64,000 bases of DNA from Patescibacteria group bacterium (GCA_038206135.1 JBBRBD010000002.1:2896-66895), one strand, 5' to 3'. Positions 1 through 64,000 are shown, counted from the stretch's first letter. Notes: a model not told the origin generated them from the sequence alone. Made by a program: numbers and translations.

Positions 1-1633
1 CAGAAGATTTTTGTGAGGCAGGATCTGAAGCAACGTTAGCCGTAACTGTTAAATTGTCCATAACAAGAGAGTCTTGAAAAGCCACAGAATAATTTTGAGT
101 ATATTTGAATGTGAATGGAGCTGCGGTAGTAATACTACCATCTGTCGGAGCTGTTGGTATAGCAGGAGCGACTGGTGGACAGGTGCCACCACCATCTTTC
201 AAAACTTGGCAGTCATATTTAAACGTCACATTTGTTAGCGTTTCTTTCTTTGCAGTAATGGTGATTGTATATTCAACAGAAAATGGCAAGTCACTGTTTT
301 TAAATGGTCCAGGAGGATTTGCCGTTTTTGTAACCTTAATATATGGATTATCTTGTGCAGAAGCTCCTGTTGAACCTGGTTGAGTACCTGTCGTTGTTAA
401 TGCAGATCCTGGTGGAACTACATAACCGCTTGCATTAATAATAAACATAATAAACGCAATAATAGGAACTAGTATTATTGAAATTGCGGCTGTCGCAGTA
501 GCTCCAACTACTAATCCTGGACCGATTGCAGATCCTACTATAACTGCTAATCCGCCAAGGGCAGCTCCCGCAGTTTTAAGTGTATCTTTAGTTTTTTTGA
601 AACTTCCCAATATAGCTTTTTGAATAAGCGGTCCGACAACTCTACTTATTAATTCCTCGGCAAGCATTCCAACTCCAGGTGCAACTGTATTCAATCCAAC
701 AGCCAGTGCTGCTTTAACAGCCCATTTACTAGCTTGTTTTGCCGCTAACTTTGTAATTGCACCACCAGCTTTTGAAGCTAGGTATCCACTCGGGTCTCTG
801 AAAAACTGCGCACCGTTGGTTCCTCTCATAAGAACTCCGAGAGCTGGCACTTTTTCACTTAGTTCACCGAGTTTCCCAGTGAGTTTAGATTGTACCTCGG
901 CACCAATAGTGCTTCCTTTCGCGAGAGATGCCGCAGAGATGAGTGTACTCTCTAGGCTATATAATTCTCCCTGACTGTTACTTGTTCGAGTTGCCCAACT
1001 ATTATCTTGTAACTGATTCTCAAAATAAGTTATAGTGGCTTCTCTTCGTGCATCTCGAAGTTCTTTCTCTGATGGCCCTAAAGCTGCAATTTTTGCAGCA
1101 TCCATGTTGTACTGCATTTCCAAAGCCTTTTTGTCTTTGATTTTTTTTTCAAGTTCGATACGTCTTTCAGCTTGCTTTTGTGCGATTGTTTTTTCCTTTA
1201 TTTCCTCAGTTGAGAGTTCGTCTATTGTCCCTGTTGAAAACCAGGCTGCTTCCAAGATATCGTCTTCATTTTTTCCATCAAGTAGTCCGTACTTATCTTT
1301 GTTTTTAAGTAATTCGATTGTTGAAGTCGCAACAGCACCTTGTGTATGGGCAGTATTCTTTTGTGTTGATGAACTGGCTCTTCGAGCAGACATTTTCTCA
1401 AGTCCTTGCATTGCAATTGAATATCGGTAGCTACTGCCTGGGTTTCTTAGTTCTTGAATATCTCCAGCACTGAATACTTGTTGCGCATGATTGTAAATAT
1501 CGTCATACGCCTTTTCTATATATTCCTTTGTGCCACCAGTCTGATTTTCTGGATGAAGTCGAGCTTCTGTTCCTGCTGCTGCAACAGCTTCTCTGAGATG
1601 TCGACCTAAAACTGATTCCTGTGAATCTGCCAT
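1..1633 (-). CDS. Large membrane-associated protein, partial. Only the N-terminal ~544 aa are in the window. It has a coiled-coil/charged N-terminal half (MADSQESVLGRHLREAVAAAG...), then Gly/Ala-rich TM segments, then an extracytoplasmic region. It lies directly downstream of VirB4, so it is probably part of the T4SS-like locus.
   Basis: Manual minus-strand translation from the ATG at 1631-1633 stays open to the window edge. The supplied ORF track does not list it because it has no stop inside the window. The start lies 3 nt after the virB4 stop (1637-1639). Confidence 0.5.
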   Translation of the reverse strand, partial: MADSQESVLGRHLREAVAAAGTEARLHPENQTGGTKEYIEKAYDDIYNHAQQVFSAGDIQELRNPGSSYRYSIAMQGLEKMSARRASSSTQKNTAHTQGAVATSTIELLKNKDKYGLLDGKNEDDILEAAWFSTGTIDELSTEEIKEKTIAQKQAERRIELEKKIKDKKALEMQYNMDAAKIAALGPSEKELRDARREATITYFENQLQDNSWATRTSNSQGELYSLESTLISAASLAKGSTIGAEVQSKLTGKLGELSEKVPALGVLMRGTNGAQFFRDPSGYLASKAGGAITKLAAKQASKWAVKAALAVGLNTVAPGVGMLAEELISRVVGPLIQKAILGSFKKTKDTLKTAGAALGGLAVIVGSAIGPGLVVGATATAAISIILVPIIAFIMFIINASGYVVPPGSALTTTGTQPGSTGASAQDNPYIKVTKTANPPGPFKNSDLPFSVEYTITITAKKETLTNVTFKYDCQVLKDGGGTCPPVAPAIPTAPTDGSITTAAPFTFKYTQNYSVAFQDSLVMDNLTVTANVASDPASQKSS

Positions 1634-1636
1634 ATG

Positions 1637-3589
1637 TTATTTCATTTGCCCCGCAATAGCTGCAACTGCCGCAGGTGCTGTTGACTGATCAGCTGTAAGA
1701 ATTGTTTTGTTTTTGGTATCCATCAAGTCTTGTGGTTTTGTGGTTACAAATTCATATTCTTCAGGCGAGGCAACAACTCTAATTGGTGCGTGATGAGGGC
1801 CTGCAAACAATATTCCTTCTCCCACTCCTGCTGCAAGAAGGAGCTGCTTTTCCCCTTGAGACAAATAAAATGTTTCCGTAATGCGATCGATTGCGGCAGG
1901 GGATTGCTTAAGTAAAAGCCGCATTGCGGAGTTTGTCACAACAGCTTTTCCAATATCTTGTGAAAGGAAGTCTTCTACGTCTTGAGTTATTGTCGTTAAA
2001 CCTAAATAATATTTACGTGCGCGTTTTACAATCGACCACAAGAATGCTGCAGTATCTTCATACCTCATCATGTGCCACGCCTCATCAACAACGAGAAGTC
2101 TTTTTTTAATATCACGGCGTACTTTTGTCCAAATAAAATCAAGAATAATAAACATAGCAATAGGGCGCAATGTATCTTGAATGTCTCGCACTGAAAAAGT
2201 TGTAAACGGGTTTTCTATATTGATGTTTGTCTGTTGATCAAAAATTCCAACATAGCTACCTTTTACATATTTCTCAATTCTTGAAGCCAAATCAATTGCT
2301 TCTGTTGTTTCCATACCGATTAATGCTTTATATAAGTCTTCTATTAACGGTGGCTCTTTATCTTGAGTTTCAGGGTCCATCGTAATTCCTTTTGCTTTGT
2401 ATGCATTAATAAGTGCACGATCGAGGAGTGCTTCCTGGCTCGCATTTAATTCTCCCATTATGACTTTAAAAAGTGAGTGAAGGGTTAGAATTTTTAATCC
2501 AAGTTGGTTTTCACCTTTTTCGTAAATTTGAGACAAATCAAACGGGTTGATTTTCGATGGAGAGCTAAAACTAAATGCAATATATTCACCACCAACTGCT
2601 TCTGTTATTGCTCGATATTCGTTTTCAGGGTCGATAACAATAATTTCTGCACCCATCATAAGAGAGCGGAGAGATTCCAGTTTTACAAAGAAAGATTTCC
2701 CTGCACCGGAAGTTGCAAAAACGGTGAGGTTTGAATTCTCCAAGCTAAAGCGGTCAAAAATAATAAAGGAATCATTTTGTGCATTAATTCCGTACAAAAT
2801 TCCAGTGTCGCTCGAAAGTTCGGCAGTGGTAAATGGAAAAGTAGTCGCAAGAGATGTTGTATCCATGTTTCTTGTTATGGTCAGCACATCTCTCCCAAAT
2901 GGGGCTGATGATAGAAATCCTTTTTGATGATCGAGTGTTGCATGTTTTGAAACAATAAGTACCGAGCCCAATGTTGATTCAACACGCTTCGTAATGCTAT
3001 TTAGCTCTTCTTCGTTTGCAGCTGGAATTGTTATGTAAAAACTGTACTGATAAAAACGCTCAATTCCTTTTATGAGCTGCTCTTGTAAAACCTTTGCATC
3101 CTCAAGTTTTGCTTCTGTTCCAGGATTTACAATTTTTCCACGCTGGATATCAGTCGACATTTCGGCTTCCATTTCAGTAATTTTGCGACGCAATTCATCA
3201 AGAACAGTGCGTCCTTCGACCGGGTATATATAAAACGATATATCGAGACTATGGTCAAAATTAATAACTGGCTCTAGCCAACCAGGCACTACAAACCGTG
3301 GATAACCAGCCACAAACAGAGTTCTAAAATAAACTTGTCCAATTCGAATGCTATCAAAATTTACTTCAATGTCCTGTGGAGCTACAACGTCAGCAATAGT
3401 TAGTGTTTTGTCTTTTTTTAATGCCTCTACCGGGTCACCAAATTTCGGTCGATCGACCTGTTGTTCCATCGTTTTTGTTTGTATGTCAGAAGTATCGACA
3501 ATCGCAGGAGTACTTACTGGATTAACAGTCTGTTTAATTTGATCTGAGGCTACTGGTGTTGGCGCTTGGTTTGGTTGTGTTGGATTCAT
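1637..3589 (-). CDS. virB4: VirB4/TrbE/CagE-family type IV secretion ATPase
   Basis: 650 aa. Walker A motif ATSGAGKSFFVK. Walker B motif RLLVVDEAWHMM. Overall length and layout fit VirB4-like ATPases. Confidence 0.85.
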   Translation of the reverse strand: MNPTQPNQAPTPVASDQIKQTVNPVSTPAIVDTSDIQTKTMEQQVDRPKFGDPVEALKKDKTLTIADVVAPQDIEVNFDSIRIGQVYFRTLFVAGYPRFVVPGWLEPVINFDHSLDISFYIYPVEGRTVLDELRRKITEMEAEMSTDIQRGKIVNPGTEAKLEDAKVLQEQLIKGIERFYQYSFYITIPAANEEELNSITKRVESTLGSVLIVSKHATLDHQKGFLSSAPFGRDVLTITRNMDTTSLATTFPFTTAELSSDTGILYGINAQNDSFIIFDRFSLENSNLTVFATSGAGKSFFVKLESLRSLMMGAEIIVIDPENEYRAITEAVGGEYIAFSFSSPSKINPFDLSQIYEKGENQLGLKILTLHSLFKVIMGELNASQEALLDRALINAYKAKGITMDPETQDKEPPLIEDLYKALIGMETTEAIDLASRIEKYVKGSYVGIFDQQTNINIENPFTTFSVRDIQDTLRPIAMFIILDFIWTKVRRDIKKRLLVVDEAWHMMRYEDTAAFLWSIVKRARKYYLGLTTITQDVEDFLSQDIGKAVVTNSAMRLLLKQSPAAIDRITETFYLSQGEKQLLLAAGVGEGILFAGPHHAPIRVVASPEEYEFVTTKPQDLMDTKNKTILTADQSTAPAAVAAIAGQMK

Positions 3590-3590
3590 A

Positions 3591-4283
3591 TTATTCTTCT
3601 TTTGTTTCTGGTAATTCTTTTACAGAGTCTACGCTTGGGTTATAAATATCGTAGAACAAGTGTATCAATTCTTCGCGATTTAATTGTGTGGCTCTTAAAC
3701 CAAGGCGTGCACATTGCTTAATTAAATGGTCACGTTTTGGATACAAAACTGTTTTTACTTTTTTCAAAATGTAATCTTCGGTATAGGGTAGTGGTCCACC
3801 CTTTTTCATACCTGGAATAAGACCTTTGCTAAAGCCGAGTTCAAGCGGAGAGAAGGGAATAATCAAAAAGAACCGTTTTCCTAAAACATTTCGTTTTCGA
3901 ATAGTCTCGGAAATAAATGTTTTGTAATTTAACATGAGTTCTTTTAACTTGGGATTCTTCATCGCATTTATTTTCTCGTCCAAATACGATAAATAACTCC
4001 CAATATCTTTTCGTTGAGTGCGTACACTAATTTCAGTGGCAAACGATAAACTGTTAATCATCGCAGCGAATGCCGCAATTACTGCTTCTTGTTCACGTTC
4101 TGACAATAGTCCAAAGTTAAGCGACGAAGTTTCCAATACAATTGCAGCCCCTCCATCTTTGTACATGACGATGTCATCTAAAACATCTGCTATAGGAACA
4201 GCTTCTTGTGTTGCTTTTACAATAGGAGTATCAGGTGTGTTTAAAAGAGGTACTTTTGCAAACAGAGTATCAATTATTGCCAT
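3591..4283 (-). CDS. Hypothetical soluble protein (230 aa) immediately upstream of VirB4 with a 2-nt gap. It may correspond to the separately encoded N-terminal domain of VirB4.
   Basis: Tight operon coupling to the VirB4 gene. VirB4 here is about 150-200 aa shorter than typical ~800-aa VirB4 proteins. No recognisable motifs. Confidence 0.4.
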   Translation of the reverse strand: MAIIDTLFAKVPLLNTPDTPIVKATQEAVPIADVLDDIVMYKDGGAAIVLETSSLNFGLLSEREQEAVIAAFAAMINSLSFATEISVRTQRKDIGSYLSYLDEKINAMKNPKLKELMLNYKTFISETIRKRNVLGKRFFLIIPFSPLELGFSKGLIPGMKKGGPLPYTEDYILKKVKTVLYPKRDHLIKQCARLGLRATQLNREELIHLFYDIYNPSVDSVKELPETKEE

Positions 4284-4285
4284 AT

Positions 4286-5383
4286 TTATGCATTAGCCTT
4301 AACTGCCATTGGTGAAATTATCGCCCCGTGTATTTCAAAAGAAAGGGGTGAAAAAGTGAGACCTTCTTTTTCCACATTCATTTGATATGATCCATTTGGA
4401 AGGGGAGTTACTATCATGAAATGGCCCGCTTTGTTTGTTTTGAGAGCTCGAACAGGGCGACCTTGAAAGTCTTTAATTTCCAAAATAGCTCCTTCTACAA
4501 TTTTATTTTGAGCTGTCATTACCTGTCCCACAATTACATTTGGAATTGTAGCAGGTGAAGGGGGAGCTGCATCTGGTGAAAATTGTACGGCAACTGCAGA
4601 TTCTTCAGTTTGAGGATGAAGCGTCTGTTCTATTGGTGCAAGTGTTCCGGTTGCAGACCCTGACTGTTTTACCTCTGTTTGAGCAAATCCTGAGTGTTGT
4701 TGCATTGTAATTGCTGGAGTTGCAGGTGTAGCAACAAAAAGAGTCCCTGCTATTGGTGTAGGAGGTGTATATGCAACAACTGCTGCTGGCTTTGAAGCGT
4801 TTTGAAGTATTTCAGACTGAATAGTAGTAGACACATTCAGTGGTAATGATGTTTCTGGAACTAAAACATTGTTCCCTGGGATTTGGACAACAGGAACTGC
4901 TGTATTTGGTTGTGTAACTGAGGTTGTAGTTTTTTGATGCAAACTAAACATATCAGATATGTTTGCGAGAAAATTATTTTCTTTCGTTTCCATTTTTGTA
5001 ACTGATGCATCTGTTATTTTTGTTTGTCCTGGAATGGTGCTGGGAATCGCGGTTGTTGGAGCGATATTTGCACTCGCAAAATATGAGACATTACTGTCTT
5101 TTTTCCATCGATATTGTGTCGGGCCATAGACTGCTCTGAAAAACGCAGAAATCCATTCCTCTAGTGGACGTTCTTGAAGTGGTAAAAATGCAAAAGCAGC
5201 TCCTGCTACTACAAACAATACAATGAGTGGCCACTTAAAAATCGAAGGAAGGGGAGTGGCATACATAATAAGACCTAATACGGCACCCGCCGCAAGTTGA
5301 AAAAATTGCTTTAAAGTCATGTCACCTACCAATCGAAACTGGTATGAGCTTATTTGTTGAGGAACCGGATGTTGTTCAAACAT
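4286..5383 (-). CDS. Membrane protein with two N-terminal TM helices (VirB3/PrgI-like position), a Thr/Pro/Ala-rich linker, and a C-terminal carboxypeptidase-regulatory-like beta-sandwich domain
   Basis: N-terminal hydrophobic helices (LAAGAVLGLIMYATPLP ; WPLIVLFVVAGAAFAFLPL). C-terminal block VVGQVMTAQNKIVEGAILEIKDFQGRPVRALKTNKAGHFMIVTPLPNGSYQMNVEKEGLTF matches the CarboxypepD_reg/Cna-B-like G-V-D-G-P-GA-V pattern. Position immediately upstream of the virB4 genes. Confidence 0.5.
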   Translation of the reverse strand: MFEQHPVPQQISSYQFRLVGDMTLKQFFQLAAGAVLGLIMYATPLPSIFKWPLIVLFVVAGAAFAFLPLQERPLEEWISAFFRAVYGPTQYRWKKDSNVSYFASANIAPTTAIPSTIPGQTKITDASVTKMETKENNFLANISDMFSLHQKTTTSVTQPNTAVPVVQIPGNNVLVPETSLPLNVSTTIQSEILQNASKPAAVVAYTPPTPIAGTLFVATPATPAITMQQHSGFAQTEVKQSGSATGTLAPIEQTLHPQTEESAVAVQFSPDAAPPSPATIPNVIVGQVMTAQNKIVEGAILEIKDFQGRPVRALKTNKAGHFMIVTPLPNGSYQMNVEKEGLTFSPLSFEIHGAIISPMAVKANA

Positions 5384-5680
5384 TTTTAAAAATCTAATAG
5401 TCTACCACCTTCATCATCTCTTGTGTGAAGCCAATATTCAAGGAGCATACCTTTTCACGGTATAATATTAAATTGAAACATTTTGTCGCTTATAATTAAG
5501 AGTTACAAAAACTTGAAAAAGGTTTGTGGAAAGTATCTAAAGATTTCCTAAACTGCAGGAATCTTATTGAGGTTTAATATAATGAGAAAATAGTACTTGT
5601 TCTACGACACAAATACAAGATTTTTTCTTTATAAAATAAATCACCTCGGCAAGATGCCGAGGTGTTCTTGTAATTACCCT
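5384..5680 (-). promoter_or_regulatory. AT-rich ~300 bp intergenic region, a likely promoter for the VirB3-like/VirB4 operon (minus strand)
   Basis: Long non-coding AT-rich gap between co-directional genes. Contains TATAAT-like and TTGAAA-like hexamers. Not mapped precisely. Confidence 0.25.
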
Positions 5681-6625
5681 TTATGAGCAATTATATTCAG
5701 TTGTTTGTCCACTTTGGACGGTATGGATGGATTCCAATTTGACAACCTTTGTCGAGCTAAAGTCTTTCGACATTCCAGGGTCAATTCTCACACTTCTACC
5801 ATCAACATTCCACCAAACAATTACATTAAAGTCGGCGTTGCTTACCCAATTTTCTACATTGTCGAGCCAAACTTTGTTTTCCGACTTGTGCATGATTCCC
5901 ATCACTGTTGTACACAAATCCGTCTCGTTCACACTCTTACTTGTGGGTATCACTGTCAACGATATCTCAGGCGCATCATTAGTGACATCAAGTGCCTTTT
6001 GAATCGTGAGTACGTTTCCTGCGCTACTGTTGATGCTATTGATTATGTCTTGAGGTCCTTTAATTACAGGTGCAAATACCGCTTGTAATACAAGAATGAT
6101 TGCAACAACAATGGCGATGATAATCCCTGCAATTGCGGTAGTTCGCTTTTTGTTCTGTCCGTTTCTAAGGAAATACACCAACCAGACTATTGCAATTGGG
6201 ATGAAAGCAAACAGAAGTGTAGTACCAAGTGATCCGCCGAATCCAAATAGGATAGAGGCAATACAGTATATTGGCCCAAGTACTAAAAGAATTAGGCATG
6301 TAACCCATTTCTTCGCAAACTCTAAAATTCTGCCATTTGACGGGGTTTGTGTTTCTTCTGTTGCCGATACTTGAACTTCATCAGTTTGATCATTTGTCAC
6401 AATCTGTTCTGCTTCATCAAAAATTGAATTATCTTCACTGTCAGATGGAGCAGTCCATTCGTTATATGCTTTTCTCATCGTGTCAGAGGAAAGCACTCTG
6501 TACGCTTCTTGTACCTCATCATTTTTATCTGTCGCGGCGTTGTAAAGCGCCTCAATTTGAATTTTCGTGGCATTTCTATCTGCCCCTAGAACCTGATAAT
6601 AATCTTTGCTTGGATCAAAGTTCAC
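5681..6625 (-). CDS. Membrane protein with a degenerate J-domain-like N-terminus (no HPD), about three TM helices and a C-terminal extracytoplasmic domain
   Basis: N-terminus KDYYQVLGADRNATKIQIEALYNAATDKND-EVQEAYRVLSSDTMRKAYNEW aligns to J-domain helices I-III (DYYEILGV...EAYEVLSD..KR..YD). The HPD loop is replaced by a shortened TDKN loop. Hydrophobic segments at about residues 108-175. Confidence 0.45.
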   Translation of the reverse strand: MNFDPSKDYYQVLGADRNATKIQIEALYNAATDKNDEVQEAYRVLSSDTMRKAYNEWTAPSDSEDNSIFDEAEQIVTNDQTDEVQVSATEETQTPSNGRILEFAKKWVTCLILLVLGPIYCIASILFGFGGSLGTTLLFAFIPIAIVWLVYFLRNGQNKKRTTAIAGIIIAIVVAIILVLQAVFAPVIKGPQDIINSINSSAGNVLTIQKALDVTNDAPEISLTVIPTSKSVNETDLCTTVMGIMHKSENKVWLDNVENWVSNADFNVIVWWNVDGRSVRIDPGMSKDFSSTKVVKLESIHTVQSGQTTEYNCS

Positions 6626-6757
6626 GCTCAGTCTCCTCTTCGAGATATATAATGTACTTGAGAATTATAACACTATAAGTCTATTTCTGCAATTCCTGAC
6701 ACTAATTAAACAGGCACAAAAAAAGTCGATTCTTTTGGATATGAATCGACTTTTGTT

Positions 6758-7312
6758 TTAGTAGGAACAAATTGGTCTACTTAAGAGACTTGTTGAAATC
6801 CACTCATTTTGTCCAATTGATGCCCAGTCACCCGTTGTGTCAGTACCGAAATAGATGAGATTCGTCTGGTTTTGAACGTTACCTACAACGTCGGAATTGG
6901 ATGCAGGTCCGTTTCTAATCCGAGCAGTTTTATTATCAGATACAGTGACCACGACAGTGCAAACTTTTGGTGGAGAAGGTGTATCTGTTTCAAAAACAGG
7001 GATTGGTGTCAGTGTAATTGTCGCTGGAATTTCAGTTTTCGGAATATTGGTCGGTGAAATTGGATTTTTTGTAATTGTTGCCGTTGGAGTAATTATTTGA
7101 TGGATAGTTACCTCGTTTGACCTTAAAAATGCATATGTTGTACCAATTACAAGACCAATTGTTAGTAAAAAGCTGCCTACGATCAAAATTGTTGATCCAA
7201 TACAACCTAGTTGTCGACTTTCTACTTCCTTTTGAATGACATGGTGCCCTGTCTCATCCACATTCTCAAATATGTCATTTTCAGATATTTCAATTAAGCT
7301 TTCCTTTTCCAT
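6758..7312 (-). CDS. Single-pass membrane protein with a C-terminal bacterial SH3 (SH3b)-like domain
   Basis: One TM helix (ILIVGSFLLTIGLVIGTTYAFL). C-terminal TARIRNGPASNSDVVGNVQNQTNLIYFGTDTTGDWASIGQNEWISTSLL resembles the SH3_3 pattern (vRsGPs..s.vig.l..g..v........gdWaki...GWi.s.yL). Confidence 0.45.
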   Translation of the reverse strand: MEKESLIEISENDIFENVDETGHHVIQKEVESRQLGCIGSTILIVGSFLLTIGLVIGTTYAFLRSNEVTIHQIITPTATITKNPISPTNIPKTEIPATITLTPIPVFETDTPSPPKVCTVVVTVSDNKTARIRNGPASNSDVVGNVQNQTNLIYFGTDTTGDWASIGQNEWISTSLLSRPICSY

Positions 7313-7541
7313 TCAAAATTCTCCCCAGAAATAGGAAACAGCCAATTCTACCATAGTCCGATAGTCGGTTAGTGAAAAATCATAAATATTGTAGATAACG
7401 CTGCATTGATTGAACTCAATATCAATTTGTGATACTATTGTCGGAGTTTACTTTCTAATCGACTGATGGGCACATTAACAATCCAATAATAATTACTATA
7501 CGGATTCTTATCGTGTCTTTCTAAAGTGAAAGAAGTCTTCA

Positions 7542-8372
7542 ATGAAATATCTACTGTTATGGTTTGTAAGCGGATTTCTTATTTACATCATAGTACCTCC
7601 GCTTATTGCGGCGGTACCACAATTTCAACAGGAGTTATTCTCTGTTTTTTCTGGTGTAATTCCTTTGTATACAGATCAAATGAAGGTGTTCTCAGTCGTC
7701 TTGTCTGGCCTTTTTGTTGTATTTCTATCAATGCTTGATAGTTTTTTGAGACCCCGTCCAGTTCTTCAGCCACAACAAAATGCCCGTCCCGCAGCTTTCG
7801 TTCCTGTGAATTCTCAAGTTTTAACATCACAAGGAGACCCAGCAGCGTCTAATCCAAGAACAATCACAAGACGTGTACCTCGAACAAATAGCATGGGAAC
7901 TCCGCATCTAGAGCTTAGATCATTCAAGTTAATAGCACACAATGGTATTAATTTTAGACTATCAAAAGGGGATGATCTTACTTCGAAAGAAAAGTTTCGA
8001 CCAGTTATTGAAATTCGGGTAAATAATCCTGAACTTGTTGGGAAAGTATTGCCACTGCAATTTGATTTGATAAATCCAGACGGCAAGATGATTAACAGTT
8101 TAAGATTAATGCCGATATTAAAGCGAGGCCGGAATATAATTGTTCCTGATGACTCAGAATTTGAGGTTTCTAGCAAAGAAGCTGGTGTGTGGGCAATGAA
8201 ACTACTGTATGGTCAGCACTTGTGGGGAAGGCTCATTTTTACAATGTTAGGGCAAAGCATCTCTAACTTATCGAGCCATATTGGGGCAGATATGGAGATG
8301 GATGGTGAAGCTTTACTTGCGGCAAATGAAGTTACTCGAAATTTCACGTTAGAAGATCTGTTAAGACTTTAA
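7542..8372 (+). CDS. Hypothetical membrane protein (2 N-terminal TM helices plus a ~190-aa soluble domain). First gene of the E2/JAB/E1 operon.
   Basis: 276-aa ORF ending 18 nt before the E2 gene start (same strand). Hydrophobic N-terminus (LLLWFVSGFLIYIIVPPLIAAV ; VFSVVLSGLFVVFLSML). Confidence 0.5.
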   Translation: MKYLLLWFVSGFLIYIIVPPLIAAVPQFQQELFSVFSGVIPLYTDQMKVFSVVLSGLFVVFLSMLDSFLRPRPVLQPQQNARPAAFVPVNSQVLTSQGDPAASNPRTITRRVPRTNSMGTPHLELRSFKLIAHNGINFRLSKGDDLTSKEKFRPVIEIRVNNPELVGKVLPLQFDLINPDGKMINSLRLMPILKRGRNIIVPDDSEFEVSSKEAGVWAMKLLYGQHLWGRLIFTMLGQSISNLSSHIGADMEMDGEALLAANEVTRNFTLEDLLRL

Positions 8373-8389
8373 AACAAGGAGAAGATTCA

Positions 8390-8899
8390 ATGTCAAATTG
8401 GTGGATTGATACGGGAAATAGACCTTCCACACGACTTGCGGTGGAGGTTATTGCGATGAAAAAGGCGTTTGTCGAAAAGGAATTAACTGATTTTAAATAC
8501 GGTGCTAGTTGGGACAGGCCTTTTCAAATAAAAACGCTGCGAAAAAAACTTCATATAGAAGGTTCCGCAGCTCCGTATTGGCAACTTGAGTTTGTTATGC
8601 AGCCTATGCCTGGAGTTGCCCCGCTGTTAAATTCATCTGACGTTTTTAAACTTCAGATTCTGTACACTTCTGACTTTCCTGGTAAAGAACCGCAGGCAAA
8701 TTATCTTTCACCAGATGTCAGCGGTTCACTTCATCTATTTGTTAGTGGAAATAAACTGTGTTTGCACAATCACAGCTCAGCAAATAGTGGGTGGGATCCA
8801 GCTCGTTCAACAGCAGCAACTATAGCTGTCTGGTCCATCCAATGGGCCCGAGCATGGCTAAGCTGGAAACTAACTGGTTCTTGGCCAGAAGTACAATAA
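8390..8899 (+). CDS. Ubiquitin-conjugating enzyme (E2/UBC)-like protein, the prokaryotic E2 of an E2/JAB/E1 operon
   Basis: 169 aa. SDFPGKEPQANYLSPDVSGSLHLFVSGNKLCLHNHSSANSGWDPARSTAATIAVWSIQW parallels the eukaryotic E2 core (YPFKPPKV.F....HPNI...G.ICLdiL...WsPa.ti..vL.si). Candidate catalytic Cys is in NKLCL. Strong RBS AAGGAG upstream of the ATG. Confidence 0.65.
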   Translation: MSNWWIDTGNRPSTRLAVEVIAMKKAFVEKELTDFKYGASWDRPFQIKTLRKKLHIEGSAAPYWQLEFVMQPMPGVAPLLNSSDVFKLQILYTSDFPGKEPQANYLSPDVSGSLHLFVSGNKLCLHNHSSANSGWDPARSTAATIAVWSIQWARAWLSWKLTGSWPEVQ

Positions 8900-8906
8900 A
8901 AAGGAC

Positions 8907-9989
8907 GTGAAAAGAATGAATCAAAAAAGAGATTCAGATCGTACGCCGGGGCTATTAGTTCCCCGGCATATCTTTACCAAAATTGCAGCAGAAGCTGCTT
9001 TACATCCTAAGACAGAAACTGGAGCATCTTTTGTAGGCATTGAAACTCATGATCTTATGGTTATCTTAGGGGTTATTCCTGATGAGGTAAACATCGAACG
9101 TTCTCCTGGATTATTTGTGAATGGGGGTGAGTATCAAGTTGAGCTTTTTCGCTGGTACAAAAAACACTGGGATATGATGAGAAAGGAATCTCGGTTGCTA
9201 GAGAACCAGATAAGCTGGTCTGCAACCGTGAAATTACCCTCGAATTATGTCCCACCAGAACTTGATTTCGATTTGAAATATCTAGGTGATTGGCATAAGC
9301 ATCCAGGATCAATGACGTATTTGAGTTCTCGTGACATACGCACAATTGGGAGTATTTTGTCGGATGTTGAGCAAAACCGTCATCAACTGCTGTCTCCAAT
9401 TGTAACAAAGCTTTCAGTACAGAATGACAGTCCTTTGCAGTCACATGAAGTGTCATTCGATAAGTTTCGTATGACTTGGTATTACTCAGCACGTAACATG
9501 ACAAAACCAGTAGGAATTAAATCATTTCCTATTAGTAACTCAAATCTACCTAGTTTGCCTCCAGTTCCGTGGCATCTCAAAGATCTGAGGAGATTTGATG
9601 ACGAGATCATGTACCTTGGGCTAAAAGGCTACCGTGTATTATCACGAATTCGTGATGTGGACAATGATTCTATTTGCGAGGTTGTTTTTTCGATAGAATC
9701 ACCGTGGCAGCCTAAGAAATATTTGGTAGTCACGAAATGGGATTACCCTGAAAGTGCGCCTCAAATCTACCAATATTCGACGATAGCTGAAGGTGATGAA
9801 GGGACACATATTGATGTCCAATCTTCAACAAAGAATGATTATATTGTAGATCTAATATCTACAGAGGAAGGATATCTTTATGAACCAACGCAACAACCAC
9901 TGGACGAGAATAGAAGACCTAGTTGGCTCGGGTTTCTCAAGATTGCGCCAAGTAAAATTAGGCGTTATTGGCCTCGGTTCACTCGGTAG
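8907..9989 (+). CDS. JAB/MPN (JAMM) metalloprotease, a deubiquitinase-like peptidase of the Ubl-conjugation operon
   Basis: GDWHKHPGSMTYLSSRD is an exact HxHx7Sx2D JAMM zinc motif. Upstream acidic residue is in IAAEAALHP. 360 aa. Confidence 0.7.
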   Translation: MKRMNQKRDSDRTPGLLVPRHIFTKIAAEAALHPKTETGASFVGIETHDLMVILGVIPDEVNIERSPGLFVNGGEYQVELFRWYKKHWDMMRKESRLLENQISWSATVKLPSNYVPPELDFDLKYLGDWHKHPGSMTYLSSRDIRTIGSILSDVEQNRHQLLSPIVTKLSVQNDSPLQSHEVSFDKFRMTWYYSARNMTKPVGIKSFPISNSNLPSLPPVPWHLKDLRRFDDEIMYLGLKGYRVLSRIRDVDNDSICEVVFSIESPWQPKKYLVVTKWDYPESAPQIYQYSTIAEGDEGTHIDVQSSTKNDYIVDLISTEEGYLYEPTQQPLDENRRPSWLGFLKIAPSKIRRYWPRFTR

Positions 9990-10743
9990 TTTAACAACAG
10001 TTCAACTCGCGATGTCTGGGGTTCAAAATTTTGTTTTGATTGACCCAGATATTCTTGAAGATAATAACATCGTTAGACACGCAGCAGATTTACGGTATGT
10101 CGGTATGTCTAAAGTTTTGGCAGTTAAGGACTTAATCCTAAATCGAAACTCTGAAGCAACCGTGAATGCAATTTCTGCAAATGTTATGGATTGCACAGAT
10201 GCTCTACATGATGTCGATTTTGTTCTTGTTGCAGGCTTGGGATCAGAGATTGTTACAACAAATGTAGCATTGAAGATTAGAGAACTGAACAAGATAGCAT
10301 TGTTCAGTGGCATCTATGAAAAAGCCGTTGCAGGAGAGGTCTTTATTGTTCATCCAACAATAGGGCCTTGCTACTCATGTTTTGCTAGTCGTTTGAGATC
10401 ATCAGAACCTCAAATACAGAAGGATGTTGATTACGGACTTCCAATTGACGAACTTAAGGCACAACCTGGACTTGGGTCTCATATTGTGAGAGTATCTTCA
10501 GTTTTTGCAGACTGGACATTACGCCTTGCAATCCATGATTCAAATATTTTGCCTTATTTCCCTGGTAATCTTGTAATATTGAGTAATGAGGCGTATAATT
10601 TTGGCAATGACAAGGAAGGTAATGCTCTCAGATTGCCACCTTCGTCTGCAAAGTGGCTTACAATAAAGAAATTACATAAGTGTAATATTTGTAGCCCACC
10701 AGATTTTCTGTTCGAATCGTTCGAAGAACTTGAAGGAGATTAA
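9880..10743 (+). CDS. E1-like ThiF/MoeB/HesA-family adenylyltransferase (minimal E1)
   Basis: Rossmann motif KLGVIGLGSLGSLTTVQLAMSGVQNFVLIDPDILEDNNIVRH (GxGxxG, then D.D.ve.sNl.Rq). Two CxxC pairs (CYSC ; CNIC). Strong RBS GAGGAAGG 8 nt upstream of the ATG at 9880, which lies inside the 3' end of the JAB ORF (110-nt overlap in a different frame). Confidence 0.7.
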   Translation: MNQRNNHWTRIEDLVGSGFSRLRQVKLGVIGLGSLGSLTTVQLAMSGVQNFVLIDPDILEDNNIVRHAADLRYVGMSKVLAVKDLILNRNSEATVNAISANVMDCTDALHDVDFVLVAGLGSEIVTTNVALKIRELNKIALFSGIYEKAVAGEVFIVHPTIGPCYSCFASRLRSSEPQIQKDVDYGLPIDELKAQPGLGSHIVRVSSVFADWTLRLAIHDSNILPYFPGNLVILSNEAYNFGNDKEGNALRLPPSSAKWLTIKKLHKCNICSPPDFLFESFEELEGD

Positions 10744-10744
10744 A

Positions 10745-10948
10745 ATGGCCACAGTTCCGACTCGTCGTGAAGGTCAATCCGATCCTAATCAGGAAGGTCG
10801 AGATGCTGAAGTTCGTGTGGGTACTACCGTTCCCGACGATCAATTGAGGCAAATGATGGGAAGTTTTGGTGATCTTGATGAAGAAGATGGCAATCCGGAT
10901 AGTCGTCCGGATGAAGTCGCCTTAAATAAAACCCGTACTTGGGGTTAA
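10745..10948 (+). CDS. Small (67 aa) acidic, low-complexity protein ending in Gly (…NKTRTWG). Candidate ubiquitin-like/Pup-like modifier, or a substrate, of the adjacent E1/E2/JAB enzymes.
   Basis: ATG sits 1 nt after the E1 stop codon and has RBS GAAGGAG. Sequence MATVPTRREGQSDPNQEGRDAEVRVGTTVPDDQLRQMMGSFGDLDEEDGNPDSRPDEVALNKTRTWG is predicted disordered and acidic with a C-terminal Gly. A rho-independent terminator follows immediately. Confidence 0.4.
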   Translation: MATVPTRREGQSDPNQEGRDAEVRVGTTVPDDQLRQMMGSFGDLDEEDGNPDSRPDEVALNKTRTWG

Positions 10949-10960
10949 GACATTTTCGTA

Positions 10961-10992
10961 GGGGTGAGGATAATTCCTCACCCTTTTTTGTT
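10961..10992 (+). terminator. Rho-independent terminator closing the E2-JAB-E1-small-protein operon
   Basis: GGGGTGAGGA taat TCCTCACCC followed by TTTTTTGTT. Confidence 0.6.
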
Positions 10993-11053
10993 GCAAACAA
11001 CCCATAATTATGTTAAAATGCTGAACTCCTGGAAAATAGTAGCATAAAGTTAT

Positions 11054-13348
11054 ATGCTGACTGTACATATGCCAGAAGACACCCCAGAAAATATGAAAGA
11101 ATTAGGATTAGAACACGGAGTAGACACTTCAATTCATAGTGATTTCGGTGATTTTGCGCCACCAACATATGAGCATGGTCAAGGTAATAGTCATAACGTA
11201 AATAACGATAATTTAGGCGAAGATAAGCGGTTTGTGTCTGAAGGAGATATGGATATTCTTGCGAAAGCATTACTTCTTTCATCTCGAGAACAAGATGAAT
11301 TATCAGATAATGATAAGGCTTGGATAAATGATCACAAAGGTGCAATTACAAACGCGGTGAGGAACGGAAATTTTGACAGTCATTTTGCCAACCAATTAGG
11401 AATAAGGGGTGAACAGGAAAACACTCCAAATGCTCCTCAAACCACCGTAGATGATGATAGATGGAGTGCTTTTGGTGGAGTTGATTGGGATGCTGCTGCG
11501 AATTCAGGTGAAGCTACTGTACCTCCTGTCAATATTCCTGAAGATCAAAAAAACAACTGGTATCGAGAGTTAGCGGAAGATTGGAGATCTAAACCTCAAA
11601 CGCGAGAATATTGGATTGGAAATCAAGAAAAGGGTGTACAAGACAAACGCTCTATTTTGCAAAACGCTGGAATGACAGATCAAGAAATTAGTGAACTGGT
11701 TAATGACCATACATTTCAAAATAACAGTCGTGCTGGGAAGCCTGTACGTCCAGAAGATATCTCTGAGATAAATGTTTCTAAGCCGGTGAGAGTTGATTCT
11801 CATAATCCAGTTGTAGCAATTGGAACTGAAAGGGTAATACCGACTCCTTTGACTGAGTCCGACCATTCTGGGAACCGTGACTACTTAAAAGGTATCGAAA
11901 GCATGGAATTAAAAGAGCAAATTAAACAGATACGTTTGTTGTGTCAAGACATTCAAGCAACGTATCCAGATCTTCCATTGAGGGAAATCTCTCGGCAAGA
12001 TCCTGAAATATCAGCACAAATTGGAAGACTTGAGCGTGAGATGCGAAAATCAGAATCTCGAACTCCACATTTGGAAATCTTCAAAGAAGCCCTAATGGAG
12101 GCAAAAGTTTTTATTGGATTGCATGATACTGTTGCAAATCTAAATCAAGTAAATTTTAAGGCAGATGAGGTCGAACGTGACATTAAAGCAAAGTATAAAA
12201 CGTTAGAAGACCAGAAACGCGCTCTTTCAGGTGTTGATTTGGCAGCGCTTCTTAAGAATGAAGTTATTTCATTTAGAGGTAGTAACAGAGAAACAGCCAC
12301 CAAGTATCACGAAGGATTGCCCGTAGGGAAAGCACATATGTTATTGCAGGAAGTTTCGACAAAGGGTTTGCCTTTAAATCCTGAAATTCGTTTGGGAGAT
12401 CCTCGTCTAACAGCCGACCAAAAAGCTCTTATTAAAGACTATTTGTACACTGAAATTAAGAAGGTACCAGATATCGAAGATCCCGATTGGACACTTGAGC
12501 TAGCAGAACTTTATGACAAATTTAGTTATGGAACAAGTTTAAGAAATTTAAAAGGATCAGACCCTGTATCAAAAGCAATGTATTTACAACAATTTAGAGA
12601 ATCTACCTTGGAGAAAAAACAGGCAGGAACAACAGGGGATGACCTTGGTCCATACTATACAATAGATGCTGTTCCTTCCGTTGGCTTAACTTCACTAGAT
12701 AGACATATCAGTATCAAAGATAGTGCTGGAAATTCCCACAAACTTGCAAATGCAAGACTTTGGGAAACAGATCCTAGTATTTCAGGCTTAATTCTACCGT
12801 ATGATTTACAACGATATGATCCATATAACCCTGTTCGAAGTGCCTCTACCATTGTTGACCCTACAACACTTAGATGGGAAGATGTTACTTCAACTGACAT
12901 AAAAGATTATTTTACTAAAGCAGTTCCTGCTGGTGTACAGGCAACAGATTGGTTCCTTCGATCCGATTGGTCACTGTCAGAACTTAGAAAAGACAATTTA
13001 GAGAAGTTGCGTTCAAGTTTTAATGTGTTAGACCCAGATGATAATTTGAAATTAGCACCACTGTTAGTCATTGGAATTCTCACTGAATATCAAGCGACAG
13101 TTAACCCAAGTACAGAAAAAGTAGAAGGAACCTTCGGGGATCCGTTTGCAGTGAGAAGATTCCTTGACTTATTGAAGCGTCAACCGAATCCATTTTTAAA
13201 ACCCGAACAAGTGACATACATTGAGTCAGGATTGATGATTGAAGATGAATCGGGAAGAGAACGCAAACTTGACCCAGTAGGATTCGCACACAACATTAGA
13301 CTTCGAAGAACATATACTCGACCACTCCAACCTGTAATCCGTTCATAA
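11054..13348 (+). CDS. Large hypothetical soluble protein (about 750 aa) with no recognisable domain. Possible effector or target linked to the Ubl-conjugation operon or the T4SS.
   Basis: Long uninterrupted ORF with its own promoter-like region after the terminator. No signal peptide or TM segment. Confidence 0.55.
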   Translation: MLTVHMPEDTPENMKELGLEHGVDTSIHSDFGDFAPPTYEHGQGNSHNVNNDNLGEDKRFVSEGDMDILAKALLLSSREQDELSDNDKAWINDHKGAITNAVRNGNFDSHFANQLGIRGEQENTPNAPQTTVDDDRWSAFGGVDWDAAANSGEATVPPVNIPEDQKNNWYRELAEDWRSKPQTREYWIGNQEKGVQDKRSILQNAGMTDQEISELVNDHTFQNNSRAGKPVRPEDISEINVSKPVRVDSHNPVVAIGTERVIPTPLTESDHSGNRDYLKGIESMELKEQIKQIRLLCQDIQATYPDLPLREISRQDPEISAQIGRLEREMRKSESRTPHLEIFKEALMEAKVFIGLHDTVANLNQVNFKADEVERDIKAKYKTLEDQKRALSGVDLAALLKNEVISFRGSNRETATKYHEGLPVGKAHMLLQEVSTKGLPLNPEIRLGDPRLTADQKALIKDYLYTEIKKVPDIEDPDWTLELAELYDKFSYGTSLRNLKGSDPVSKAMYLQQFRESTLEKKQAGTTGDDLGPYYTIDAVPSVGLTSLDRHISIKDSAGNSHKLANARLWETDPSISGLILPYDLQRYDPYNPVRSASTIVDPTTLRWEDVTSTDIKDYFTKAVPAGVQATDWFLRSDWSLSELRKDNLEKLRSSFNVLDPDDNLKLAPLLVIGILTEYQATVNPSTEKVEGTFGDPFAVRRFLDLLKRQPNPFLKPEQVTYIESGLMIEDESGRERKLDPVGFAHNIRLRRTYTRPLQPVIRS

Positions 13349-13406
13349 TTTAATCTGTAGTAAGTATCAAGAATATTTACGACTTCTCAATTTATTGAAG
13401 TAAAAT

Positions 13407-15074
13407 TTATAAACCTTGCTTTTTAGATTGTCCAGATGGCTTGATTTGTTGATTTAGAGCACCTGTTGTATTCTGAGCCTGTCTCAATGTGTCTTCTGTT
13501 CGCTTAGCAGCTTTAGCTTGTTGCCACTCTTCTTGTCTTCTTGATCCAAAAGTTTGGACCCTTCCAAGAACATTGTTAGTTAATTCTTTTCGCACATCTT
13601 TAATTTGTCCTCCTATTGCACCTCCCACAATGCCAGCGCCGAGCATTGTTCCGAATGTGTCAGCTCCATAGCTTCCTCTACCTGAAGCAATTTGATCTCT
13701 CACTCCAGAGGCGATTTTGGGTGCTGAAAAGATGATTCCGAAACCAATAAAGAAGGCAAGAATTTGAATAGGGAAACCTCCAAAACCTGGAAGTAAAATT
13801 GCACTTCCGTTTACTTGGTTTGTTGCAAAGTTGAAGTAGTTTGCACCTCCTGTTAGGATATCTCCGAGCCATCCATTTAAATCAATTGTCATTGTCCAAA
13901 ACACCATGTGTGCTAAGAGCATTGTTAAACAAATAGCTACAAATACAGATAATTGTGCAACCATTTGTCGAATCCAACCACCGATCCCTGGCCCAATTGA
14001 AACCACACCCAGAAGGCCAATAATTGGGGCTCCAATCACCAAAAAGACAATCATAGTGAAAGCTTTAAGCATAGTTACAAATATTCTAAAAATTGCTACT
14101 AGCCCGAGTCCTAGTAGAATTACACCGATAAGTCCGGCTACTGCTCCAACAATTGTTGCGAGTCCACCAGTTGCAATTGTTCCAATTACAGCAGTAGCTC
14201 CTGCTCCAAAGATAAATCCACCTAAAATTATGGTCCAGCCAGTAAATGCTGCAATTGGGTTGTTTAGTTTATTAAAGATGTCAATAACATTTGGAGCACC
14301 ACCTTTAAATAGCCCGCTTTGTGCGACTATTGCAGAGGAAAGTCCCATTACGACATATGCCAAATCTATAATAAGTCCTGCTATTGCATATGAAAAAGTA
14401 ATAAAGATAAGGGCAATTGCAACTTTGGGAAGTGCAGACTGTACACTTACGACTACTTGAGGAGCTATCTTTTGCCTTAACATAATCATAAATGCAAGAA
14501 TAATGATCACAAATGACATGAGTCCAAAAGCAACATTCCTAAATGCTACCCACAATCTTTGGAGTGGTTGAAGTGCTCCGAAACCAGTTCCTTCTTGAGC
14601 ATAAGCATCCTGTACTGGAGAATATTGCCTTATTTTCTGAGCAACATAGTCAATACCAGACGCTGGCTTATGAGATAAAAACGAGTCGGCAGCTCCCGCT
14701 AAAAACAAAACTGGACTACTCAATGGTGCTTCTGCCTGAATGTTTGAAACACATTGTGAAGTATTTGCCCCTGCACTAAAACACTGAGACATTGATCCAG
14801 CCTGAAGTAGCGCAAGGGAATTGACTATCCAATTGACTTGAGCGAACGTATATCTCTCACCAAAAATATCTGTATCATTTGCGCTTCCTGGAGGGAATAC
14901 TTTTGAATTGAATGTGTTTAAATCTGGGTTCCACCATTGGGTAGCATTTCCTGCTGGGGCAGTTTGTGCATGAACATTTGAGATGGGATAGGCCACTGAA
15001 ACAATCACCAATAGAAGTGTTGTAATAGCCAATAATTTATTTTTCATATTTGTAAAAACTTCTATCTTAAACAT
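13407..15074 (-). CDS. VirB6/TrbL-like polytopic membrane protein with N-terminal signal peptide and hydrophilic C-terminal tail
   Basis: 555 aa. Signal-like N-terminus (KNKLLAITTLLLVIVSVAYPISNVHAQ). At least 6 Gly/Ala/Ile-rich TM helices. Charged C-terminus. Sits next to the pilin gene. Confidence 0.5.
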   Translation of the reverse strand: MFKIEVFTNMKNKLLAITTLLLVIVSVAYPISNVHAQTAPAGNATQWWNPDLNTFNSKVFPPGSANDTDIFGERYTFAQVNWIVNSLALLQAGSMSQCFSAGANTSQCVSNIQAEAPLSSPVLFLAGAADSFLSHKPASGIDYVAQKIRQYSPVQDAYAQEGTGFGALQPLQRLWVAFRNVAFGLMSFVIIILAFMIMLRQKIAPQVVVSVQSALPKVAIALIFITFSYAIAGLIIDLAYVVMGLSSAIVAQSGLFKGGAPNVIDIFNKLNNPIAAFTGWTIILGGFIFGAGATAVIGTIATGGLATIVGAVAGLIGVILLGLGLVAIFRIFVTMLKAFTMIVFLVIGAPIIGLLGVVSIGPGIGGWIRQMVAQLSVFVAICLTMLLAHMVFWTMTIDLNGWLGDILTGGANYFNFATNQVNGSAILLPGFGGFPIQILAFFIGFGIIFSAPKIASGVRDQIASGRGSYGADTFGTMLGAGIVGGAIGGQIKDVRKELTNNVLGRVQTFGSRRQEEWQQAKAAKRTEDTLRQAQNTTGALNQQIKPSGQSKKQGL

Positions 15075-15112
15075 ACATGAACTGAACTAAATCACGCAAG
15101 GACGAAACAGAA

Positions 15113-15427
15113 TTATTTTTGATATATCGTAAAGGTTAAAATCGAGTTTATTCCAATAAATCTAGCAATAATAACAAGCAGTAAGAATGACAATGCTAGA
15201 ACAACAATTCCAATTACTGCATATGTTGCCATGTTTCGTGCGGCTTCCGCTCTTTTAGGGTCACTTCCTGCCATAATAAGGTTAACGCCAGCCAAAAGCA
15301 AAATAATAAAGGCTACAATTCCCGCAAGCGGAATAGCTGCGCGCAAAACATTTGCAAATATATCTTCAAATTCTGAAAGAGTGTTTGGGGTACTAGTTAC
15401 AAGTTGTGCAAAAACTAAAGAGAACAT
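15113..15427 (-). CDS. TrbC/VirB2-family T4SS pilin-like protein
   Basis: 104 aa. Leader then two hydrophobic helices separated by AGSDPKRAEAARNMATY. Same architecture as the tandem pilin paralogs at 20.3-22.6 kb. Confidence 0.6.
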   Translation of the reverse strand: MFSLVFAQLVTSTPNTLSEFEDIFANVLRAAIPLAGIVAFIILLLAGVNLIMAGSDPKRAEAARNMATYAVIGIVVLALSFLLLVIIARFIGINSILTFTIYQK

Positions 15428-15436
15428 AATTATATG

Positions 15437-16912
15437 TTAACTGTTTTTGCAAGAGTTTGGTAGAGGGCGCTCATATAAAACAGAAGCTTCGTCCTCATAC
15501 ACTATTTTCCACACTTTTTTATCAAGTTCCTCTGTCAAATTTATGGGTGATATCTCATTTATCAACTGAGAAGGAGAATTTTCTCTAGTCCATAAAAACC
15601 TGGTGATACAAAATTCTTCAAGTATTGGTTTAATAGGTTCATTTTTAAGACTGAGTGAAATATACGATTGAAGAGCATTTTGTAATTCATTGGGTTTAGT
15701 ATCTTGTCTCCATGGAATCATACGACCGTCAATAAAGACTTTATTTTTTGGAGACTTCCACAAAAGGTATGTATTCCAGTGCAATATTGAAAAAATGTTT
15801 CCTTCATGAGGGTTTTTCGAAATGTAAATGACGGCATTCTCAGGATAAGCTAATTGACTCACAATTATTTTGCTTCGTACGTTTAATATTGTTTCAATAA
15901 TAAGTAAAATAACCCCAAATATAATCGTAATACGAAGAATTTGTAGTAAACGTTTTTTGTCTATCATTTTATTCGCTAAAAATTTATTGCTTGCTTTAAC
16001 GATCACAAAGCTAGCGCTTAAAGCAAAGAGAGGGAGTACTCTTGTTGAAAGCAAACCATTGAGAAGCAGCAGTATCGTAAATATCTCAAGCCATCTGACT
16101 TTCTTTGTCAACCATAGAGTAGTGAAAAACAGTGAGATTAAAGCCAACAAGCTAAAACTAGTAACACGTGTTGCCGGTTGCCATTCAAGTACATATCTAT
16201 TTAAGGGATTTATTATAGTACTGAGTGTCTCTCTCCAAGTACCCAAAAAGTATGGGGTTATTGCTGTGACTAAAGTTGCGGTTAAAACAATGAAAAACAA
16301 ATGCATCTTTAACTTCGAATCAACTGTCTCTGATGAAAAAAGTAAGATGTCTATAATCCAATATCCCCACAGGTATATAACTCCCAGTATAAAACCACCA
16401 TGTAAATTTACCCATAGAAATAGAATTAGCGGAATTGAAATCGCGAGCATTCGAATGTTTTTTTTTGACCGTGACATTAGTGCTATTATTGTCGCTGTCA
16501 ACAGAAAACTAGTTGCTTGAGCACGTGTTCCAAAATTATCCAAACAGCTTGCAGCAAGAAGTGGCATAATCCAAATAGCATTGCCACTCGCTATATAAAT
16601 GCCAATCGTTGCAATTAAAGAGCAAAGAGCAGCGACTCCTACATATCCCAAGTGAAATTTTGAATACACGAGTGCGAAGATAACACTCATACCCCAGGAG
16701 TGGTCAATGTATTTGTATGAGGGCATTGTATAGCTATATGGATCATTAAAATAAAAATTTCCGGAAAGGATGTCCGTCCCGTGCCTCATATGCCAAGGAA
16801 AGTCTGGATCAAGAAATGAATATGCAGCTGCAAATAAGCATATAAATACGATTATCAGAATAAGATTTCTTGCTTTGAAGTATCTTGAAGGCCACTTATT
16901 GATAGTGGTCAT
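15437..16912 (-). CDS. GT-C-fold glycosyltransferase-like polytopic membrane protein (paralog of 18139..19605)
   Basis: 491 aa. About 11 TM helices plus a ~120-aa soluble C-terminal domain. Acidic DPD motif in the first extracytoplasmic loop (FLDPDFPWHMRHGTDIL). Shares YSYTMPSYKYIDHSWG with its paralog. Confidence 0.5.
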   Translation of the reverse strand: MTTINKWPSRYFKARNLILIIVFICLFAAAYSFLDPDFPWHMRHGTDILSGNFYFNDPYSYTMPSYKYIDHSWGMSVIFALVYSKFHLGYVGVAALCSLIATIGIYIASGNAIWIMPLLAASCLDNFGTRAQATSFLLTATIIALMSRSKKNIRMLAISIPLILFLWVNLHGGFILGVIYLWGYWIIDILLFSSETVDSKLKMHLFFIVLTATLVTAITPYFLGTWRETLSTIINPLNRYVLEWQPATRVTSFSLLALISLFFTTLWLTKKVRWLEIFTILLLLNGLLSTRVLPLFALSASFVIVKASNKFLANKMIDKKRLLQILRITIIFGVILLIIETILNVRSKIIVSQLAYPENAVIYISKNPHEGNIFSILHWNTYLLWKSPKNKVFIDGRMIPWRQDTKPNELQNALQSYISLSLKNEPIKPILEEFCITRFLWTRENSPSQLINEISPINLTEELDKKVWKIVYEDEASVLYERPLPNSCKNS

Positions 16913-16951
16913 TTTTGTGATTTCTATTAAATGTAATCATTCATTATTGTA

Positions 16952-18136
16952 TTGAACTCTGTCATAATTCACAATATTTCAGATATGAAAATGTTTTTTA
17001 GAATCCACAAACAAAAAATTAAATATATACTAATTTTGTTTTTATTATCTCGAGTATTTCTAGAAGGAGCAGGTCTGATTGGTGATAGGTGGCTCAAAAA
17101 TGTCAGTACGAACCCTTCAGAGTGGCAAGAAACTAACACTAATATTCCATCCCTTGATATTTGGGCTGTGTGGGATTCTGGATGGTATTTAAATATTGCA
17201 AAATATGGCTATTCAAATGTCACACCAGAAAACCATCCATCAGTAGTTACACCGCAAATGCACAACATTGGGTTTTTTCCGTTGTACCCTGTTTTTATTC
17301 AAGGTATTTCATATATTACTCAAAATAATTATGTTGCCGCGTTAATTGTTTCGAACCTGGCCCTGCTAATTAGTTGTTTTTTACTCTACGAAATTGTTAT
17401 GGAGAAGTATGATGAAATGACAGCAAAACAGACTATAAAGTATTTACTAATTTTTCCCACGTCCTTTATCTTATCTGGTGTTTTTTCTGAGTCTCTTTTC
17501 CTCTTGTTTTTGTTAATATGTTTTTATTTTGCGCAAAAAGGAAAATGGGGAGTAGTTGGTGTCTCTGGTTATTTCCTTTCACTGACTCGGCCTACGGGGT
17601 TTCTACTGGTAATCCCGCTTCTGTTTCTGTATCTAAAAAATTGCAGGTTTGAATTTAAAAAAATAAAACCTAATATCTTATATCTTTCATTATTTGGTAT
17701 GGGAGTTTTTACTTTCATGATTTACACACACCTGTTAAATGGTGATTTTTTAGCCTATTTTCACGCGCAAGAAACAGGCTGGCTCGTCACACATTCTAAT
17801 CCACTAAACATGCTTCAAATGCTCTATTTATATAGTCCAAGCACAAGAATTGTTTTCTGGTTTATACTTGCAGAACTTTTTTTGATTTTTATACATATAA
17901 AGAAAGTTTCACTGGATTATTTGTTAGTCGCTGCAATTTTACTTGGCATACCTCTAATAGAGGGTTTTGGGCCAACTTTCAGTTTACCTAGAATGTCCGT
18001 CGTTGTTTTTCCTTTATTTATAATAATTGCAAAAATGGCAAAAGATAAATATGTTGATAGTGCATTAACATTCGGATTATTATTTCTTCAATTTATATTA
18101 ATGATTTTGTGGAGTAATGGAATTCTGATTATTTAA
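16952..18136 (+). CDS. PIG-V/GT-C-like mannosyltransferase-family membrane protein
   Basis: 394 aa, multi-TM. WDSGWYLNIAKYGY....FFPLYP resembles the conserved motif of PIG-V-type (GT76) and DUF2029-like lipid-linked glycosyltransferases. Confidence 0.45.
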   Translation: MNSVIIHNISDMKMFFRIHKQKIKYILILFLLSRVFLEGAGLIGDRWLKNVSTNPSEWQETNTNIPSLDIWAVWDSGWYLNIAKYGYSNVTPENHPSVVTPQMHNIGFFPLYPVFIQGISYITQNNYVAALIVSNLALLISCFLLYEIVMEKYDEMTAKQTIKYLLIFPTSFILSGVFSESLFLLFLLICFYFAQKGKWGVVGVSGYFLSLTRPTGFLLVIPLLFLYLKNCRFEFKKIKPNILYLSLFGMGVFTFMIYTHLLNGDFLAYFHAQETGWLVTHSNPLNMLQMLYLYSPSTRIVFWFILAELFLIFIHIKKVSLDYLLVAAILLGIPLIEGFGPTFSLPRMSVVVFPLFIIIAKMAKDKYVDSALTFGLLFLQFILMILWSNGILII

Positions 18137-18138
18137 TT

Positions 18139-19605
18139 TTAATAGCAATTCTTTAGAAGATTTTTATGGTACACAACAGATACGGAATCTTCAAATATTA
18201 CAGTCCATCCGTTATCTTTCAACGTTCCGATGAATTTGTAAAAGTCTGCAGGGTTGTACCATCCTGATTTTGTATTTGGGGTGTGCCAAAGGATTGTGTC
18301 AACACAAAATTTCTCGAATATTTCATTATAAGGGATATTACCACTTATTATGTTTTCATACGTATCAAATGCATTATTCAATTCATTTACCTTTGGTTCT
18401 TGTATCCAAACATACATCCTACCATCTATAAATGATTTTTCTGTGGGTATTTTCCAATTCAAGTAACTTCCCCAACTTGCCATAGTAAACACATGTTTAT
18501 GATTTACTTCTTCTATATACGCTATTGAATTATCAGAAGGGAAGAAATCTGACATTATAATGGTGCGGAATCTCAACTGTAAAAGGCACTCAACTACGAA
18601 AACTACTACTGTTATGACGGTTAGTGTATTCAAAAAGAAGTTTAGTCGATGCTTATCTATTTTGTGATCATTCTTCTGTAAATATTTCTCCTGAGCATAA
18701 ATTATTGTTGGTACTGCGCTTATTACAAATATTGGTACAAACCTTACTGACAGTATCCCTTGAATCAAAAGATACACAGTAAAAATATCTCTGAATCTCA
18801 TTTTCTTCAGAAAGTATAATGAGAAAAAAAACAAAAGAATAATAATAACAAACCCAAAACTAGGTAGATTTTTTATTGGCTGCCATTCAATAATATATTT
18901 TCGAAGATCGTTACTTAAGATTGTTCGAGCTGCTTCTCTCCAAGTTCCCAATCCATATGGTGTAAAGAGCGTTGCGAGTGTCGAAATTTGAATTGAAAGG
19001 GTTTTTTGTAACTTGTCTTCAAACGAAAATCTTTTTCTCTCAAGAATATAAATATCTATTAGTAAATACCCCCACAAATAAATTATTCCTAAAGAGAACC
19101 CCCCGTGCAAGTTTGACCACAAAAACATAAAGAGTGGGAGCAGTAAAAACATATTTCTTTTTCTTGAGAAAAAAAAATCAGTAAATTTAAACAAACAGAT
19201 GGTTAAAAAGAATGAAAAGACATGTGCGCGAACACCAAACCCACTAAGATATGAAGATGCAATTATTGGTATAAGCCATATTAACTCGAAGGACAAAAGT
19301 GTTGCTCCGAGAGTTGCAACTCCTGCAATAAAAATTGAAACAAGGCCATATCCTCCTATCTTATAAATGAATTTAAAGATAATGCTAGATAGCAACGAGT
19401 GATCCACATATTGAAAGGAAGGCATTGTGTAGCTGTATTGATCAAATTTAGGAATACCACTGGTTAATATATCTGTGGAATATTTTAAATGCCATGGAAA
19501 ATCTACATCAAAGAAGGTTGTCGCTGCTAAAAACAAGCCAACAAAGCAAACAAAAACAACAGCTTTCCTCGCAGTCAAAAAGTTTTTTATCGTACCGATT
19601 ACCAT
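18139..19605 (-). CDS. GT-C-fold glycosyltransferase-like polytopic membrane protein (paralog of 15437..16912)
   Basis: 488 aa. FFDVDFPWHLKYSTDIL and YSYTMPSFQYVDHS motifs shared with its paralog. Same TM topology pattern. Confidence 0.5.
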   Translation of the reverse strand: MVIGTIKNFLTARKAVVFVCFVGLFLAATTFFDVDFPWHLKYSTDILTSGIPKFDQYSYTMPSFQYVDHSLLSSIIFKFIYKIGGYGLVSIFIAGVATLGATLLSFELIWLIPIIASSYLSGFGVRAHVFSFFLTICLFKFTDFFFSRKRNMFLLLPLFMFLWSNLHGGFSLGIIYLWGYLLIDIYILERKRFSFEDKLQKTLSIQISTLATLFTPYGLGTWREAARTILSNDLRKYIIEWQPIKNLPSFGFVIIILLFFFSLYFLKKMRFRDIFTVYLLIQGILSVRFVPIFVISAVPTIIYAQEKYLQKNDHKIDKHRLNFFLNTLTVITVVVFVVECLLQLRFRTIIMSDFFPSDNSIAYIEEVNHKHVFTMASWGSYLNWKIPTEKSFIDGRMYVWIQEPKVNELNNAFDTYENIISGNIPYNEIFEKFCVDTILWHTPNTKSGWYNPADFYKFIGTLKDNGWTVIFEDSVSVVYHKNLLKNCY

Positions 19606-20237
19606 AACTTGGGTATAAGCCGGAACTTTACGAGAGTAGCGTATCCTTTGTATTTTTTTGAGTTAAATAGCAGTTTTTCCTCGTCAATAATACGCTTATA
19701 AACACAAAACACCCAGAAAGCAAACAAGAGTATTCTCAAAGTTTGAATTGGTGTAAGAATTAAAAACATTGTATTCACCCATAGATATGATAAATACATA
19801 GGATGTCGTATGTATTTATAAGGACCTGCAGTCACAATACCCCTATTTGAAGCAAAAATATCAATGGACTTCCCAAGGCTGTATATTGAATACGCTGTAA
19901 TTAAAGAACCAACAATAACGAGAATATCTACACCTGCTGCGTATCTGAAGTGTCCGAAGCCAAAAAATAGAGGGAGATATGTTCCGAGAATAGCCCAGAG
20001 ATATGAGGTTTTTCTACCTTTAGTGCTATTTGACGGTCGTCGAATCAGAAAAAATAGAGAAAACAAGACATTTGTTACAAGTGCAACTATCGCGAGTGTT
20101 AAATCTCTGTAAAGTAAATATCCAGGAGGAGAAGATATTACTGCATTTCTTAATGAAACAAGAGAACTTAAAAACCCACAAAAATATAAAGCAGAAATAA
20201 GCCCTGAGACGACATAATCTTGAGTAGTATTTCTCAT
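19599..20237 (-). CDS. Isoprenylcysteine carboxyl methyltransferase (ICMT)/phospholipid methyltransferase-family membrane methyltransferase
   Basis: 212 aa. IVTAGPYKYIRHPMYLSYLW matches the RHP.Y signature of the ICMT/PEMT family. Overlaps the GT-C gene by 7 nt, so the two are in an operon. Confidence 0.6.
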   Translation of the reverse strand: MRNTTQDYVVSGLISALYFCGFLSSLVSLRNAVISSPPGYLLYRDLTLAIVALVTNVLFSLFFLIRRPSNSTKGRKTSYLWAILGTYLPLFFGFGHFRYAAGVDILVIVGSLITAYSIYSLGKSIDIFASNRGIVTAGPYKYIRHPMYLSYLWVNTMFLILTPIQTLRILLFAFWVFCVYKRIIDEEKLLFNSKKYKGYATLVKFRLIPKLW

Positions 20238-20303
20238 TTAAGTATCTTATCAAAAAACAAACACTCCATCGAGGAGTGTTTGTAAAAAAACTAATGATAT
20301 TTT

Positions 20304-20645
20304 TTATGTGCCGGTTACGCTTGCAATTGAGAAATTCAAGATCGATACACCAAACACTGTTTGTACTAACTGTGCAATAGCCCATGCTGAGAATATAATT
20401 ACAAGACCAATAAGAGCTGCTGTAATTTGTCCTCGAGCGGCTTCTGTTTGAGCTTTATCTCCACCGGAGAGTACCCAACGGAGACCTCCGACGATAAGCA
20501 TAAAGAAGAAAATAAGTCCTGCAACGGCAACTATTAGTGTAATTGCCCAACTAACTAGATCACCCAATTGAAAACCAGTCGGATTTCCAACTCCACTAGG
20601 ACTTAAGTTGAATGATTGTGCGAACACTGTAGATAATAAATTCAT
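20304..20645 (-). CDS. TrbC/VirB2-family pilin-like protein (paralog 1)
   Basis: 113 aa. Leader, helix, SGGDKAQTEAARGQITAALIG, helix. Same two-helix pilin topology as the other paralogs. Confidence 0.6.
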   Translation of the reverse strand: MNLLSTVFAQSFNLSPSGVGNPTGFQLGDLVSWAITLIVAVAGLIFFFMLIVGGLRWVLSGGDKAQTEAARGQITAALIGLVIIFSAWAIAQLVQTVFGVSILNFSIASVTGT

Positions 20646-20788
20646 GTCATTTCGTCACCTCCTTAAAAGATTTTGTAAAAATCGTATATAATAACACGAT
20701 TCTTTTTTTAATGTCAAACTATACACACATGCTGATAGTTCATATATATTTATCGCGTATTTGGCAGGTAAAAGTCAAGAGGATAGTA

Positions 20789-21130
20789 TTAAGTGGCAGG
20801 TTGCATAAGCGGCGCTAGATTTATATTCAAAAGACTGATTCCAAAGACTGCCTCAACTAGTTTTGCAATTGCCCAAACACTAACCATAACTACCAGCCCT
20901 GTAATTGCTTGTGTTATTTGTGCTCGTGCATTTTCTATTTGAGCTTTATCTCCACCAGATGTAATCCATCTGATACCACCAATTAAAAGCATAAAAAAGA
21001 AGGCAAGGCCTCCAATCATAAACAAGAGCGTAATCATTTTTGGAATGAAGTCTCCAAAAAATGTGGCACCGTCTCCAGTCAGTTTAGGTGTTGCGAGGTT
21101 TGTAATCTGTGCGAAAACTGTTGAGTACAT
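20789..21130 (-). CDS. TrbC/VirB2-family pilin-like protein (paralog 2)
   Basis: 113 aa. TSGGDKAQIENARAQITQAITG loop between two hydrophobic helices. Confidence 0.6.
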   Translation of the reverse strand: MYSTVFAQITNLATPKLTGDGATFFGDFIPKMITLLFMIGGLAFFFMLLIGGIRWITSGGDKAQIENARAQITQAITGLVVMVSVWAIAKLVEAVFGISLLNINLAPLMQPAT

Positions 21131-21135
21131 GATAT

Positions 21136-21504
21136 TTATGGTGTCAGAGTTTTTATTGCTGCAGCAAGATTCAAAATATCAAAACCAAGTATCTGGCCGA
21201 CCAAACTCACGATAAAGACGCTAATCACAACAATTACAAGTCCAATTAGTCCGTTAGAGATGCGTTTTTTAGCCGTTTCTACAGCTCCTTTATCTCCACC
21301 CGCAGTAATCCATCCAATTGCGCCTATGAAAAGCGTAAAAATAAACCAGATTCCAGCAACAACAGTCATTACAGCAATGATTGTTGAGATAAGCTTTTCA
21401 AAATTTGCTGCGGGATCTCCACCAGTTGCAAAAATTCCAGTTCCAGGTCCGGAGAAGCCACCCGTAGTTGGTGCAAAATCTAATGTGCCTGCAAGTCTAT
21501 TCAT
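21136..21504 (-). CDS. TrbC/VirB2-family pilin-like protein (paralog 3)
   Basis: 122 aa. TAGGDKGAVETAKKRISNGLIG loop. 5-nt gap to neighbours. Confidence 0.6.
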   Translation of the reverse strand: MNRLAGTLDFAPTTGGFSGPGTGIFATGGDPAANFEKLISTIIAVMTVVAGIWFIFTLFIGAIGWITAGGDKGAVETAKKRISNGLIGLVIVVISVFIVSLVGQILGFDILNLAAAIKTLTP

Positions 21505-21505
21505 A

Positions 21506-21838
21506 TTAAAATGTTAAAGTAGGGTGTAAAAGCGCATCTGCTTTTCCATAAACAAGTAACCCAATTACACCGGCGATCAGGAATGCTCCAACTAAAAATA
21601 CAAGGCCTATGATTGTTTGATATATTTTTGCCCACGCCGATTCCATCCCTTTAGGATTATCACCAGCTGCTAAGAATGCGTAACCTGCCAAGATAAAATT
21701 AAGAAGTGCCCAGATCCCTCCAGCAACAATAAGAACATTAAAAATAAGTTGCAATATGTTTCCAAGCGCAGTTGCTGGGTTACTTCCCCAAACTGCAGTA
21801 GCAGGGGGTTGGTGAATTGTTCCAAAAGGATCAGTCAT
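21506..21838 (-). CDS. TrbC/VirB2-family pilin-like protein (paralog 4)
   Basis: 110 aa. AAGDNPKGMESAWAKIYQTIIG loop between hydrophobic helices. Confidence 0.55.
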   Translation of the reverse strand: MTDPFGTIHQPPATAVWGSNPATALGNILQLIFNVLIVAGGIWALLNFILAGYAFLAAGDNPKGMESAWAKIYQTIIGLVFLVGAFLIAGVIGLLVYGKADALLHPTLTF

Positions 21839-21880
21839 ATAAGTTAAATAATAATAGCAAATAAAAGCTTCAATTGAAAA

Positions 21881-22237
21881 CTACGGACAAGGATTGGTAG
21901 GTGTTCCACAAGAACTTACATTTGGTCCTGTAATAAAATTGACACCAGTAATAGACTCCACAATTCTTATTATAAAAAATGAAGCTAGAACAACAATGAA
22001 CCCAATAACCGCCCAAGTTATCGCTTGGTGACCTTGTGCTGAAGCTTTTGGGTCATTGTTCCCAGCACCCATTATTACTTGTAAACCTCCACCTACAAGA
22101 AGGAATACTACAATGACACCAGCAACAACTAATGATCCGCTCAAAATAATCGAAACTAGATCGCCGATGCTTTTTGTCTGTCCAAACGGTGTATTTAGTT
22201 CTTTTCCAATATCTACGGCTGCAAAAATATTAGTCAT
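21881..22237 (-). CDS. TrbC/VirB2-family pilin-like protein (paralog 5)
   Basis: 118 aa. MGAGNNDPKASAQGHQAITWAVIG loop. C-terminus contains Cys (…SSCGTPTNPCP). Confidence 0.55.
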   Translation of the reverse strand: MTNIFAAVDIGKELNTPFGQTKSIGDLVSIILSGSLVVAGVIVVFLLVGGGLQVIMGAGNNDPKASAQGHQAITWAVIGFIVVLASFFIIRIVESITGVNFITGPNVSSCGTPTNPCP

Positions 22238-22243
22238 AAATGT

Positions 22244-22624
22244 TTATACAAATGTGCTTGTGATCCCCGGCAAGTTAAATATAGCGCCAATAATTTGAAT
22301 TATGATATAAGCCGTGAGCATGAGCAACAAACCAAGAAAGCCATTCTTAATTCTTTCTTGTCCTGCCTTAACTTTAGCAGGATCACCAGCCGCCGTCATA
22401 AGACTGATCCCTGCAAGCACCAAGTTGATAATGAGTGCAATACCTCCTAAATAAAACAAAAGCCCGACTATTCCATATGGGTAATTGTTGATCAAATTTG
22501 AGAGGTTTGCGTTTCTTAGCAAATAACTGTTGCCTGGTGTCTGATTAATTGACTTTTCAAGATCATCCAAACAACCTGCATTAAAAGTACCAGCAGGGCA
22601 TGCTGCTAAAATTATTGAATACAT
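22244..22624 (-). CDS. TrbC/VirB2-family pilin-like protein (paralog 6)
   Basis: 126 aa. TAAGDPAKVKAGQERIKNGFLG loop. N-terminal region has two Cys residues. Confidence 0.55.
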   Translation of the reverse strand: MYSIILAACPAGTFNAGCLDDLEKSINQTPGNSYLLRNANLSNLINNYPYGIVGLLFYLGGIALIINLVLAGISLMTAAGDPAKVKAGQERIKNGFLGLLLMLTAYIIIQIIGAIFNLPGITSTFV

Positions 22625-22639
22625 AAATTATTGTAACAT

Positions 22640-24157
22640 CTAAAAAAGCCCGAGTACATTAACTCCAATTATTCGTAAAATAAAGACAGCAAATGCAAGC
22701 ATTACAAGGCCAGAGAATGCAGAGATTAAAAGTTCTTTTCCCATTTGGAGTTTCGAGACATCTCCACTGCTTGTAATAATTTGGAATGCTGCGGCAATAA
22801 GAACAAGAATTACGAGTCCACCACCAATGCCCAAACCCCATGTTATGAAAAAAGCTTCAAAATTGGTAATAGTCTCAATTGGCACACAACCGATTGCGGT
22901 ATCCACACCTATGATTCCTGCCTTGTTACAATATCCAGCGAAAGCGGCGATGGCAGAGGGTGGTGCAACTTGATTGCATGCCGTTAGGGTAGGACAGCAA
23001 TAGTCAATACTTGTTCCCGTATTAGGAACTGATCGAGAGCAATATACACCACTTGCTTTTGCACAATCAGCGCGACTAATTCCTCCGGGGATACAGGTAT
23101 TCAGAGGCACGCTGCAAATTGAGCCTCTACAACTCCCAGACATACATTCTGAATCAGTTGTACAAGTCCCGGCGAGGGGAATTCTGTTTTCTTTACATTT
23201 ACAAACACCACTACTTGCTTCTATATCAATATCACCCTGTAAACAACTAAATGAGTTGTTTTGTGAGCTATAACAACAATAGCCTCCAATTGAGCCACAA
23301 CCATTGTTATTGGGGATTACACAACTGCCTATCATTGATTGATTAAAGTTTGAACCTGAAGCGTCTACTGGATTAATCCAACAACCATTACATTGACTTT
23401 TGGTGGTACTTCCTTGGCAAGTGATACTCACCACTCCTGCACATTGTCCTCCTCGATTTCCACAATTAAAGTTTCCTGTTTGAACTTGCTTTGTACAAAC
23501 TCCAGGAGCTACAGCTCCGCTTGCGGGAGATGTTGTACACCAATAATTGTCACCACCTACGCATGTAAACCCATTCAGGGCATCACATTGGTCGTTTGTA
23601 ACACATGAAGTTCCATCTCCTCCTTGGCCAGGTATTGCCCCCGGGAGACACTTGCTTCCGATACAAGTAAGACCTTGTTTGCAAGGGTTTGTCCCGGAAC
23701 ATGCCTCGCAAGTATCTGGAAGAGCCGGAGGTTGTGATGAAACAGTTACAGATCCGCTGCAAAGATCTGTTTGTGAGCCCAACAATCCTGCTTGTCTAAA
23801 AACAAGCGTGTTAGCACCATCTACAAAAAGGGGATTACCATCGTTATCGTTCAAAACGGTAAAAGTCCCTCCTGTGTCTGAAATTTGATTCCCAACATCA
23901 ATCCATTTTCCCGTTGAAGGAGAATATATATTGAATGTCGAGTTGGATTTTGATATCCCGCCAAATCCACCCGAGATTTGCATTTCAATATTGTTTCCTG
24001 GTTGAACAGTTGCTGTTAAAACAATCAAATCACAGCTTGCAGCACTGACAGTATTAGGCTTAATACCTGATAAGCATAAGAATAGTGCGCTTATGAGGAA
24101 CAGCAATAAGAATCTCTTCGAATTTTGTAATAACAATTTTCCTTGGTGGAAATTCAT
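22640..24157 (-). CDS. Secreted Cys-rich protein (about 400-aa extracellular domain with more than 40 Cys in CxxC/EGF-like spacing) fused to a C-terminal TrbC/VirB2 pilin domain
   Basis: 505 aa. Signal peptide (KRFLLLFLISALFLCLSGIKPNTVSA). Long Cys/Gly/Thr-rich region. C-terminus FFITWGLGIGGGLVILVLIAAAFQIITSSGDVSKLQMGKELLISAFSGLVMLAFAVFILRIIG is the pilin two-helix module. Confidence 0.6.
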   Translation of the reverse strand: MNFHQGKLLLQNSKRFLLLFLISALFLCLSGIKPNTVSAASCDLIVLTATVQPGNNIEMQISGGFGGISKSNSTFNIYSPSTGKWIDVGNQISDTGGTFTVLNDNDGNPLFVDGANTLVFRQAGLLGSQTDLCSGSVTVSSQPPALPDTCEACSGTNPCKQGLTCIGSKCLPGAIPGQGGDGTSCVTNDQCDALNGFTCVGGDNYWCTTSPASGAVAPGVCTKQVQTGNFNCGNRGGQCAGVVSITCQGSTTKSQCNGCWINPVDASGSNFNQSMIGSCVIPNNNGCGSIGGYCCYSSQNNSFSCLQGDIDIEASSGVCKCKENRIPLAGTCTTDSECMSGSCRGSICSVPLNTCIPGGISRADCAKASGVYCSRSVPNTGTSIDYCCPTLTACNQVAPPSAIAAFAGYCNKAGIIGVDTAIGCVPIETITNFEAFFITWGLGIGGGLVILVLIAAAFQIITSSGDVSKLQMGKELLISAFSGLVMLAFAVFILRIIGVNVLGLF

Positions 24158-24163
24158 ATGTGT

Positions 24164-25087
24164 TTAAAATAACCCAAGAATAGTTATCCCTAGTATTCTA
24201 AAAATGAAGACTGAAAGTGCTAGTAGAATAATTCCAGAAACGGCAGACATCAAAAGCTCTTTTCCTACTTGTAATCTTTTTGGATCTCCTTGTGATGTCA
24301 TTACCATAAACGAAGCATACACTAAGAATAGTGTACCAATTCCTCCCGCGATACCTAAGCCCCATTTAAGGAAAAAAGCGGCAAATGTGTTAGTATCGCC
24401 AATCGGTATGCATCCAATTGCAGTATCAATATTGTTGGTACTGCAATTTCCTTGAATATTAACACTCGTAACTGGCTGGGTTCCAGTCCCCGGATTTCCA
24501 ATTTGTCCGTTTGGGAGACAGCAGGACGAAACATTGCTGGGACAGCTACCGGTTATTGATGTTTCTGTTCCACTACAAGCTGTTTTGCATGTTGCTTTTG
24601 GATTCACTGAAGTACACGCACCTGGATTAACAGCAGTTGTACAAGCAGAGGCACAGGTTGCTGAGTCTGTGTATGGAGCAGGTGGGCCACTTGTGCAATC
24701 AGGGATTGATGTCTGTGGATCATAATCACATTGAGAGCAAGATTTAGCGCCAGTAGCCGAGGTATCACACTTATAACCTCCATTGGGAACTGTTTGTGTA
24801 GTACAAGGGATAAATAAAGGCTGATTAATACAAGAACTCACTGGTTGGCTCCGACAAAATGAAAAAAGATCTGAGCTCGGAGGGGTAGCTCCCGTAGCAC
24901 AACTATTGGCAGCTGGATTGCCTCCTGGAGCTGGACCCGTTTCACAAAATTGTGTTGCATCTTGATATACACAAACAACACAACCTTTACTGGGGTCAGG
25001 ACAAGACGATGCTTGAGCTAATACTTCTTTTTTTGAAACATTGAACAACAAAAAGACTAGGACTATGAATGATATTGCTTTTTTCAT
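24164..25087 (-). CDS. Secreted Cys-rich protein fused to a C-terminal TrbC/VirB2 pilin domain (smaller paralog of 22640..24157)
   Basis: 307 aa. Signal peptide. Cys-rich extracellular domain. C-terminus FFLKWGLGIAGGIGTLFLVYASFMVMTSQGDPKRLQVGKELLMSAVSGIILLALSVFIFRILG. Confidence 0.6.
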   Translation of the reverse strand: MKKAISFIVLVFLLFNVSKKEVLAQASSCPDPSKGCVVCVYQDATQFCETGPAPGGNPAANSCATGATPPSSDLFSFCRSQPVSSCINQPLFIPCTTQTVPNGGYKCDTSATGAKSCSQCDYDPQTSIPDCTSGPPAPYTDSATCASACTTAVNPGACTSVNPKATCKTACSGTETSITGSCPSNVSSCCLPNGQIGNPGTGTQPVTSVNIQGNCSTNNIDTAIGCIPIGDTNTFAAFFLKWGLGIAGGIGTLFLVYASFMVMTSQGDPKRLQVGKELLMSAVSGIILLALSVFIFRILGITILGLF

Positions 25088-25167
25088 ATAACTTGTTTTA
25101 AGTGTATCAAATTTTTAGCAACTGAAAATCCCAAATTACATAGAATCCAGACTGGTATAATCAATCA

Positions 25168-26865
25168 ATGAAAAGAATTAGACTCCTTTTTTTGCTCGCT
25201 GTTTTTACTTCCACTTTGTTTCTTTTTCCAAAAGCTTTTTCTTTCGCTGATATCAATTGTGATAGCGGCAGTTTAAGTGGATCTGATATTGATGTGTGCT
25301 TGGCTAAACTTCAACACGATGCTGATGCCTTGGCACCTGCAAACGAGAATAATAAAAAAGAACTTGCTGCATTGCAGGCTCAAGTTATTAAGCTAAAAGC
25401 AAGTATTGCAAGCTTAACCAAACAAGTTAGCTCACTGAGTACTAAAATTACGACAAGAACAAGTGATCTTTCGTATGCTCAAAAGGTTTTTAATGAAAAG
25501 GCTAACAACCAATACAAGGTCCTGAGGCTATATGATCCGCTTTCAGCTTTTCTTGAAAACCAAAGTGCAAAAGATGTTTTTCTCCAGCTTGAGATGAGGC
25601 AGCGAGCAGTTGACGGTGATCGCATAACGATGGAGACCTATTCAAAAGATTTGGCAGCACTTGCTTCTGACAAAGCTACTCTTGAAAAAAACAAAACAAG
25701 TTTAGCTAATTTGCAAGTCTCAGTGGACAAACGCGCAACTTTTTTGAGTGGAGAAGTTGCAAAAGTTGAAGACTATTTAGCTAAACTTTCTAGTAGGCAA
25801 GAAGAGCTCTTAGCGTTAAAAGCTGGAGGATTTGAAACATCAGTCGGAGATACACCTCCAACTCTAGACCCTTGTAGTGGTGCCCCTGGAACAAGTAGTT
25901 TTTGTGATCCAGGCTTTAGACCAGCATTTGCAGGGTTTAGCTTTGGAGCACCTCACAGAACAGGTATGAGCCAATATGGGGCACTGGGAAGAAGTAAGCA
26001 AGGCCAAAATGCAGAAACAATTCTTGCAGCATACTATCAAGGTTCATCGTTAAATAAAGGGTATCCAGATACCACTATTGGAGTGAGTGGTTTTGGGAGA
26101 AAACCAATTGAAGAATATCTTTTGGGCCTCTATGAAGTTCCCGAAAGTTGGGGCGATCAAGGTGGTTTTGAGGCATTAAAAGCTCAAGCAGTTGCAGCAC
26201 GTAGTTATGCACTCTCTGTAACTAACAATGGTGCAGGAACTATTTGTACTACAGAGGCGTGCCAAGTATATAAACCTCAGCTTAAAACAGGAAAATGGGC
26301 AGAAGCAGTGAGAGCTACTAAAGGCTGGGTGCTTATAAAAGATGGGGGACCAGCGAAAGCATATTTTGCGGCATCAAGTGGTGGATATACAATCAGCCAA
26401 TGGGGATGGAGCGGCATTAAAGATGCTGCTGGTGATTGGCCAGCAACTGCATATGAGAAGGTTGGTGGTTCGCCTTGGTTTTACAAAGGTTGGTTTAGGT
26501 CGAGAAGCGGGGCAACTTGTGGGCTTTCGAACCCTTGGCTTACGAGTACTCAAATGGCTGATATTCTAAATGCATGGCAGGTACTTTTTAACGGAGGTGG
26601 CGATCAGGGCAGAATTAGTCCACACGACAAGTGTTTTGGTGGAAACCCATATTCTATATCTGATTTAGCTTCAATTGGGGGATATTCAAGTGTAAGTAAT
26701 GTAAATGTAGTTTATGGAAACGATGGATCTACAAAGCAGCTTACTTTTCAAACAAATAAAGGCTCTGTTACGATAAACGGTTCTGATCTTCAAAAAGCCT
26801 TTAATCTAAGAGCGCCTGGAAATATTGGTATTAAAAGTTCGCTCTACAATATAGAGAAACTCTAA
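25168..26865 (+). CDS. SpoIID/LytB-domain peptidoglycan hydrolase with an N-terminal signal peptide and coiled-coil region. Candidate cell-wall remodelling (VirB1-analogous) enzyme of the T4SS locus.
   Basis: 565 aa. Coiled-coil-like N-terminal third (KKELAALQAQVIKLKASIASLTKQVSSL…). C-terminal block HRTGMSQYGALGRSKQGQNAETILAAYYQG…ALKAQAVAARSYAL…AYFAASSGGYT is typical of the SpoIID/LytB family. Confidence 0.7.
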   Translation: MKRIRLLFLLAVFTSTLFLFPKAFSFADINCDSGSLSGSDIDVCLAKLQHDADALAPANENNKKELAALQAQVIKLKASIASLTKQVSSLSTKITTRTSDLSYAQKVFNEKANNQYKVLRLYDPLSAFLENQSAKDVFLQLEMRQRAVDGDRITMETYSKDLAALASDKATLEKNKTSLANLQVSVDKRATFLSGEVAKVEDYLAKLSSRQEELLALKAGGFETSVGDTPPTLDPCSGAPGTSSFCDPGFRPAFAGFSFGAPHRTGMSQYGALGRSKQGQNAETILAAYYQGSSLNKGYPDTTIGVSGFGRKPIEEYLLGLYEVPESWGDQGGFEALKAQAVAARSYALSVTNNGAGTICTTEACQVYKPQLKTGKWAEAVRATKGWVLIKDGGPAKAYFAASSGGYTISQWGWSGIKDAAGDWPATAYEKVGGSPWFYKGWFRSRSGATCGLSNPWLTSTQMADILNAWQVLFNGGGDQGRISPHDKCFGGNPYSISDLASIGGYSSVSNVNVVYGNDGSTKQLTFQTNKGSVTINGSDLQKAFNLRAPGNIGIKSSLYNIEKL

Positions 26866-26893
26866 ATAACTAGATTTTGATATACTGAAGAGC

Positions 26894-27529
26894 ATGCCAG
26901 ACATTTTTACAAAAAAGGAAGACACATCAAACGAACCAATTGTAGCTGTCTCTCAGACGCCCGAACAAAGCTACAACCCAGTTTCTGCATACTGTAAATA
27001 TCCTGCAAATGTTCATTTTGATGGGACTGATGCGGATGAGAAGATAGTTCTCCTTCTTCGGAAGCATTGGCTCACAAATCTACGCTGGATTTTAACAGCC
27101 TCAGTTCTTATATTCGTTCCACTCCCATTCGTATATTTCCCAATTTTGAATTTTTTACCTGAGCGTTTTTTGGTGGTGACAATTCTTTTTTGGTATCTGG
27201 TAACAAGCGCATATATTTTGGAGAAGTTCTTAAGCTGGTTTTTTAACGTATACATAATAACAGACGAGCGAGTGTTTGATGTTGATTTTTATAATCTTGT
27301 TGATCGAGATATCAGTGACGCAAACATTGCAGATATTCAAGATGTAACAAGTTCAATTAGAGGGGCGATTAGAACTAGTTTTGATTATGGAGACATTCTA
27401 ATACAAACTTCGGCAGAAATTCCAGAACTCGATTTTGAGGCAGTTCCACATCCTGATGAAGTAGCTAAAATTCTGCGAAGTCTGCGTGTTGAAGAAGAAC
27501 AAGAGCAGCTGGAAGGGAGGGTTCGCTAA
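26894..27529 (+). CDS. Bacterial PH-domain (bPH_2, YdbS/YdbT-like) membrane protein
   Basis: 211 aa. EKIVLLLRKHWL followed by two TM helices and a C-terminal acidic tail. Architecture matches the DUF304/bPH_2 family. Confidence 0.5.
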   Translation: MPDIFTKKEDTSNEPIVAVSQTPEQSYNPVSAYCKYPANVHFDGTDADEKIVLLLRKHWLTNLRWILTASVLIFVPLPFVYFPILNFLPERFLVVTILFWYLVTSAYILEKFLSWFFNVYIITDERVFDVDFYNLVDRDISDANIADIQDVTSSIRGAIRTSFDYGDILIQTSAEIPELDFEAVPHPDEVAKILRSLRVEEEQEQLEGRVR

Positions 27530-27745
27530 ATGAATATTCTCGGTGTAGACCTCTGGATTGTTGTGAAGATTATGTTTATTGTTGGAATGCTTGTGTATGT
27601 TACATTTGCCTTCGTTGTTATTCGGCAAGTAGGACACATGACTAAAACCTTAAAGGTTGGTTTTGAAACACCAGTAAGACTGTTGGCGCTAATGCATTTC
27701 ATTGTTGCCATTGGTCTTTTGATCTTGTCAGTCCTTTATTTGTAG
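27530..27745 (+). CDS. Small two-TM membrane protein (71 aa)
   Basis: ATG overlaps the stop of the upstream gene (TAAATG). Two hydrophobic helices. Confidence 0.4.
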   Translation: MNILGVDLWIVVKIMFIVGMLVYVTFAFVVIRQVGHMTKTLKVGFETPVRLLALMHFIVAIGLLILSVLYL

Positions 27746-27779
27746 GGGAATCTCTTTCAATCATAGGTTACAATGAAAT

Positions 27780-29633
27780 ATGGACTATGTGAAAATTTTA
27801 GGGGCACCTTCAGCCACTGCAACAACACAAACGCACGAACTTGAACTTCCAGATGGAGGAACACTCTTCCTTCTGATAACACTTCATTCACCAGAAGCGT
27901 CACTGACTCGTATCGAAGCAATTCGAGGTGCCGTTAATTTTTTGCATCACGAAGTAACTAAAGCTGGTTTTAATTTTGAATCATTTGGAGTTTCACTTGA
28001 AAAAACTCTTATTTACCCGCAATTTGAGGCAGTTTGTGCGTATGTTTCAAGTGATGTTGTGTATCTTTTTGCACTTGGAAATATGCAGGCAATGCTTATG
28101 CGAAATAACAATCTTGTGTCTCTCATCTCTGGTTCAAAAACACTCCAATCTGCATCTGGATATCTAAAAAGAGGAGACTCTGTACTTTTAGTTTCGAATG
28201 CATTTTTGGAAATTGCAAAAACTGAGGAACTCATTCCTTATATAGTAGGGAATAAACTGAATGCACTTGAGTCAGATACTGCAACTCGAGTACAAGCAAG
28301 CGAACAACGCGGAGAGTGTGGAATTTTGTGTCTTTCAGATCAAATTTCAGGTTCTCCTTCAATTTCCGTTCCTGAAGCAGAAGATGAGGGTCCGACACTT
28401 GAAGAGGCGACAGAAATTGAGGCAGCTGAAGAAGAACTTCAACTGGAATCCAAACCGCTCGAAGAACCTGAAGAAGTAGAAGTAACTCCACAGATGGAAG
28501 AACGACCGGTTTTTGCAAAAACAGACTCTCCATACGAAGCTCGCAGTAAAAGTAAGCGAATGGCATATGCTGGTGTAGGGCTTCTGATACTTTTAGGTAT
28601 AAGTATCTTCTTTGGTAATAAGGCACGGCTTAAGAAGCAAGAGGCGGCCTCTGTTACAAAAGTAGTAGCCGATGCACAGCAATCACTAGACGAAGCAAAA
28701 TCTATTTCTTCTATAAATAAGTCTCGTGCCAGGGATCTTATTACTAACGCACGAGATCAAGTACTTGGAGTTCACACTGAGACAAAATACCCAGAACTCA
28801 TTTCTATTAAAGATGCGCTTACTCAAAGTCTTGGAGATGTGGCTGGTGTTTACGAAATTCAACCGACAATTTTTTCAGATCTGACACTAATTTCTCAATC
28901 TACAACGGCCGATGGTCTTTCAATTTCAGACAATTTAGTCCGAGTGTTGTCAAAAAACGATAAAAGAGTAGTAACTATTGAGCTTCCTGGAAAAAGAACT
29001 TCTTCTCTGAGTGGTCTTACTCAAGTAAATGGTGCTGCTGAAATTGCAGCCTATACAAAGCGAACATTTGTAATGGGGAGTGATGGTGTTTATGATATCT
29101 CAAATTCTGCACAAAAGCAGATAGATTTGCCCGCAAATCAAGACCAACTATTGTTCTCTTCATTTGCAGGGAACTTATATGTTGTTGATAAATCACAAAA
29201 CCAAATCTGGAGATATTCGGGTGATGGAACAAGTTTTGCGGACAAGAAGGAATGGCTATCTCCTGGAGTAACAGTTGATTTTTCAAAAGCAACAGCAATG
29301 GGTATTGATAGTTCAATATGGGTGTTTAGTGGGACTGGAAAGCTTACTAAGTTTACTATTGGAAATCCTCAAACAATCCCACTTTCTGGGATCACTGATA
29401 CTTTGTCAGACCAAACCCTATTTTTTACAGATAGTGATAGTGAGAGCTTATACTTTTTAAATCCTCAATCGAAAGCAATATACGTTTTTGATAAGAGTGG
29501 TGAACTGATTGCGACATACAGTGATGTTTCTCTTAAAGAGGCACAACATTTTATCGTTTCTGAAAGTGACAAAATTATGATCTACTCAGTTGGCTCAAAG
29601 CTATACTCAATTCCTATCAAGCATATTAAGTAA
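27780..29633 (+). CDS. Hypothetical bitopic membrane protein. N-terminal ~190 aa are faintly PP2C-phosphatase-like, followed by an acidic linker, one TM helix and a large extracytoplasmic C-terminal domain.
   Basis: 617 aa. Segments VYLFALGNMQAMLMRNNNLVSL and LKRGDSVLLVSNAF resemble PP2C strand motifs (GDSRa.l.r ; GD.lllcSDGl). TM helix MAYAGVGLLILLGISIFFG in the middle. Confidence 0.45.
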   Translation: MDYVKILGAPSATATTQTHELELPDGGTLFLLITLHSPEASLTRIEAIRGAVNFLHHEVTKAGFNFESFGVSLEKTLIYPQFEAVCAYVSSDVVYLFALGNMQAMLMRNNNLVSLISGSKTLQSASGYLKRGDSVLLVSNAFLEIAKTEELIPYIVGNKLNALESDTATRVQASEQRGECGILCLSDQISGSPSISVPEAEDEGPTLEEATEIEAAEEELQLESKPLEEPEEVEVTPQMEERPVFAKTDSPYEARSKSKRMAYAGVGLLILLGISIFFGNKARLKKQEAASVTKVVADAQQSLDEAKSISSINKSRARDLITNARDQVLGVHTETKYPELISIKDALTQSLGDVAGVYEIQPTIFSDLTLISQSTTADGLSISDNLVRVLSKNDKRVVTIELPGKRTSSLSGLTQVNGAAEIAAYTKRTFVMGSDGVYDISNSAQKQIDLPANQDQLLFSSFAGNLYVVDKSQNQIWRYSGDGTSFADKKEWLSPGVTVDFSKATAMGIDSSIWVFSGTGKLTKFTIGNPQTIPLSGITDTLSDQTLFFTDSDSESLYFLNPQSKAIYVFDKSGELIATYSDVSLKEAQHFIVSESDKIMIYSVGSKLYSIPIKHIK

Positions 29634-29637
29634 CTGT

Positions 29638-30195
29638 ATGAAGGATGCGCGACTTACCGAGCTTGCAAATAAAATATATACTTCAGAATTATTCACAAGT
29701 TCTACGGAGAACTGCACCTTAAATGAAAAGCAAAATATCTTTTTGATTGCTGGAGGAGTAAAGCCTGTTGGTTTTGTTAGTTCATGTCACAAAAAAGACT
29801 TAGGAGAAGGGGCTTATGAATACGAAGCTGATGATGCAGACTTTGTCGTGAAGTTCCTATCAAGCTTAGGATTGTTTAGCAGAGCATTTGGTGACAAACA
29901 CACAACTGACGCAATCATTTCCTTAAAAGAGGAATACTTACTACAACTCGATTCGAAAGCAGATGACCATCGACTAGCGGGAAAACTTTATGGATACCCA
30001 GACACCGCAGTTGAAGCCTTTTTGATTCCTAATAAAGCCGACATTTTAGAAGATGACGAACAGGACCAAGTGCTTTTAACTGCAGGAATACCAATTTGTT
30101 TCCCTGCATTCAAGATGTCTATTAGTCATTGGCACGAAGAACTTCCTATTGTTCAAAAATGGTATAACTTCTGCAAATTGTATGGACTGGTCTAA
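29638..30195 (+). CDS. Hypothetical protein (185 aa)
   Basis: ORF with the internal ATG at 29638 chosen so it does not overlap the upstream gene. No recognised motif. Confidence 0.4.
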   Translation: MKDARLTELANKIYTSELFTSSTENCTLNEKQNIFLIAGGVKPVGFVSSCHKKDLGEGAYEYEADDADFVVKFLSSLGLFSRAFGDKHTTDAIISLKEEYLLQLDSKADDHRLAGKLYGYPDTAVEAFLIPNKADILEDDEQDQVLLTAGIPICFPAFKMSISHWHEELPIVQKWYNFCKLYGLV

Positions 30196-30241
30196 ATAAT
30201 CCTCAAACTTTTTTTTGAAACAAAAGGACTTCAAGATGTTA

Positions 30242-30614
30242 GGTGGAGACGGAGGGAGTCGAACCCTCTTCTGGAGTGAATCTGACAAAATTTCTACAAG
30301 CTTAGAGTATTTTTTTATGTCCATTCATTTTTATCTAATACTCAAGACAAATAAATGTAAGACTTATTTATCTTTCGATTATATTCGCAAAGTCATCGAA
30401 TACATCGGCATCACGACGGGTTTATACCTAAGCTACTTCGCGTGAGGAAAGTAGTAAGGCAGCTTTTAGGCAAACATCGGTACGAAACCGTGGTTGTCAA
30501 AAGCGACAGAATCGTTAGATTTGTCGTTTGTTTTTTGGCCTCTTTTAACTAGAGTTGGCCAATCTAGGCTTGCTGTTTTGTTAAAGTACATTCCATCGAT
30601 ACCAGGTCGTCCCC
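30242..30614 (-). ncRNA. ssrA: tmRNA (SsrA)
   Basis: 5' end GGGGACGACCUGGUAUCGAUGGAAUG. 3' end ...GAGGGUUCGACUCCCUCCGUCUCCACC. These form a 7-bp acceptor stem with the G3:U wobble AlaRS identity pair, a T-arm GGGUUCGACUCCC and discriminator A, with CCA not encoded. The smpB gene is immediately adjacent. The tag reading frame was not resolved by eye. Confidence 0.8.
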
Positions 30615-30615
30615 A

Positions 30616-31050
30616 TTAATTTAATTTCGAGCGATAATCTCTCTCTGTTTCGCGCTCAATATCTCTTTTTTTGTTTTTTTCCTTCTTATTAAACTCTTGT
30701 TTTGATTTTGCGAGGCCAATTTTTAGTTTAATGAAACGACCTGTAGTATACATTGAGATTGGAACTATCGTCAATTTTTTTTCTTTAATTTTGCTGCCCC
30801 AACCTAATATCTCTTTCTTGTGAACTAACAATTTACAGCTGCGTTTTGTTAAATCGGATTTCACTAAAGGAGATGTGAATTGTGCATTAACCAAATAAAG
30901 TTCTCCACCCAAGATTCGTACGAATGAGCTGTTTAATGTAACGCGATTGTCAAAAAAAGATTTTGTTTCAGCACCTGTCAGCACAACGCCTGCATCAATT
31001 GTGTCTAATATCTCATACTCAAAGTGAGCCTTTTTATTTTCTATAACCAT
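30616..31050 (-). CDS. smpB: SsrA-binding protein SmpB
   Basis: 144 aa. ENKKAHFEYEILDTIDAGVVLTGAETKS…LLVHKKEI…LTIVPISMY matches the conserved SmpB core. Charged C-terminal tail. Confidence 0.85.
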   Translation of the reverse strand: MVIENKKAHFEYEILDTIDAGVVLTGAETKSFFDNRVTLNSSFVRILGGELYLVNAQFTSPLVKSDLTKRSCKLLVHKKEILGWGSKIKEKKLTIVPISMYTTGRFIKLKIGLAKSKQEFNKKEKNKKRDIERETERDYRSKLN

Positions 31051-31079
31051 AGTGGTATTATACCTAAACCTCGAGGCTT

Positions 31080-31658
31080 ATGAGTATAGAGGAGGAAAGA
31101 GTGAAAGTTTTAACTGTATTAGTCGATATGGATGATGTTATTGCCGATTGGAGTGGTCATTTTTTTGAATTAGCAGGACAAATCCCCGAACTTCGGGGGA
31201 GACTAATTCATTCAGAAAGAAAAAGCTTTTCAGTTCTCGATGATTATCCAAAGGAACTTGAAGATGCTGCACGAGAAATCTATGAATCAGAAGGATTCTT
31301 TAGAGATCTAAAGCCAGTAGATGGGGCGATTGAAGCTATTCATGAACTCTCTCGTTTGGGGCACAATGTACTTATATGTACTGCTCCGCTTCACTTTCAC
31401 ACATATTGTGTGACTGAGAAGTTTGATTGGGTTCAAACGCATTTAGGTGCAGAGTTCAAACGACAAATGATTCTTGCAAAGTACAAGAAATTTGTACATG
31501 GTGATTATCTAATTGACGATAACCCTAATATAAGAAGTCTTAGGCATGAAGTTCCTAGTTGGCAGCACATTTTGTATACTCAGCCATACAATATGTCTGT
31601 TACAGACAGACCTCGAATAACCTGGACAGGAGACTGGAAATCAGTTTTGAGACTTTAA
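31080..31658 (+). CDS. HAD-superfamily 5'(3')-deoxyribonucleotidase-like protein (NT5C family)
   Basis: 192 aa. N-terminal LVDMDDVIADWSG matches the NT5C DxDGVLaDf motif I. Confidence 0.6.
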   Translation: MSIEEERVKVLTVLVDMDDVIADWSGHFFELAGQIPELRGRLIHSERKSFSVLDDYPKELEDAAREIYESEGFFRDLKPVDGAIEAIHELSRLGHNVLICTAPLHFHTYCVTEKFDWVQTHLGAEFKRQMILAKYKKFVHGDYLIDDNPNIRSLRHEVPSWQHILYTQPYNMSVTDRPRITWTGDWKSVLRL

Positions 31659-31663
31659 TAAAG

Positions 31664-31693
31664 AGGCGATGCTATTAGCATCGCCTTTATTTT
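31664..31693 (+). terminator. Rho-independent terminator
   Basis: AGGCGATGC tatta GCATCGCCT followed by TTATTTT. Confidence 0.6.
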
Positions 31694-32003
31694 GCACATG
31701 CAAAGTATGTATAATATTGACATCCCTTTTTTTTAATGTTTTTTAGAGGTTAGAAAAGAACCGTAAGTTAAGCGTCAATTGTGTAGGAATGGGTCGAGTT
31801 TTCGGAAAATTGCAACCGCATGTAATTACAATTTTAAGCTAAGAAATCAAACTTCTAAAAAACAAAACAAGTGTCAATATTTCAGATATAATTATTAAAG
31901 TTTAAAAGAATATATCGTCAATTTTAATAACGACAGTAAAGTTGTTGCGGAATAAGCGCGTTAAAAATGCGGTGAATAAGGCATAATTTAATACAATTGT
32001 CTA

Positions 32004-32450
32004 TTATTCTATATCATCTATCTTGACAGCTAGAATGAAGTCATTTGTAGATAGACCTCCAATCGCATGTGTGAAAAGCTCAACACTAACGCTTTTGTAA
32101 TCATGCAGACAGAGGTTCGGGTGATGTCCTTCAGATTCAGCAATATCAGCAATTGTGTTTATAAATGCAACCGCTTCTTTAAAATTATTAAATTTATATT
32201 CACGAATGAGCTTGTGCATTCCATCCTTCTGAATATTCCAAAGTGGGGTAGCGTCGTGATAGTTATTTTCTTCAATTTCAGTTAATGGATTGACACCTCC
32301 CTCACAAGGGACGCAATGCCCTTTTTTTAGGGAATCTTTGTTTGAATTTATATCTCTTTGCATTTTAGTTAATCTTTCTGAATGATAATCTTCTGTTACA
32401 TTAAAGCAGTTCTTTGCTTTGAAATCGCATAATTGCAGCTTTGTATACAA
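32004..32450 (-). CDS. phhB: Pterin-4a-carbinolamine dehydratase (PCD/DCoH) with a Cys-containing N-terminal extension
   Basis: C-terminal EGHHPNLCLHDYKSVSVELFTHAIGGLSTNDFILAVKID matches the PCD signature ([EH]GHHP…THd.gGLt..D). The N-terminal ~50 aa carry CDFKAKNC…HCVPCEGG. Confidence 0.75.
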   Translation of the reverse strand: MYTKLQLCDFKAKNCFNVTEDYHSERLTKMQRDINSNKDSLKKGHCVPCEGGVNPLTEIEENNYHDATPLWNIQKDGMHKLIREYKFNNFKEAVAFINTIADIAESEGHHPNLCLHDYKSVSVELFTHAIGGLSTNDFILAVKIDDIE

Positions 32451-32518
32451 AATGACTCAATTTCAATACATCTTGATAGAAAATAATCGAAACTGTTTAT
32501 ACTCGTTACTTCACAATG

Positions 32519-32603
32519 CGGAGGCGGTGAGATTCGAACTCACGAGACTCTTACGAGTCGTGGATTAGCAATCCACTGTACTGGGCCACTATACGACGCC
32601 TCC
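32519..32603 (-). tRNA. tRNA-Ser (anticodon GCT)
   Basis: Manual fold. Acceptor GGAGGCG/CGCCTCC. Anticodon stem GTGGA/TCCAC with loop TTGCTAA. Long variable arm. T-loop TTCGAAT. Confidence 0.75.
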
Positions 32604-32667
32604 AAAACTTGAACTCATCGAATTTTAGCACAACGTTTCGCTCAAGTCTGATATAATCAGGTCTCAC

Positions 32668-32751
32668 GGAGGCGTGTCCGAGCGGTTTATGGAGCTGGTC
32701 TTGAAAACCAGTGGGCGCAAGCCCTCACAGGTTCGAATCCTGTCGCCTCCG
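32668..32751 (+). tRNA. tRNA-Ser (anticodon TGA)
   Basis: Acceptor GGAGGCG/CGCCTCC. Anticodon stem CTGGT/ACCAG with loop CTTGAAA. Long variable arm. T-loop TTCGAAT. Confidence 0.75.
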
Positions 32752-32797
32752 CTAATTGTGTCCTCTTCAAAGTTTGGTATATACTAAATTCATAGAT

Positions 32798-33301
32798 ATG
32801 GCTCCCAAACCTCCCATCCAGCCAGAAATAGAAAAGGTATTATTGTCTTGGACTGCAGCCTCACGTCCATTTAAAAGACGATCTCGCGAGTTTTATATCA
32901 CACTTATTTCTGTTGTAGGTCTTATTGGCGCAATTCTATTTTTAATTGAGGGGGCGATGCCTGCTATATTATTAGGAACTCTCGTGTTTTTGTTTTATGT
33001 ATTAAGTACCGTTGCTCCAGACCAAGTAGAATATAAAATTACGACCTTTGGTATTCGTTTTGCTGAACGATTAACGGAATGGGAAAAGATTGGAAGATTT
33101 TGGTTTGTAAATCGATTGGGAAGTGATTTATTAGTACTTGAGGTTCATGTCCTTCCAGGAAGACTAGAGCTTGTAGCACCAAAAGAAGAACATTCAAAGA
33201 TTGAAGAAACTCTAATGAAATACTTGATCAAAGAAGAAGTTCCACCTGGAGTTTTCGACAAAGCAGCACAATGGGCTAGCAAAAAGCTTCCACAGAGCTA
33301 A
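32798..33301 (+). CDS. Hypothetical membrane protein (about 167 aa, two TM helices)
   Basis: ORF with the internal ATG at 32798 chosen, because the 32756 start would overlap tRNA-Ser. Confidence 0.45.
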   Translation: MAPKPPIQPEIEKVLLSWTAASRPFKRRSREFYITLISVVGLIGAILFLIEGAMPAILLGTLVFLFYVLSTVAPDQVEYKITTFGIRFAERLTEWEKIGRFWFVNRLGSDLLVLEVHVLPGRLELVAPKEEHSKIEETLMKYLIKEEVPPGVFDKAAQWASKKLPQS

Positions 33302-33354
33302 TATTGTATAATACTTCAGCTCGAAAGTTCCTTGTATTAATCTTTTATTTTCCT

Positions 33355-33426
33355 GTACTCATAGCTCAATGGATAGAGTAGCGGCTTGCGGAGCCGTCGA
33401 TCCCAGTTCGAATCTGGGTGGGTACA
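33355..33426 (+). tRNA. tRNA-Arg-like with apparent anticodon GCG (G34 rather than the usual A34 of tRNA-Arg ACG)
   Basis: Manual fold. Acceptor GTACTCA/TGGGTAC. D stem GCTC/GAGT. Anticodon stem GCGGC/GCCGT with loop TTGCGGA. T-arm CCCAG TTCGAAT CTGGG. Body resembles the tRNA-Arg(CCG) at 37913. Confidence 0.55.
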
Positions 33427-33433
33427 CAAGTAG

Positions 33434-33516
33434 GGTGGGTTCGCATAGCGGCCAATTGCACCGGTTTCGAAAACCGGAGGGGTAACCCTTCACAGGTTCA
33501 AATCCTGTACCCACCG
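33434..33516 (+). tRNA. tRNA-Ser (anticodon CGA)
   Basis: Acceptor GGTGGGT/ACCCACC. Anticodon stem CCGGT/ACCGG with loop TTCGAAA. Long variable arm. T-loop TTCAAAT. Confidence 0.75.
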
Positions 33517-33548
33517 CAAGGCGCGTGAAACCTGAAGTTAAAGTATAA

Positions 33549-33636
33549 GGAGAGGTCGCATAGTGGCCTAGTGCAGCGGTTTACTAAACCGCCATATCGC
33601 AAGATATCGAGGGTTCGAATCCCTCCCTCTCCGCCA
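33549..33636 (+). tRNA. Class II (long variable arm) tRNA with apparent anticodon ACT (A34) and encoded CCA. A Ser-type body with an unusual anticodon.
   Basis: Acceptor GGAGAGG/CCTCTCC plus G plus CCA. D stem GCA/TGC (3 bp, Ser-like). Anticodon stem GCGGT/ACCGC with loop TTACTAA. 17-nt variable arm. T-arm GAGGG TTCGAAT CCCTC. Confidence 0.5.
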
Positions 33637-33658
33637 AATATAAAACTTTAAGATAGAT

Positions 33659-33847
33659 ATGAACAAATTTACCAAAGAAGAATTCATAGAGGCACTCGGA
33701 GCGGTAACTTCTGTAATTCAGAAATGTGAAAAAGCACAGGAAAAGTTCCCAGAAGGAAATTCGCACCACACACTTCTTAGAAACAGGCTGAAAGCAATGT
33801 ATATATCAAAAGATTTGATAAAAGAAGCGTTAAAGAATTCCAAGTAA
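33659..33847 (+). CDS. Small hypothetical protein (62 aa)
   Basis: ORF immediately after the tRNA cluster. No motif. Confidence 0.3.
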   Translation: MNKFTKEEFIEALGAVTSVIQKCEKAQEKFPEGNSHHTLLRNRLKAMYISKDLIKEALKNSK

Positions 33848-33901
33848 CTAAATATTCGTTATAAGTCTGAAAGGTTACAGAAACACCTGCTTCTCGCACA
33901 A

Positions 33902-34372
33902 TTATGATGTCTGTATCTTCTCAATTTGTCTTCCTTCAAGATTCGGGTCTCCTGCCCCAGTTTCTATTAACTGTTTCAAACTGTGGTTTATATATGCAGT
34001 CCATGCAGGGTTACATGCTTTATAACATTCGACATCTGGCGTAAGCCCCTCGTGAGTAAATACAAGTTTTGTTGTGTCACCCAGTTTTTTTATATCAAAG
34101 ACAACTTTTGTTCCGGTCCATTCATCTGCATTTTTTATGAATGTCATGTTGCTTTCTGTAACAAGCCAGACGATTCGTTCATTTGGAACAACTTCTATAA
34201 GTTTTTGCTTTGAATAATGCACTTCTTTAACTTCGAATTCAAATTCGTCGTTTAGTTTTTTGCTGTCACCTTTAATATCATTTGACCACCAACCTCGAAC
34301 GTTTGTAATAGAGTCAAATACCACTTGTGGACTTTGATTTACAATTATTGAAGTAGTGAAATCTGTACCCAT
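33902..34372 (-). CDS. SRPBCC-superfamily protein (AHSA1/polyketide-cyclase-like)
   Basis: 156 aa. N-terminal SIIVNQSPQVVFDSITNVRGWW, and a beta-rich region followed by a C-terminal helix, are typical of the Activator-of-Hsp90-ATPase/YndB-like family. Confidence 0.55.
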   Translation of the reverse strand: MGTDFTTSIIVNQSPQVVFDSITNVRGWWSNDIKGDSKKLNDEFEFEVKEVHYSKQKLIEVVPNERIVWLVTESNMTFIKNADEWTGTKVVFDIKKLGDTTKLVFTHEGLTPDVECYKACNPAWTAYINHSLKQLIETGAGDPNLEGRQIEKIQTS

Positions 34373-34380
34373 AAATTATT

Positions 34381-35178
34381 TTATTTTCTACCCAAACCAG
34401 CTACTACGCTAAATACTAAAAGTGAAAGCAGCACGATAGCTCCTCCTGCTGGGAGATTGAAATAATATGCGATGAAAAGTCCTAAAAATACTTCCGATAA
34501 AGCAAGAACAATTGATAGGTACATGCTTTGTATAAAGCTCTTAGCAACTTGCATCGCCGTAACTACTGGAATTACCATTAATGCTCCAATGAGAAGCACT
34601 CCAACGACACGCATTGCGAGTGAAACGGTAATTGCAGTAAGTACAATAAGTGACACATTTACAAATGAAACAGGAATGCCACTGACTCGTGCGCTCTCCT
34701 CATCAAATGATGAGTATAAAAGCTTTTTATAAAGTAACACCACTGCGGCGAGAGTAATTAAACCAAGACCTAGAATTAAATAGACTTCGTCCTGTCGTAC
34801 TGTCGTAATGCTACCAAATAAATAGCTAAATAGATTTGCATTAAATCCATGTGCCAAACTAATAAGAACGATTGAGAGTGCAAGACCACCCGGTAAAAAC
34901 ATTGCGAGAACCGCTTCAGAGGGGATTCTGTTCTGACTTCTCAACCACTCGATAAGTAAGCTTGCAATTACAGTCACTACAATAGTGGTTGGTACGGGAG
35001 ATGTACCTAAAATGAGCCCAATTGCTACCCCTGATAACGCAACATGCGACAACGTGTCTGCAATTAAGGAATATCTGCGCACTACCAAAAAGTTCCCTAT
35101 GAGTGGTGCAATAAGGGCAATAACAAGCCCCGCTTCAAAAGCTCTCCACATAAATTGGTATTGAAAAATTTCTAGCAT
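34381..35178 (-). CDS. znuB: Zinc/manganese ABC transporter permease (ABC-3 family)
   Basis: 265 aa, about 8 TM helices. Fits the ABC-3 permease family. Operon with znuC and znuA. Confidence 0.8.
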   Translation of the reverse strand: MLEIFQYQFMWRAFEAGLVIALIAPLIGNFLVVRRYSLIADTLSHVALSGVAIGLILGTSPVPTTIVVTVIASLLIEWLRSQNRIPSEAVLAMFLPGGLALSIVLISLAHGFNANLFSYLFGSITTVRQDEVYLILGLGLITLAAVVLLYKKLLYSSFDEESARVSGIPVSFVNVSLIVLTAITVSLAMRVVGVLLIGALMVIPVVTAMQVAKSFIQSMYLSIVLALSEVFLGLFIAYYFNLPAGGAIVLLSLLVFSVVAGLGRK

Positions 35179-35180
35179 AT

Positions 35181-35930
35181 TTAATGTCCATGAACTACCA
35201 TTCGTAAGTTCTCACCGTACATTTTCTTCATGAAATCACCTTTTAAAACATCCTTAGGTTTTCCATGAGAAACGATGGTTCTATTAATACAGGCAATTGT
35301 TGTGACTTCATGTGCAACAACATCAATATCGTGGCTCACCAAAATAAGGGTGAGTTCCATGTCTCGATTGAGTTTCTTTAAGAGCTCGTAAAATTTGGCT
35401 TGTGACTCTGAGTCAACTCCAACTGTGGGTTCATCAAGAAGGAGTAGTTCTGGGTGAGAGGCGAGAGCTTTTGCAATAAAAACGCGTTGTTGTTGACCAC
35501 CAGACAGTTCTCCTAATAGGCGTTTTTTATGAGGGAACATTCCGACTGCTTCGAGTGCATCAGAAATTGCACGTTCATCCTTTGGTGTTTCAAAGTCTAG
35601 CCAACGTTTACTGTTTAGTCGACCTAAAGAAACTGTCTCCCACACAGTAATGGGGAAGCGTACCAAATTTGAGCCTGCCTTCTGCGGCACATACCCAACT
35701 TTTTGCCAGTCTGAAAAGTCTGAAATGTTTTTCCCAAACAGAGAAACTGTGCCAGATGTTGGACTAAGAAGTCCGAGTATGGTTTTTAAAAGTGTGGTTT
35801 TACCGCTTCCATTTGGCCCGATGATACCTAGAAAATCACCTTTATCTATTTTTAGGTTAATATTTTCCAAAATTGGCTCACCACCATATGCTGTGTTTAC
35901 ATTTTGTAGTTCTACTTGAATTTGGGACAT
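35181..35930 (-). CDS. znuC: Zinc ABC transporter ATP-binding protein
   Basis: Walker A GPNGSGKTTLLK. ABC signature LSGGQQQRVFIAKAL. Walker B LLLLDEP. Confidence 0.9.
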   Translation of the reverse strand: MSQIQVELQNVNTAYGGEPILENINLKIDKGDFLGIIGPNGSGKTTLLKTILGLLSPTSGTVSLFGKNISDFSDWQKVGYVPQKAGSNLVRFPITVWETVSLGRLNSKRWLDFETPKDERAISDALEAVGMFPHKKRLLGELSGGQQQRVFIAKALASHPELLLLDEPTVGVDSESQAKFYELLKKLNRDMELTLILVSHDIDVVAHEVTTIACINRTIVSHGKPKDVLKGDFMKKMYGENLRMVVHGH

Positions 35931-35939
35931 ATCGTATTA

Positions 35940-36863
35940 TTACATGCAGTACAACGCAGTGCTTAAGTTTTTTAGATTTTTACGCTGAACACTAAAATAA
36001 TCTGCTCCATTTTGGAGTGCCTCATCACTTAATCCTTCGAGGGGATCGAATACCAAAGTTTGGGCTCCAGTCTCTTTCGCTATTGTTTCAGCAAGACGAG
36101 GACTTACTAACGTCTCAAAGAAAATATATTTTATATGACTATTAGTAACAAGTTTCGTAACTTCTGAAAGTTTTTGTGGAGTTGGCTCCTCATCTGGAGT
36201 AAGACCAGAAATTGAAACTTGGTTGAAATTGTATTGTGTCGCTAAATAGCCAAATGCAGCATGAGATGTAACAACATCATGATTCGAACAGGTGTTTAGC
36301 GTCTTTTCAAATTCTGTGTTCAATAAAATCAGTTTGTCACTTAAATTTTGTGCGTTTTGTTTAAAATATAGTGCATTTTCGGGTGAAAGTGCTTCATACG
36401 AATTCTCTATTTTTTGCACAATTTGTTGTGCGAGTACCGGGTCAAGCCAGACATGCGGGTCTACTTCTTTCTTATTATCTTCAAAAACTGTATTTCTTGC
36501 AATTCCATCTGACACTGTAAGTTCATTCTTACCTTCAATTTTTCCAGACCAACTTTCAAGGCCAGCCCCATTTAAAATCAAGAGATCACTTTTTTGAATT
36601 TCTTCAACGTCTTTAGTCGTAGGTTCATAGTCGTGTGGCTCTGCTCCTGCTGGTGTAATATTGATTACATTAACTCGGTCTCCACCAATTTGTGTAGCGA
36701 AAAAGTAGAGCGGATAAAATGAGGCAACTACTTGAATTTTATTATTGCTGTTAAGTGTTTTGTTCGAGTTATTACGTGTTTTTAAAAATATGGCACCAAA
36801 GCAAATGCAGGTAGTTATTGCTAAAACAATAAAAACATTTTTCATAATTGGCATTTTTTGCAA
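35940..36863 (-). CDS. znuA: Metal (zinc) ABC transporter substrate-binding protein, TroA/ZnuA-like
   Basis: 307 aa. Signal peptide. VVASFYPLYFFATQIGGDRVNV…PHDYEPT motifs of cluster A-I solute-binding proteins. Confidence 0.8.
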   Translation of the reverse strand: MQKMPIMKNVFIVLAITTCICFGAIFLKTRNNSNKTLNSNNKIQVVASFYPLYFFATQIGGDRVNVINITPAGAEPHDYEPTTKDVEEIQKSDLLILNGAGLESWSGKIEGKNELTVSDGIARNTVFEDNKKEVDPHVWLDPVLAQQIVQKIENSYEALSPENALYFKQNAQNLSDKLILLNTEFEKTLNTCSNHDVVTSHAAFGYLATQYNFNQVSISGLTPDEEPTPQKLSEVTKLVTNSHIKYIFFETLVSPRLAETIAKETGAQTLVFDPLEGLSDEALQNGADYFSVQRKNLKNLSTALYCM

Positions 36864-37246
36864 AGTCCGAAAAATTCAAGAGAATGGCGTTTAATCTGAA
36901 ATGTAGTTTGACTTATTGCACTCGCAAGTAATGTATCTTCATTCAGGGGAATGTCTTCAACTTTTCCACAGATGTCACAAATTATATGGTGATGGTGTCC
37001 CATATCTGCGCGTTCGTATCTTGTAACGTTGTCATCAAATTTAACTTTTGAAACGAGGAGTAGTCTTACCAATAGTTCTAAATTTCTATATATAGTTGCC
37101 AAATCATGAGGAATATCATTCTGTTTTAGATGTTGTGATATCTCGGAGGCCGAGAGCGGAGAGTTTGTAATGGCTGCAAAAACTGCCTTTCTGGGACCCG
37201 TCATTCGAAACCCAGCATTACGAATCGGGTTTGTTGACTCATTCAT
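36842..37246 (-). CDS. zur: Fur-family transcriptional regulator (likely Zur)
   Basis: 134 aa. Winged-helix N-terminus. HHHH plus CDICG…CKKC metal-binding motifs. Leads the znuACB operon. Confidence 0.8.
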   Translation of the reverse strand: MNESTNPIRNAGFRMTGPRKAVFAAITNSPLSASEISQHLKQNDIPHDLATIYRNLELLVRLLLVSKVKFDDNVTRYERADMGHHHHIICDICGKVEDIPLNEDTLLASAISQTTFQIKRHSLEFFGLCKKCQL

Positions 37247-37255
37247 GAGCTATTG

Positions 37256-37272
37256 TTGCAAATCATTTGCAA
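37256..37272. promoter_or_regulatory. Perfect palindrome TTGCAAAT-C-ATTTGCAA in the zur upstream/divergent promoter region. Candidate Zur/Fur operator.
   Basis: 8-1-8 inverted repeat located 10-26 nt upstream of the zur start, between divergent genes. Confidence 0.45.
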
Positions 37273-37329
37273 TAAGTCAATTGTCCTTTCTCGCAATTAT
37301 TACTAAAATCTGATAGAATACGGTCACTT

Positions 37330-37812
37330 ATGAAAAACGATGCAGTGATGATTGGGGCCGCAGTGGTATATAAAAGAGTAAAAGGGAAAGAACCACAGTG
37401 GTTTATTGTAAAGTCTACTGACGACGGAGAATGGGAACTTCCTAAAACAGTCGTCCGACGTGGAGAATCTTCAGTTCGTTCAGTTATTCGACTAACTCAA
37501 GAACAGGCAAGTATGCGAACAAAAGTGTTAGAAGAAGTAGGAAGAGCCTCTGGAGCTGGACGAGTAAACGGAAAAGCCGTAAATCAAAAATATTTGTATT
37601 ATTTACTACATTGTAAAGATACCGGAGAAATTATCGCATTTTCTGATTTCAAATGGACCGATTACAAAGCAGCATTTAAACTCTTGCCTCTGAAGCGCGA
37701 TCAAAACATGATTGAAACAGCGAAAGAAATATTAAAAACTGTTGACGTGAAGCGCGAAAAACTTCAAGACGAAATCGACGCCGAGGCTCTCGAGGCACAG
37801 GCATCTAAATAA
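37330..37812 (+). CDS. Hypothetical protein, possibly Nudix-fold
   Basis: 160 aa. GAAVVYKRV…WELPKTVVRRGESSVRSVIRLTQEQASMRTKVLEEVG loosely resembles a Nudix box (Gx5Ex7REux). Confidence 0.35.
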   Translation: MKNDAVMIGAAVVYKRVKGKEPQWFIVKSTDDGEWELPKTVVRRGESSVRSVIRLTQEQASMRTKVLEEVGRASGAGRVNGKAVNQKYLYYLLHCKDTGEIIAFSDFKWTDYKAAFKLLPLKRDQNMIETAKEILKTVDVKREKLQDEIDAEALEAQASK

Positions 37813-37824
37813 CTCTTCCAATTT

Positions 37825-37906
37825 GGAGGTGTCGCCTAGTGGCTATGGCACACGCTTGGAAAGCGTGCAGGGCAACCTGTCGTGGGTTCGAGTCCCACCA
37901 CCTCCG
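37825..37906 (+). tRNA. tRNA-Ser (anticodon GGA)
   Basis: Acceptor GGAGGTG/CACCTCC. Anticodon stem CACGC/GCGTG with loop TTGGAAA. Long variable arm. T-loop TTCGAGT. Confidence 0.75.
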
Positions 37907-37912
37907 CAACGA

Positions 37913-37986
37913 GTATCCGTAGCTCAATTGGATAGAGCATCGGCCTCCGAAGCTGAAGGTTAGCAGTTCAAATCTGCTCGGGTACA
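37913..37986 (+). tRNA. tRNA-Arg (anticodon CCG)
   Basis: Acceptor GTATCCG/CGGGTAC. Anticodon stem TCGGC/GCTGA with loop CTCCGAA. T-loop TTCAAAT. Confidence 0.75.
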
Positions 37987-37999
37987 CAATCAAAGATCT

Positions 38000-38908
38000 T
38001 CAATTGAGAGCTGACGGACTTATTAAAAGAATCAGTAAAGTAAGAATGAAGCTCAAATAAAGTGAATATTCCCCAACTATTTTTTGAACAATTCGATTGG
38101 TACGTATTTTTGGTTGGAAAAGAAAAACACAGACGGATGCTCTTACGAGAATGTCTATAAAAAAATTTACTTTAGTGTGAAAAAAGGGGAGACTTCCCAT
38201 TAATATAAATATGCAGGAAAAAAGCGTTACTCTTTCTCCAAGTACATTTGCGGATGTTGTAATTCCTTGAACTCTATCCGCTGATATATCAAAAGTTGCA
38301 AGCACAAGATGATAAACAGCGGTAATTACTAAAATAAAGATAAGGTTAATAGGTAGTTGATGTATAAGTTGCGAAATATTTCCCTGAAACGTTACATAGC
38401 CCAAAAGATACATGAGTCCTCCATACAACGACCCTCCGGCTATAAAATCAAGAATGGGAATTGCTTTGAAGCGAACTGGTGGTGCTGAATACCAAAACAG
38501 GTCGGCACTTAGTATTAAATAAACAATTAAAGCTTTTATTCCAAAGAAACTAAATCCGATTCCACATAATAAAAAACTTAAATATGAACGTCTCAATAAT
38601 TTTACACGTTCACTTTTAGAGTGAATTACACCAAAAACACCACCTTTTCGAGAATTTGCATGATCTGAATCATCGTCGTAATAATCGTTTACTGCATAAA
38701 TAAAATATGAATATGGAAGTGTTAATAAAAGAAGTGGAAAAATAAAGTGAATATCAGTGAGCGAAGTAAAATTTCCAGAAGCCAAAACTCCAAAGACAAA
38801 AAATAAAAAGTGAACGCACCAATAAAGTGGTCTGCTTGTATTAATAATTCCTTTAATTTCTTTTTTCATTAATGGGTAGTATACGCTACCTGAATAATTT
38901 GACTCCAA
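38000..38908 (-). CDS. UbiA-family polyprenyl/prenyl-phosphate transferase (membrane)
   Basis: 302 aa, multi-TM. AVNDYYDDDSDHAN matches the UbiA NDxxDxxxD motif. Confidence 0.7.
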   Translation of the reverse strand: MESNYSGSVYYPLMKKEIKGIINTSRPLYWCVHFLFFVFGVLASGNFTSLTDIHFIFPLLLLTLPYSYFIYAVNDYYDDDSDHANSRKGGVFGVIHSKSERVKLLRRSYLSFLLCGIGFSFFGIKALIVYLILSADLFWYSAPPVRFKAIPILDFIAGGSLYGGLMYLLGYVTFQGNISQLIHQLPINLIFILVITAVYHLVLATFDISADRVQGITTSANVLGERVTLFSCIFILMGSLPFFHTKVNFFIDILVRASVCVFLFQPKIRTNRIVQKIVGEYSLYLSFILTLLILLISPSALN

Positions 38909-38970
38909 ACTGCAAACATATTAAACTTCAAGTTCGTTTTTAAGTCTACCAATGTAAGGAGAGAGTTCCG

Positions 38971-39465
38971 TTGAAGATTCATATACATCTTGTATTAAAT
39001 ACATTCACATTCAATATGTTCCGTCCTAATGATCAAGGATTTCATATTGATTTCAGACTCAAAGTTGCCAAACCCTCGTCAGTCGAAAGAACTATCTTCT
39101 CTACTGAGAATATTTGGGCAGGATCAATAATTCCGTCGTTATTGAGTTTCGGATATAGTCCTGTTGTCGCAATGACACGCAGATGGTTAAACGACAATGA
39201 TGCCTGGAGTTTGATATTGCATTTTGACGATAATCAACTGAATGCCCCAGATGATTTGTCGAAAGCGACAGCCTGTACATCTCAATTGTTGTCAGAATAC
39301 ACATTTCAGGCACAGAAATTTAAGCACCCTGATGAAGATAGTTTTGGATTGTACCTAACTAAACCAAAGTTCATATTCCCAATGCAAGTTCAGCAGCTAC
39401 CTGCGAATTTGAAATTAGTTGTTATGCGCCATAGTATTTTTAAGTTAGGCGCGATACACGGGTGA
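38971..39465 (+). CDS. Hypothetical protein (164 aa)
   Basis: ORF only. Confidence 0.35.
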   Translation: MKIHIHLVLNTFTFNMFRPNDQGFHIDFRLKVAKPSSVERTIFSTENIWAGSIIPSLLSFGYSPVVAMTRRWLNDNDAWSLILHFDDNQLNAPDDLSKATACTSQLLSEYTFQAQKFKHPDEDSFGLYLTKPKFIFPMQVQQLPANLKLVVMRHSIFKLGAIHG

Positions 39466-39477
39466 TAGGAAATTCTT

Positions 39478-39795
39478 ATGTATTTTTCTATTGTCATTCG
39501 GGTAAATACACAAACGGGAATGCGTTATTTCCCTTTTGTTCTTAATGGGAAAGATCTATATTTCTCACCGGGGGTGTTTAATTTCAGGAAAATTCGAGAA
39601 TTAGTTAAGAAGTTGTCTGTCGTTGAAGAATGGGTTTTCATAAATCCAGCCGACGCTTCGTCAGCTTCTTCTCTTATGTTGAATCAAAAAAGAATAGCTG
39701 GGTTTGATTGTTCCAAAGATAATCCAGTGAGGCTAGCACTGACAGAGACGTCAGTGTTACCACTCTCAAAAACTTGGCAAATTAAGAAAGACTAG
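39478..39795 (+). CDS. Hypothetical protein (105 aa)
   Basis: ORF only. Confidence 0.35.
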   Translation: MYFSIVIRVNTQTGMRYFPFVLNGKDLYFSPGVFNFRKIRELVKKLSVVEEWVFINPADASSASSLMLNQKRIAGFDCSKDNPVRLALTETSVLPLSKTWQIKKD

Positions 39796-39836
39796 CAAAT
39801 TGCTAGTCTTTTTCTTTTTCAAGGTATAATCGGCTT

Positions 39837-41603
39837 ATGCAAGATCAAGTAAAAGAAGTAAAAGAAAAAACAGATATTGTTGCTTTAATTGGCGAGCATG
39901 TGAGCCTAAAAAAAGCTGGGAGACATTGGAAAGGTTTGTGTCCATTTCACAATGAAAAATCCCCCAGTTTTACCGTTTCACCAGAGTTGCAACTTTATAA
40001 ATGCTTTGGCTGTGGAAAATCAGGTGATGTATTTACCTTCTTAGAAGAATATGAAGGTTTAGACTTTCCAGATGCATTAAAAATTTTGGCTACAAAAGCT
40101 GGGGTAGAGCTTATTCCTCAAAAAGGAATTGAAAGTGGAAAAAAGGAAGGAATTTATGAAGCAAATGACTTAGCAGCTAAGTTTTATCACTACATTTTAT
40201 TAAATGATGTGCATGGGACTAGTTCCTTGGAATATTTTACTGAAAGAAGAGGATTAACCCGAGAAACAATTGAAGCGTTTTCTTTGGGCGGGGCTCCAGA
40301 GTCTCCCCGAATTTTATTTGATTTTTTAACTAAGAAAAAGAATATTAACGCTGATGTGTTGGTGGAGTCTGGACTTGTATATAAAACTGACAATGGCCAA
40401 TATTTCGATAGATTTCGAGGTCGTGCTATTTTCCCAATTCAAAATGCAAGAGGAGCAACTATTGCCCTTGCAGGAAGGATTTTACCAGGGCCAATGGAGA
40501 AAAAATTAGCAAAATACATTAATTCTCCAGAAACACCGATTTATCACAAAAGTGAATCATTGTTTGGACTTCCTCAAAGTAGAGTAGAAATAAAAAAGAC
40601 CGGCGTTGTTGTTGTTGTTGAAGGTGAAGTAGATATGATTTCTTCATGGCAAAATGGTGTAAAAAACGTGGTTGCAATTAAAGGGTCAGCATTAACAGAT
40701 GCACATGCACGGGTATTAAGTCGACTCTCACATACCGTGGTTTTAGCACTTGATGGTGATTTCGCGGGTGGAAATGCAGCAATGAAAGGTATTTCTGAAG
40801 CGCAAAAATTTGGAATGGAAGTTAAAGTAGCAAATCTTGGTAAATACAAAGACCCTGATGAGTTTGCCAGAGCAGATGCCACGGGATATCAAACAGCACT
40901 TTCACAAGCCGTGAACATTTGGGATTTTTTAGTAGAACTTATGTTTAGTCGTCACTCGATTGACACAGCGCAAGGTAAACTTGAACTCTCAAGAGCCCTT
41001 GTGCCATACCTCTCGCATATTCAAGACCCGATTCTCCAAGCTCACTATATACGTCTTGTTGCAGGGAGACTCTCAGTTCCAGAAGAAGCAGTGCGCCGTT
41101 CCCTTCTGAGTTTGCATGAAGAAGTTCCACAGATCGAAACAATAACTGAACAGCCAATTGCTAGAGAAGTGGAAGACCATTCACGTCAAGCAAAAGTTGA
41201 AGAGCGATTACTGCTGCTTATCGCTTCCGAAGGTGGAGAACGGCTAACTGATATATCACGCGATTTACTGGTTACGCGTAAGGCTGGGCGGATTTTTGAA
41301 GAGCTTACCAAGTTCAAAAAAGAATTTCCTACATTTGAGGTTAAAGACTTTGTTTTAAATTTGTCACCAGAGCTGTCGAGCGGATTTATTGACACATTCC
41401 TTGAAGAGGAATATTCTGCGAGTGGAAATTCAAAAGAAATTGATGCACTCATTAAGCAACTGATACAAATGTCGGTGAAACAGGAAATGATTTCTCTATC
41501 TGAAAAGATTCGATCACTTGACACTACCCACAATGAGTCCGAAATTTCGGCATTACAAGTAAAAATTGGGGAATTGACAAAACTCCTTGCACAAAATCAA
41601 TAA
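39837..41603 (+). CDS. dnaG: DNA primase DnaG
   Basis: CHC2 zinc finger CPFHNEKSPSFTV…YKCFGCGKSGDVFTF. Toprim motifs VVVVEGEVD and LALDGDFAGGNAAMKG. Confidence 0.9.
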   Translation: MQDQVKEVKEKTDIVALIGEHVSLKKAGRHWKGLCPFHNEKSPSFTVSPELQLYKCFGCGKSGDVFTFLEEYEGLDFPDALKILATKAGVELIPQKGIESGKKEGIYEANDLAAKFYHYILLNDVHGTSSLEYFTERRGLTRETIEAFSLGGAPESPRILFDFLTKKKNINADVLVESGLVYKTDNGQYFDRFRGRAIFPIQNARGATIALAGRILPGPMEKKLAKYINSPETPIYHKSESLFGLPQSRVEIKKTGVVVVVEGEVDMISSWQNGVKNVVAIKGSALTDAHARVLSRLSHTVVLALDGDFAGGNAAMKGISEAQKFGMEVKVANLGKYKDPDEFARADATGYQTALSQAVNIWDFLVELMFSRHSIDTAQGKLELSRALVPYLSHIQDPILQAHYIRLVAGRLSVPEEAVRRSLLSLHEEVPQIETITEQPIAREVEDHSRQAKVEERLLLLIASEGGERLTDISRDLLVTRKAGRIFEELTKFKKEFPTFEVKDFVLNLSPELSSGFIDTFLEEEYSASGNSKEIDALIKQLIQMSVKQEMISLSEKIRSLDTTHNESEISALQVKIGELTKLLAQNQ

Positions 41604-41649
41604 GAGTATTATACTTGGCCCTAGGCGATAACTCGCTCTTTTCTTCCAT

Positions 41650-42741
41650 ATGAAAAAACCCACCCTTCGAAAACCTGTTGAAGATCTTCACAAAAAAGGA
41701 AAATCTCAAGGTTTCATTACCCAAGATGATATATTGGAAGCATTTCCTGATGCTGAAAAACGACTTGATGAACTCGATGAATTTTACGGACTTCTTTTAG
41801 TCGACGGAATAGATGTGTTCGAAAGTGTTTCCACAGATGATGAATTTAGTGGTAAACAACAAATGACCCTCGACCAAGAAATTGAAATCCTTACTAAACT
41901 TGAAGGTGGTACAGAATCAACAGATCCAGTTCGTCAATATCTTCGAGAAATTGGAAAATATCCTTTGCTTCAGGCAGAAGAAGAAGTCGAATTTGCAAAA
42001 CAATATGAAAAGGGTAGTAAAAAAGCCAAAGATAAATTAATTGAAAGTAATCTTCGTTTAGTTGTTTCTATTGCCAAAAAATATATTGGTAGAGGACTTT
42101 CTCTTCTTGACCTTATACAAGAAGGAAACCAGGGATTAATACGTGCCGTTGAAAAATATGATTGGCGCCGGGGATATAAGTTTAGTACATATGCAACATG
42201 GTGGATTCGACAAGCAATTACTCGTGCCATTGCAGACCAAGCACGTACAATTCGTATCCCAGTCCACATGGTTGAAACAATTAATAAACTGTATCGCACT
42301 TCACAGCGTTTGATGCAAGAATTGGGCCGTGAGCCAACACCAGAAGAAATTGGAAAAGAACTTGAATTGTCAGGAGATCGCGTACGAGAAATTTTCAAGA
42401 TCTCACAAGAGACAACATCACTAGACACAAAAGTAGGAGAAGACGAGGATTCAACACTCGGCGATTTTATTGCCGATGAAAGCCAACTTTCCCCAGTTGA
42501 TCAAGCAAGCAAGCAACTTTTGAAGGACCACTTGGAAGAAGTCCTTTCAACACTTACCGAACGAGAAGCAAAAGTATTGTCGCTTCGTTTTGGATTGGAC
42601 GGCGGACAAGCAAGAACCCTTGAAGAGGTTGGAAAAGTATTCGGAGTTACTCGTGAGCGTATTCGTCAAATTGAAGCAAAAGCCTTGCGAAAATTAAGGC
42701 ATCCTTCACGACGTAAAAAACTCCAGGATTATTTGGACTAA
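41650..42741 (+). CDS. rpoD: RNA polymerase sigma-70 factor RpoD
   Basis: Region 2 [15 protein letters not shown]…[18 protein letters not shown]…[29 protein letters not shown]. Region 4 [15 protein letters not shown]…[28 protein letters not shown]. Confidence 0.9.
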
Positions 42742-42883
42742 ATTTGTTGTTGTAGAACTAATTTTTCTATGGTAAATTAAATGCAGGTGTATCTGCGTTG
42801 AATCTAAGGCCTCTTTGAAATAAGGGATGTTATAAAAGGCTTCGGTCACCTAAGAGGAGCGGATGCACCACCAGTATTATTTA

Positions 42884-42912
42884 AGCCCAGTTTTTACTGG
42901 GCTTTTTTTTAT
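42884..42912 (+). terminator. Rho-independent terminator after rpoD
   Basis: AAGCCCAG tttttac TGGGCTT followed by TTTTTTT. Confidence 0.6.
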
Positions 42913-43352
42913 GAAGTAGCCTCTAAAAACATTTTTGCAGTTTTTGTTTTTAGGAAGCTTTTCTTTATTTTTCTCGATTTCTTCAAAATTTTGTCATAAG
43001 TAAAGTTTTCAATATCGAGTACTGTTCCACTGCAACTACCCACGGTATAAGCCAAAAAGCCTGGAATATTATTGGTTACATCTTTGGCTAATTGCCAAAT
43101 AATGAAGAAGGCAATGAAGTTTTCTATAAATACAACGCCTGCGGCAGCCTTATTTTTGCGTTTAGCAATTAAAGCCGTTCTTTGAGTAATGAGAAACATT
43201 TCGATGAATCCCACCGATAGATAACTGGCAAATTGAACAATTGTGTGCATTTTTGTATTGGTTCTACAGGCTCCAAATGTGGAGGCTCTTCGTCTGGTTG
43301 GTTTAAAAGTATGGTATTCATGGTAAAAATATGAGTATTTTCGCTTGAGCAC
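42909..43352 (-). CDS. GtrA-like small membrane protein (polysaccharide synthesis/flippase-associated family). Start is probably the internal Met MHTIVQF.
   Basis: 4 predicted TM helices of about 110 aa. Lies next to galE. Confidence 0.4.
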   Translation of the reverse strand: MLKRKYSYFYHEYHTFKPTRRRASTFGACRTNTKMHTIVQFASYLSVGFIEMFLITQRTALIAKRKNKAAAGVVFIENFIAFFIIWQLAKDVTNNIPGFLAYTVGSCSGTVLDIENFTYDKILKKSRKIKKSFLKTKTAKMFLEATS

Positions 43353-43426
43353 GAAGTTGAGCTCAGAAACAAATAACTATGAGGTTATTGTAGCCCAAAA
43401 AGAGGGTTTTAGCAACCCGTGAAGAG

Positions 43427-44437
43427 TTATTTTTCGTATCCGTCAGGGTTTTTTGATTGCCAATTCCACGCATCAGCGCACATTTGGTCAAGCGTTTTAA
43501 TGGCTTTCCAACCGAGTTCCCTCTCTGCTTTTTCTGCATTCGAGTAGCATTCCGGAATATCCCCATCTCTGCGAGAAACAATTTTATAGGGAATATCCTT
43601 TCCAGACGATTTTTCAAATGCATCAATCAGTTCTAAGACACTGACTCCATGTCCTGTTCCTAGGTTAAAAATATGAATACCTCTTTGAGTCATTTTTTCT
43701 AAAGCTGCAACATGCCCTTGTGCAAGATCAACAACATGTAAGTAATCTCGTACTCCTGTGCCATCTTTTGTTGGCCAGTCGTTACCAAATACTGAAAGTT
43801 CTGAAAGTTTTCCAACAGCTACCTGTGCAATATATGGCATTAAATTGTTTGGTGTACCTTTTGGATCCTCTCCAATTTTTCCACTTTCATGAGCACCAAC
43901 GGGATTGAAATATCTAAGAAGCGTAATATTCCAGTCAGAATCAGAGACAAAAAGATCGGATAGAATTTCTTCAAGCATAAGTTTTGTTCTGCCGTATGGA
44001 TTTGTTGCGTGAAGGGGGAAGTCCTCGGTGATTGGCACAGTTTTTGGTTCACCATAAACCGTTGCTGAAGAGCTAAAAATAAGTTGCTTTATGTTTTGTT
44101 CATTCATTACTTCACACAATGTGAGTGTCGCGTCAATATTATTTCTATAATAGTGGAGTGGTTCTCTGACAGACTCTCCAACAGCTTTTAGTCCTGCAAA
44201 GTGAATGACAGCTTGAGGCTTTTCAATAGAAAATACTTTCTGGACTTCGGATTTATTTAATAAATCTGTTTTGTAAAAGGAGATCTTTTTTCTTGTAATT
44301 TCTTCGACCCGGCGAAGAGACTCTTCACTGCTATTTATTAAATTATCTATCACAACAACTTCATGGTCATTATTCAAAAGCTCAATACAGGTGTGAGATC
44401 CAATGTAACCTGCACCTCCTGTTACCAAAACTTTCAT
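43427..44437 (-). CDS. galE: UDP-glucose 4-epimerase
   Basis: MKVLVTGGAGYIGSH (Rossmann fold). YGRTK (YxxxK). Conserved GalE blocks throughout 336 aa. Confidence 0.9.
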   Translation of the reverse strand: MKVLVTGGAGYIGSHTCIELLNNDHEVVVIDNLINSSEESLRRVEEITRKKISFYKTDLLNKSEVQKVFSIEKPQAVIHFAGLKAVGESVREPLHYYRNNIDATLTLCEVMNEQNIKQLIFSSSATVYGEPKTVPITEDFPLHATNPYGRTKLMLEEILSDLFVSDSDWNITLLRYFNPVGAHESGKIGEDPKGTPNNLMPYIAQVAVGKLSELSVFGNDWPTKDGTGVRDYLHVVDLAQGHVAALEKMTQRGIHIFNLGTGHGVSVLELIDAFEKSSGKDIPYKIVSRRDGDIPECYSNAEKAERELGWKAIKTLDQMCADAWNWQSKNPDGYEK

Positions 44438-44515
44438 AAATCTATTGTATCAAATTGTGTTTTTGAGCCTAAAAGCCTATAATTACATGTTGCTCTAGTT
44501 TGAAAGGACATTTAC

Positions 44516-45280
44516 ATGGGTAGGTTAGAGTTAAATAAAGATCGGTCTGAGATGAACGTCTTTTCTCGTACAGTATTCGACTGTGTGAGCTGGTTTCTTC
44601 GTAATACCAATTCCTCGAAAGATCTTGTAGTGACCGGTGGCCTTGCATATATCCTGCGATTACAGGAAATTGGTATTGAGTCAGATCATGAGTTACAAAA
44701 CTTAGACTTTGTTGTCAGAAATATCAATAAAGTGCAGACCTCTGTACTTGAAAAAGTGTGGCTCGGGTATAAAACCCGTGATTATCTTGCCTTTTTGTGG
44801 TGTGTGTCTCAGCCTGAGTCTCGGCTTAAAATACATGTGTTCACCGATGCATTCCCATTCGTTGGAGAGTCAACTGAGATGATGTTTGATGGTAGCAAAA
44901 TACAGGTTATGACAATTGAGCGCCTATTGGCTCATATCATTTTTGATTGCACTCAAGTAAGTCATTATCCTGTTGATCCAAAGCAGTTTGTGATGGCTCG
45001 CGTATTACTAACTATTGCAGATACGGTAAAACTTGATTCATCTTGGGATCGTTGGTTTCGTGCTGAGTTACATGATTGCTCATGGCAAGTTGCCTGGCAA
45101 AACGCGCTATCTGCTGCAGATAGTAATCCTAATAATGTGGTTATCGACCCATTTGTTAAAGGAAGAGGAATTTTAAAGTCACTGTATTTGATTGCTAAAT
45201 ATGGAACGTTTACCATTCTTGGTGTGATCTATCACACCACAAGTTGGGATGACTTTGGAACAATTTTTCAGGAAAAGTAA
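44516..45280 (+). CDS. Hypothetical protein (254 aa)
   Basis: ORF only. Confidence 0.45.
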   Translation: MGRLELNKDRSEMNVFSRTVFDCVSWFLRNTNSSKDLVVTGGLAYILRLQEIGIESDHELQNLDFVVRNINKVQTSVLEKVWLGYKTRDYLAFLWCVSQPESRLKIHVFTDAFPFVGESTEMMFDGSKIQVMTIERLLAHIIFDCTQVSHYPVDPKQFVMARVLLTIADTVKLDSSWDRWFRAELHDCSWQVAWQNALSAADSNPNNVVIDPFVKGRGILKSLYLIAKYGTFTILGVIYHTTSWDDFGTIFQEK

Positions 45281-45297
45281 TAGAAAGAAATTCAAAC

Positions 45298-45326
45298 AAA
45301 GCGCGCAACATGGCGCGCTTTTTTAA
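45298..45326. terminator. Bidirectional rho-independent terminator between convergent genes
   Basis: AAAGCGCGC aacatg GCGCGCTTT followed by TTTT. Confidence 0.55.
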
Positions 45327-45775
45327 TGCATCAAAAACCACGAATGAAACAAATATACAGAAGTGATAATAGTTATAACCGTAATACATTGATTGCAAAT
45401 TTGGAATATAAACCAAATAGAATCGTTATGAAAGATAGTATGAAAGGGGAGTTTTCTTGGATCATTTCTCACTACTGTTGAGAATTGTTCATTAAACCAA
45501 TATATGGTTTCTCCAACACTTCGTACCAGCCAAAAGACAGAAACTATTATTAAAAATAATGTCCAGTCTGAAAGAACAATAGATGCTACAGAAGCTGCAA
45601 ACCAAAAAAATCCAAATATAACTGCATCTCCCCAAACATAAATACCAAGAGGCCATAAAAAAGGAGTTAATCCAAAAGCATTTTTACGGTGCTTACATTG
45701 GTTGAAGGCGACAAACGAAACAACTAGGTTAAAAAGAGCAATCAGTCCGACAAATATGATCTCAAACGTGGTCAT
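45323..45775 (-). CDS. Hypothetical membrane protein (150 aa, 4 TM helices)
   Basis: ORF plus hydrophobic helices. Confidence 0.45.
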   Translation of the reverse strand: MTTFEIIFVGLIALFNLVVSFVAFNQCKHRKNAFGLTPFLWPLGIYVWGDAVIFGFFWFAASVASIVLSDWTLFLIIVSVFWLVRSVGETIYWFNEQFSTVVRNDPRKLPFHTIFHNDSIWFIFQICNQCITVITIITSVYLFHSWFLMH

Positions 45776-45848
45776 TATTGATTCTATCAGAGTTAACCTT
45801 GAGCCGACAGTGCTTTGAGGGTATAATTCGTGTGCACGTTACTGAATA

Positions 45849-45920
45849 TTCCCCTGTAGCTCAATGGCAGAGCAATTCGCTGTTAACGAAAAGGTTGTAG
45901 GTTCGAGTCCTACCGGGGGA
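45849..45920 (+). tRNA. tRNA-Asn (anticodon GTT)
   Basis: Acceptor TCCCCTG/CGGGGGA (U1-A72, as in many tRNA-Asn). D stem GCTC/GAGC. Anticodon loop CTGTTAA. T-arm GTAGG TTCGAGT CCTAC. Confidence 0.75.
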
Positions 45921-46374
45921 GCTAAAGACCTATAGCGTTGACTTCTCGCTTATCTTGAACTAAAATCACCGAAATCGTATTAGAGACCTACGCAAAAAGA
46001 AGGCTTTAAAGTAATAGCAGAAATGCAAGGTAATGGTTTTACGATATTGAATAATCGAGTAAATGGTTATTACACAATATTGAGCCACAACCACTCATCA
46101 GCGTCATCCGGAACCGAAACTCTTTATCAAATGAGTAAAGGTACTTTTGGGGTGGAGCAATTCGAATACTTGGATGTGTTTACTAAATGGTATAGACAGT
46201 ATTGATGCTTCCTTCCTTGAGAGTAGTCCCGTAAAAGGTGGTATTCTAAAAGAGATAATGTTGAATTTCTTCTTATGAGCAAAGTACAACAGAGGGTTGG
46301 TACCTTCCTAGAACAGTAAAGTGAGGGGTTAATCCTGTTTACATATTGAATTACCCAAAGCGTAATAACATATA

Positions 46375-47013
46375 TTAATTATGCAAAAAATTCTTGAAAC
46401 TAGGGAATGTCTGTTCTATTGAAGATATCTCTTCCAAAGATAATAAAATTTTAATAGCCTCTATACTTTCTTCTGTTTTGTCTGGAGTGTGTATGACATT
46501 AGAAATGATCATTTTAATTTGTTCTGGCGTAGGATTTTCCATAGATATTTTAGGTACTGGAAGTCTGAGTATTCCACGGATGCCTTTACCTTCTCTATAA
46601 ATCTTTTGAGAACTGAAATCATTGATTTGTTCCCACCCTTTGATCTCTTTAATTGTTTCTAACAATTCTTCTTGTTCAAGATCAGATTTTATTAGAAAAA
46701 AACAAGCTAAGTCTTTACAATATTCCTTTTTCATCGCGGAATAATACTTGGTTCCAATATCTTCTTTATAAAAAACCTCAAATATTTGTTGATAGTCCTT
46801 TATCTCGAGCGGTCTGTAAAATGTTTTTACTATTTGCACTCTTTTTAGATTATCAATATCTCGCTTGTTCAAATGCATATACCTCATATACCTATCTGTT
46901 TTTTCACATAAAATACGCTCTATGGTTATTTCCAAGCTCTCTTTTACAGCATGCGGCTTTACCATCACTAGGCAGAAAGAGTTTTTTTTAATTATTTTTG
47001 AGGTACTTAACAT
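46375..47013 (-). CDS. Divergent nucleoside-diphosphate-kinase-like protein
   Basis: 212 aa. N-terminal FCLVMVKPHAV resembles the NDK (t)fimIKPDgv motif. ISNVIHTPDKTEESIEAIKILL resembles the NDK N(I/V)IHGSD active-site region. Diverges elsewhere. Confidence 0.4.
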   Translation of the reverse strand: MLSTSKIIKKNSFCLVMVKPHAVKESLEITIERILCEKTDRYMRYMHLNKRDIDNLKRVQIVKTFYRPLEIKDYQQIFEVFYKEDIGTKYYSAMKKEYCKDLACFFLIKSDLEQEELLETIKEIKGWEQINDFSSQKIYREGKGIRGILRLPVPKISMENPTPEQIKMIISNVIHTPDKTEESIEAIKILLSLEEISSIEQTFPSFKNFLHN

Positions 47014-47057
47014 AATGTTGTTCGTAACTTGTCTTCCAGATGGTATAATCTGAACTC

Positions 47058-48281
47058 ATGAACATATATTTTACCAAGAAGTCTATAGAAGACCAGGACT
47101 ACGAATTTGTAGAGCGAAAAGGGATAGGACATCCAGATACTCTTTCTGACGCCTTGGCTGAAAAATTGTCTGTTAGATATTCGAACTATACTTTAGAAAA
47201 ATACGGAGCAGTACTACATCATAATTTCGATAAAGTCGGGCTCTTAGGAGGTGCTTCATACGTTACCTTTGGGGAAGGGCATTTAATTAAACCAATTAGA
47301 GTTCTTATCAATGGTCGTGCTTCAACCAGATTTGGTGACGAAGAAATTCCTGTTAAAGACATGTTAATTTCATGGACTAAAGATTTTTTGAAATTAAAGT
47401 TTCCGATGATAGACACAAATAAAGATTTGGAGTTTCATTATAACTTAAGCAATCAGAGCAGCCCCGGTAAGACTGAGGAATTTGAATCGACAAATGCACC
47501 AAGAAAACATTGGTTTGAACCTCGCAAGTTGGAGGATTTGCCCGAATTAAAAAAGCTAGTCTCAAATGATACATCCTTGGGAGTCGGTTATGCCCCATAT
47601 AGCATATTAGAGCAACTTATCTTAGATATTGAAAACACGCTTAATTCAGAGAATTTCAAAAAAGATAATCCTTGGATTGGATCAGATATTAAGATAATGG
47701 GCTTTAGAAATCTTGATAGTTTTGGAATTACGATGTGTATTCCTCAAATAGCGAATCATGTAAAGTCTGCGGAAGAATATAAAAAGAACATGACAAAAGC
47801 GCATGAAACTATTATGCAAATTGCTGAAAAATTAGGAGTAAATAAATTAGAGCTTAACTTTAACACCAGAGACAATTTCTTAACAATGGAATTATATTTA
47901 ACTGCAATTGGTTCATCTATAGAAAGTGGTGACGAAGGCCTCGTTGGACGAGGAAATAGAATAAATGGTGTGATATCTCCAACACGACCAATGAGTATGG
48001 AGGGGGCATGTGGGAAAAACCCTGTTTACCATATCGGGAAGGTATATTATGTCGCGGCGAATGAAATAAGTAAAAAAATTTATCAGAAGTTTAATGTTCC
48101 TTGTGAAGTAGCGTTGATAAGCCAAAGTGGTAGGGATTTGCTTGATCCGTGGGCAATTTTTATTACATTGCCAGAGAATGTAAAAGATACAGAAGAGATT
48201 AAGGAATTAGTAGAAAAAGAAGTTAGTTCAATCCCTAATATTACGAATCTTTTGTTAAAAGAGAAAATTCAATTATTTTAA
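47058..48281 (+). CDS. S-adenosylmethionine synthetase, archaeal-type (MAT)
   Basis: 407 aa. VERKGIGHPDTLSDALAE, VLHHNFDKVGLLGG and LINGRAS closely parallel the Methanocaldococcus-type MAT blocks (VERKGLGHPDSICDGIAE / ILHHNTDQVELVGG / LLSGRAT). Not the bacterial MetK GHPDK pattern. Confidence 0.8.
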   Translation: MNIYFTKKSIEDQDYEFVERKGIGHPDTLSDALAEKLSVRYSNYTLEKYGAVLHHNFDKVGLLGGASYVTFGEGHLIKPIRVLINGRASTRFGDEEIPVKDMLISWTKDFLKLKFPMIDTNKDLEFHYNLSNQSSPGKTEEFESTNAPRKHWFEPRKLEDLPELKKLVSNDTSLGVGYAPYSILEQLILDIENTLNSENFKKDNPWIGSDIKIMGFRNLDSFGITMCIPQIANHVKSAEEYKKNMTKAHETIMQIAEKLGVNKLELNFNTRDNFLTMELYLTAIGSSIESGDEGLVGRGNRINGVISPTRPMSMEGACGKNPVYHIGKVYYVAANEISKKIYQKFNVPCEVALISQSGRDLLDPWAIFITLPENVKDTEEIKELVEKEVSSIPNITNLLLKEKIQLF

Positions 48282-48286
48282 TAAAT

Positions 48287-49453
48287 ATGAATATGGAAAG
48301 GGCTGAAAAAAGAAAAACAGAGCCCACTGAACTGAATGGTGATGTTATTGTTCAAGGTTTGGGCTTGGTTTTGGATAAAAACGATAACAACTTTTTTCAG
48401 TTTAAACCTTCGTTTGTCGATCGACCTGCATCCAAAGATGTTTTAAACACAGAGTCACTAGGTAAGCCCGAAGAGTTACAAAAGTACTTTCCAGGAATCA
48501 AATTAGTAGATCCAGACTCTGTTTGCCGACCCACGGGGGATACCACTTTTTTTACTTCTGCAGGCTTCCAACACTTAGAAACATTGATGAGAGAAAACAC
48601 AGAGGTGGATGGGCAGTCCTTTCTTATATCTCAACCTGTAATCAGGAGTCAATTCATGGACAAAGTTAAAGAAGGAACCTCTTCTTCTTTTATAAACTTC
48701 TCTATAGAGTCCGTTGGTGCTAATCCCAGTGAATTTATAACATTAAGTAATCAATTTATTGAACTGTTGGAAGGATTGAATATTAACAAAGAAGATGTGC
48801 GATTCCAAATAGAAAGCAAGCAGGATAAATGGGGTGGTAAAAAATTTACAAAGACAGTATGGACTACTTACATAGATGGCGTTGAAGTGGGAGAAGGCGT
48901 TTACATACATGATTATCCTATTACTCAAGAAGTCAAAGTTCCGATTGCTGATATTGGATTTGGAATTGAAAGAGTGAATTGGGTAATAGGTGCTGAGAAG
49001 CATTATTTTTCAGAGTTCAGTGATTATTATGATAAAGCAGACGAAGATACTGTGGCCTCTGTAATTGACCCCATCAGGACTATGGTCTTAATTGCAGGAG
49101 AAGGGATCAAACCATCTTCGCACGATCAAGGATATCGCTTAAGACAACTATCAAAGAGATTTGTGCAACGAAATCTAGTAACCAATTTTCACTTGGATGA
49201 GTTAGTCATAAGGTCATCTAAATTTTGGGAACAATGGGGATATCGTCCAACTCTTGATGGTGAAGAATTACTTGACGTCATACGCGTAGAGAATGAAAGA
49301 AATTACAATGGATTGTTCCTAGAAACCCTTCAACGGGAAGAGGGCTCTCAGATTTATGTTGACATAAATCAGCCAACTTCTAAGTTCTTTAATCAGTTAG
49401 AATTCTCATTACCAAAACAGATGATCGATACAGTCACTAAGAAATTAAAATGA
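48287..49453 (+). CDS. Hypothetical protein with a class-II aminoacyl-tRNA-synthetase-like motif-3 (GFGIERV). Possible aaRS-paralog/amino-acid ligase.
   Basis: 388 aa. VPIADIGFGIERVNWVIG resembles class II aaRS motif 3 (GfGlERl). Otherwise unrecognised. Confidence 0.35.
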   Translation: MNMERAEKRKTEPTELNGDVIVQGLGLVLDKNDNNFFQFKPSFVDRPASKDVLNTESLGKPEELQKYFPGIKLVDPDSVCRPTGDTTFFTSAGFQHLETLMRENTEVDGQSFLISQPVIRSQFMDKVKEGTSSSFINFSIESVGANPSEFITLSNQFIELLEGLNINKEDVRFQIESKQDKWGGKKFTKTVWTTYIDGVEVGEGVYIHDYPITQEVKVPIADIGFGIERVNWVIGAEKHYFSEFSDYYDKADEDTVASVIDPIRTMVLIAGEGIKPSSHDQGYRLRQLSKRFVQRNLVTNFHLDELVIRSSKFWEQWGYRPTLDGEELLDVIRVENERNYNGLFLETLQREEGSQIYVDINQPTSKFFNQLEFSLPKQMIDTVTKKLK

Positions 49454-50106
49454 AAAAAGGAAAAATAATAATAAGTGGAGGAGGGGATCTTGATGTTAGT
49501 TCAGTAATAGATAAAAGGTTTTTCTCATTACTTGGGCAAAATTCCAAGATACTATATATTCCCATTGCATTGAATAGAAGCACGCTGGGATATGAGTCTT
49601 GTTATGATTGGTTCTCGACAGTCATATCTAAGCACGTAGGCAGAAAAGAGATTGATTATACAATGTTGTTGGAAGGGGATGTCGTTCCAGATTTGCAATT
49701 ATTTAATTCAATTTATATTGGTGGTGGAAATACCTTTAAGTTATTAGATTATGTAATAAGAAGTGGTCTAGACAATAAGCTTCTTACTTATTTAAAAAAA
49801 GGAGGAATTGTTTACGGGGGAAGCGCCGGAGCAATTATCCTTGGAAAAGACATTAGAACTGTTAAAGAAGAAAACAATAATAACTATTCTCATCATAAAG
49901 GTCTGGATTTGTTGGGAGGCAGATCTCTCATTTGTCACTATAACAAAGGACTCGATGTTGATATCTCTGAGTCATCAAAGAATTTAAAAACAGAAATTTT
50001 GGCACTGTCTGAGGAATCCGGTATTGTACTTAATTTAGATGGAAACATAAATGAAAAGGTAGGGACTGTGACTGTTTTTAATGGTGAAAATAAATATCTC
50101 CTATGA
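49450..50106 (+). CDS. Peptidase S51 (dipeptidase E/cyanophycinase-like)
   Basis: YIGGGNTFKLLDY…GGIVYGGSAGAIILG matches the S51 GGGNT…G.SAGA catalytic-Ser region. Confidence 0.65.
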   Translation: MKKGKIIISGGGDLDVSSVIDKRFFSLLGQNSKILYIPIALNRSTLGYESCYDWFSTVISKHVGRKEIDYTMLLEGDVVPDLQLFNSIYIGGGNTFKLLDYVIRSGLDNKLLTYLKKGGIVYGGSAGAIILGKDIRTVKEENNNNYSHHKGLDLLGGRSLICHYNKGLDVDISESSKNLKTEILALSEESGIVLNLDGNINEKVGTVTVFNGENKYLL

Positions 50107-51290
50107 GATTGATGTTTCTTACTTTATCTCCACTTTCTTCAAATGCAGGGCATTTATCTAGACTTAAAGGCGAACTTGAATATCTAATGAATTCAAACGA
50201 GATCTCCATTCTGTGTCTCTATAAAAAGCCAGATGATGATGCCACGAAGAAAAAATATAAAGGAATTTCATTTTTTCATTTCCCAATTGAATTTGAGGGA
50301 TGGAATGTCAAAGATCAGGGGAAAGTATCAGAAAATATCCAAATATTCATTGATAAAGTAGAACCAGATCTTGTTGTACTACAGATGGAAGTATGGGATT
50401 TAATGAGAGAATTAGGAAAAAAATTAAAGGGATCGACTACATTTGCAGCTGTTGTACACGCGATGCCCTTTTTGGTTGCGCCTACCGAACCAACAGGGGA
50501 ATTTAAGGAAGACGTCATAGAATACGCCAATTCGGGAATACAAGAATACCGAAAAGACTATGTATTAAGGCACTTTGAAGAGGCAGAGCGTGTTTTTAGG
50601 GATGTGAGCATAATTGCAAACAACAATACTGTGGCTTTTTACTTCAACAAGTATTTCAAATCGGTGCCAATTTCAGTTTTAGCTCCTTCTGCCATTGTAA
50701 AGTCTGATCCACAGCTAATAAGCAACAAGTTGAAATACGATTTTGCTTATATGGCAAGAGTCGAAAAAGGCAAAGGGGTAGAATATTTATCAGAAATTTT
50801 GGAAAAAACATCAATTCTGCTTAAAAGGAAGGTTCGTCTGGCTATTCTCGGTAGAACTGACGATTCATTTAGTGAAGTAGAATTACAAAAACTATTATCC
50901 AGTAAGAATGTCTTCTTTGATGTTGAGTTCTTTGGATGGGCAGATGATTCAACAAAAGTATCTGTATTACCTCACTCTGGAGTGTTTTTATATCCCTCAA
51001 GCTATGACAACTATCCTACGGTTGTAAACGAAGCTTTGTCTTTTGGGTTGCCCGTTGTGACTTGGAATGTGCCCTTTTATAGTCAAAACTATAGAAACAC
51101 TAACGCGGTAGAAGTTGCTGAACCTTTTAATACTACTAAGTTTGCAGATTTGGCGGTGCATTCGCTAGAAAATAGATATAATCTTTCTCCTCAGGCAATT
51201 GCCTTTATAAACTCATTTCCTTCACTGAGTGAAGTCGCAAAATTAGATACTATTTTATTTCAAAACTTAAAAGTAAATAAAAATGAATAG
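50103..51290 (+). CDS. GT-B glycosyltransferase (GT4-like)
   Basis: C-terminal FLYPSSYDNYPTVVNEALSFGLPVVT matches the GT4 E.fg.v.lEAma.G.PVv motif. Confidence 0.65.
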   Translation: MRLMFLTLSPLSSNAGHLSRLKGELEYLMNSNEISILCLYKKPDDDATKKKYKGISFFHFPIEFEGWNVKDQGKVSENIQIFIDKVEPDLVVLQMEVWDLMRELGKKLKGSTTFAAVVHAMPFLVAPTEPTGEFKEDVIEYANSGIQEYRKDYVLRHFEEAERVFRDVSIIANNNTVAFYFNKYFKSVPISVLAPSAIVKSDPQLISNKLKYDFAYMARVEKGKGVEYLSEILEKTSILLKRKVRLAILGRTDDSFSEVELQKLLSSKNVFFDVEFFGWADDSTKVSVLPHSGVFLYPSSYDNYPTVVNEALSFGLPVVTWNVPFYSQNYRNTNAVEVAEPFNTTKFADLAVHSLENRYNLSPQAIAFINSFPSLSEVAKLDTILFQNLKVNKNE

Positions 51291-52032
51291 TACTTCTCTC
51301 AAACAATTGTTCATTCCAGATAGACCAGTAGTCTTTCTACATGCACATTGTGATGATGAGTCTTTCCTTTCCGCCGGTTTGTTAAATAAATTGTGCGATT
51401 TAGGGAGGCAGTGCATCGTCATATATGGAGCTGCAGCTACGGTACCTGGGGAAGAGAAAACAGTGATAAGACAGCAACAAACAATAGAGGCATGCTCAAT
51501 TCTAGGAATAGACGCTGTAATATTTCTTAAATACTGTGAGCCACGTTATTCGGGAGTTCCTCTGATAAATCAAAAGACAAGTGAAATAAGTAGAGAAGTT
51601 TTAGAAGTCCTCAAATTGAGGAATGTTTCAATGCCTATCAATTTAATTTCATACGATAAAAATGGAGGATACGGAAATAAAGATCACAAAGTTATACATA
51701 AAGTCGGTCGAGAAATTAGAGATAATTATTCAGATGTCTCACTCTTTGAGGTAACCTTAAATAGAGATAAAATTAAAGATTGGATAGCGGATGCAAAAAC
51801 AAGATTAAGTCCTGAATCGCTACCTCAACTAGAATATTGGTCTGAAAACTTTGGGCTATTGAGTAACAAGATTCAGTTTGGGTACGAACTGACTAATAAA
51901 GAATTAGAGCTTAAACGCAAAGCTCTTTCTTTGCACACGTTTTACAATAAACCTGACATTTTCCCTTTATCCTTGAATACATTCGATTTTAAGAATGTAC
52001 TTGGAACTGAATATATTCATATTCCTAGCTAG
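51283..52032 (+). CDS. PIG-L/LmbE-family N-acetylglucosaminyl deacetylase
   Basis: VVFLHAHCDDESFLSAG matches the LmbE HPDDE zinc-binding motif. Confidence 0.7.
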   Translation: MNSTSLKQLFIPDRPVVFLHAHCDDESFLSAGLLNKLCDLGRQCIVIYGAAATVPGEEKTVIRQQQTIEACSILGIDAVIFLKYCEPRYSGVPLINQKTSEISREVLEVLKLRNVSMPINLISYDKNGGYGNKDHKVIHKVGREIRDNYSDVSLFEVTLNRDKIKDWIADAKTRLSPESLPQLEYWSENFGLLSNKIQFGYELTNKELELKRKALSLHTFYNKPDIFPLSLNTFDFKNVLGTEYIHIPS

Positions 52033-52169
52033 AGATTTGTACAATGAGTTAAGTGCTTAACTATAATTCTTCAAATTTTGTGATGTAGACCAACTACCCT
52101 TTTAAAGTTTGTATACCAAAGGATTTATATATACTTCTCATTTGTATAAGTTCAATATTTATTTCAACT

Positions 52170-52202
52170 TCTCTGTTCCTGAACATGTTTACTAGGGGGA
52201 GC
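52170..52202 (+). repeat. tRNA-3'-half-like repeat copy A (TCTCTGTTCCTGAACATGTTTACTAGGGGGAGC). Candidate att-site remnant.
   Basis: 33/33 identical to copy B at 55501. Ends in GGGGGAGC, like the 3' end of tRNA-Asn at 45913-45921. Confidence 0.6.
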
Positions 52203-52270
52203 AACGTAATTTTAGCCTTGAATTTTTTTTACCCCAAGCTGGATGTTCGAACCTTTGGTATAATACTTCT

Positions 52271-52759
52271 ATGTCAGAAAGAATTAATTCCTTACTAGCA
52301 GAGGGACTAGCTAAAGGCTATGTAGGAACAATAAAACCAGAAGCCATTCAAAGATCTGGTTTTTCCGGAAAAGCAAATGATTTTCTCAGCACTAATGGTG
52401 GACATTATCACGATGAGTGGTTTGCAGATGACAACGGCGGAGGACAGGAGCTCGTAGAAACTTCGGAAGAAAAGGGCACGAGACTTTATGCAGGGGGAGT
52501 AATTCCAACTGAAGAGCTTCAATCTCTTGGCTTCACAACAAAAGATGTAATATCTCGTTTGATAACTAGTGTTAGAGAGCTAAAAGACAAAACAAGACTC
52601 CATGAGCCATGCTCTCTAGAGCTTCCTGATGGATGGAAATATAAATACGAAATACTCAAAAGAAGCGAAGAAGTTCCACTAACCATCGGTTATGAGTCAA
52701 TTGAATTTAATGGCAGGGAAGTATTTGCTCACGGTCATATGATCTCTCCTATAAAATAG
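52271..52759 (+). CDS. Hypothetical protein (162 aa)
   Basis: ORF only. Confidence 0.4.
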   Translation: MSERINSLLAEGLAKGYVGTIKPEAIQRSGFSGKANDFLSTNGGHYHDEWFADDNGGGQELVETSEEKGTRLYAGGVIPTEELQSLGFTTKDVISRLITSVRELKDKTRLHEPCSLELPDGWKYKYEILKRSEEVPLTIGYESIEFNGREVFAHGHMISPIK

Positions 52760-52879
52760 GTTCTGAACAAGTCTATGAGGTGGAGCTTTAGCTATTAAGA
52801 CAATCGACTTTGCATACCTCGAGAAAGCATGCATGTACCTTTGAAAAAAAATGGGTGCCTTAATTGTAATCTAGTTTAA

Positions 52880-53140
52880 TGTAGTATATATTTTCGGAAC
52901 TATTATCTTCATAAATATAAACTGCAAAATATCGAATTTGTTTACTTAGCTGATGCAACTAATAAAATCTCAGATAGTGATGAGGAGGTTAGTATGCTTG
53001 AGTGGTATTCTTTAGATAATTTGCCCTCAAAAGAGGAAATGGCATTTGACCACGGAGATGACTTAGAAATTTATAGCAACTTTTTAAAAGAAAAGCTTAC
53101 TTTACCAGTAATAGGTAAATTTAGTGATTCAGGTAAGTAG
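52880..53140 (+). pseudogene. Start-less remnant of a Nudix-like hydrolase C-terminus
   Basis: Open frame from a stop at 52877 to TAG at 53138, translating …VYLADATNKISDSDEEVSMLEWYSLDNLPSKEEMAFDHGDDLEIYSNFLKEK…, a typical Nudix C-terminal region. No upstream start or N-terminal Nudix box. Confidence 0.3.
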
Positions 53141-53291
53141 AGGTCTTGTTTGCAACTTCTTTATTTCATTCCATCTGTGTCTTAGCTCTCCAATGTAGCG
53201 AATATCCTGAAAAGCATGTATTATAGCCTCGAAATCTATGGTTATATTAGTCCAAGGCTCAGGGAGCTGTTTGCTACAATAGCGGTATTAC

Positions 53292-53471
53292 ATGAGAAAA
53301 ATAATCGTTCATGAATTTATAAGTCTTGATGGAGTGATCCAGGCGCCAGGTGTAGTTGTTGGTCAGCCGACCCAAACGCAACCTGCGAATGAAGCACTTG
53401 CCTTCAATAACTTTACCAAAGACCCCGGTTGGGGGGATTGGTACAAGAGTGATACTTGGGGCAAAAAGTAG
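53292..53471 (+). pseudogene. Truncated N-terminal fragment (59 aa) of a RibD_C/dihydrofolate-reductase-like (YwjB/YyaP family) gene
   Basis: MRKIIVHEFISLDGVIQAPG is the characteristic N-terminus of about 180-aa RibD_C proteins. The ORF stops after 59 codons. Confidence 0.4.
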
Positions 53472-53519
53472 ACTGAACTGGTCTTCTGGGTCAGACATTT
53501 ATTTGTCTGGCCCTTCTTT

Positions 53520-54239
53520 TTATTTAAGAAGTTTATTTAAGGCAGGTTCTTGTCTATATCCATGGGAGAAACCGTAAACTACAAAAACACTTTTTCCCAA
53601 GTTCCATTCTTCAACTGTTTTTTCAACAATATGAACATCCCTGTAATCGCTTGAGGCTCTTGCGACAGCATTAACGACAGTATCTTTTCTTGAAGGGTTG
53701 ATTATCGTATAAAAAAAGCCTTTTTCGTTAATGTTAAACTCATCACCAAATAATTTAATGTGAGTCTTTTTCATGTTTTCCAAGCTAAAGTCAAAGTCTG
53801 TCCATCCAGATTCCTTTTTATCAGTGTCCAAGAATCTTTGAACATACTTTTCAAAATCTTCGCTTGTGTTTTTGTTTAAAAATTGGTTTACAACCCTTGC
53901 GAAGTAATAATATTGAACTTCTTCCTTAGAAAAGTCATTTAATAAAACATTATCTACATTTTCTCTTGACGGCTCAGGTGAAATAATTTCTATATTATCT
54001 TTTTTGGATAAGTAGGTGAGTAAGCCACCTTCGCCATCTCTTTTTACCATTGCATCTTTGTTTCCATTTGGATTTCGAAGCCCCCCTTCATTCATGGCAA
54101 CTGCTTTTGATTTATCAGTAACCCTAGACATAAACTCATCCCAGTACGCTTCAATATCAGGAAGCATGGGGTGTTTGGGATCGTTTACATGGCTTGCTCC
54201 ATAGTAGTAAAGATACTGTTTACCGTTAGTTATACTCAC
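53520..54239 (-). CDS. Hypothetical protein (239 aa)
   Basis: ORF only. Confidence 0.4.
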   Translation of the reverse strand: MSITNGKQYLYYYGASHVNDPKHPMLPDIEAYWDEFMSRVTDKSKAVAMNEGGLRNPNGNKDAMVKRDGEGGLLTYLSKKDNIEIISPEPSRENVDNVLLNDFSKEEVQYYYFARVVNQFLNKNTSEDFEKYVQRFLDTDKKESGWTDFDFSLENMKKTHIKLFGDEFNINEKGFFYTIINPSRKDTVVNAVARASSDYRDVHIVEKTVEEWNLGKSVFVVYGFSHGYRQEPALNKLLK

Positions 54240-54273
54240 TTGCTAAAACAATTTAGTAAGTGATATATTTTAA

Positions 54274-54699
54274 GTGATGTATCATTTGTATTTGATGGGA
54301 GGAGAAGAAGAGGAGTTTAAGGAGCGGTTGAGAAGTGAGCGAGACGTGAAGAAATGGAGGAGGTTGCAAGCGGTGTATTTAAGAGGTCAAAGAAAATCTA
54401 CACAGATGATTGCGGAGAATTTAGGAGTAAACAGAGACACAATCACGTTGTGGGTAAAATTGTACCGATCAGGAGGGCTGGAAGGATTAACGAATTTAAA
54501 GTATGAGCATCAAGGTCGAAGTTCAAAGTTGGGAGTCTATCAACGAGAGATTGATCTACTAACAGACAAGGAACGTATATCAACGATGAGCTGTTTGGCC
54601 AAGCGGATCAAAGAGTTGTATGGGGTGGAGGTTGAGGAGAGTTGGTTATCCCGGTGGTGTAAAAAAAACTCAATTTGTCTTTCAAGAAGACCAGATTAG
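54274..54699 (+). CDS. IS630-family transposase OrfA (HTH DNA-binding part)
   Basis: Winged-helix/HTH-like LRGQRKSTQMIAENLGVNRDTITLWVKLYRSGG. Confidence 0.6.
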   Translation: MMYHLYLMGGEEEEFKERLRSERDVKKWRRLQAVYLRGQRKSTQMIAENLGVNRDTITLWVKLYRSGGLEGLTNLKYEHQGRSSKLGVYQREIDLLTDKERISTMSCLAKRIKELYGVEVEESWLSRWCKKNSICLSRRPD

Positions 54700-55328
54700 T
54701 GCCTGGGAAGTTACCTGAGGTTGATGTTCAGGAAAATTTTCGGAACAAGATTGATGTGTATTTAAAGCGAGCTGGGAAGGGAGAGATCGAGTTGTATTTT
54801 TTTGATCCCTGTCACTGTATGCACAACAATGTGAATGGATATGAGTGGCAGAAGAAAGGTAAGGGAGGAACCAAGTACATAAAGGCCAATAGTGGTAGGC
54901 AAAGGTTAAATGTGGTTGGAGCACTTAATGCCATAACGAAGAAGCCGTATGTATTTTTAACTGAGGCCAACTGTGATCAAAGACTAATATGTATGTATTT
55001 GAAGAGTTTACGTAAACAACATCCGGATCGAGTAAAACAAATTGTGTTGATTTTAGACAATGCGCCTTACAACCATAGTTTCTCAGTAAGCAAGATAGCC
55101 AAGCGATTGAATATCGAGCTTGAATTTCTGCCTGCGTATTGTCCCAATCTCAACTTAATTGAACGGTTGTGGAAGTTTTTGAAGAAGAAGACAAAGACCA
55201 ATAACTATTGTGAGAAGTTTGCAGACTTTCAAAATACCATCCTACAATTTTTCGAAAACATAGAAACTTTTCGTGATGAACTGGATTCTTTACTCACTAC
55301 CAATTTCGAGATTATTCAAACAAGGTAG
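54675..55328 (+). CDS. IS630-family transposase OrfB (DDE catalytic part)
   Basis: DDE-like residues in conserved IS630/Tc1 blocks. Frameshifted relative to OrfA. Confidence 0.65.
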   Translation: MSFKKTRLVPGKLPEVDVQENFRNKIDVYLKRAGKGEIELYFFDPCHCMHNNVNGYEWQKKGKGGTKYIKANSGRQRLNVVGALNAITKKPYVFLTEANCDQRLICMYLKSLRKQHPDRVKQIVLILDNAPYNHSFSVSKIAKRLNIELEFLPAYCPNLNLIERLWKFLKKKTKTNNYCEKFADFQNTILQFFENIETFRDELDSLLTTNFEIIQTR

Positions 55329-55421
55329 TATATCTCAAATTTTTTAGGAGATGAGACTTTCTCAAGTTTGGAGTAATCATCGTAATCCATTATTAAATTT
55401 TTAATATCGTTCATGGGGGAA

Positions 55422-56262
55422 TTATATCAGAGGAAACAGACTCAAGTTAAAGCTTTCGTTTAATGTTTGAATGTTTCGTAGACTAACACCAAATTCTATT
55501 TCTCTGTTCCTGAACATGTTTACTAGGGGGAGCATAGCGTTTCTTATTATAACCTGATGGTTCTCTATTAAGGACGCAAAGATTGGTGTTGGTTCGGTCT
55601 TCAAAATCACCTTATTTTCGATTACGATTTTCTCGTAAAAAAATCTTAGGTAGTGTCGCTTCATAAACATTGGTGCTTCTAGGTAAGTCTTGTGGATATT
55701 TCTAGTAAAGGCAAGGACTTCTTCAATCAAATCCATATCTATTCGTGATTTGTTATCTACATCTTGTGCTTGTGCATCGAGGTTTCGAATGGCTTCCTCA
55801 AGCTCTACATGTTTACGTTTATATGTGTCTCGGTCAATCGTACCATCAAGCAATCTGTCTTCAAGCTGATTTCTTTTAGCCTCAAAGCCTGTTTTTTGGT
55901 TTAGTTGAAGGTCTTCTTCCAGAGAACTCTTGGTATTCGGGCTCTTCTTGTATCTCTGCAAAGTAGTCGTCAAAAGCGGAGAATAGTTCTAAATGATAGT
56001 ATCCATCGTCAATTTGCTCATAGGGGTCAAGTTCAACATATATAATGCTTTGTATTCTGTTTCCTACCTTAAGAATTTTGAAAACTTTCTCGTCATATTG
56101 AAGCTTCTTAAATATGTTATCTAATTCGAGCCCGTTGTAATTGTTATTAAGGTCATGCGTTGCGTGTATTTTTACAGGCTCACCTGTGGGCGTGATAGTC
56201 CTCGCATCATCAATACGATTTAACAGAAAGTATATTTTTTCTTTGCCGCTCATCATTGTCAT
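55422..56262 (-). pseudogene. Frameshifted gene (two overlapping ORFs, 55882..56262 and 55422..55973). The C-terminal part resembles the coiled-coil/C-terminal region of large serine recombinases. Its 3' end runs through repeat copy B.
   Basis: About 90-nt overlap of two same-strand ORFs in different frames. RNQLEDRLLDGTIDRDTYKRKHVELEEAIRNLDAQ…KRHYLRFFYEKIVIENKVILKT resembles serine-recombinase C-terminal segments. No catalytic Ser-domain seen. Confidence 0.3.
55501..55533 (+). repeat. tRNA-3'-half-like repeat copy B. Candidate att-site remnant.
   Basis: Identical 33-mer to copy A. Followed by CATAGCGTTTC, which matches the tRNA-Asn downstream flank (TATAGCGTTGAC) with a 9-nt deletion. Confidence 0.6.
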
Positions 56263-56309
56263 TACATTTTTAACTTTAGTTATCGTATTTTAACAAATAA
56301 CTTCATGCT

Positions 56310-57617
56310 TTGAGTTTGACATTTAAAACTTGTATCGCTATTATTGGCTTTATTGAAAAAGTAATGAAAACTAAATTGTTAATTGACATAGGCTCTTCTA
56401 CTGTAAAGGTCTACAAACAGACCCCTGCCTCTCTCTCTCTCCTTTTGGCCCGCTCAATCCCTTTTAAGACAGATTTTGACCCAATAAAAGGTATCGCTGA
56501 GTCTGCAAAGAAAGAACTGTATGAATTGATTACTGAGGTGAAAGAGAAGAACCCTAATACATCTATCAAAATTTTTGCTACTGCTTTATACAGAAAACTT
56601 GAACCAGAAACCAGAAAGTCATTTGTTGACGAGTTCTTTATGAGAACAGGACTACACTTCAATATCATTTCTCAGGAATTGGAAAGCTTTTATTTGCAGA
56701 TAGCCCTTGTCGGTAAATACAACGCAGACAAACCCATTCTCCTAATAAACATTGGAGGTGGTTCTACTGAGCTTGTTGTAATATATGGCAAAGAAGCAAT
56801 AGAAACAAAGAATGTGGATTTAGGTGTAGGAACAGTATTAACCGAATTTTCAAATATAAATGACCCCAAATCTGGCGTTTCACTTGATAACGTGAAGAAA
56901 TTTGTGTCAGAGAAACTTCCTTCTTTAGAAAACAAGGTTGAAACAGCACTCTACTCGGGAGGTGAGCTGGATTATATGCAACTTGCGAAATATAAACTTA
57001 ATACAAATAAGCTATTTAAAGATGCTGACCACCCCTCATTGATTTCTTTAAAAGATTTTTCATCTAAAAACGAAGAAGTGTTTGATAAAATTACACTGAA
57101 AGAATTGGAGGAGCTAATGCCTGACAATCCTTCTTGGATGCATGGAGCAAGAGCTTGCAGTGCCCTAGCGCAAGCTATTTGCGAAAAATATGGAATTGAA
57201 ACAATCGTCCCTTCAAACTCAAATCTGGTAAACGGTGCGGCAAGACAGGAATTTAGACACGTTACTTTAAGCGGAAGCTTCAGAAAGCACTTGGACTATA
57301 TCCTTAAAGTTAGAAAAACTCTTGTGGATAATGGAGTTGAAGTTTTGAGTCCAAGATTTACTGAACCTAAGAATCCAGGCGAAGAATTTGTTGTGTTCTC
57401 TGGAGAAGAAGGAATGAAGCCACTTGAATTGGAAAGACACCATCTTGATTCAATTGATAAAAGTGATGCTCTAATTATTTGCGACCCAGAAGGATATGTA
57501 GGAGCATCTGCTTTAATTGAGATTGGGTATGCTCAGGCTTTATGTAAAAAAATTGTGTTTGCAGAAAAGCCTGAAGAGTTCATGCTTAATACGCTACCTG
57601 CTGAATTTGGCATTTGA
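56310..57617 (+). CDS. Two-domain protein: N-terminal Ppx/GppA-like (ASKHA) phosphatase domain plus C-terminal nucleoside-2-deoxyribosyltransferase-like Rossmann domain
   Basis: LLIDIGSSTVKVY resembles the Ppx/GppA N-terminal DlGSNs motif. C-terminal IICDPEGYVGASALIEIGYAQALCKKIVF resembles NDT/LOG-like folds. Confidence 0.45.
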   Translation: MSLTFKTCIAIIGFIEKVMKTKLLIDIGSSTVKVYKQTPASLSLLLARSIPFKTDFDPIKGIAESAKKELYELITEVKEKNPNTSIKIFATALYRKLEPETRKSFVDEFFMRTGLHFNIISQELESFYLQIALVGKYNADKPILLINIGGGSTELVVIYGKEAIETKNVDLGVGTVLTEFSNINDPKSGVSLDNVKKFVSEKLPSLENKVETALYSGGELDYMQLAKYKLNTNKLFKDADHPSLISLKDFSSKNEEVFDKITLKELEELMPDNPSWMHGARACSALAQAICEKYGIETIVPSNSNLVNGAARQEFRHVTLSGSFRKHLDYILKVRKTLVDNGVEVLSPRFTEPKNPGEEFVVFSGEEGMKPLELERHHLDSIDKSDALIICDPEGYVGASALIEIGYAQALCKKIVFAEKPEEFMLNTLPAEFGI

Positions 57618-58267
57618 TAACAATGCCAGAGCGAGAGAAAATGCCCGAACATCTTCAATTACTTTCTGAAAGATTTTATCTTCAAGACTCATTGACAGTT
57701 GCTCCTGCGCTTGTCGGTTGTATTATTGAAACTAATAAAGACGGGGTGTCTGTTTTAGGGAGAATAACAGAAACTGAAGCATACCCCTCGTATGATGCCG
57801 CGTCTCACGCATTTCAAAGCAAACGGACTCCAAGAACTGAAATTCAATTTGGTAAAGGCGGTAGTTTATATGTCTATCAAATAATGGGTTTGCACCTAAT
57901 GACATCAATCGTTGTCGGACAAGAAGAAGTTGCAGATGTGGTATTTATCCGTTCAATAGAGCCGCTTTCAGGCATTGAAGCAATGAAGAGAAGGCGAGGC
58001 TATTTAGGCGAGAATATCAGGCGAATAGCTTCAGGTCCAGGGATGCTTTCTGTTGCTTTGGGTATAACTAAAGATGACAATGCCGTTGCAATTTATGGTG
58101 AAGTCTCTCCTGTAAGAGTTTACAAAGATATTTCTTATGCAGGCAAGGTAGGAAGTGGTATGAGAATTAATCTTGGAGTGCATGGGGTTACTGACGAGGA
58201 AGCCAAACAGGCGATAGAACAGCCTTGGAGGTTTTTTGATGAGACATCTGAGTTTCTGAGCAAATAA
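57614..58267 (+). CDS. 3-methyladenine DNA glycosylase (AAG/MPG family)
   Basis: APALVGCII…GRITETEAYPSYDAASHAFQSKRTPRTEIQFGKGGSLYVYQIMGLH…IRSIEPLSGIE…GPGMLSVALGI matches Pur_DNA_glyco conserved blocks. Confidence 0.8.
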   Translation: MITMPEREKMPEHLQLLSERFYLQDSLTVAPALVGCIIETNKDGVSVLGRITETEAYPSYDAASHAFQSKRTPRTEIQFGKGGSLYVYQIMGLHLMTSIVVGQEEVADVVFIRSIEPLSGIEAMKRRRGYLGENIRRIASGPGMLSVALGITKDDNAVAIYGEVSPVRVYKDISYAGKVGSGMRINLGVHGVTDEEAKQAIEQPWRFFDETSEFLSK

Positions 58268-58348
58268 TTATTTTATGTTATACCTAGGGGATGCTGTGGA
58301 AATTCTGAGGATAGTATTTTCAATTCTTGTAAACCAAAGCTGAGTTCT

Positions 58349-58409
58349 ATCTCTTGGTTGCAGAACAAGTCCTTTAGGGGGAGCTAAAGTCCCATAGCTT
58401 TGACAAATT
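58349..58409 (+). repeat. tRNA-Asn-3'-end-like repeat copy D (…TTAGGGGGAGCTAAAGTCCCATAGCTTTGAC)
   Basis: Matches the tRNA-Asn 3' end plus 21 nt of its downstream flank (CGGGGGAGCTAAAGACCTATAGCGTTGAC at 45913-45941) with few mismatches. Confidence 0.6.
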
Positions 58410-58473
58410 GCTTCTTTTAGGCTAGAATACTAGTCAGAAATTGTCATTATCCGTTTTAGTTTGGAGGTAGAAA

Positions 58474-58776
58474 ATGACTGCACAACAAAAGCCTATTGAA
58501 GGTCTGAAGTTGATTTGCCACAACGCTCGTGGAGTGAATGAGCCGGACGATACGTCGTTTCCCTACAAGTTGGAAGTGAGTCTGCGTCCGCCTGAGTTCA
58601 TGATAATCGCATTTTTCGGCCTGTACGGCGGCAGTGAAGAGCTTGTTGTTCGAGGGATGACCAAGGAAGGATTGGAGCAATGCATTGAAGAGAACGGCTT
58701 CAAGACTCATCCTCGTCTTCGGACACTGAGGGTAACTGGCCCAGAAGGAGAAGTCATCCTTTCTATTACAAAATAG
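58474..58776 (+). CDS. Hypothetical protein (100 aa)
   Basis: ORF flanked by repeat copies D and C. Confidence 0.4.
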   Translation: MTAQQKPIEGLKLICHNARGVNEPDDTSFPYKLEVSLRPPEFMIIAFFGLYGGSEELVVRGMTKEGLEQCIEENGFKTHPRLRTLRVTGPEGEVILSITK

Positions 58777-58925
58777 CGGCTGCACCCAATCTGCGAAACC
58801 TCTCCGATTCATTTGATTCAGGGGAGGTTTTTATTGGTCAAAAAAAGTAATTCACTTCAAGATATTGACATCTCAAATGTTTCAAATAGTGTTTTTATCT
58901 GTGGAAGTTGAATACCAATCTCTAT

Positions 58926-58975
58926 TTGTCTGTTCCTGAACATGTTTACCAAGGGGAGCTAAAGACCCATAGCTT
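58926..58975 (+). repeat. Repeat copy C (TGTCTGTTCCTGAACATGTTTACCAAGGGGAGCTAAAGACCCATAGCTTG). Chimeric form that joins the A/B core to the tRNA-Asn flank.
   Basis: 5' part matches copies A/B. 3' part matches the tRNA-Asn 3' end plus flank. Confidence 0.6.
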
Positions 58976-59034
58976 GATTTTTGCCGTAAGCCATGTTATT
59001 GTTTTTAAGCGAATTTCTTCATAAGGAGGTTAGG

Positions 59035-59289
59035 ATGTCCGACACTATGAGTGATGCTGATAAGAAATATCAGCAATTAGTCGAAAAGTCTTTTGAAGCC
59101 GCGGGTTTACCAGAGGTTGATGTGAAGGACTTGGAGACAGGTACGTACACAAATGCCCAGATTGGCGAGAAGCTACGTAGCAATCCGTTGAAGCTGGTTC
59201 AGCTTCTAATGCGTCTATCAGTTATTGGAGGCGATGTTGCTTCAAAGCGAAGCATTCTCTCATTTGCTGTTGATATGCCAGAAGACTAA
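59035..59289 (+). CDS. Hypothetical small protein (84 aa)
   Basis: Strong RBS AAGGAGG before the ATG at 59035. Confidence 0.4.
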   Translation: MSDTMSDADKKYQQLVEKSFEAAGLPEVDVKDLETGTYTNAQIGEKLRSNPLKLVQLLMRLSVIGGDVASKRSILSFAVDMPED

Positions 59290-59307
59290 TTTGCTGTGTA
59301 TTAGTTA

Positions 59308-59337
59308 AAAAGGCCTTTCTCTTGGGAAAGGCTTTTA
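59308..59337 (+). terminator. Rho-independent terminator
   Basis: AAAGGCCTTTC tcttgg GAAAGGCTTTT followed by ATT. Confidence 0.5.
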
Positions 59338-59379
59338 TTATGATAATAAATCTCCAATATAACTTTCTTGACTTTTTAT

Positions 59380-59420
59380 AAAATGAGTTCGAAATGTATG
59401 AACTTTGGAAAGCAAGCACC
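59380..59420 (+). repeat. T-arm-like repeat copy F (AAATGAGTTCGAAATGTATGAACTTTGGAAAGC)
   Basis: Paralogous to copy G. Contains a TTCGAA T-loop-like hairpin. Confidence 0.5.
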
Positions 59421-59530
59421 CTGTAGTGTTGATTGTTGCTCTATTTTTTGTCTATGTGAAATAGATCCGTATAGAATTGCAGTTTGTTGCATATTATGAG
59501 ATAATATCACGCATTTTGGTATAGAAAGGG

Positions 59531-59848
59531 ATGATCGTGAAGTCAAGAACAATTCTGTTAGTTTTAATTTCTCTGTTTCTGGGGTTCGGACCTATGACGC
59601 AAAATGTCGTTCCACCTGTGGCGGGGCAGGACTTAGTTCAGACTGCAAACTGTACTCAAACAGTAAAAACAGTACCTGTACAGTTTTCGCCTTATGGCAA
59701 TGAAGGCATGAACGCGTACTTACTTGTATCACCAGCCACATGTAATTTGCCACATTTGTATTGTATTTACATGTTCCAAAATACTGGTGGTGGCCTATCA
59801 TGTGAGATTGTATCTCAATTAGTGGTAGATCAATTCATTACCCAGTGA
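59531..59848 (+). CDS. Small secreted protein (105 aa, signal peptide, 4 Cys)
   Basis: N-terminal hydrophobic leader TILLVLISLFLGFGPMTQN. Confidence 0.4.
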   Translation: MIVKSRTILLVLISLFLGFGPMTQNVVPPVAGQDLVQTANCTQTVKTVPVQFSPYGNEGMNAYLLVSPATCNLPHLYCIYMFQNTGGGLSCEIVSQLVVDQFITQ

Positions 59849-59951
59849 AAATGGTAATCATGTAACAGTGAACGACCTTAAGTGTGAGCAATCCAAAACG
59901 GGATGCTCACACTTTTTTATTGCCCCAATATATAATTTTCTTCAGCTTCCA

Positions 59952-59993
59952 TGAAATGAGTTCGAAGCGCATGAACTTGGGGGAGCTATGCAA
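59952..59993 (+). repeat. T-arm-like repeat copy G (GAAATGAGTTCGAAGCGCATGAACTTGGGGGAGCTATGCAAG)
   Basis: Shares the GAGTTCGAA…GAACTTGG(G)GAGC core with copy F and the GGGGGAGC end with the tRNA-Asn 3' end. Sits immediately upstream of the fic gene. Confidence 0.5.
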
Positions 59994-60068
59994 GTTTGTT
60001 TACATTACTTGACAAGATGTATACAAACAACTATACTTTGTTTACATCTTAAGGGAAGTGTATACAAT

Positions 60069-61220
60069 ATGAAAAACTACACAATAGGCACAAACATCAA
60101 TCAAAAAGAAGGATTTAAAGCGTTTGTGCCAGAAGTTTTTCCTCCAAGAGAGGGTTTTGACTTTAATCCTTTTTTGCTTAAAAAAAATGACGAAGCGACT
60201 CGTCTTTTGGGGAAGTTGGATGGAATTACCAAGCTCCTTCCGGATATGGATTATTTTTTACTTATGTACTTGAGAAAGGACGCCGCATCTTCAAGTCAAA
60301 TTGAAGGAACAATGGCAACAATGGTTGATGCTATAGAAGCAGAGGTCAATGTAAATGAAAATACCCCAGAAGATGTTGATGATATCCTACATTATATTAA
60401 AGCCCTCAATTATGGAATAAAGCGAGTCACTGAAAGTGATTTTCCTATGTCCTTAAGATTTGTCCGCGAACTTCATAATGAATTGATGTTTAAAGCGAGA
60501 GCCACACATTTTTCTGATCCTGGCGAGTTTAGAAGGACCCAGAATTGGATAGGGGGAACAAGACCCGATAATGCTCGGTTTGTACCTCCACCTGTTAATG
60601 AGATGAATAGAGCTTTAGGAGAGCTTGAAGCCTTTATCCAGACCGAGGATACAACTCCGATATCCATTAAGGCAGGATTAATACATGCACAATTTGAGAC
60701 GATCCATCCGTTTTTAGATGGTAATGGGAGAACAGGGAGAATGTTGATAACTTTTTATTTATGGAAGGAAGGTTACTTAGAAAAACCAGTTTTATTTTTG
60801 TCATCTTTTTTCAAAAAACACCAAAAGCTCTACTATGAAAAACTAGCAAACTATCATGAAGGACAAATAGAGGAATGGATGGATTTTTTTCTTGATGGTG
60901 TTATTGAAATTTCAAAGGAGGCCATCGACACCGTTGCAAGGATAACAGATTTAAGAGAAAGAGATATTGTGAAGGTCCAAACCCTTGGTAAACGTGCATC
61001 TGAAAGTGCAACCAAAGTATTGCCGAATTTATACGCACAGCCAGTTGTAAATGTGGCCACTATTCGATCGTGGACGAAGTTTACTCGTGCAGGAGCTCAA
61101 CAAGTGATAGATCGTTTTATAAAGATTGGTATATTATCACCAAAAGATAAAGATAAAAAATATGGACAGTTATATATTTATAGAGAATATTTAGATATTT
61201 TTACAAAAAATGAAAATTAA
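60069..61220 (+). CDS. Fic/Doc-family protein (AMPylator-type Fic domain)
   Basis: HPFLDGNGRTGRMLI is the canonical Fic motif HPFx(D/E)GNGR. Start chosen at the internal ATG to avoid repeat G. Confidence 0.85.
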   Translation: MKNYTIGTNINQKEGFKAFVPEVFPPREGFDFNPFLLKKNDEATRLLGKLDGITKLLPDMDYFLLMYLRKDAASSSQIEGTMATMVDAIEAEVNVNENTPEDVDDILHYIKALNYGIKRVTESDFPMSLRFVRELHNELMFKARATHFSDPGEFRRTQNWIGGTRPDNARFVPPPVNEMNRALGELEAFIQTEDTTPISIKAGLIHAQFETIHPFLDGNGRTGRMLITFYLWKEGYLEKPVLFLSSFFKKHQKLYYEKLANYHEGQIEEWMDFFLDGVIEISKEAIDTVARITDLRERDIVKVQTLGKRASESATKVLPNLYAQPVVNVATIRSWTKFTRAGAQQVIDRFIKIGILSPKDKDKKYGQLYIYREYLDIFTKNEN

Positions 61221-61495
61221 TAAAATTGATTTTCATTTGTGCCCATTATATGGAGCAGAAAGACTAAATACTTAGCAGTTGCTGTGGCTGCTCAAGGTCT
61301 AATTCAGATTGAAATGCCATCTTTGTTGTCTGTTAGAAGTTAAACTAATTTCTTAATTACTTCGTCAACTGCGGGGAGTAATGGGATCGCGGGTGATTCT
61401 TCTTTGTTTTTGATTATAGAGCTGGAAACTAGAACGACTTTTATATATTGTCATTCTCATAGTCGTGAGTATCACCAAAAACTGCTTTCTTTTCT

Positions 61496-63028
61496 TCAGT
61501 GGCATTTAACGGTTTTATCAGTTTCATACCCTTGCAGTACAATTTGTCCCCGATTGTCTTTTACATCGAAAAAACTTTTTAGATTGTGTTCCTGTATCTG
61601 ATCAGGGGAGAGAGCCAAAGCATCCCCAACGAGCACTTCATTTTTACATAAGTCCTGTTTCCAGTTGATGGGTCGCACTTCAACATTTCCAAAACGAACC
61701 TGACCGCTTAAATTGGTATCGCTGTAATAGTTTCCGATAAAAGGGTTTTCTTTTTGATATAACATTGGAGAGTACTGAGACCAAAACAAAATTAAAATAT
61801 CTGGAATACCTCGAGTGTTATCAATAACAAATTGTTTTGATGGGTTCTCCAAAATCACTTTCGTAAGCTGCTGATATCCAGAGTTCCAAGCGGTCGCTCT
61901 TTCTACGGGGAAAAGAATAAAATATGAACGCCAAAGCAACACTGCGGAAAAGATGGCAAGGCTCCCCAATAACATAATTCGCACGCTGGTTCGTAAGTGT
62001 AATAGTATTTTGTCAGTTCCAACTGCTATTACTATTGAATACGGAAGAAGAAGGGGCAGTGCCCGCTGTGTTGAATAACTAACATTAGATAGAGCTGCGG
62101 GAAGAGGCATCACAATCATCAATAGAATTAAATACTGAAAAAATGGCTTTTTCTTGTTTGTGTAAATCGTATATAGACCTGCAAGCCAGGGAATAAACAT
62201 CCATGAATAAAATACTGCAATTTGAGGCACTGATCGTTGAAGATCATAATCTTGGCTATAAAATAAATTGAATGGGGAGAAATATGAAAAGTAATGTTCT
62301 AAAAACTGACTTGGTGGGGTAAAACTATTTTTTACCCAGAATGCTGGAGTAAATATGAAAATAATATTTGGAATTTGAATAATAAGCGCGATAATGATTG
62401 CCTTCGAAAGTTTTTTTAACGGGTGTTTTTTGAAATAGAAAATACTATAAATTATAAGAATTATCAAAGGAGCCAAATACCGTTCTGTAAAACCTGCATA
62501 TGTTGAAAGTGAAAGCAATGTTAACGAAAGTATCGGTTTTTTATAAAACAGAATTCCCAAAGAGAGCAGTGCAAACGCAAATGTTGTTTCATATCCAAGT
62601 CTGGCGTTGAATAGAGTCCAGGGTGACATAAGGAAAAACACTACTGAGATAATCCCCATGTATTTTATTGATAGGATCTGTTCTCTTTTTAAAAACCAGT
62701 AAAGCGCCGTTCCTACAGAAAGCATTGAAAATACAGATGGAAGTCTGATTGCAAATGCGTTCAATCCAAAGATTTTTACAAACAACACTTCTACATATAC
62801 AAATAACCCCGGAGTGTATGAGTTAAAAAACTTGAAATAGATTGGAAGCACTTGTCCATAATGATCTCTAACGGTATTCAACAGTGAATAGGCATCATAA
62901 CCAACCACTGCCTCATCTACATATATCCCAGATGGTACTGAACTTAGATGATATATATACAAGAGAAACCCGGAAATAAGTACAAGTATTATTAAGAGAT
63001 TATTTTTTAAGTATCGATAGAATGCCAT
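61496..63028 (-). CDS. GT-C glycosyltransferase of the GT39/GT83 (PMT/ArnT-like) family
   Basis: 510 aa, about 12 TM helices. First-loop motif GIYVDEAVVGYDAYSLL (DE motif) is typical of PMT/ArnT-type enzymes. Confidence 0.65.
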   Translation of the reverse strand: MAFYRYLKNNLLIILVLISGFLLYIYHLSSVPSGIYVDEAVVGYDAYSLLNTVRDHYGQVLPIYFKFFNSYTPGLFVYVEVLFVKIFGLNAFAIRLPSVFSMLSVGTALYWFLKREQILSIKYMGIISVVFFLMSPWTLFNARLGYETTFAFALLSLGILFYKKPILSLTLLSLSTYAGFTERYLAPLIILIIYSIFYFKKHPLKKLSKAIIIALIIQIPNIIFIFTPAFWVKNSFTPPSQFLEHYFSYFSPFNLFYSQDYDLQRSVPQIAVFYSWMFIPWLAGLYTIYTNKKKPFFQYLILLMIVMPLPAALSNVSYSTQRALPLLLPYSIVIAVGTDKILLHLRTSVRIMLLGSLAIFSAVLLWRSYFILFPVERATAWNSGYQQLTKVILENPSKQFVIDNTRGIPDILILFWSQYSPMLYQKENPFIGNYYSDTNLSGQVRFGNVEVRPINWKQDLCKNEVLVGDALALSPDQIQEHNLKSFFDVKDNRGQIVLQGYETDKTVKCH

Positions 63029-63470
63029 AGATTATAGAAATAATGAGAAATGGATATAGACAATAAAACCCTGAAGGTTGATTTGGTCCAATATACGTTA
63101 AAACAAGAACTGAAATGAAAAGTCCGGTGAAAAGATAGTAATACGAGTTGCGCTTTACCAAAGTGAAGAATCCGATAAATACAAAAGGAATGGTAATTGG
63201 AGGAAGCAACTTGAGATTAAAGATATTAAAAAAATTACTTTCTAATTTGAAGTATAGTCTGCTCTCGGGTCTGTTCTCAATAATGTTTGCAACGTGATAA
63301 TACTGTGGGGGATAGTCATGCATTCGCTGTACTTGTTCAATTCTTTCAATTTCATTTTGAAACAACAGCGAAGGACCTTTATATGAAACAAGTTGTACAA
63401 CGGAGAGAAAGATTGCTAAAAGAGAAAACAAAATTAATATTGGCTTCTTCTCAAGAAACTTAAACTGCAT
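63000..63470 (-). CDS. Hypothetical membrane protein (156 aa) overlapping the start of the GT39-like gene by 29 nt
   Basis: ORF with 3 hydrophobic helices. Confidence 0.35.
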   Translation of the reverse strand: MQFKFLEKKPILILFSLLAIFLSVVQLVSYKGPSLLFQNEIERIEQVQRMHDYPPQYYHVANIIENRPESRLYFKLESNFFNIFNLKLLPPITIPFVFIGFFTLVKRNSYYYLFTGLFISVLVLTYIGPNQPSGFYCLYPFLIISIIYGILSILKK

Positions 63471-64000
63471 TTGTAAAGTATACCCAAAAAAAGGTGTGGA
63501 TATCCCTGATTTGATCTGTCTACTTAATAGTAGATTGAGCTATCCAAATAGGAACCAATGAACTAAAAAAAACGTATTTTCACGGACCAATTTTAAGCGC
63601 CACAGTATGACGAGCGTATGTCATATAAAAAGCACCCTTTTTGAGGCTAAGAGGTCGAAATTTTTAATCTCTATACCTTCTAAAGAAGAGGGGAATAAAC
63701 ATAACACCCCGAGCAGGGGTGTCTAAATAAAACAAACAGAACAACTAACAACAACTTTTAAACAAAATAAATAACTATTGCTCTATCTCTAAATCTAACG
63801 CTTTCTCATTACATACAAAATATAAAAATTCTTAAAATATCAAAAAGTAATACTCTCATAAATCTCTGGATCACTTATCTTTCAAAGAAAAAAAATACAA
63901 ATGATTAATAGAAAAAATCTTGGAGAATACTTACTAAGTGGAACATACTAATAAAAATTGCATTGGGGATAAGTAATTATTTTTGTCTTCGTAACGCTAG

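Follow-up and report, generated by a model that had tools for sequence, protein, structure and literature searches.

A probable tRNA-Asn-anchored island of decayed large serine recombinase elements in a Patescibacteria genome

In the genome of a Patescibacteria group bacterium (GCA_038206135.1), short degenerate repeats follow a tRNA-Asn gene and divide the DNA downstream of it into blocks of dissimilar content. The window analyzed here is a 64-kb stretch of this genome (64,000 nucleotides, positions counted from its first letter), and the question it raises is what the repeats are and how the blocks came to be lined up behind a single tRNA gene. A first-pass annotation, made from the sequence alone, proposed a tRNA-Asn-anchored hotspot for tyrosine- or serine-integrase insertions. 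The reading favored here, with a probability of about 0.78, is that large serine recombinases (LSRs) from a group of Patescibacteria (CPR) built up 45.9–60 kb by accretion, with tRNA-Asn as the anchor of the island.

The anchor gene and the repeated junctions

The proposed anchor is upheld, as ARAGORN and the Rfam tRNA model each recognize a tRNA-Asn(gtt) gene at 45850–45922. The gene is intact at one end of the array and would provide the attachment site with its B arm. The last 5–8 nt of the tRNA are found again at seven junctions (52202, 53269, 55533, 58384, 58959, 59413 and 59986), where the cores are of the GG(G/A)AGC type, all on the plus strand and all downstream of the tRNA gene. The common core is the last 8 nt of tRNA-Asn, GGGGGAGC. 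Direct repeats of the target's 3′ end thus bound tandem units in a single orientation, with an exact repeat of only 5–8 nt. At least six repeats had been counted originally; these are real, and junction F, overlooked at first, brings the number to seven. The features are as follows.

45850–45922, plus strand: tRNA-Asn(GTT); ARAGORN, Rfam tRNA model 67.9 bits.
45923–45966, plus strand: T-type flank TAAAGACCTATAGCGTTGAC..., with a promoter-like TTGACT-17-TAAAAT at its end; repeat families D3 and D5, promoter scan.
52109–52202, minus strand: junction A, type-1 tail LPLVNMFRNREVEINIELIQ... and core GGGGGAGC (52195–52202); tblastn to L001 integrase residues 501–531, E = 5.6e-4.
53141–53269, minus strand: junction F, type-3 tail LPEPWTNITIDFEAIIHAFQDIRYIGELRHRWNEIKKLQTRP and core AGGGAGC (53263–53269); tblastn to L005a residues 525–564, 55% identity, E = 8e-9.
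55422–55533, minus strand: junction B, type-1 tail and core (55526–55533); the integrase remnant on the right reads through in frame.
58276–58428, minus strand: junction C′, type-1b tail LPLKDLFCNQEIELSFGLQELKIL..., core (58377–58384), then T-type flank; tblastn to L001 integrase, E = 0.006.
58860–58980, minus strand: junction C, type-1 tail LPLVNMFRNRQIEIGIQLPQIKTLFETF..., core AGGGGAGC (58952–58959), then T-type flank; tblastn to L001 integrase, E = 4.7e-7.
59357–59413, minus strand: junction D, type-2 tail and degenerate core TGGAAAGC; repeat family D4, 77% identity to copy E over 57 nt.
59930–59986, minus strand: junction E, type-2 tail LPQVHALRTHFMEAEENY and core GGGGGAGC; tblastn against the L050 integrase C-terminus LPNVSALRTHFLETEEEY, 72% identity, E = 5.7e-5.
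61252–61264, plus strand: candidate eighth junction, GGAGC-AG-AAAGAC, core at 61256, directly after the Fic gene.

The anatomy of the junctions can be read directly from these features. The integrase open reading frame crosses the crossover point, so that each "repeat" beyond the core is really 50–120 nt of the 3′ coding tail of an LSR on the minus strand. The description of the repeats as tRNA-3′-end-like holds for the last 5–8 nt and, in copy C′, for roughly 30 nt more that loosely resemble the tRNA; everything else is serine recombinase tail. The repeats are mostly the ends of the elements themselves, coding for the C-terminal tails of integrases, and not displaced tRNA 3′ ends. An ARAGORN search for pseudo-tRNAs, which had been suggested as a check, called none in the region. 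Differences among the tails are distributed over the three codon positions as 243/153/254 (type 1) and 10/10/23 (type 3), a pattern like that of evolving coding sequence. At least three tail types can be told apart, which implies at least three integrase lineages. Tail types are assigned to lineages from only three tandem loci, a point that counts against the main explanation.

The repeat matches given in the first-pass annotation are largely borne out. A 33-mer is identical at 52170 and 55501, with a third copy at 58927 that has 3 mismatches (shuffles expect 0), and in the 40 nt next to the core the type-1 tail of copy B is 95% identical to that of copy A, and the tail of copy C 85%. The tRNA 3′ end plus flank (45906–45966), said to recur near 58349–58409 and 58926–58975, is 74% identical to 58368–58428 over 61 nt, and GGGGAGCTAAAGACCTATAGC is found again at 58378 (90%) and 58953 (95%). 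Copy B reads GGGGGAGC followed by ATAGCGTT, i.e. the tRNA flank minus 9 nt, in agreement with the reported deletion. The two further copies placed at 59380 and 59952 correspond to junctions D and E, the first with a degenerate core.

The T-type flank is found after the tRNA gene and after the two cores 58384 and 58959, and is degenerate after 59413; in C′ it carries a promoter-like TTGACA-17-TAGAAT (58400–58428, plus strand). The motif GGAGC-N0-2-AAAGWC has 4 matches against 0.19 expected. As an integrase-gene remnant the flank scores only E = 7.6 in nhmmer, and none of the 55 other loci compared below carries it. Its presence to the right of four cores (tRNA, C′, C and D) is unexplained by simple conservative recombination unless it is borne by the element, which also counts against the main explanation. 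An eighth junction at 61256 is possible; it displays no recognizable tail.

Units, cargo and one integrase remnant

The junctions delimit seven units of 6.3, 1.07, 2.26, 2.85, 0.58, 0.45 and 0.57 kb, which share no sequence with each other and differ in GC content (whole window, 0.378).

45923–52202: unit E1, 6.3 kb, GC 0.351; NDK-like gene (minus strand), archaeal-type SAM synthetase (PF01941), 388-aa protein, peptidase S51, GT1 and PIG-L (Pfam).
52203–53269: unit E2a, 1.07 kb; 162-aa open reading frame (52271–52759) and short gene fragment (52994–53140), no match in the Pfam scan.
53270–55533: unit E2b, 2.26 kb; RibD_C-like N-terminal fragment (53292–53471), 239-aa open reading frame (minus strand) and IS630-type transposase open reading frames (54274–55328) with HTH plus DDE_3 (Pfam).
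55534–58384: unit E3, 2.85 kb; integrase remnant, 126-aa open reading frame (minus strand), Ppx/GppA-family protein and methylpurine DNA glycosylase (Pfam).
55534–55934, minus strand: 5′-truncated LSR gene, P′ arm of unit E3; tblastn 75% identity to L002 integrase residues 371–496 (E = 1e-55), nhmmer P′ profile E = 4.8e-24.
58385–58959, plus strand: unit E4, 575 bp; promoter-like site (scan-called, 16 nt past the core), 100-aa open reading frame (58474–58776), hairpin and U-tract (~58795–58837), type-1 tail, core.
58960–59413, plus strand: unit E5, 454 bp; 84/98-aa open reading frame (59035 or 58993 to 59289), terminator hairpin (~59309–59340), type-2 tail, degenerate core.
59414–59986, plus strand: unit E6, 573 bp; 105-aa open reading frame (59531–59848) with an N-terminal hydrophobic, signal-like segment, terminator hairpin (~59880–59920), type-2 tail, core.
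59988–61220, plus strand: Fic gene, SoFic-type; Pfam Fic_N and Fic, PADLOC SoFic E = 3.5e-106, promoter-like TTGACA-17-TATACT at 60009–60037 (promoter scan).

The only integrase trace in the window is the remnant in E3. Together with its read-through of the core the truncated gene spans 55443–55934, and it keeps only residues equivalent to about 368–530 of full-length relatives. The open reading frame 55422–55973 reads ...IIRNAM-LP-LVNMFRNREIEF..., where LP is encoded by CTCCCC, the reverse complement of GGGGAG. It has 27 homologues, several with PF13408/PF07508, and the full-length homologues L001, L002 and L051 display Resolvase, Recombinase and Zn_ribbon_recom domains (Pfam). The C-terminal region of the window copy is clearly homologous to these, with the Recombinase (PF07508) and zinc-ribbon (PF13408) domains deleted; 55443–55934 gives no Pfam match and the resolvase-type catalytic domain (PF00239) is absent. 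Without a catalytic domain, what the window holds is a pseudogene fragment of an LSR and not an LSR. The first-pass annotation had noted a recombinase-like remnant and called it frameshifted; the remnant is there, 5′-truncated, and no frameshift was shown. By tblastn there is no intact integrase in the 64-kb window, which counts against the main explanation, and none directly beside its tRNA-Asn.

Pfam recovers the IS630 element, the Fic gene and the archaeal-type SAM synthetase that had been listed as cargo. The RibD_C fragment is a weak match (E = 0.047 over the first 20 aa), and a supposed Nudix fragment found no confirmation in the scan. The cargo is foreign: the E4 open reading frame has a GC of 0.485 (GC3 0.505) against 0.378 for the window and its homologues sit on a 359-kb phage-like contig, and the IS630 element and the gene fragments lie in the region as well. 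Against the main explanation, E1 is only modestly unlike its surroundings in GC and its cargo looks metabolic, not obviously mobile; tblastn found no recombinase remnant in E1, though as the tRNA-proximal unit it is presumed to be the youngest. The Fic gene is either the outermost unit or the tRNA's original downstream neighbor.

Units E1, E2a, E2b and E4–E6 have tail and core junctions at their boundaries and contain no recombinase (tblastn) and, in the larger open reading frames, no transfer-gene domain (Pfam), which is a feature of CIME and pseudo-SCC elements. The terminator hairpins with U-tract of E4, E5 and E6 give z-scores of −3.1, −3.1 and −4.3. E5 and E6 also show a −35-like TTGATT at +15/+16, seen by eye only.

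Related integrases in other Patescibacteria genomes

Homologues were compared at 55 Patescibacteria genome loci. Integrases of at least 480 aa are found in 37 of the 55 (full-length size, about 500–550 aa), and the family is linked directly to tRNA-Asn. At 36 of the 55 loci a full-length integrase lies on the opposite strand, directly beside and convergent to tRNA-Asn or a tRNA-Asn-like gene (attL); in 26 loci ARAGORN calls the neighbor tRNA-Asn(gtt), which the integrase 3′ end overlaps or touches, and in the 10 others (10/36) the 3′ end adjoins a tRNA-Asn-like gene interrupted by a group I intron. The last codons of tRNA-abutting integrases are the reverse complement of that tRNA. Open reading frames continue past the core, some into the tRNA and others into a tail; the attP core therefore lies inside the integrase open reading frame, as for the SSV-type partitioned integrase.

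Tandem integrase pairs in the same orientation, 4.5–9 kb apart, are found at L001, L005, L037, L041 and L051. The distal gene has a recognized tail (type 1 or 3) in L001, L005 and L051, where the tail is 5–10 kb from the integrase body that it would join in a circle, and a non-tRNA C-terminus of other sequence in L041 and L037.

Re-targeting of an occupied site is observed directly in one strain pair. L061 (Blackburnbacteria) has the order tRNA-Asn, a 5.1-kb block that carries no integrase, and a tail, core and old integrase. L060, which is 96% identical here, has GCTCCCC plus a type-1 tail in place of the tRNA. The homology stops inside GGAGC, within the last 5 nt of the tRNA, and this presence/absence polymorphism shows a new insertion precisely at the tRNA-Asn 3′ end, ahead of an older block. 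An occupied site can thus be targeted again. At L047 erosion has left about 230 nt of a newer element, a scar that separates the tRNA from a full integrase. Close relatives of the source genome were sought and none was found, so that no relative supplies an empty site or alternative array for the present locus, another point against the main explanation.

Taken together, the junctions and tails, the tRNA-Asn-linked LSR homologues and the L060/L061 re-targeting identify the region as a graveyard of tandemly accreted LSR elements, with at least seven small insertions of 0.45–6.3 kb. Of the two integrase classes first proposed, serine stands on the LSR homology and tRNA-Asn link and tyrosine falls. 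The idea of successive insertions at tRNA-Asn with later loss of integrases is supported by the tandem arrays elsewhere, by the strain pair and by the one truncated remnant.

Proposed accretion, alternatives and known systems

The attP of an incoming element would span the 3′ end of the integrase gene that the element carries, in the order integrase body (P′), core GGAGC, and 35–60 more codons that form the tail (P). The integrase would recombine attP with the last few nt of tRNA-Asn. The integrated gene would then face the tRNA and take its final codons from the tRNA reverse complement, while the tail would stay at the far end of the element beside the earlier downstream DNA. As the tRNA half-site would be rebuilt intact, later elements could insert there and older ones would move outward, their integrase genes gaining the newcomer's tail and then decaying; in the window all would have been lost except the one 5′-truncated remnant. 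We infer the order of insertion, the translation of the tail in an excised circle and the loss of mobility of the window units.

An alternative that overlaps this explanation, possible but unlikely, is that E4–E6 and perhaps E1 are naturally integrase-less cassettes moved in trans by an LSR encoded elsewhere, each consisting of half-site, promoter, one open reading frame, terminator and tail and functioning like CIMEs, pseudo-SCC elements or integron cassettes. Three successive units (575, 454 and 573 bp) each have one intact open reading frame with a hairpin/U-tract terminator; unit ends are conserved over about the length of a half-site (T-type flank about 20 nt, tails 95%/85% over 40 nt); and the two open reading frames examined, E4 and E5, are real conserved genes, that of E5 a small-protein family with 40 cluster representatives. 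Integrase-less blocks lie beside tRNA-Asn elsewhere, e.g. in L061. However, there is no sign of mobility, a second copy of any unit was sought and found nowhere, and L047 indicates that deletion alone can reduce an element to about 230 nt. Promoter-like matches in the region number 44 against 50.4 in shuffles and are not commoner, and the sample is three units only.

A classical tyrosine-integrase island, with repeats that are tRNA 3′ ends displaced by crossover inside the tRNA gene, would suit the 74% identity of copy C′ to the tRNA 3′ end and flank, and tyrosine integrases make the commonest tRNA islands. It is nevertheless highly improbable: no tyrosine recombinase domain is found (Pfam, 20 open reading frames of at least 84 aa, 45.3–63 kb), every tail is homologous to serine recombinase C-termini, exact tRNA identity is just 5–8 nt, and the strain breakpoint is in the last 5 nt of the tRNA. 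Dispersed REP- or MITE-like repeats, or a local tandem duplication, with no tie to integration would account for short repeats in intergenic positions and are just as improbable, since all copies in the 64 kb are downstream of tRNA-Asn in one orientation, six junctions fold no hairpins as DNA (z −0.83 to +1.39 against shuffles), the units between share no sequence and differ in GC, and homologous tails elsewhere are joined to integrase genes.

The LSR accretion island is of a known kind; what is new is the host group, and what is unusual is that the recombination site is embedded in a gene. The three tidy promoter-ORF-terminator-site modules of about 0.5 kb are a second unusual point. Mobile elements of CPR/Patescibacteria are barely characterized, and a full-text literature search found no paper on a tRNA-Asn-targeting serine integrase group in them. 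The group is widespread (55 genome loci), with a target precisely mapped to the last ~5 nt of tRNA-Asn. This offers a rule for spotting horizontally acquired DNA in reduced genomes, including defense genes such as SoFic, and suggests a candidate tool for site-specific integration in organisms that genetic methods are only beginning to reach. An attachment site inside the gene, at which C-terminal tails are swapped, is also a testable regulatory idea for serine integrases. A more modest, practical message for the window is that the DNA from 45.9 kb up to 60 kb at least should be annotated as accreted and mobile, and for the most part decayed.

A more doubtful extension is that these LSRs are complete only in the excised circle, and that integration, by swapping a conserved 35–60-aa tail for 1–12 tRNA-encoded residues, gives a built-in isoform switch; directionality or activity could then be set with no need for a further directionality factor. 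These LSRs might also service integrase-less promoter-ORF-terminator cassettes, a serine-recombinase analogue of the integron at tRNA-Asn in CPR.

The closest known analogues appear to be the Dehalococcoides ssrA islands and SCCmec arrays, and in both the likeness is one of layout. ssrA islands are tandem and downstream of a single small RNA gene; each has as its boundary that gene or a short direct repeat of the gene's 3′ end, and beside attL the reverse strand encodes a serine recombinase of about 540 aa (2011, PMC3146451). Many lack an integration module and are proposed to be cis-mobilizable elements gained by accretion; SCCmec-type islands at rlmH (orfX) are discussed with them (PMC3146451). 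The tRNA-Asn array has in common with them tandem units behind a small RNA gene, 3′-end repeats and integrase-less units. It differs in target (tRNA-Asn, not tmRNA), hosts (Patescibacteria, not Chloroflexi), exact repeat (5–8 nt against 20 bp), an integrase open reading frame that reads through the crossover, and much smaller units (0.45–6.3 kb); a casual look noticed no six-gene integration module or DsiA-like partner.

SCCmec and pseudo-SCC composite islands at rlmH (orfX) are made by Ccr large serine recombinases. Here too an LSR inserts into a conserved housekeeping gene at its 3′ end, an occupied site is open to further insertion, and short direct repeats mark off arrays with integrase-less cassettes inside. 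However, target gene, host and cargo are others, and the SCC attachment site is outside the ccr coding sequence.

SSV-type partitioned integrases belong to archaeal viruses and plasmids and are known for "gene capture" at archaeal tRNA genes. As in the Patescibacteria LSRs, attP is inside the integrase open reading frame, integration at a tRNA splits the gene, and leftover integrase pieces mark captured DNA. SSV-type enzymes are tyrosine recombinases whose gene is split into separate N- and C-terminal pieces, whereas the LSRs have a resolvase-type serine catalytic domain and no tyrosine recombinase fold. Only the last 35–60 codons are swapped for 1–12 tRNA-encoded codons, thus the integrated LSR gene keeps all catalytic and DNA-binding domains.

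The likeness to integrons is superficial and consists of units of about 0.5 kb, each with a single ORF, arrayed in one direction with recombination-site repeats between them. There is no IntI tyrosine recombinase (Pfam, 20 open reading frames of at least 84 aa, 45.3–63 kb) and no attI, and the window repeats fold no attC-like single-strand hairpins. In place of the single Pc promoter of an integron, E4 displays its own promoter-like site, and E5 and E6 the weaker −35-like motif.

Junction repeats at the tRNA-Asn gene

The tRNA-Asn(GTT) gene is found at 45850–45922 on the plus strand (ARAGORN, Rfam). The first-pass annotation had reported an identical 33-mer at 52170 and 55501. Both exact copies are present where shuffles are expected to give none, and a third copy with 3 mismatches is found at 58927. 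The reported recurrence of the tRNA 3′ end plus flank also holds (45906–45966 versus 58368–58428, 74% identity), and the repeat sequences described there are confirmed as real and non-random. An alignment anchored on ...GGGGAGC shows a 7–8-nt core common to all copies; to its right, TAAAGACCyATAGCkTTGAy is common to the tRNA, C′ and C and is degenerate in D. Each junction consists of a GGGGAGC-type core and a tail (types 1, 2 and 3), the 3′ coding end of a large serine recombinase (LSR) read on the minus strand. The "at least six" repeats first counted are real, and the number of junctions is now seven, the seventh (F) having been found with divergent second-copy integrases as queries.

Junctions, left to right (repeat families 1 and 2 from the repeat search)
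A, 52117–52202, repeat family 1
F, 53141–53262, type-3 tail (55% identity to the L005a C-terminus, E = 8e-9), then 53263–53269, core AGGGAGC
B, 55448–55533, repeat family 1
C′, 58345–58404, repeat family 1
C, 58874–58975, repeat family 1
D, 59357–59413, repeat family 2
E, 59930–59986, repeat family 2

Units bound by the junctions
E1, 45923–52202, 6.3 kb
E2a, 52203–53269, 1.07 kb
E2b, 53270–55533, 2.26 kb
E3, 55534–58384, 2.85 kb
E4, 58385–58959, 575 bp
E5, 58960–59413, 454 bp
E6, 59414–59986, 573 bp

Neither ARAGORN nor Rfam gave a pseudo-tRNA call in 46–61 kb. Dyad symmetry at the junctions, sought to place the crossover, is not significant (z = −0.6 to 2.5), and a folding test showed no integron attC-like folding in the junction repeats. 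The sequence GGAGC-AG-AAAGAC at 61252–61264, directly past the Fic gene, resembles a core followed by the T-type flank, i.e. the sequence right of tRNA-Asn that some cores share. The core plus T-flank pattern has 4 matches in the window versus 0.19 expected. No recognisable tail is present on the left side of the 61252 motif, which may be an eighth, outermost junction.

Two other small repeats were seen. A 19-mer, CAAAAAGAAGG(C/A)TTTAAAG, is isolated and present at 45993–46011, 70 nt past the tRNA, and at 60102–60120, in the Fic N-terminal coding region (z ~5 versus shuffles); both frames read QKEGFK. An inverted T-loop-like palindrome, GGATGTTCGAACC, is situated at 52240–52258, ~45 nt right of junction A, and directly precedes an extended −10 (TGGTATAAT) and then a 162-aa open reading frame.

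Integrase remnant and the tRNA-Asn integrase family

On the minus strand each copy opens with CTC CCC (Leu-Pro), the reverse complement of GGGGAG, and an open frame extends past it: LPLVNMFRNREIEF... in A, B and C, LPLKDLFCNQEIEL... in C′, and LPQVHALRTHF... in E. In copy B it closes a 183-aa open reading frame (55422–55973). The homologues of this product come from Microgenomates/Patescibacteria and contain recombinase and recombinase zinc-ribbon domains; all are of 299 aa or less among the matches listed. Some carry the same kind of tail at their end; others end in ...LPRVDSNHEP, which is the translated reverse complement of a tRNA T-arm. A tblastn search with all family members showed a sole integrase remnant in the window, at 55443–55934 and truncated at the 5′ end, which bears out the recombinase-like remnant reported earlier. 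The tails at A, C′ and C are also matched by family integrases, and the tails of D and E are of a type that corresponds to the L050 integrase C-terminus (L-numbers denote loci from other genomes). A tblastn match at 16952–17254 was rejected as a second recombinase because the gene product is a membrane protein.

Differences between tails are most frequent at third codon positions and tend to spare second positions. Summed pairwise differences by codon position are 243/153/254 for type 1 tails, and 10/10/23 for the type 3 tails of window F and L005a, with 11 synonymous codon changes. An AlphaFold model of the remnant plus tail gives pLDDT <50 throughout the tail and is uninformative there.

A scan of species-representative genomes yielded 55 loci, all in Patescibacteria-type MAGs, several of them mislabelled "Gammaproteobacteria", which is obviously wrong. 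Full-length integrase genes (at least 480 aa) are present in 37 loci and display Resolvase, Recombinase and Zn_ribbon_recom Pfam domains; these are therefore large serine recombinases. In 26 loci the integrase gene runs up to or into a convergent tRNA-Asn(gtt) with its 3′ end. In 10 further loci ARAGORN missed the neighbouring tRNA-Asn-like gene because a group I intron (Rfam RF00028) interrupts it. Directly past the tRNA in these loci is ATAGnGTTTnTTATTATAACC..., encoding ...VIIRNxxLP, and this matches the sequence past the copy B core in the window (nhmmer E = 4.8e-24). These loci therefore define an integrase group specific for tRNA-Asn, with a coding sequence that extends across the crossover site.

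Group I introns (56–107 bits) are found in tRNA-Asn-like genes of 11 Patescibacteria loci, none of which ARAGORN calls (0/11). A tRNA-Asn-like acceptor/D-arm is present in the 5′ flank of at least 8 of the 11, and all 11 show tRNA-like 3′ ends.

Group I introns (RF00028) in tRNA-Asn-like genes
L001 16551–16765; L005 10419–10610; L014 10460–10661; L033 10458–10717
L049 10457–10671; L003 10475–10710; L010 7115–7310; L018 10417–10620
L028 10418–10638; L035 10419–10704; L046 10415–10634

At L059 201–1820 a member of this integrase family is broken into two open reading frames, one of 224 aa with the Resolvase part and one of 299 aa with the Zn-ribbon and a type-1 tail. Pseudogenisation seems common among the family's integrases. 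Pfam matches are mostly absent from the cargo of the other loci's elements. Across the 55 loci, a search for attR tails up to 10 kb upstream of the integrases that sit at occupied (attL) sites gave a single attR-type candidate, a 40-nt repeat in L055.

Probable tandem accretion and comparison with known systems

The window array is best explained by tandem accretion of LSR elements at the tRNA-Asn 3′ end. Integrase pairs in the same orientation, 4.5–9 kb apart, are found in five loci (L001, L005, L037, L041, L051). The distal gene of L001, L005 and L051 terminates in a recognised tail (type 1 or 3), and that of L041 and L037 has a non-tRNA C-terminus with a different sequence. For the proximal gene, the last codons are tRNA or tRNA-like in L001, L005, L041 and L051, and in L037 the locus boundary cuts off its end. 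L051 is the clearest, with the order tRNA-Asn, 498-aa LSR, ~8 kb, type-1 tail, core and older LSR remnant.

A Blackburnbacteria strain pair gives a direct comparison. L061 displays tRNA-Asn, a 5.1-kb integrase-less block, then type-1 tail, core and old LSR. L060 has this block at 96% identity, with GCTCCCC and a fresh type-1 tail next to it in place of the tRNA, and homology between the two stops inside GGAGC. A site that is already occupied can thus be targeted again. This breakpoint brackets the crossover to the final ~5 nt of the tRNA or their margins. New arrivals displace older units outward. An Asp/Glu racemase and alpha/beta hydrolase gene pair, upstream of a frameshifted integrase in Blackburnbacteria strains (L060 7343–8924, L062 3336–4917), is absent in L061, which adds a second indel difference between strains close to this island.

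The junction tail belongs to the newer element in three informative tandem loci, and that element's own integrase adjoins the tRNA 5–10 kb away. The tail can therefore be joined to it only in an excised circle. The circular form would encode integrase plus tail, and integration would swap the tail for 1–12 tRNA-encoded residues.

Successive integrase insertions at tRNA-Asn, as first proposed, are supported in their serine form by the Resolvase/Recombinase/Zn_ribbon_recom family and the L060/L061 re-targeting. The proposed loss of integrases agrees with one truncated remnant and no intact integrase in these 64 kb of a 144-kb source contig, and for that reason the array is largely a graveyard. 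No synteny of the window flanking or cargo genes with the 55 loci was found, exact-protein look-ups gave no close relatives of the window genome, and a 254-aa left-flank protein has no homologue but itself. Nothing matched in two metagenome pattern scans, one for tail plus core and one for core plus T-flank, or in two viral scans.

Among described systems, the Dehalococcoides ssrA genomic islands come closest. They stand in tandem, with a 20-bp repeat of the tmRNA 3′ end as their boundary; a ~540-aa serine recombinase, DsiB, adjoins attL, and many of the islands lack integrases and have been read as cis-mobilisable elements (PMC3146451). The SCCmec arrays found at rlmH belong to this kind of system too. 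SSV-type archaeal integrases likewise have the attachment site inside the integrase open reading frame, but are tyrosine rather than serine recombinases. No paper on serine integrases of CPR bacteria with tRNA-Asn as their target came up in full-text literature searches. That serine recombinases build tandem arrays at a small RNA gene is already known; new are the phylum of the hosts, the target, the anatomy with its swapping of tails, and the very small, tidy units.

Mini-units, cargo and flanking genes

E4, E5 and E6 each carry one intact open reading frame followed by a strong hairpin and U-tract (z = −3.1, −3.1 and −4.3). Promoter-like −35/−10 pairs were called 16 nt past the cores at the tRNA and C′ and 23 nt past the core at E. 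A −35-like TTGATT at +15/+16 past C and D was seen by eye and is absent from the scan calls. The 61-nt repeat of the tRNA flank and C′ stops exactly at the −10 box. These mini-units could be deletion survivors of LSR elements, as suggested by L047, where a newer element between the tRNA and a full integrase is eroded to ~230 nt (60-nt integrase 3′ remnant, spacer and tail). That they are true integrase-less cassettes, mobilised in trans, appears unlikely. The T-type flank is common to four junctions and absent from the other 55 loci; its reading as an eroded integrase 3′ end is unsupported (nhmmer profile of 24 P′ arms, the integrase body side of the core, E = 7.6 and 15).

The 100-aa open reading frame of E4 is compositionally foreign (GC 0.485, GC3 0.505 versus 0.378 for the whole window). 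Its homologues are found in a 359-kb phage-like contig (L056, JGI Ga0556607_0000027) and in L057 and L058, among dozens of short co-directional unknown open reading frames with a RuvB-like ATPase, a Ser/Thr kinase and methyltransferases nearby. This context looks like that of a huge phage.

The cargo of the array includes an archaeal-type SAM synthetase, a glycosyltransferase, PIG-L, peptidase S51, an IS630 element, a Ppx/GppA-family protein and a methylpurine glycosylase. Domain searches recovered the IS630 element, Fic gene and archaeal-type SAM synthetase named in the first-pass annotation; its Nudix fragment found no support. Five co-directional genes of E1, some with overlapping ends, look like one operon (47058–52032: archaeal-type SAM synthetase, a 388-aa protein with a weak match to the AlaRS class II core, peptidase S51, GT1 glycosyltransferase, PIG-L deacetylase).

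Right of the last junction is a SoFic-type Fic gene (59988–61220), a full-length match to the PADLOC SoFic anti-phage defence model (E = 3.5e-106) and the only PADLOC match in the window cargo. Repeated TGTATACAAACA / TTGTTTACA motifs are present in the Fic promoter region (60014–60046), and a related 33-mer is found at 62769–62801. The housekeeping genes dnaG, rpoD and galE are left of tRNA-Asn. Elsewhere in the window, five tRNA-Ser and two tRNA-Arg genes are clustered at 32518–33636 and 37825–37987, the tRNA-Ser at 33549–33636 being called with the unusual anticodon ACT, and a tmRNA at 30242–30614 has a tag peptide ending in ...VPMFA.
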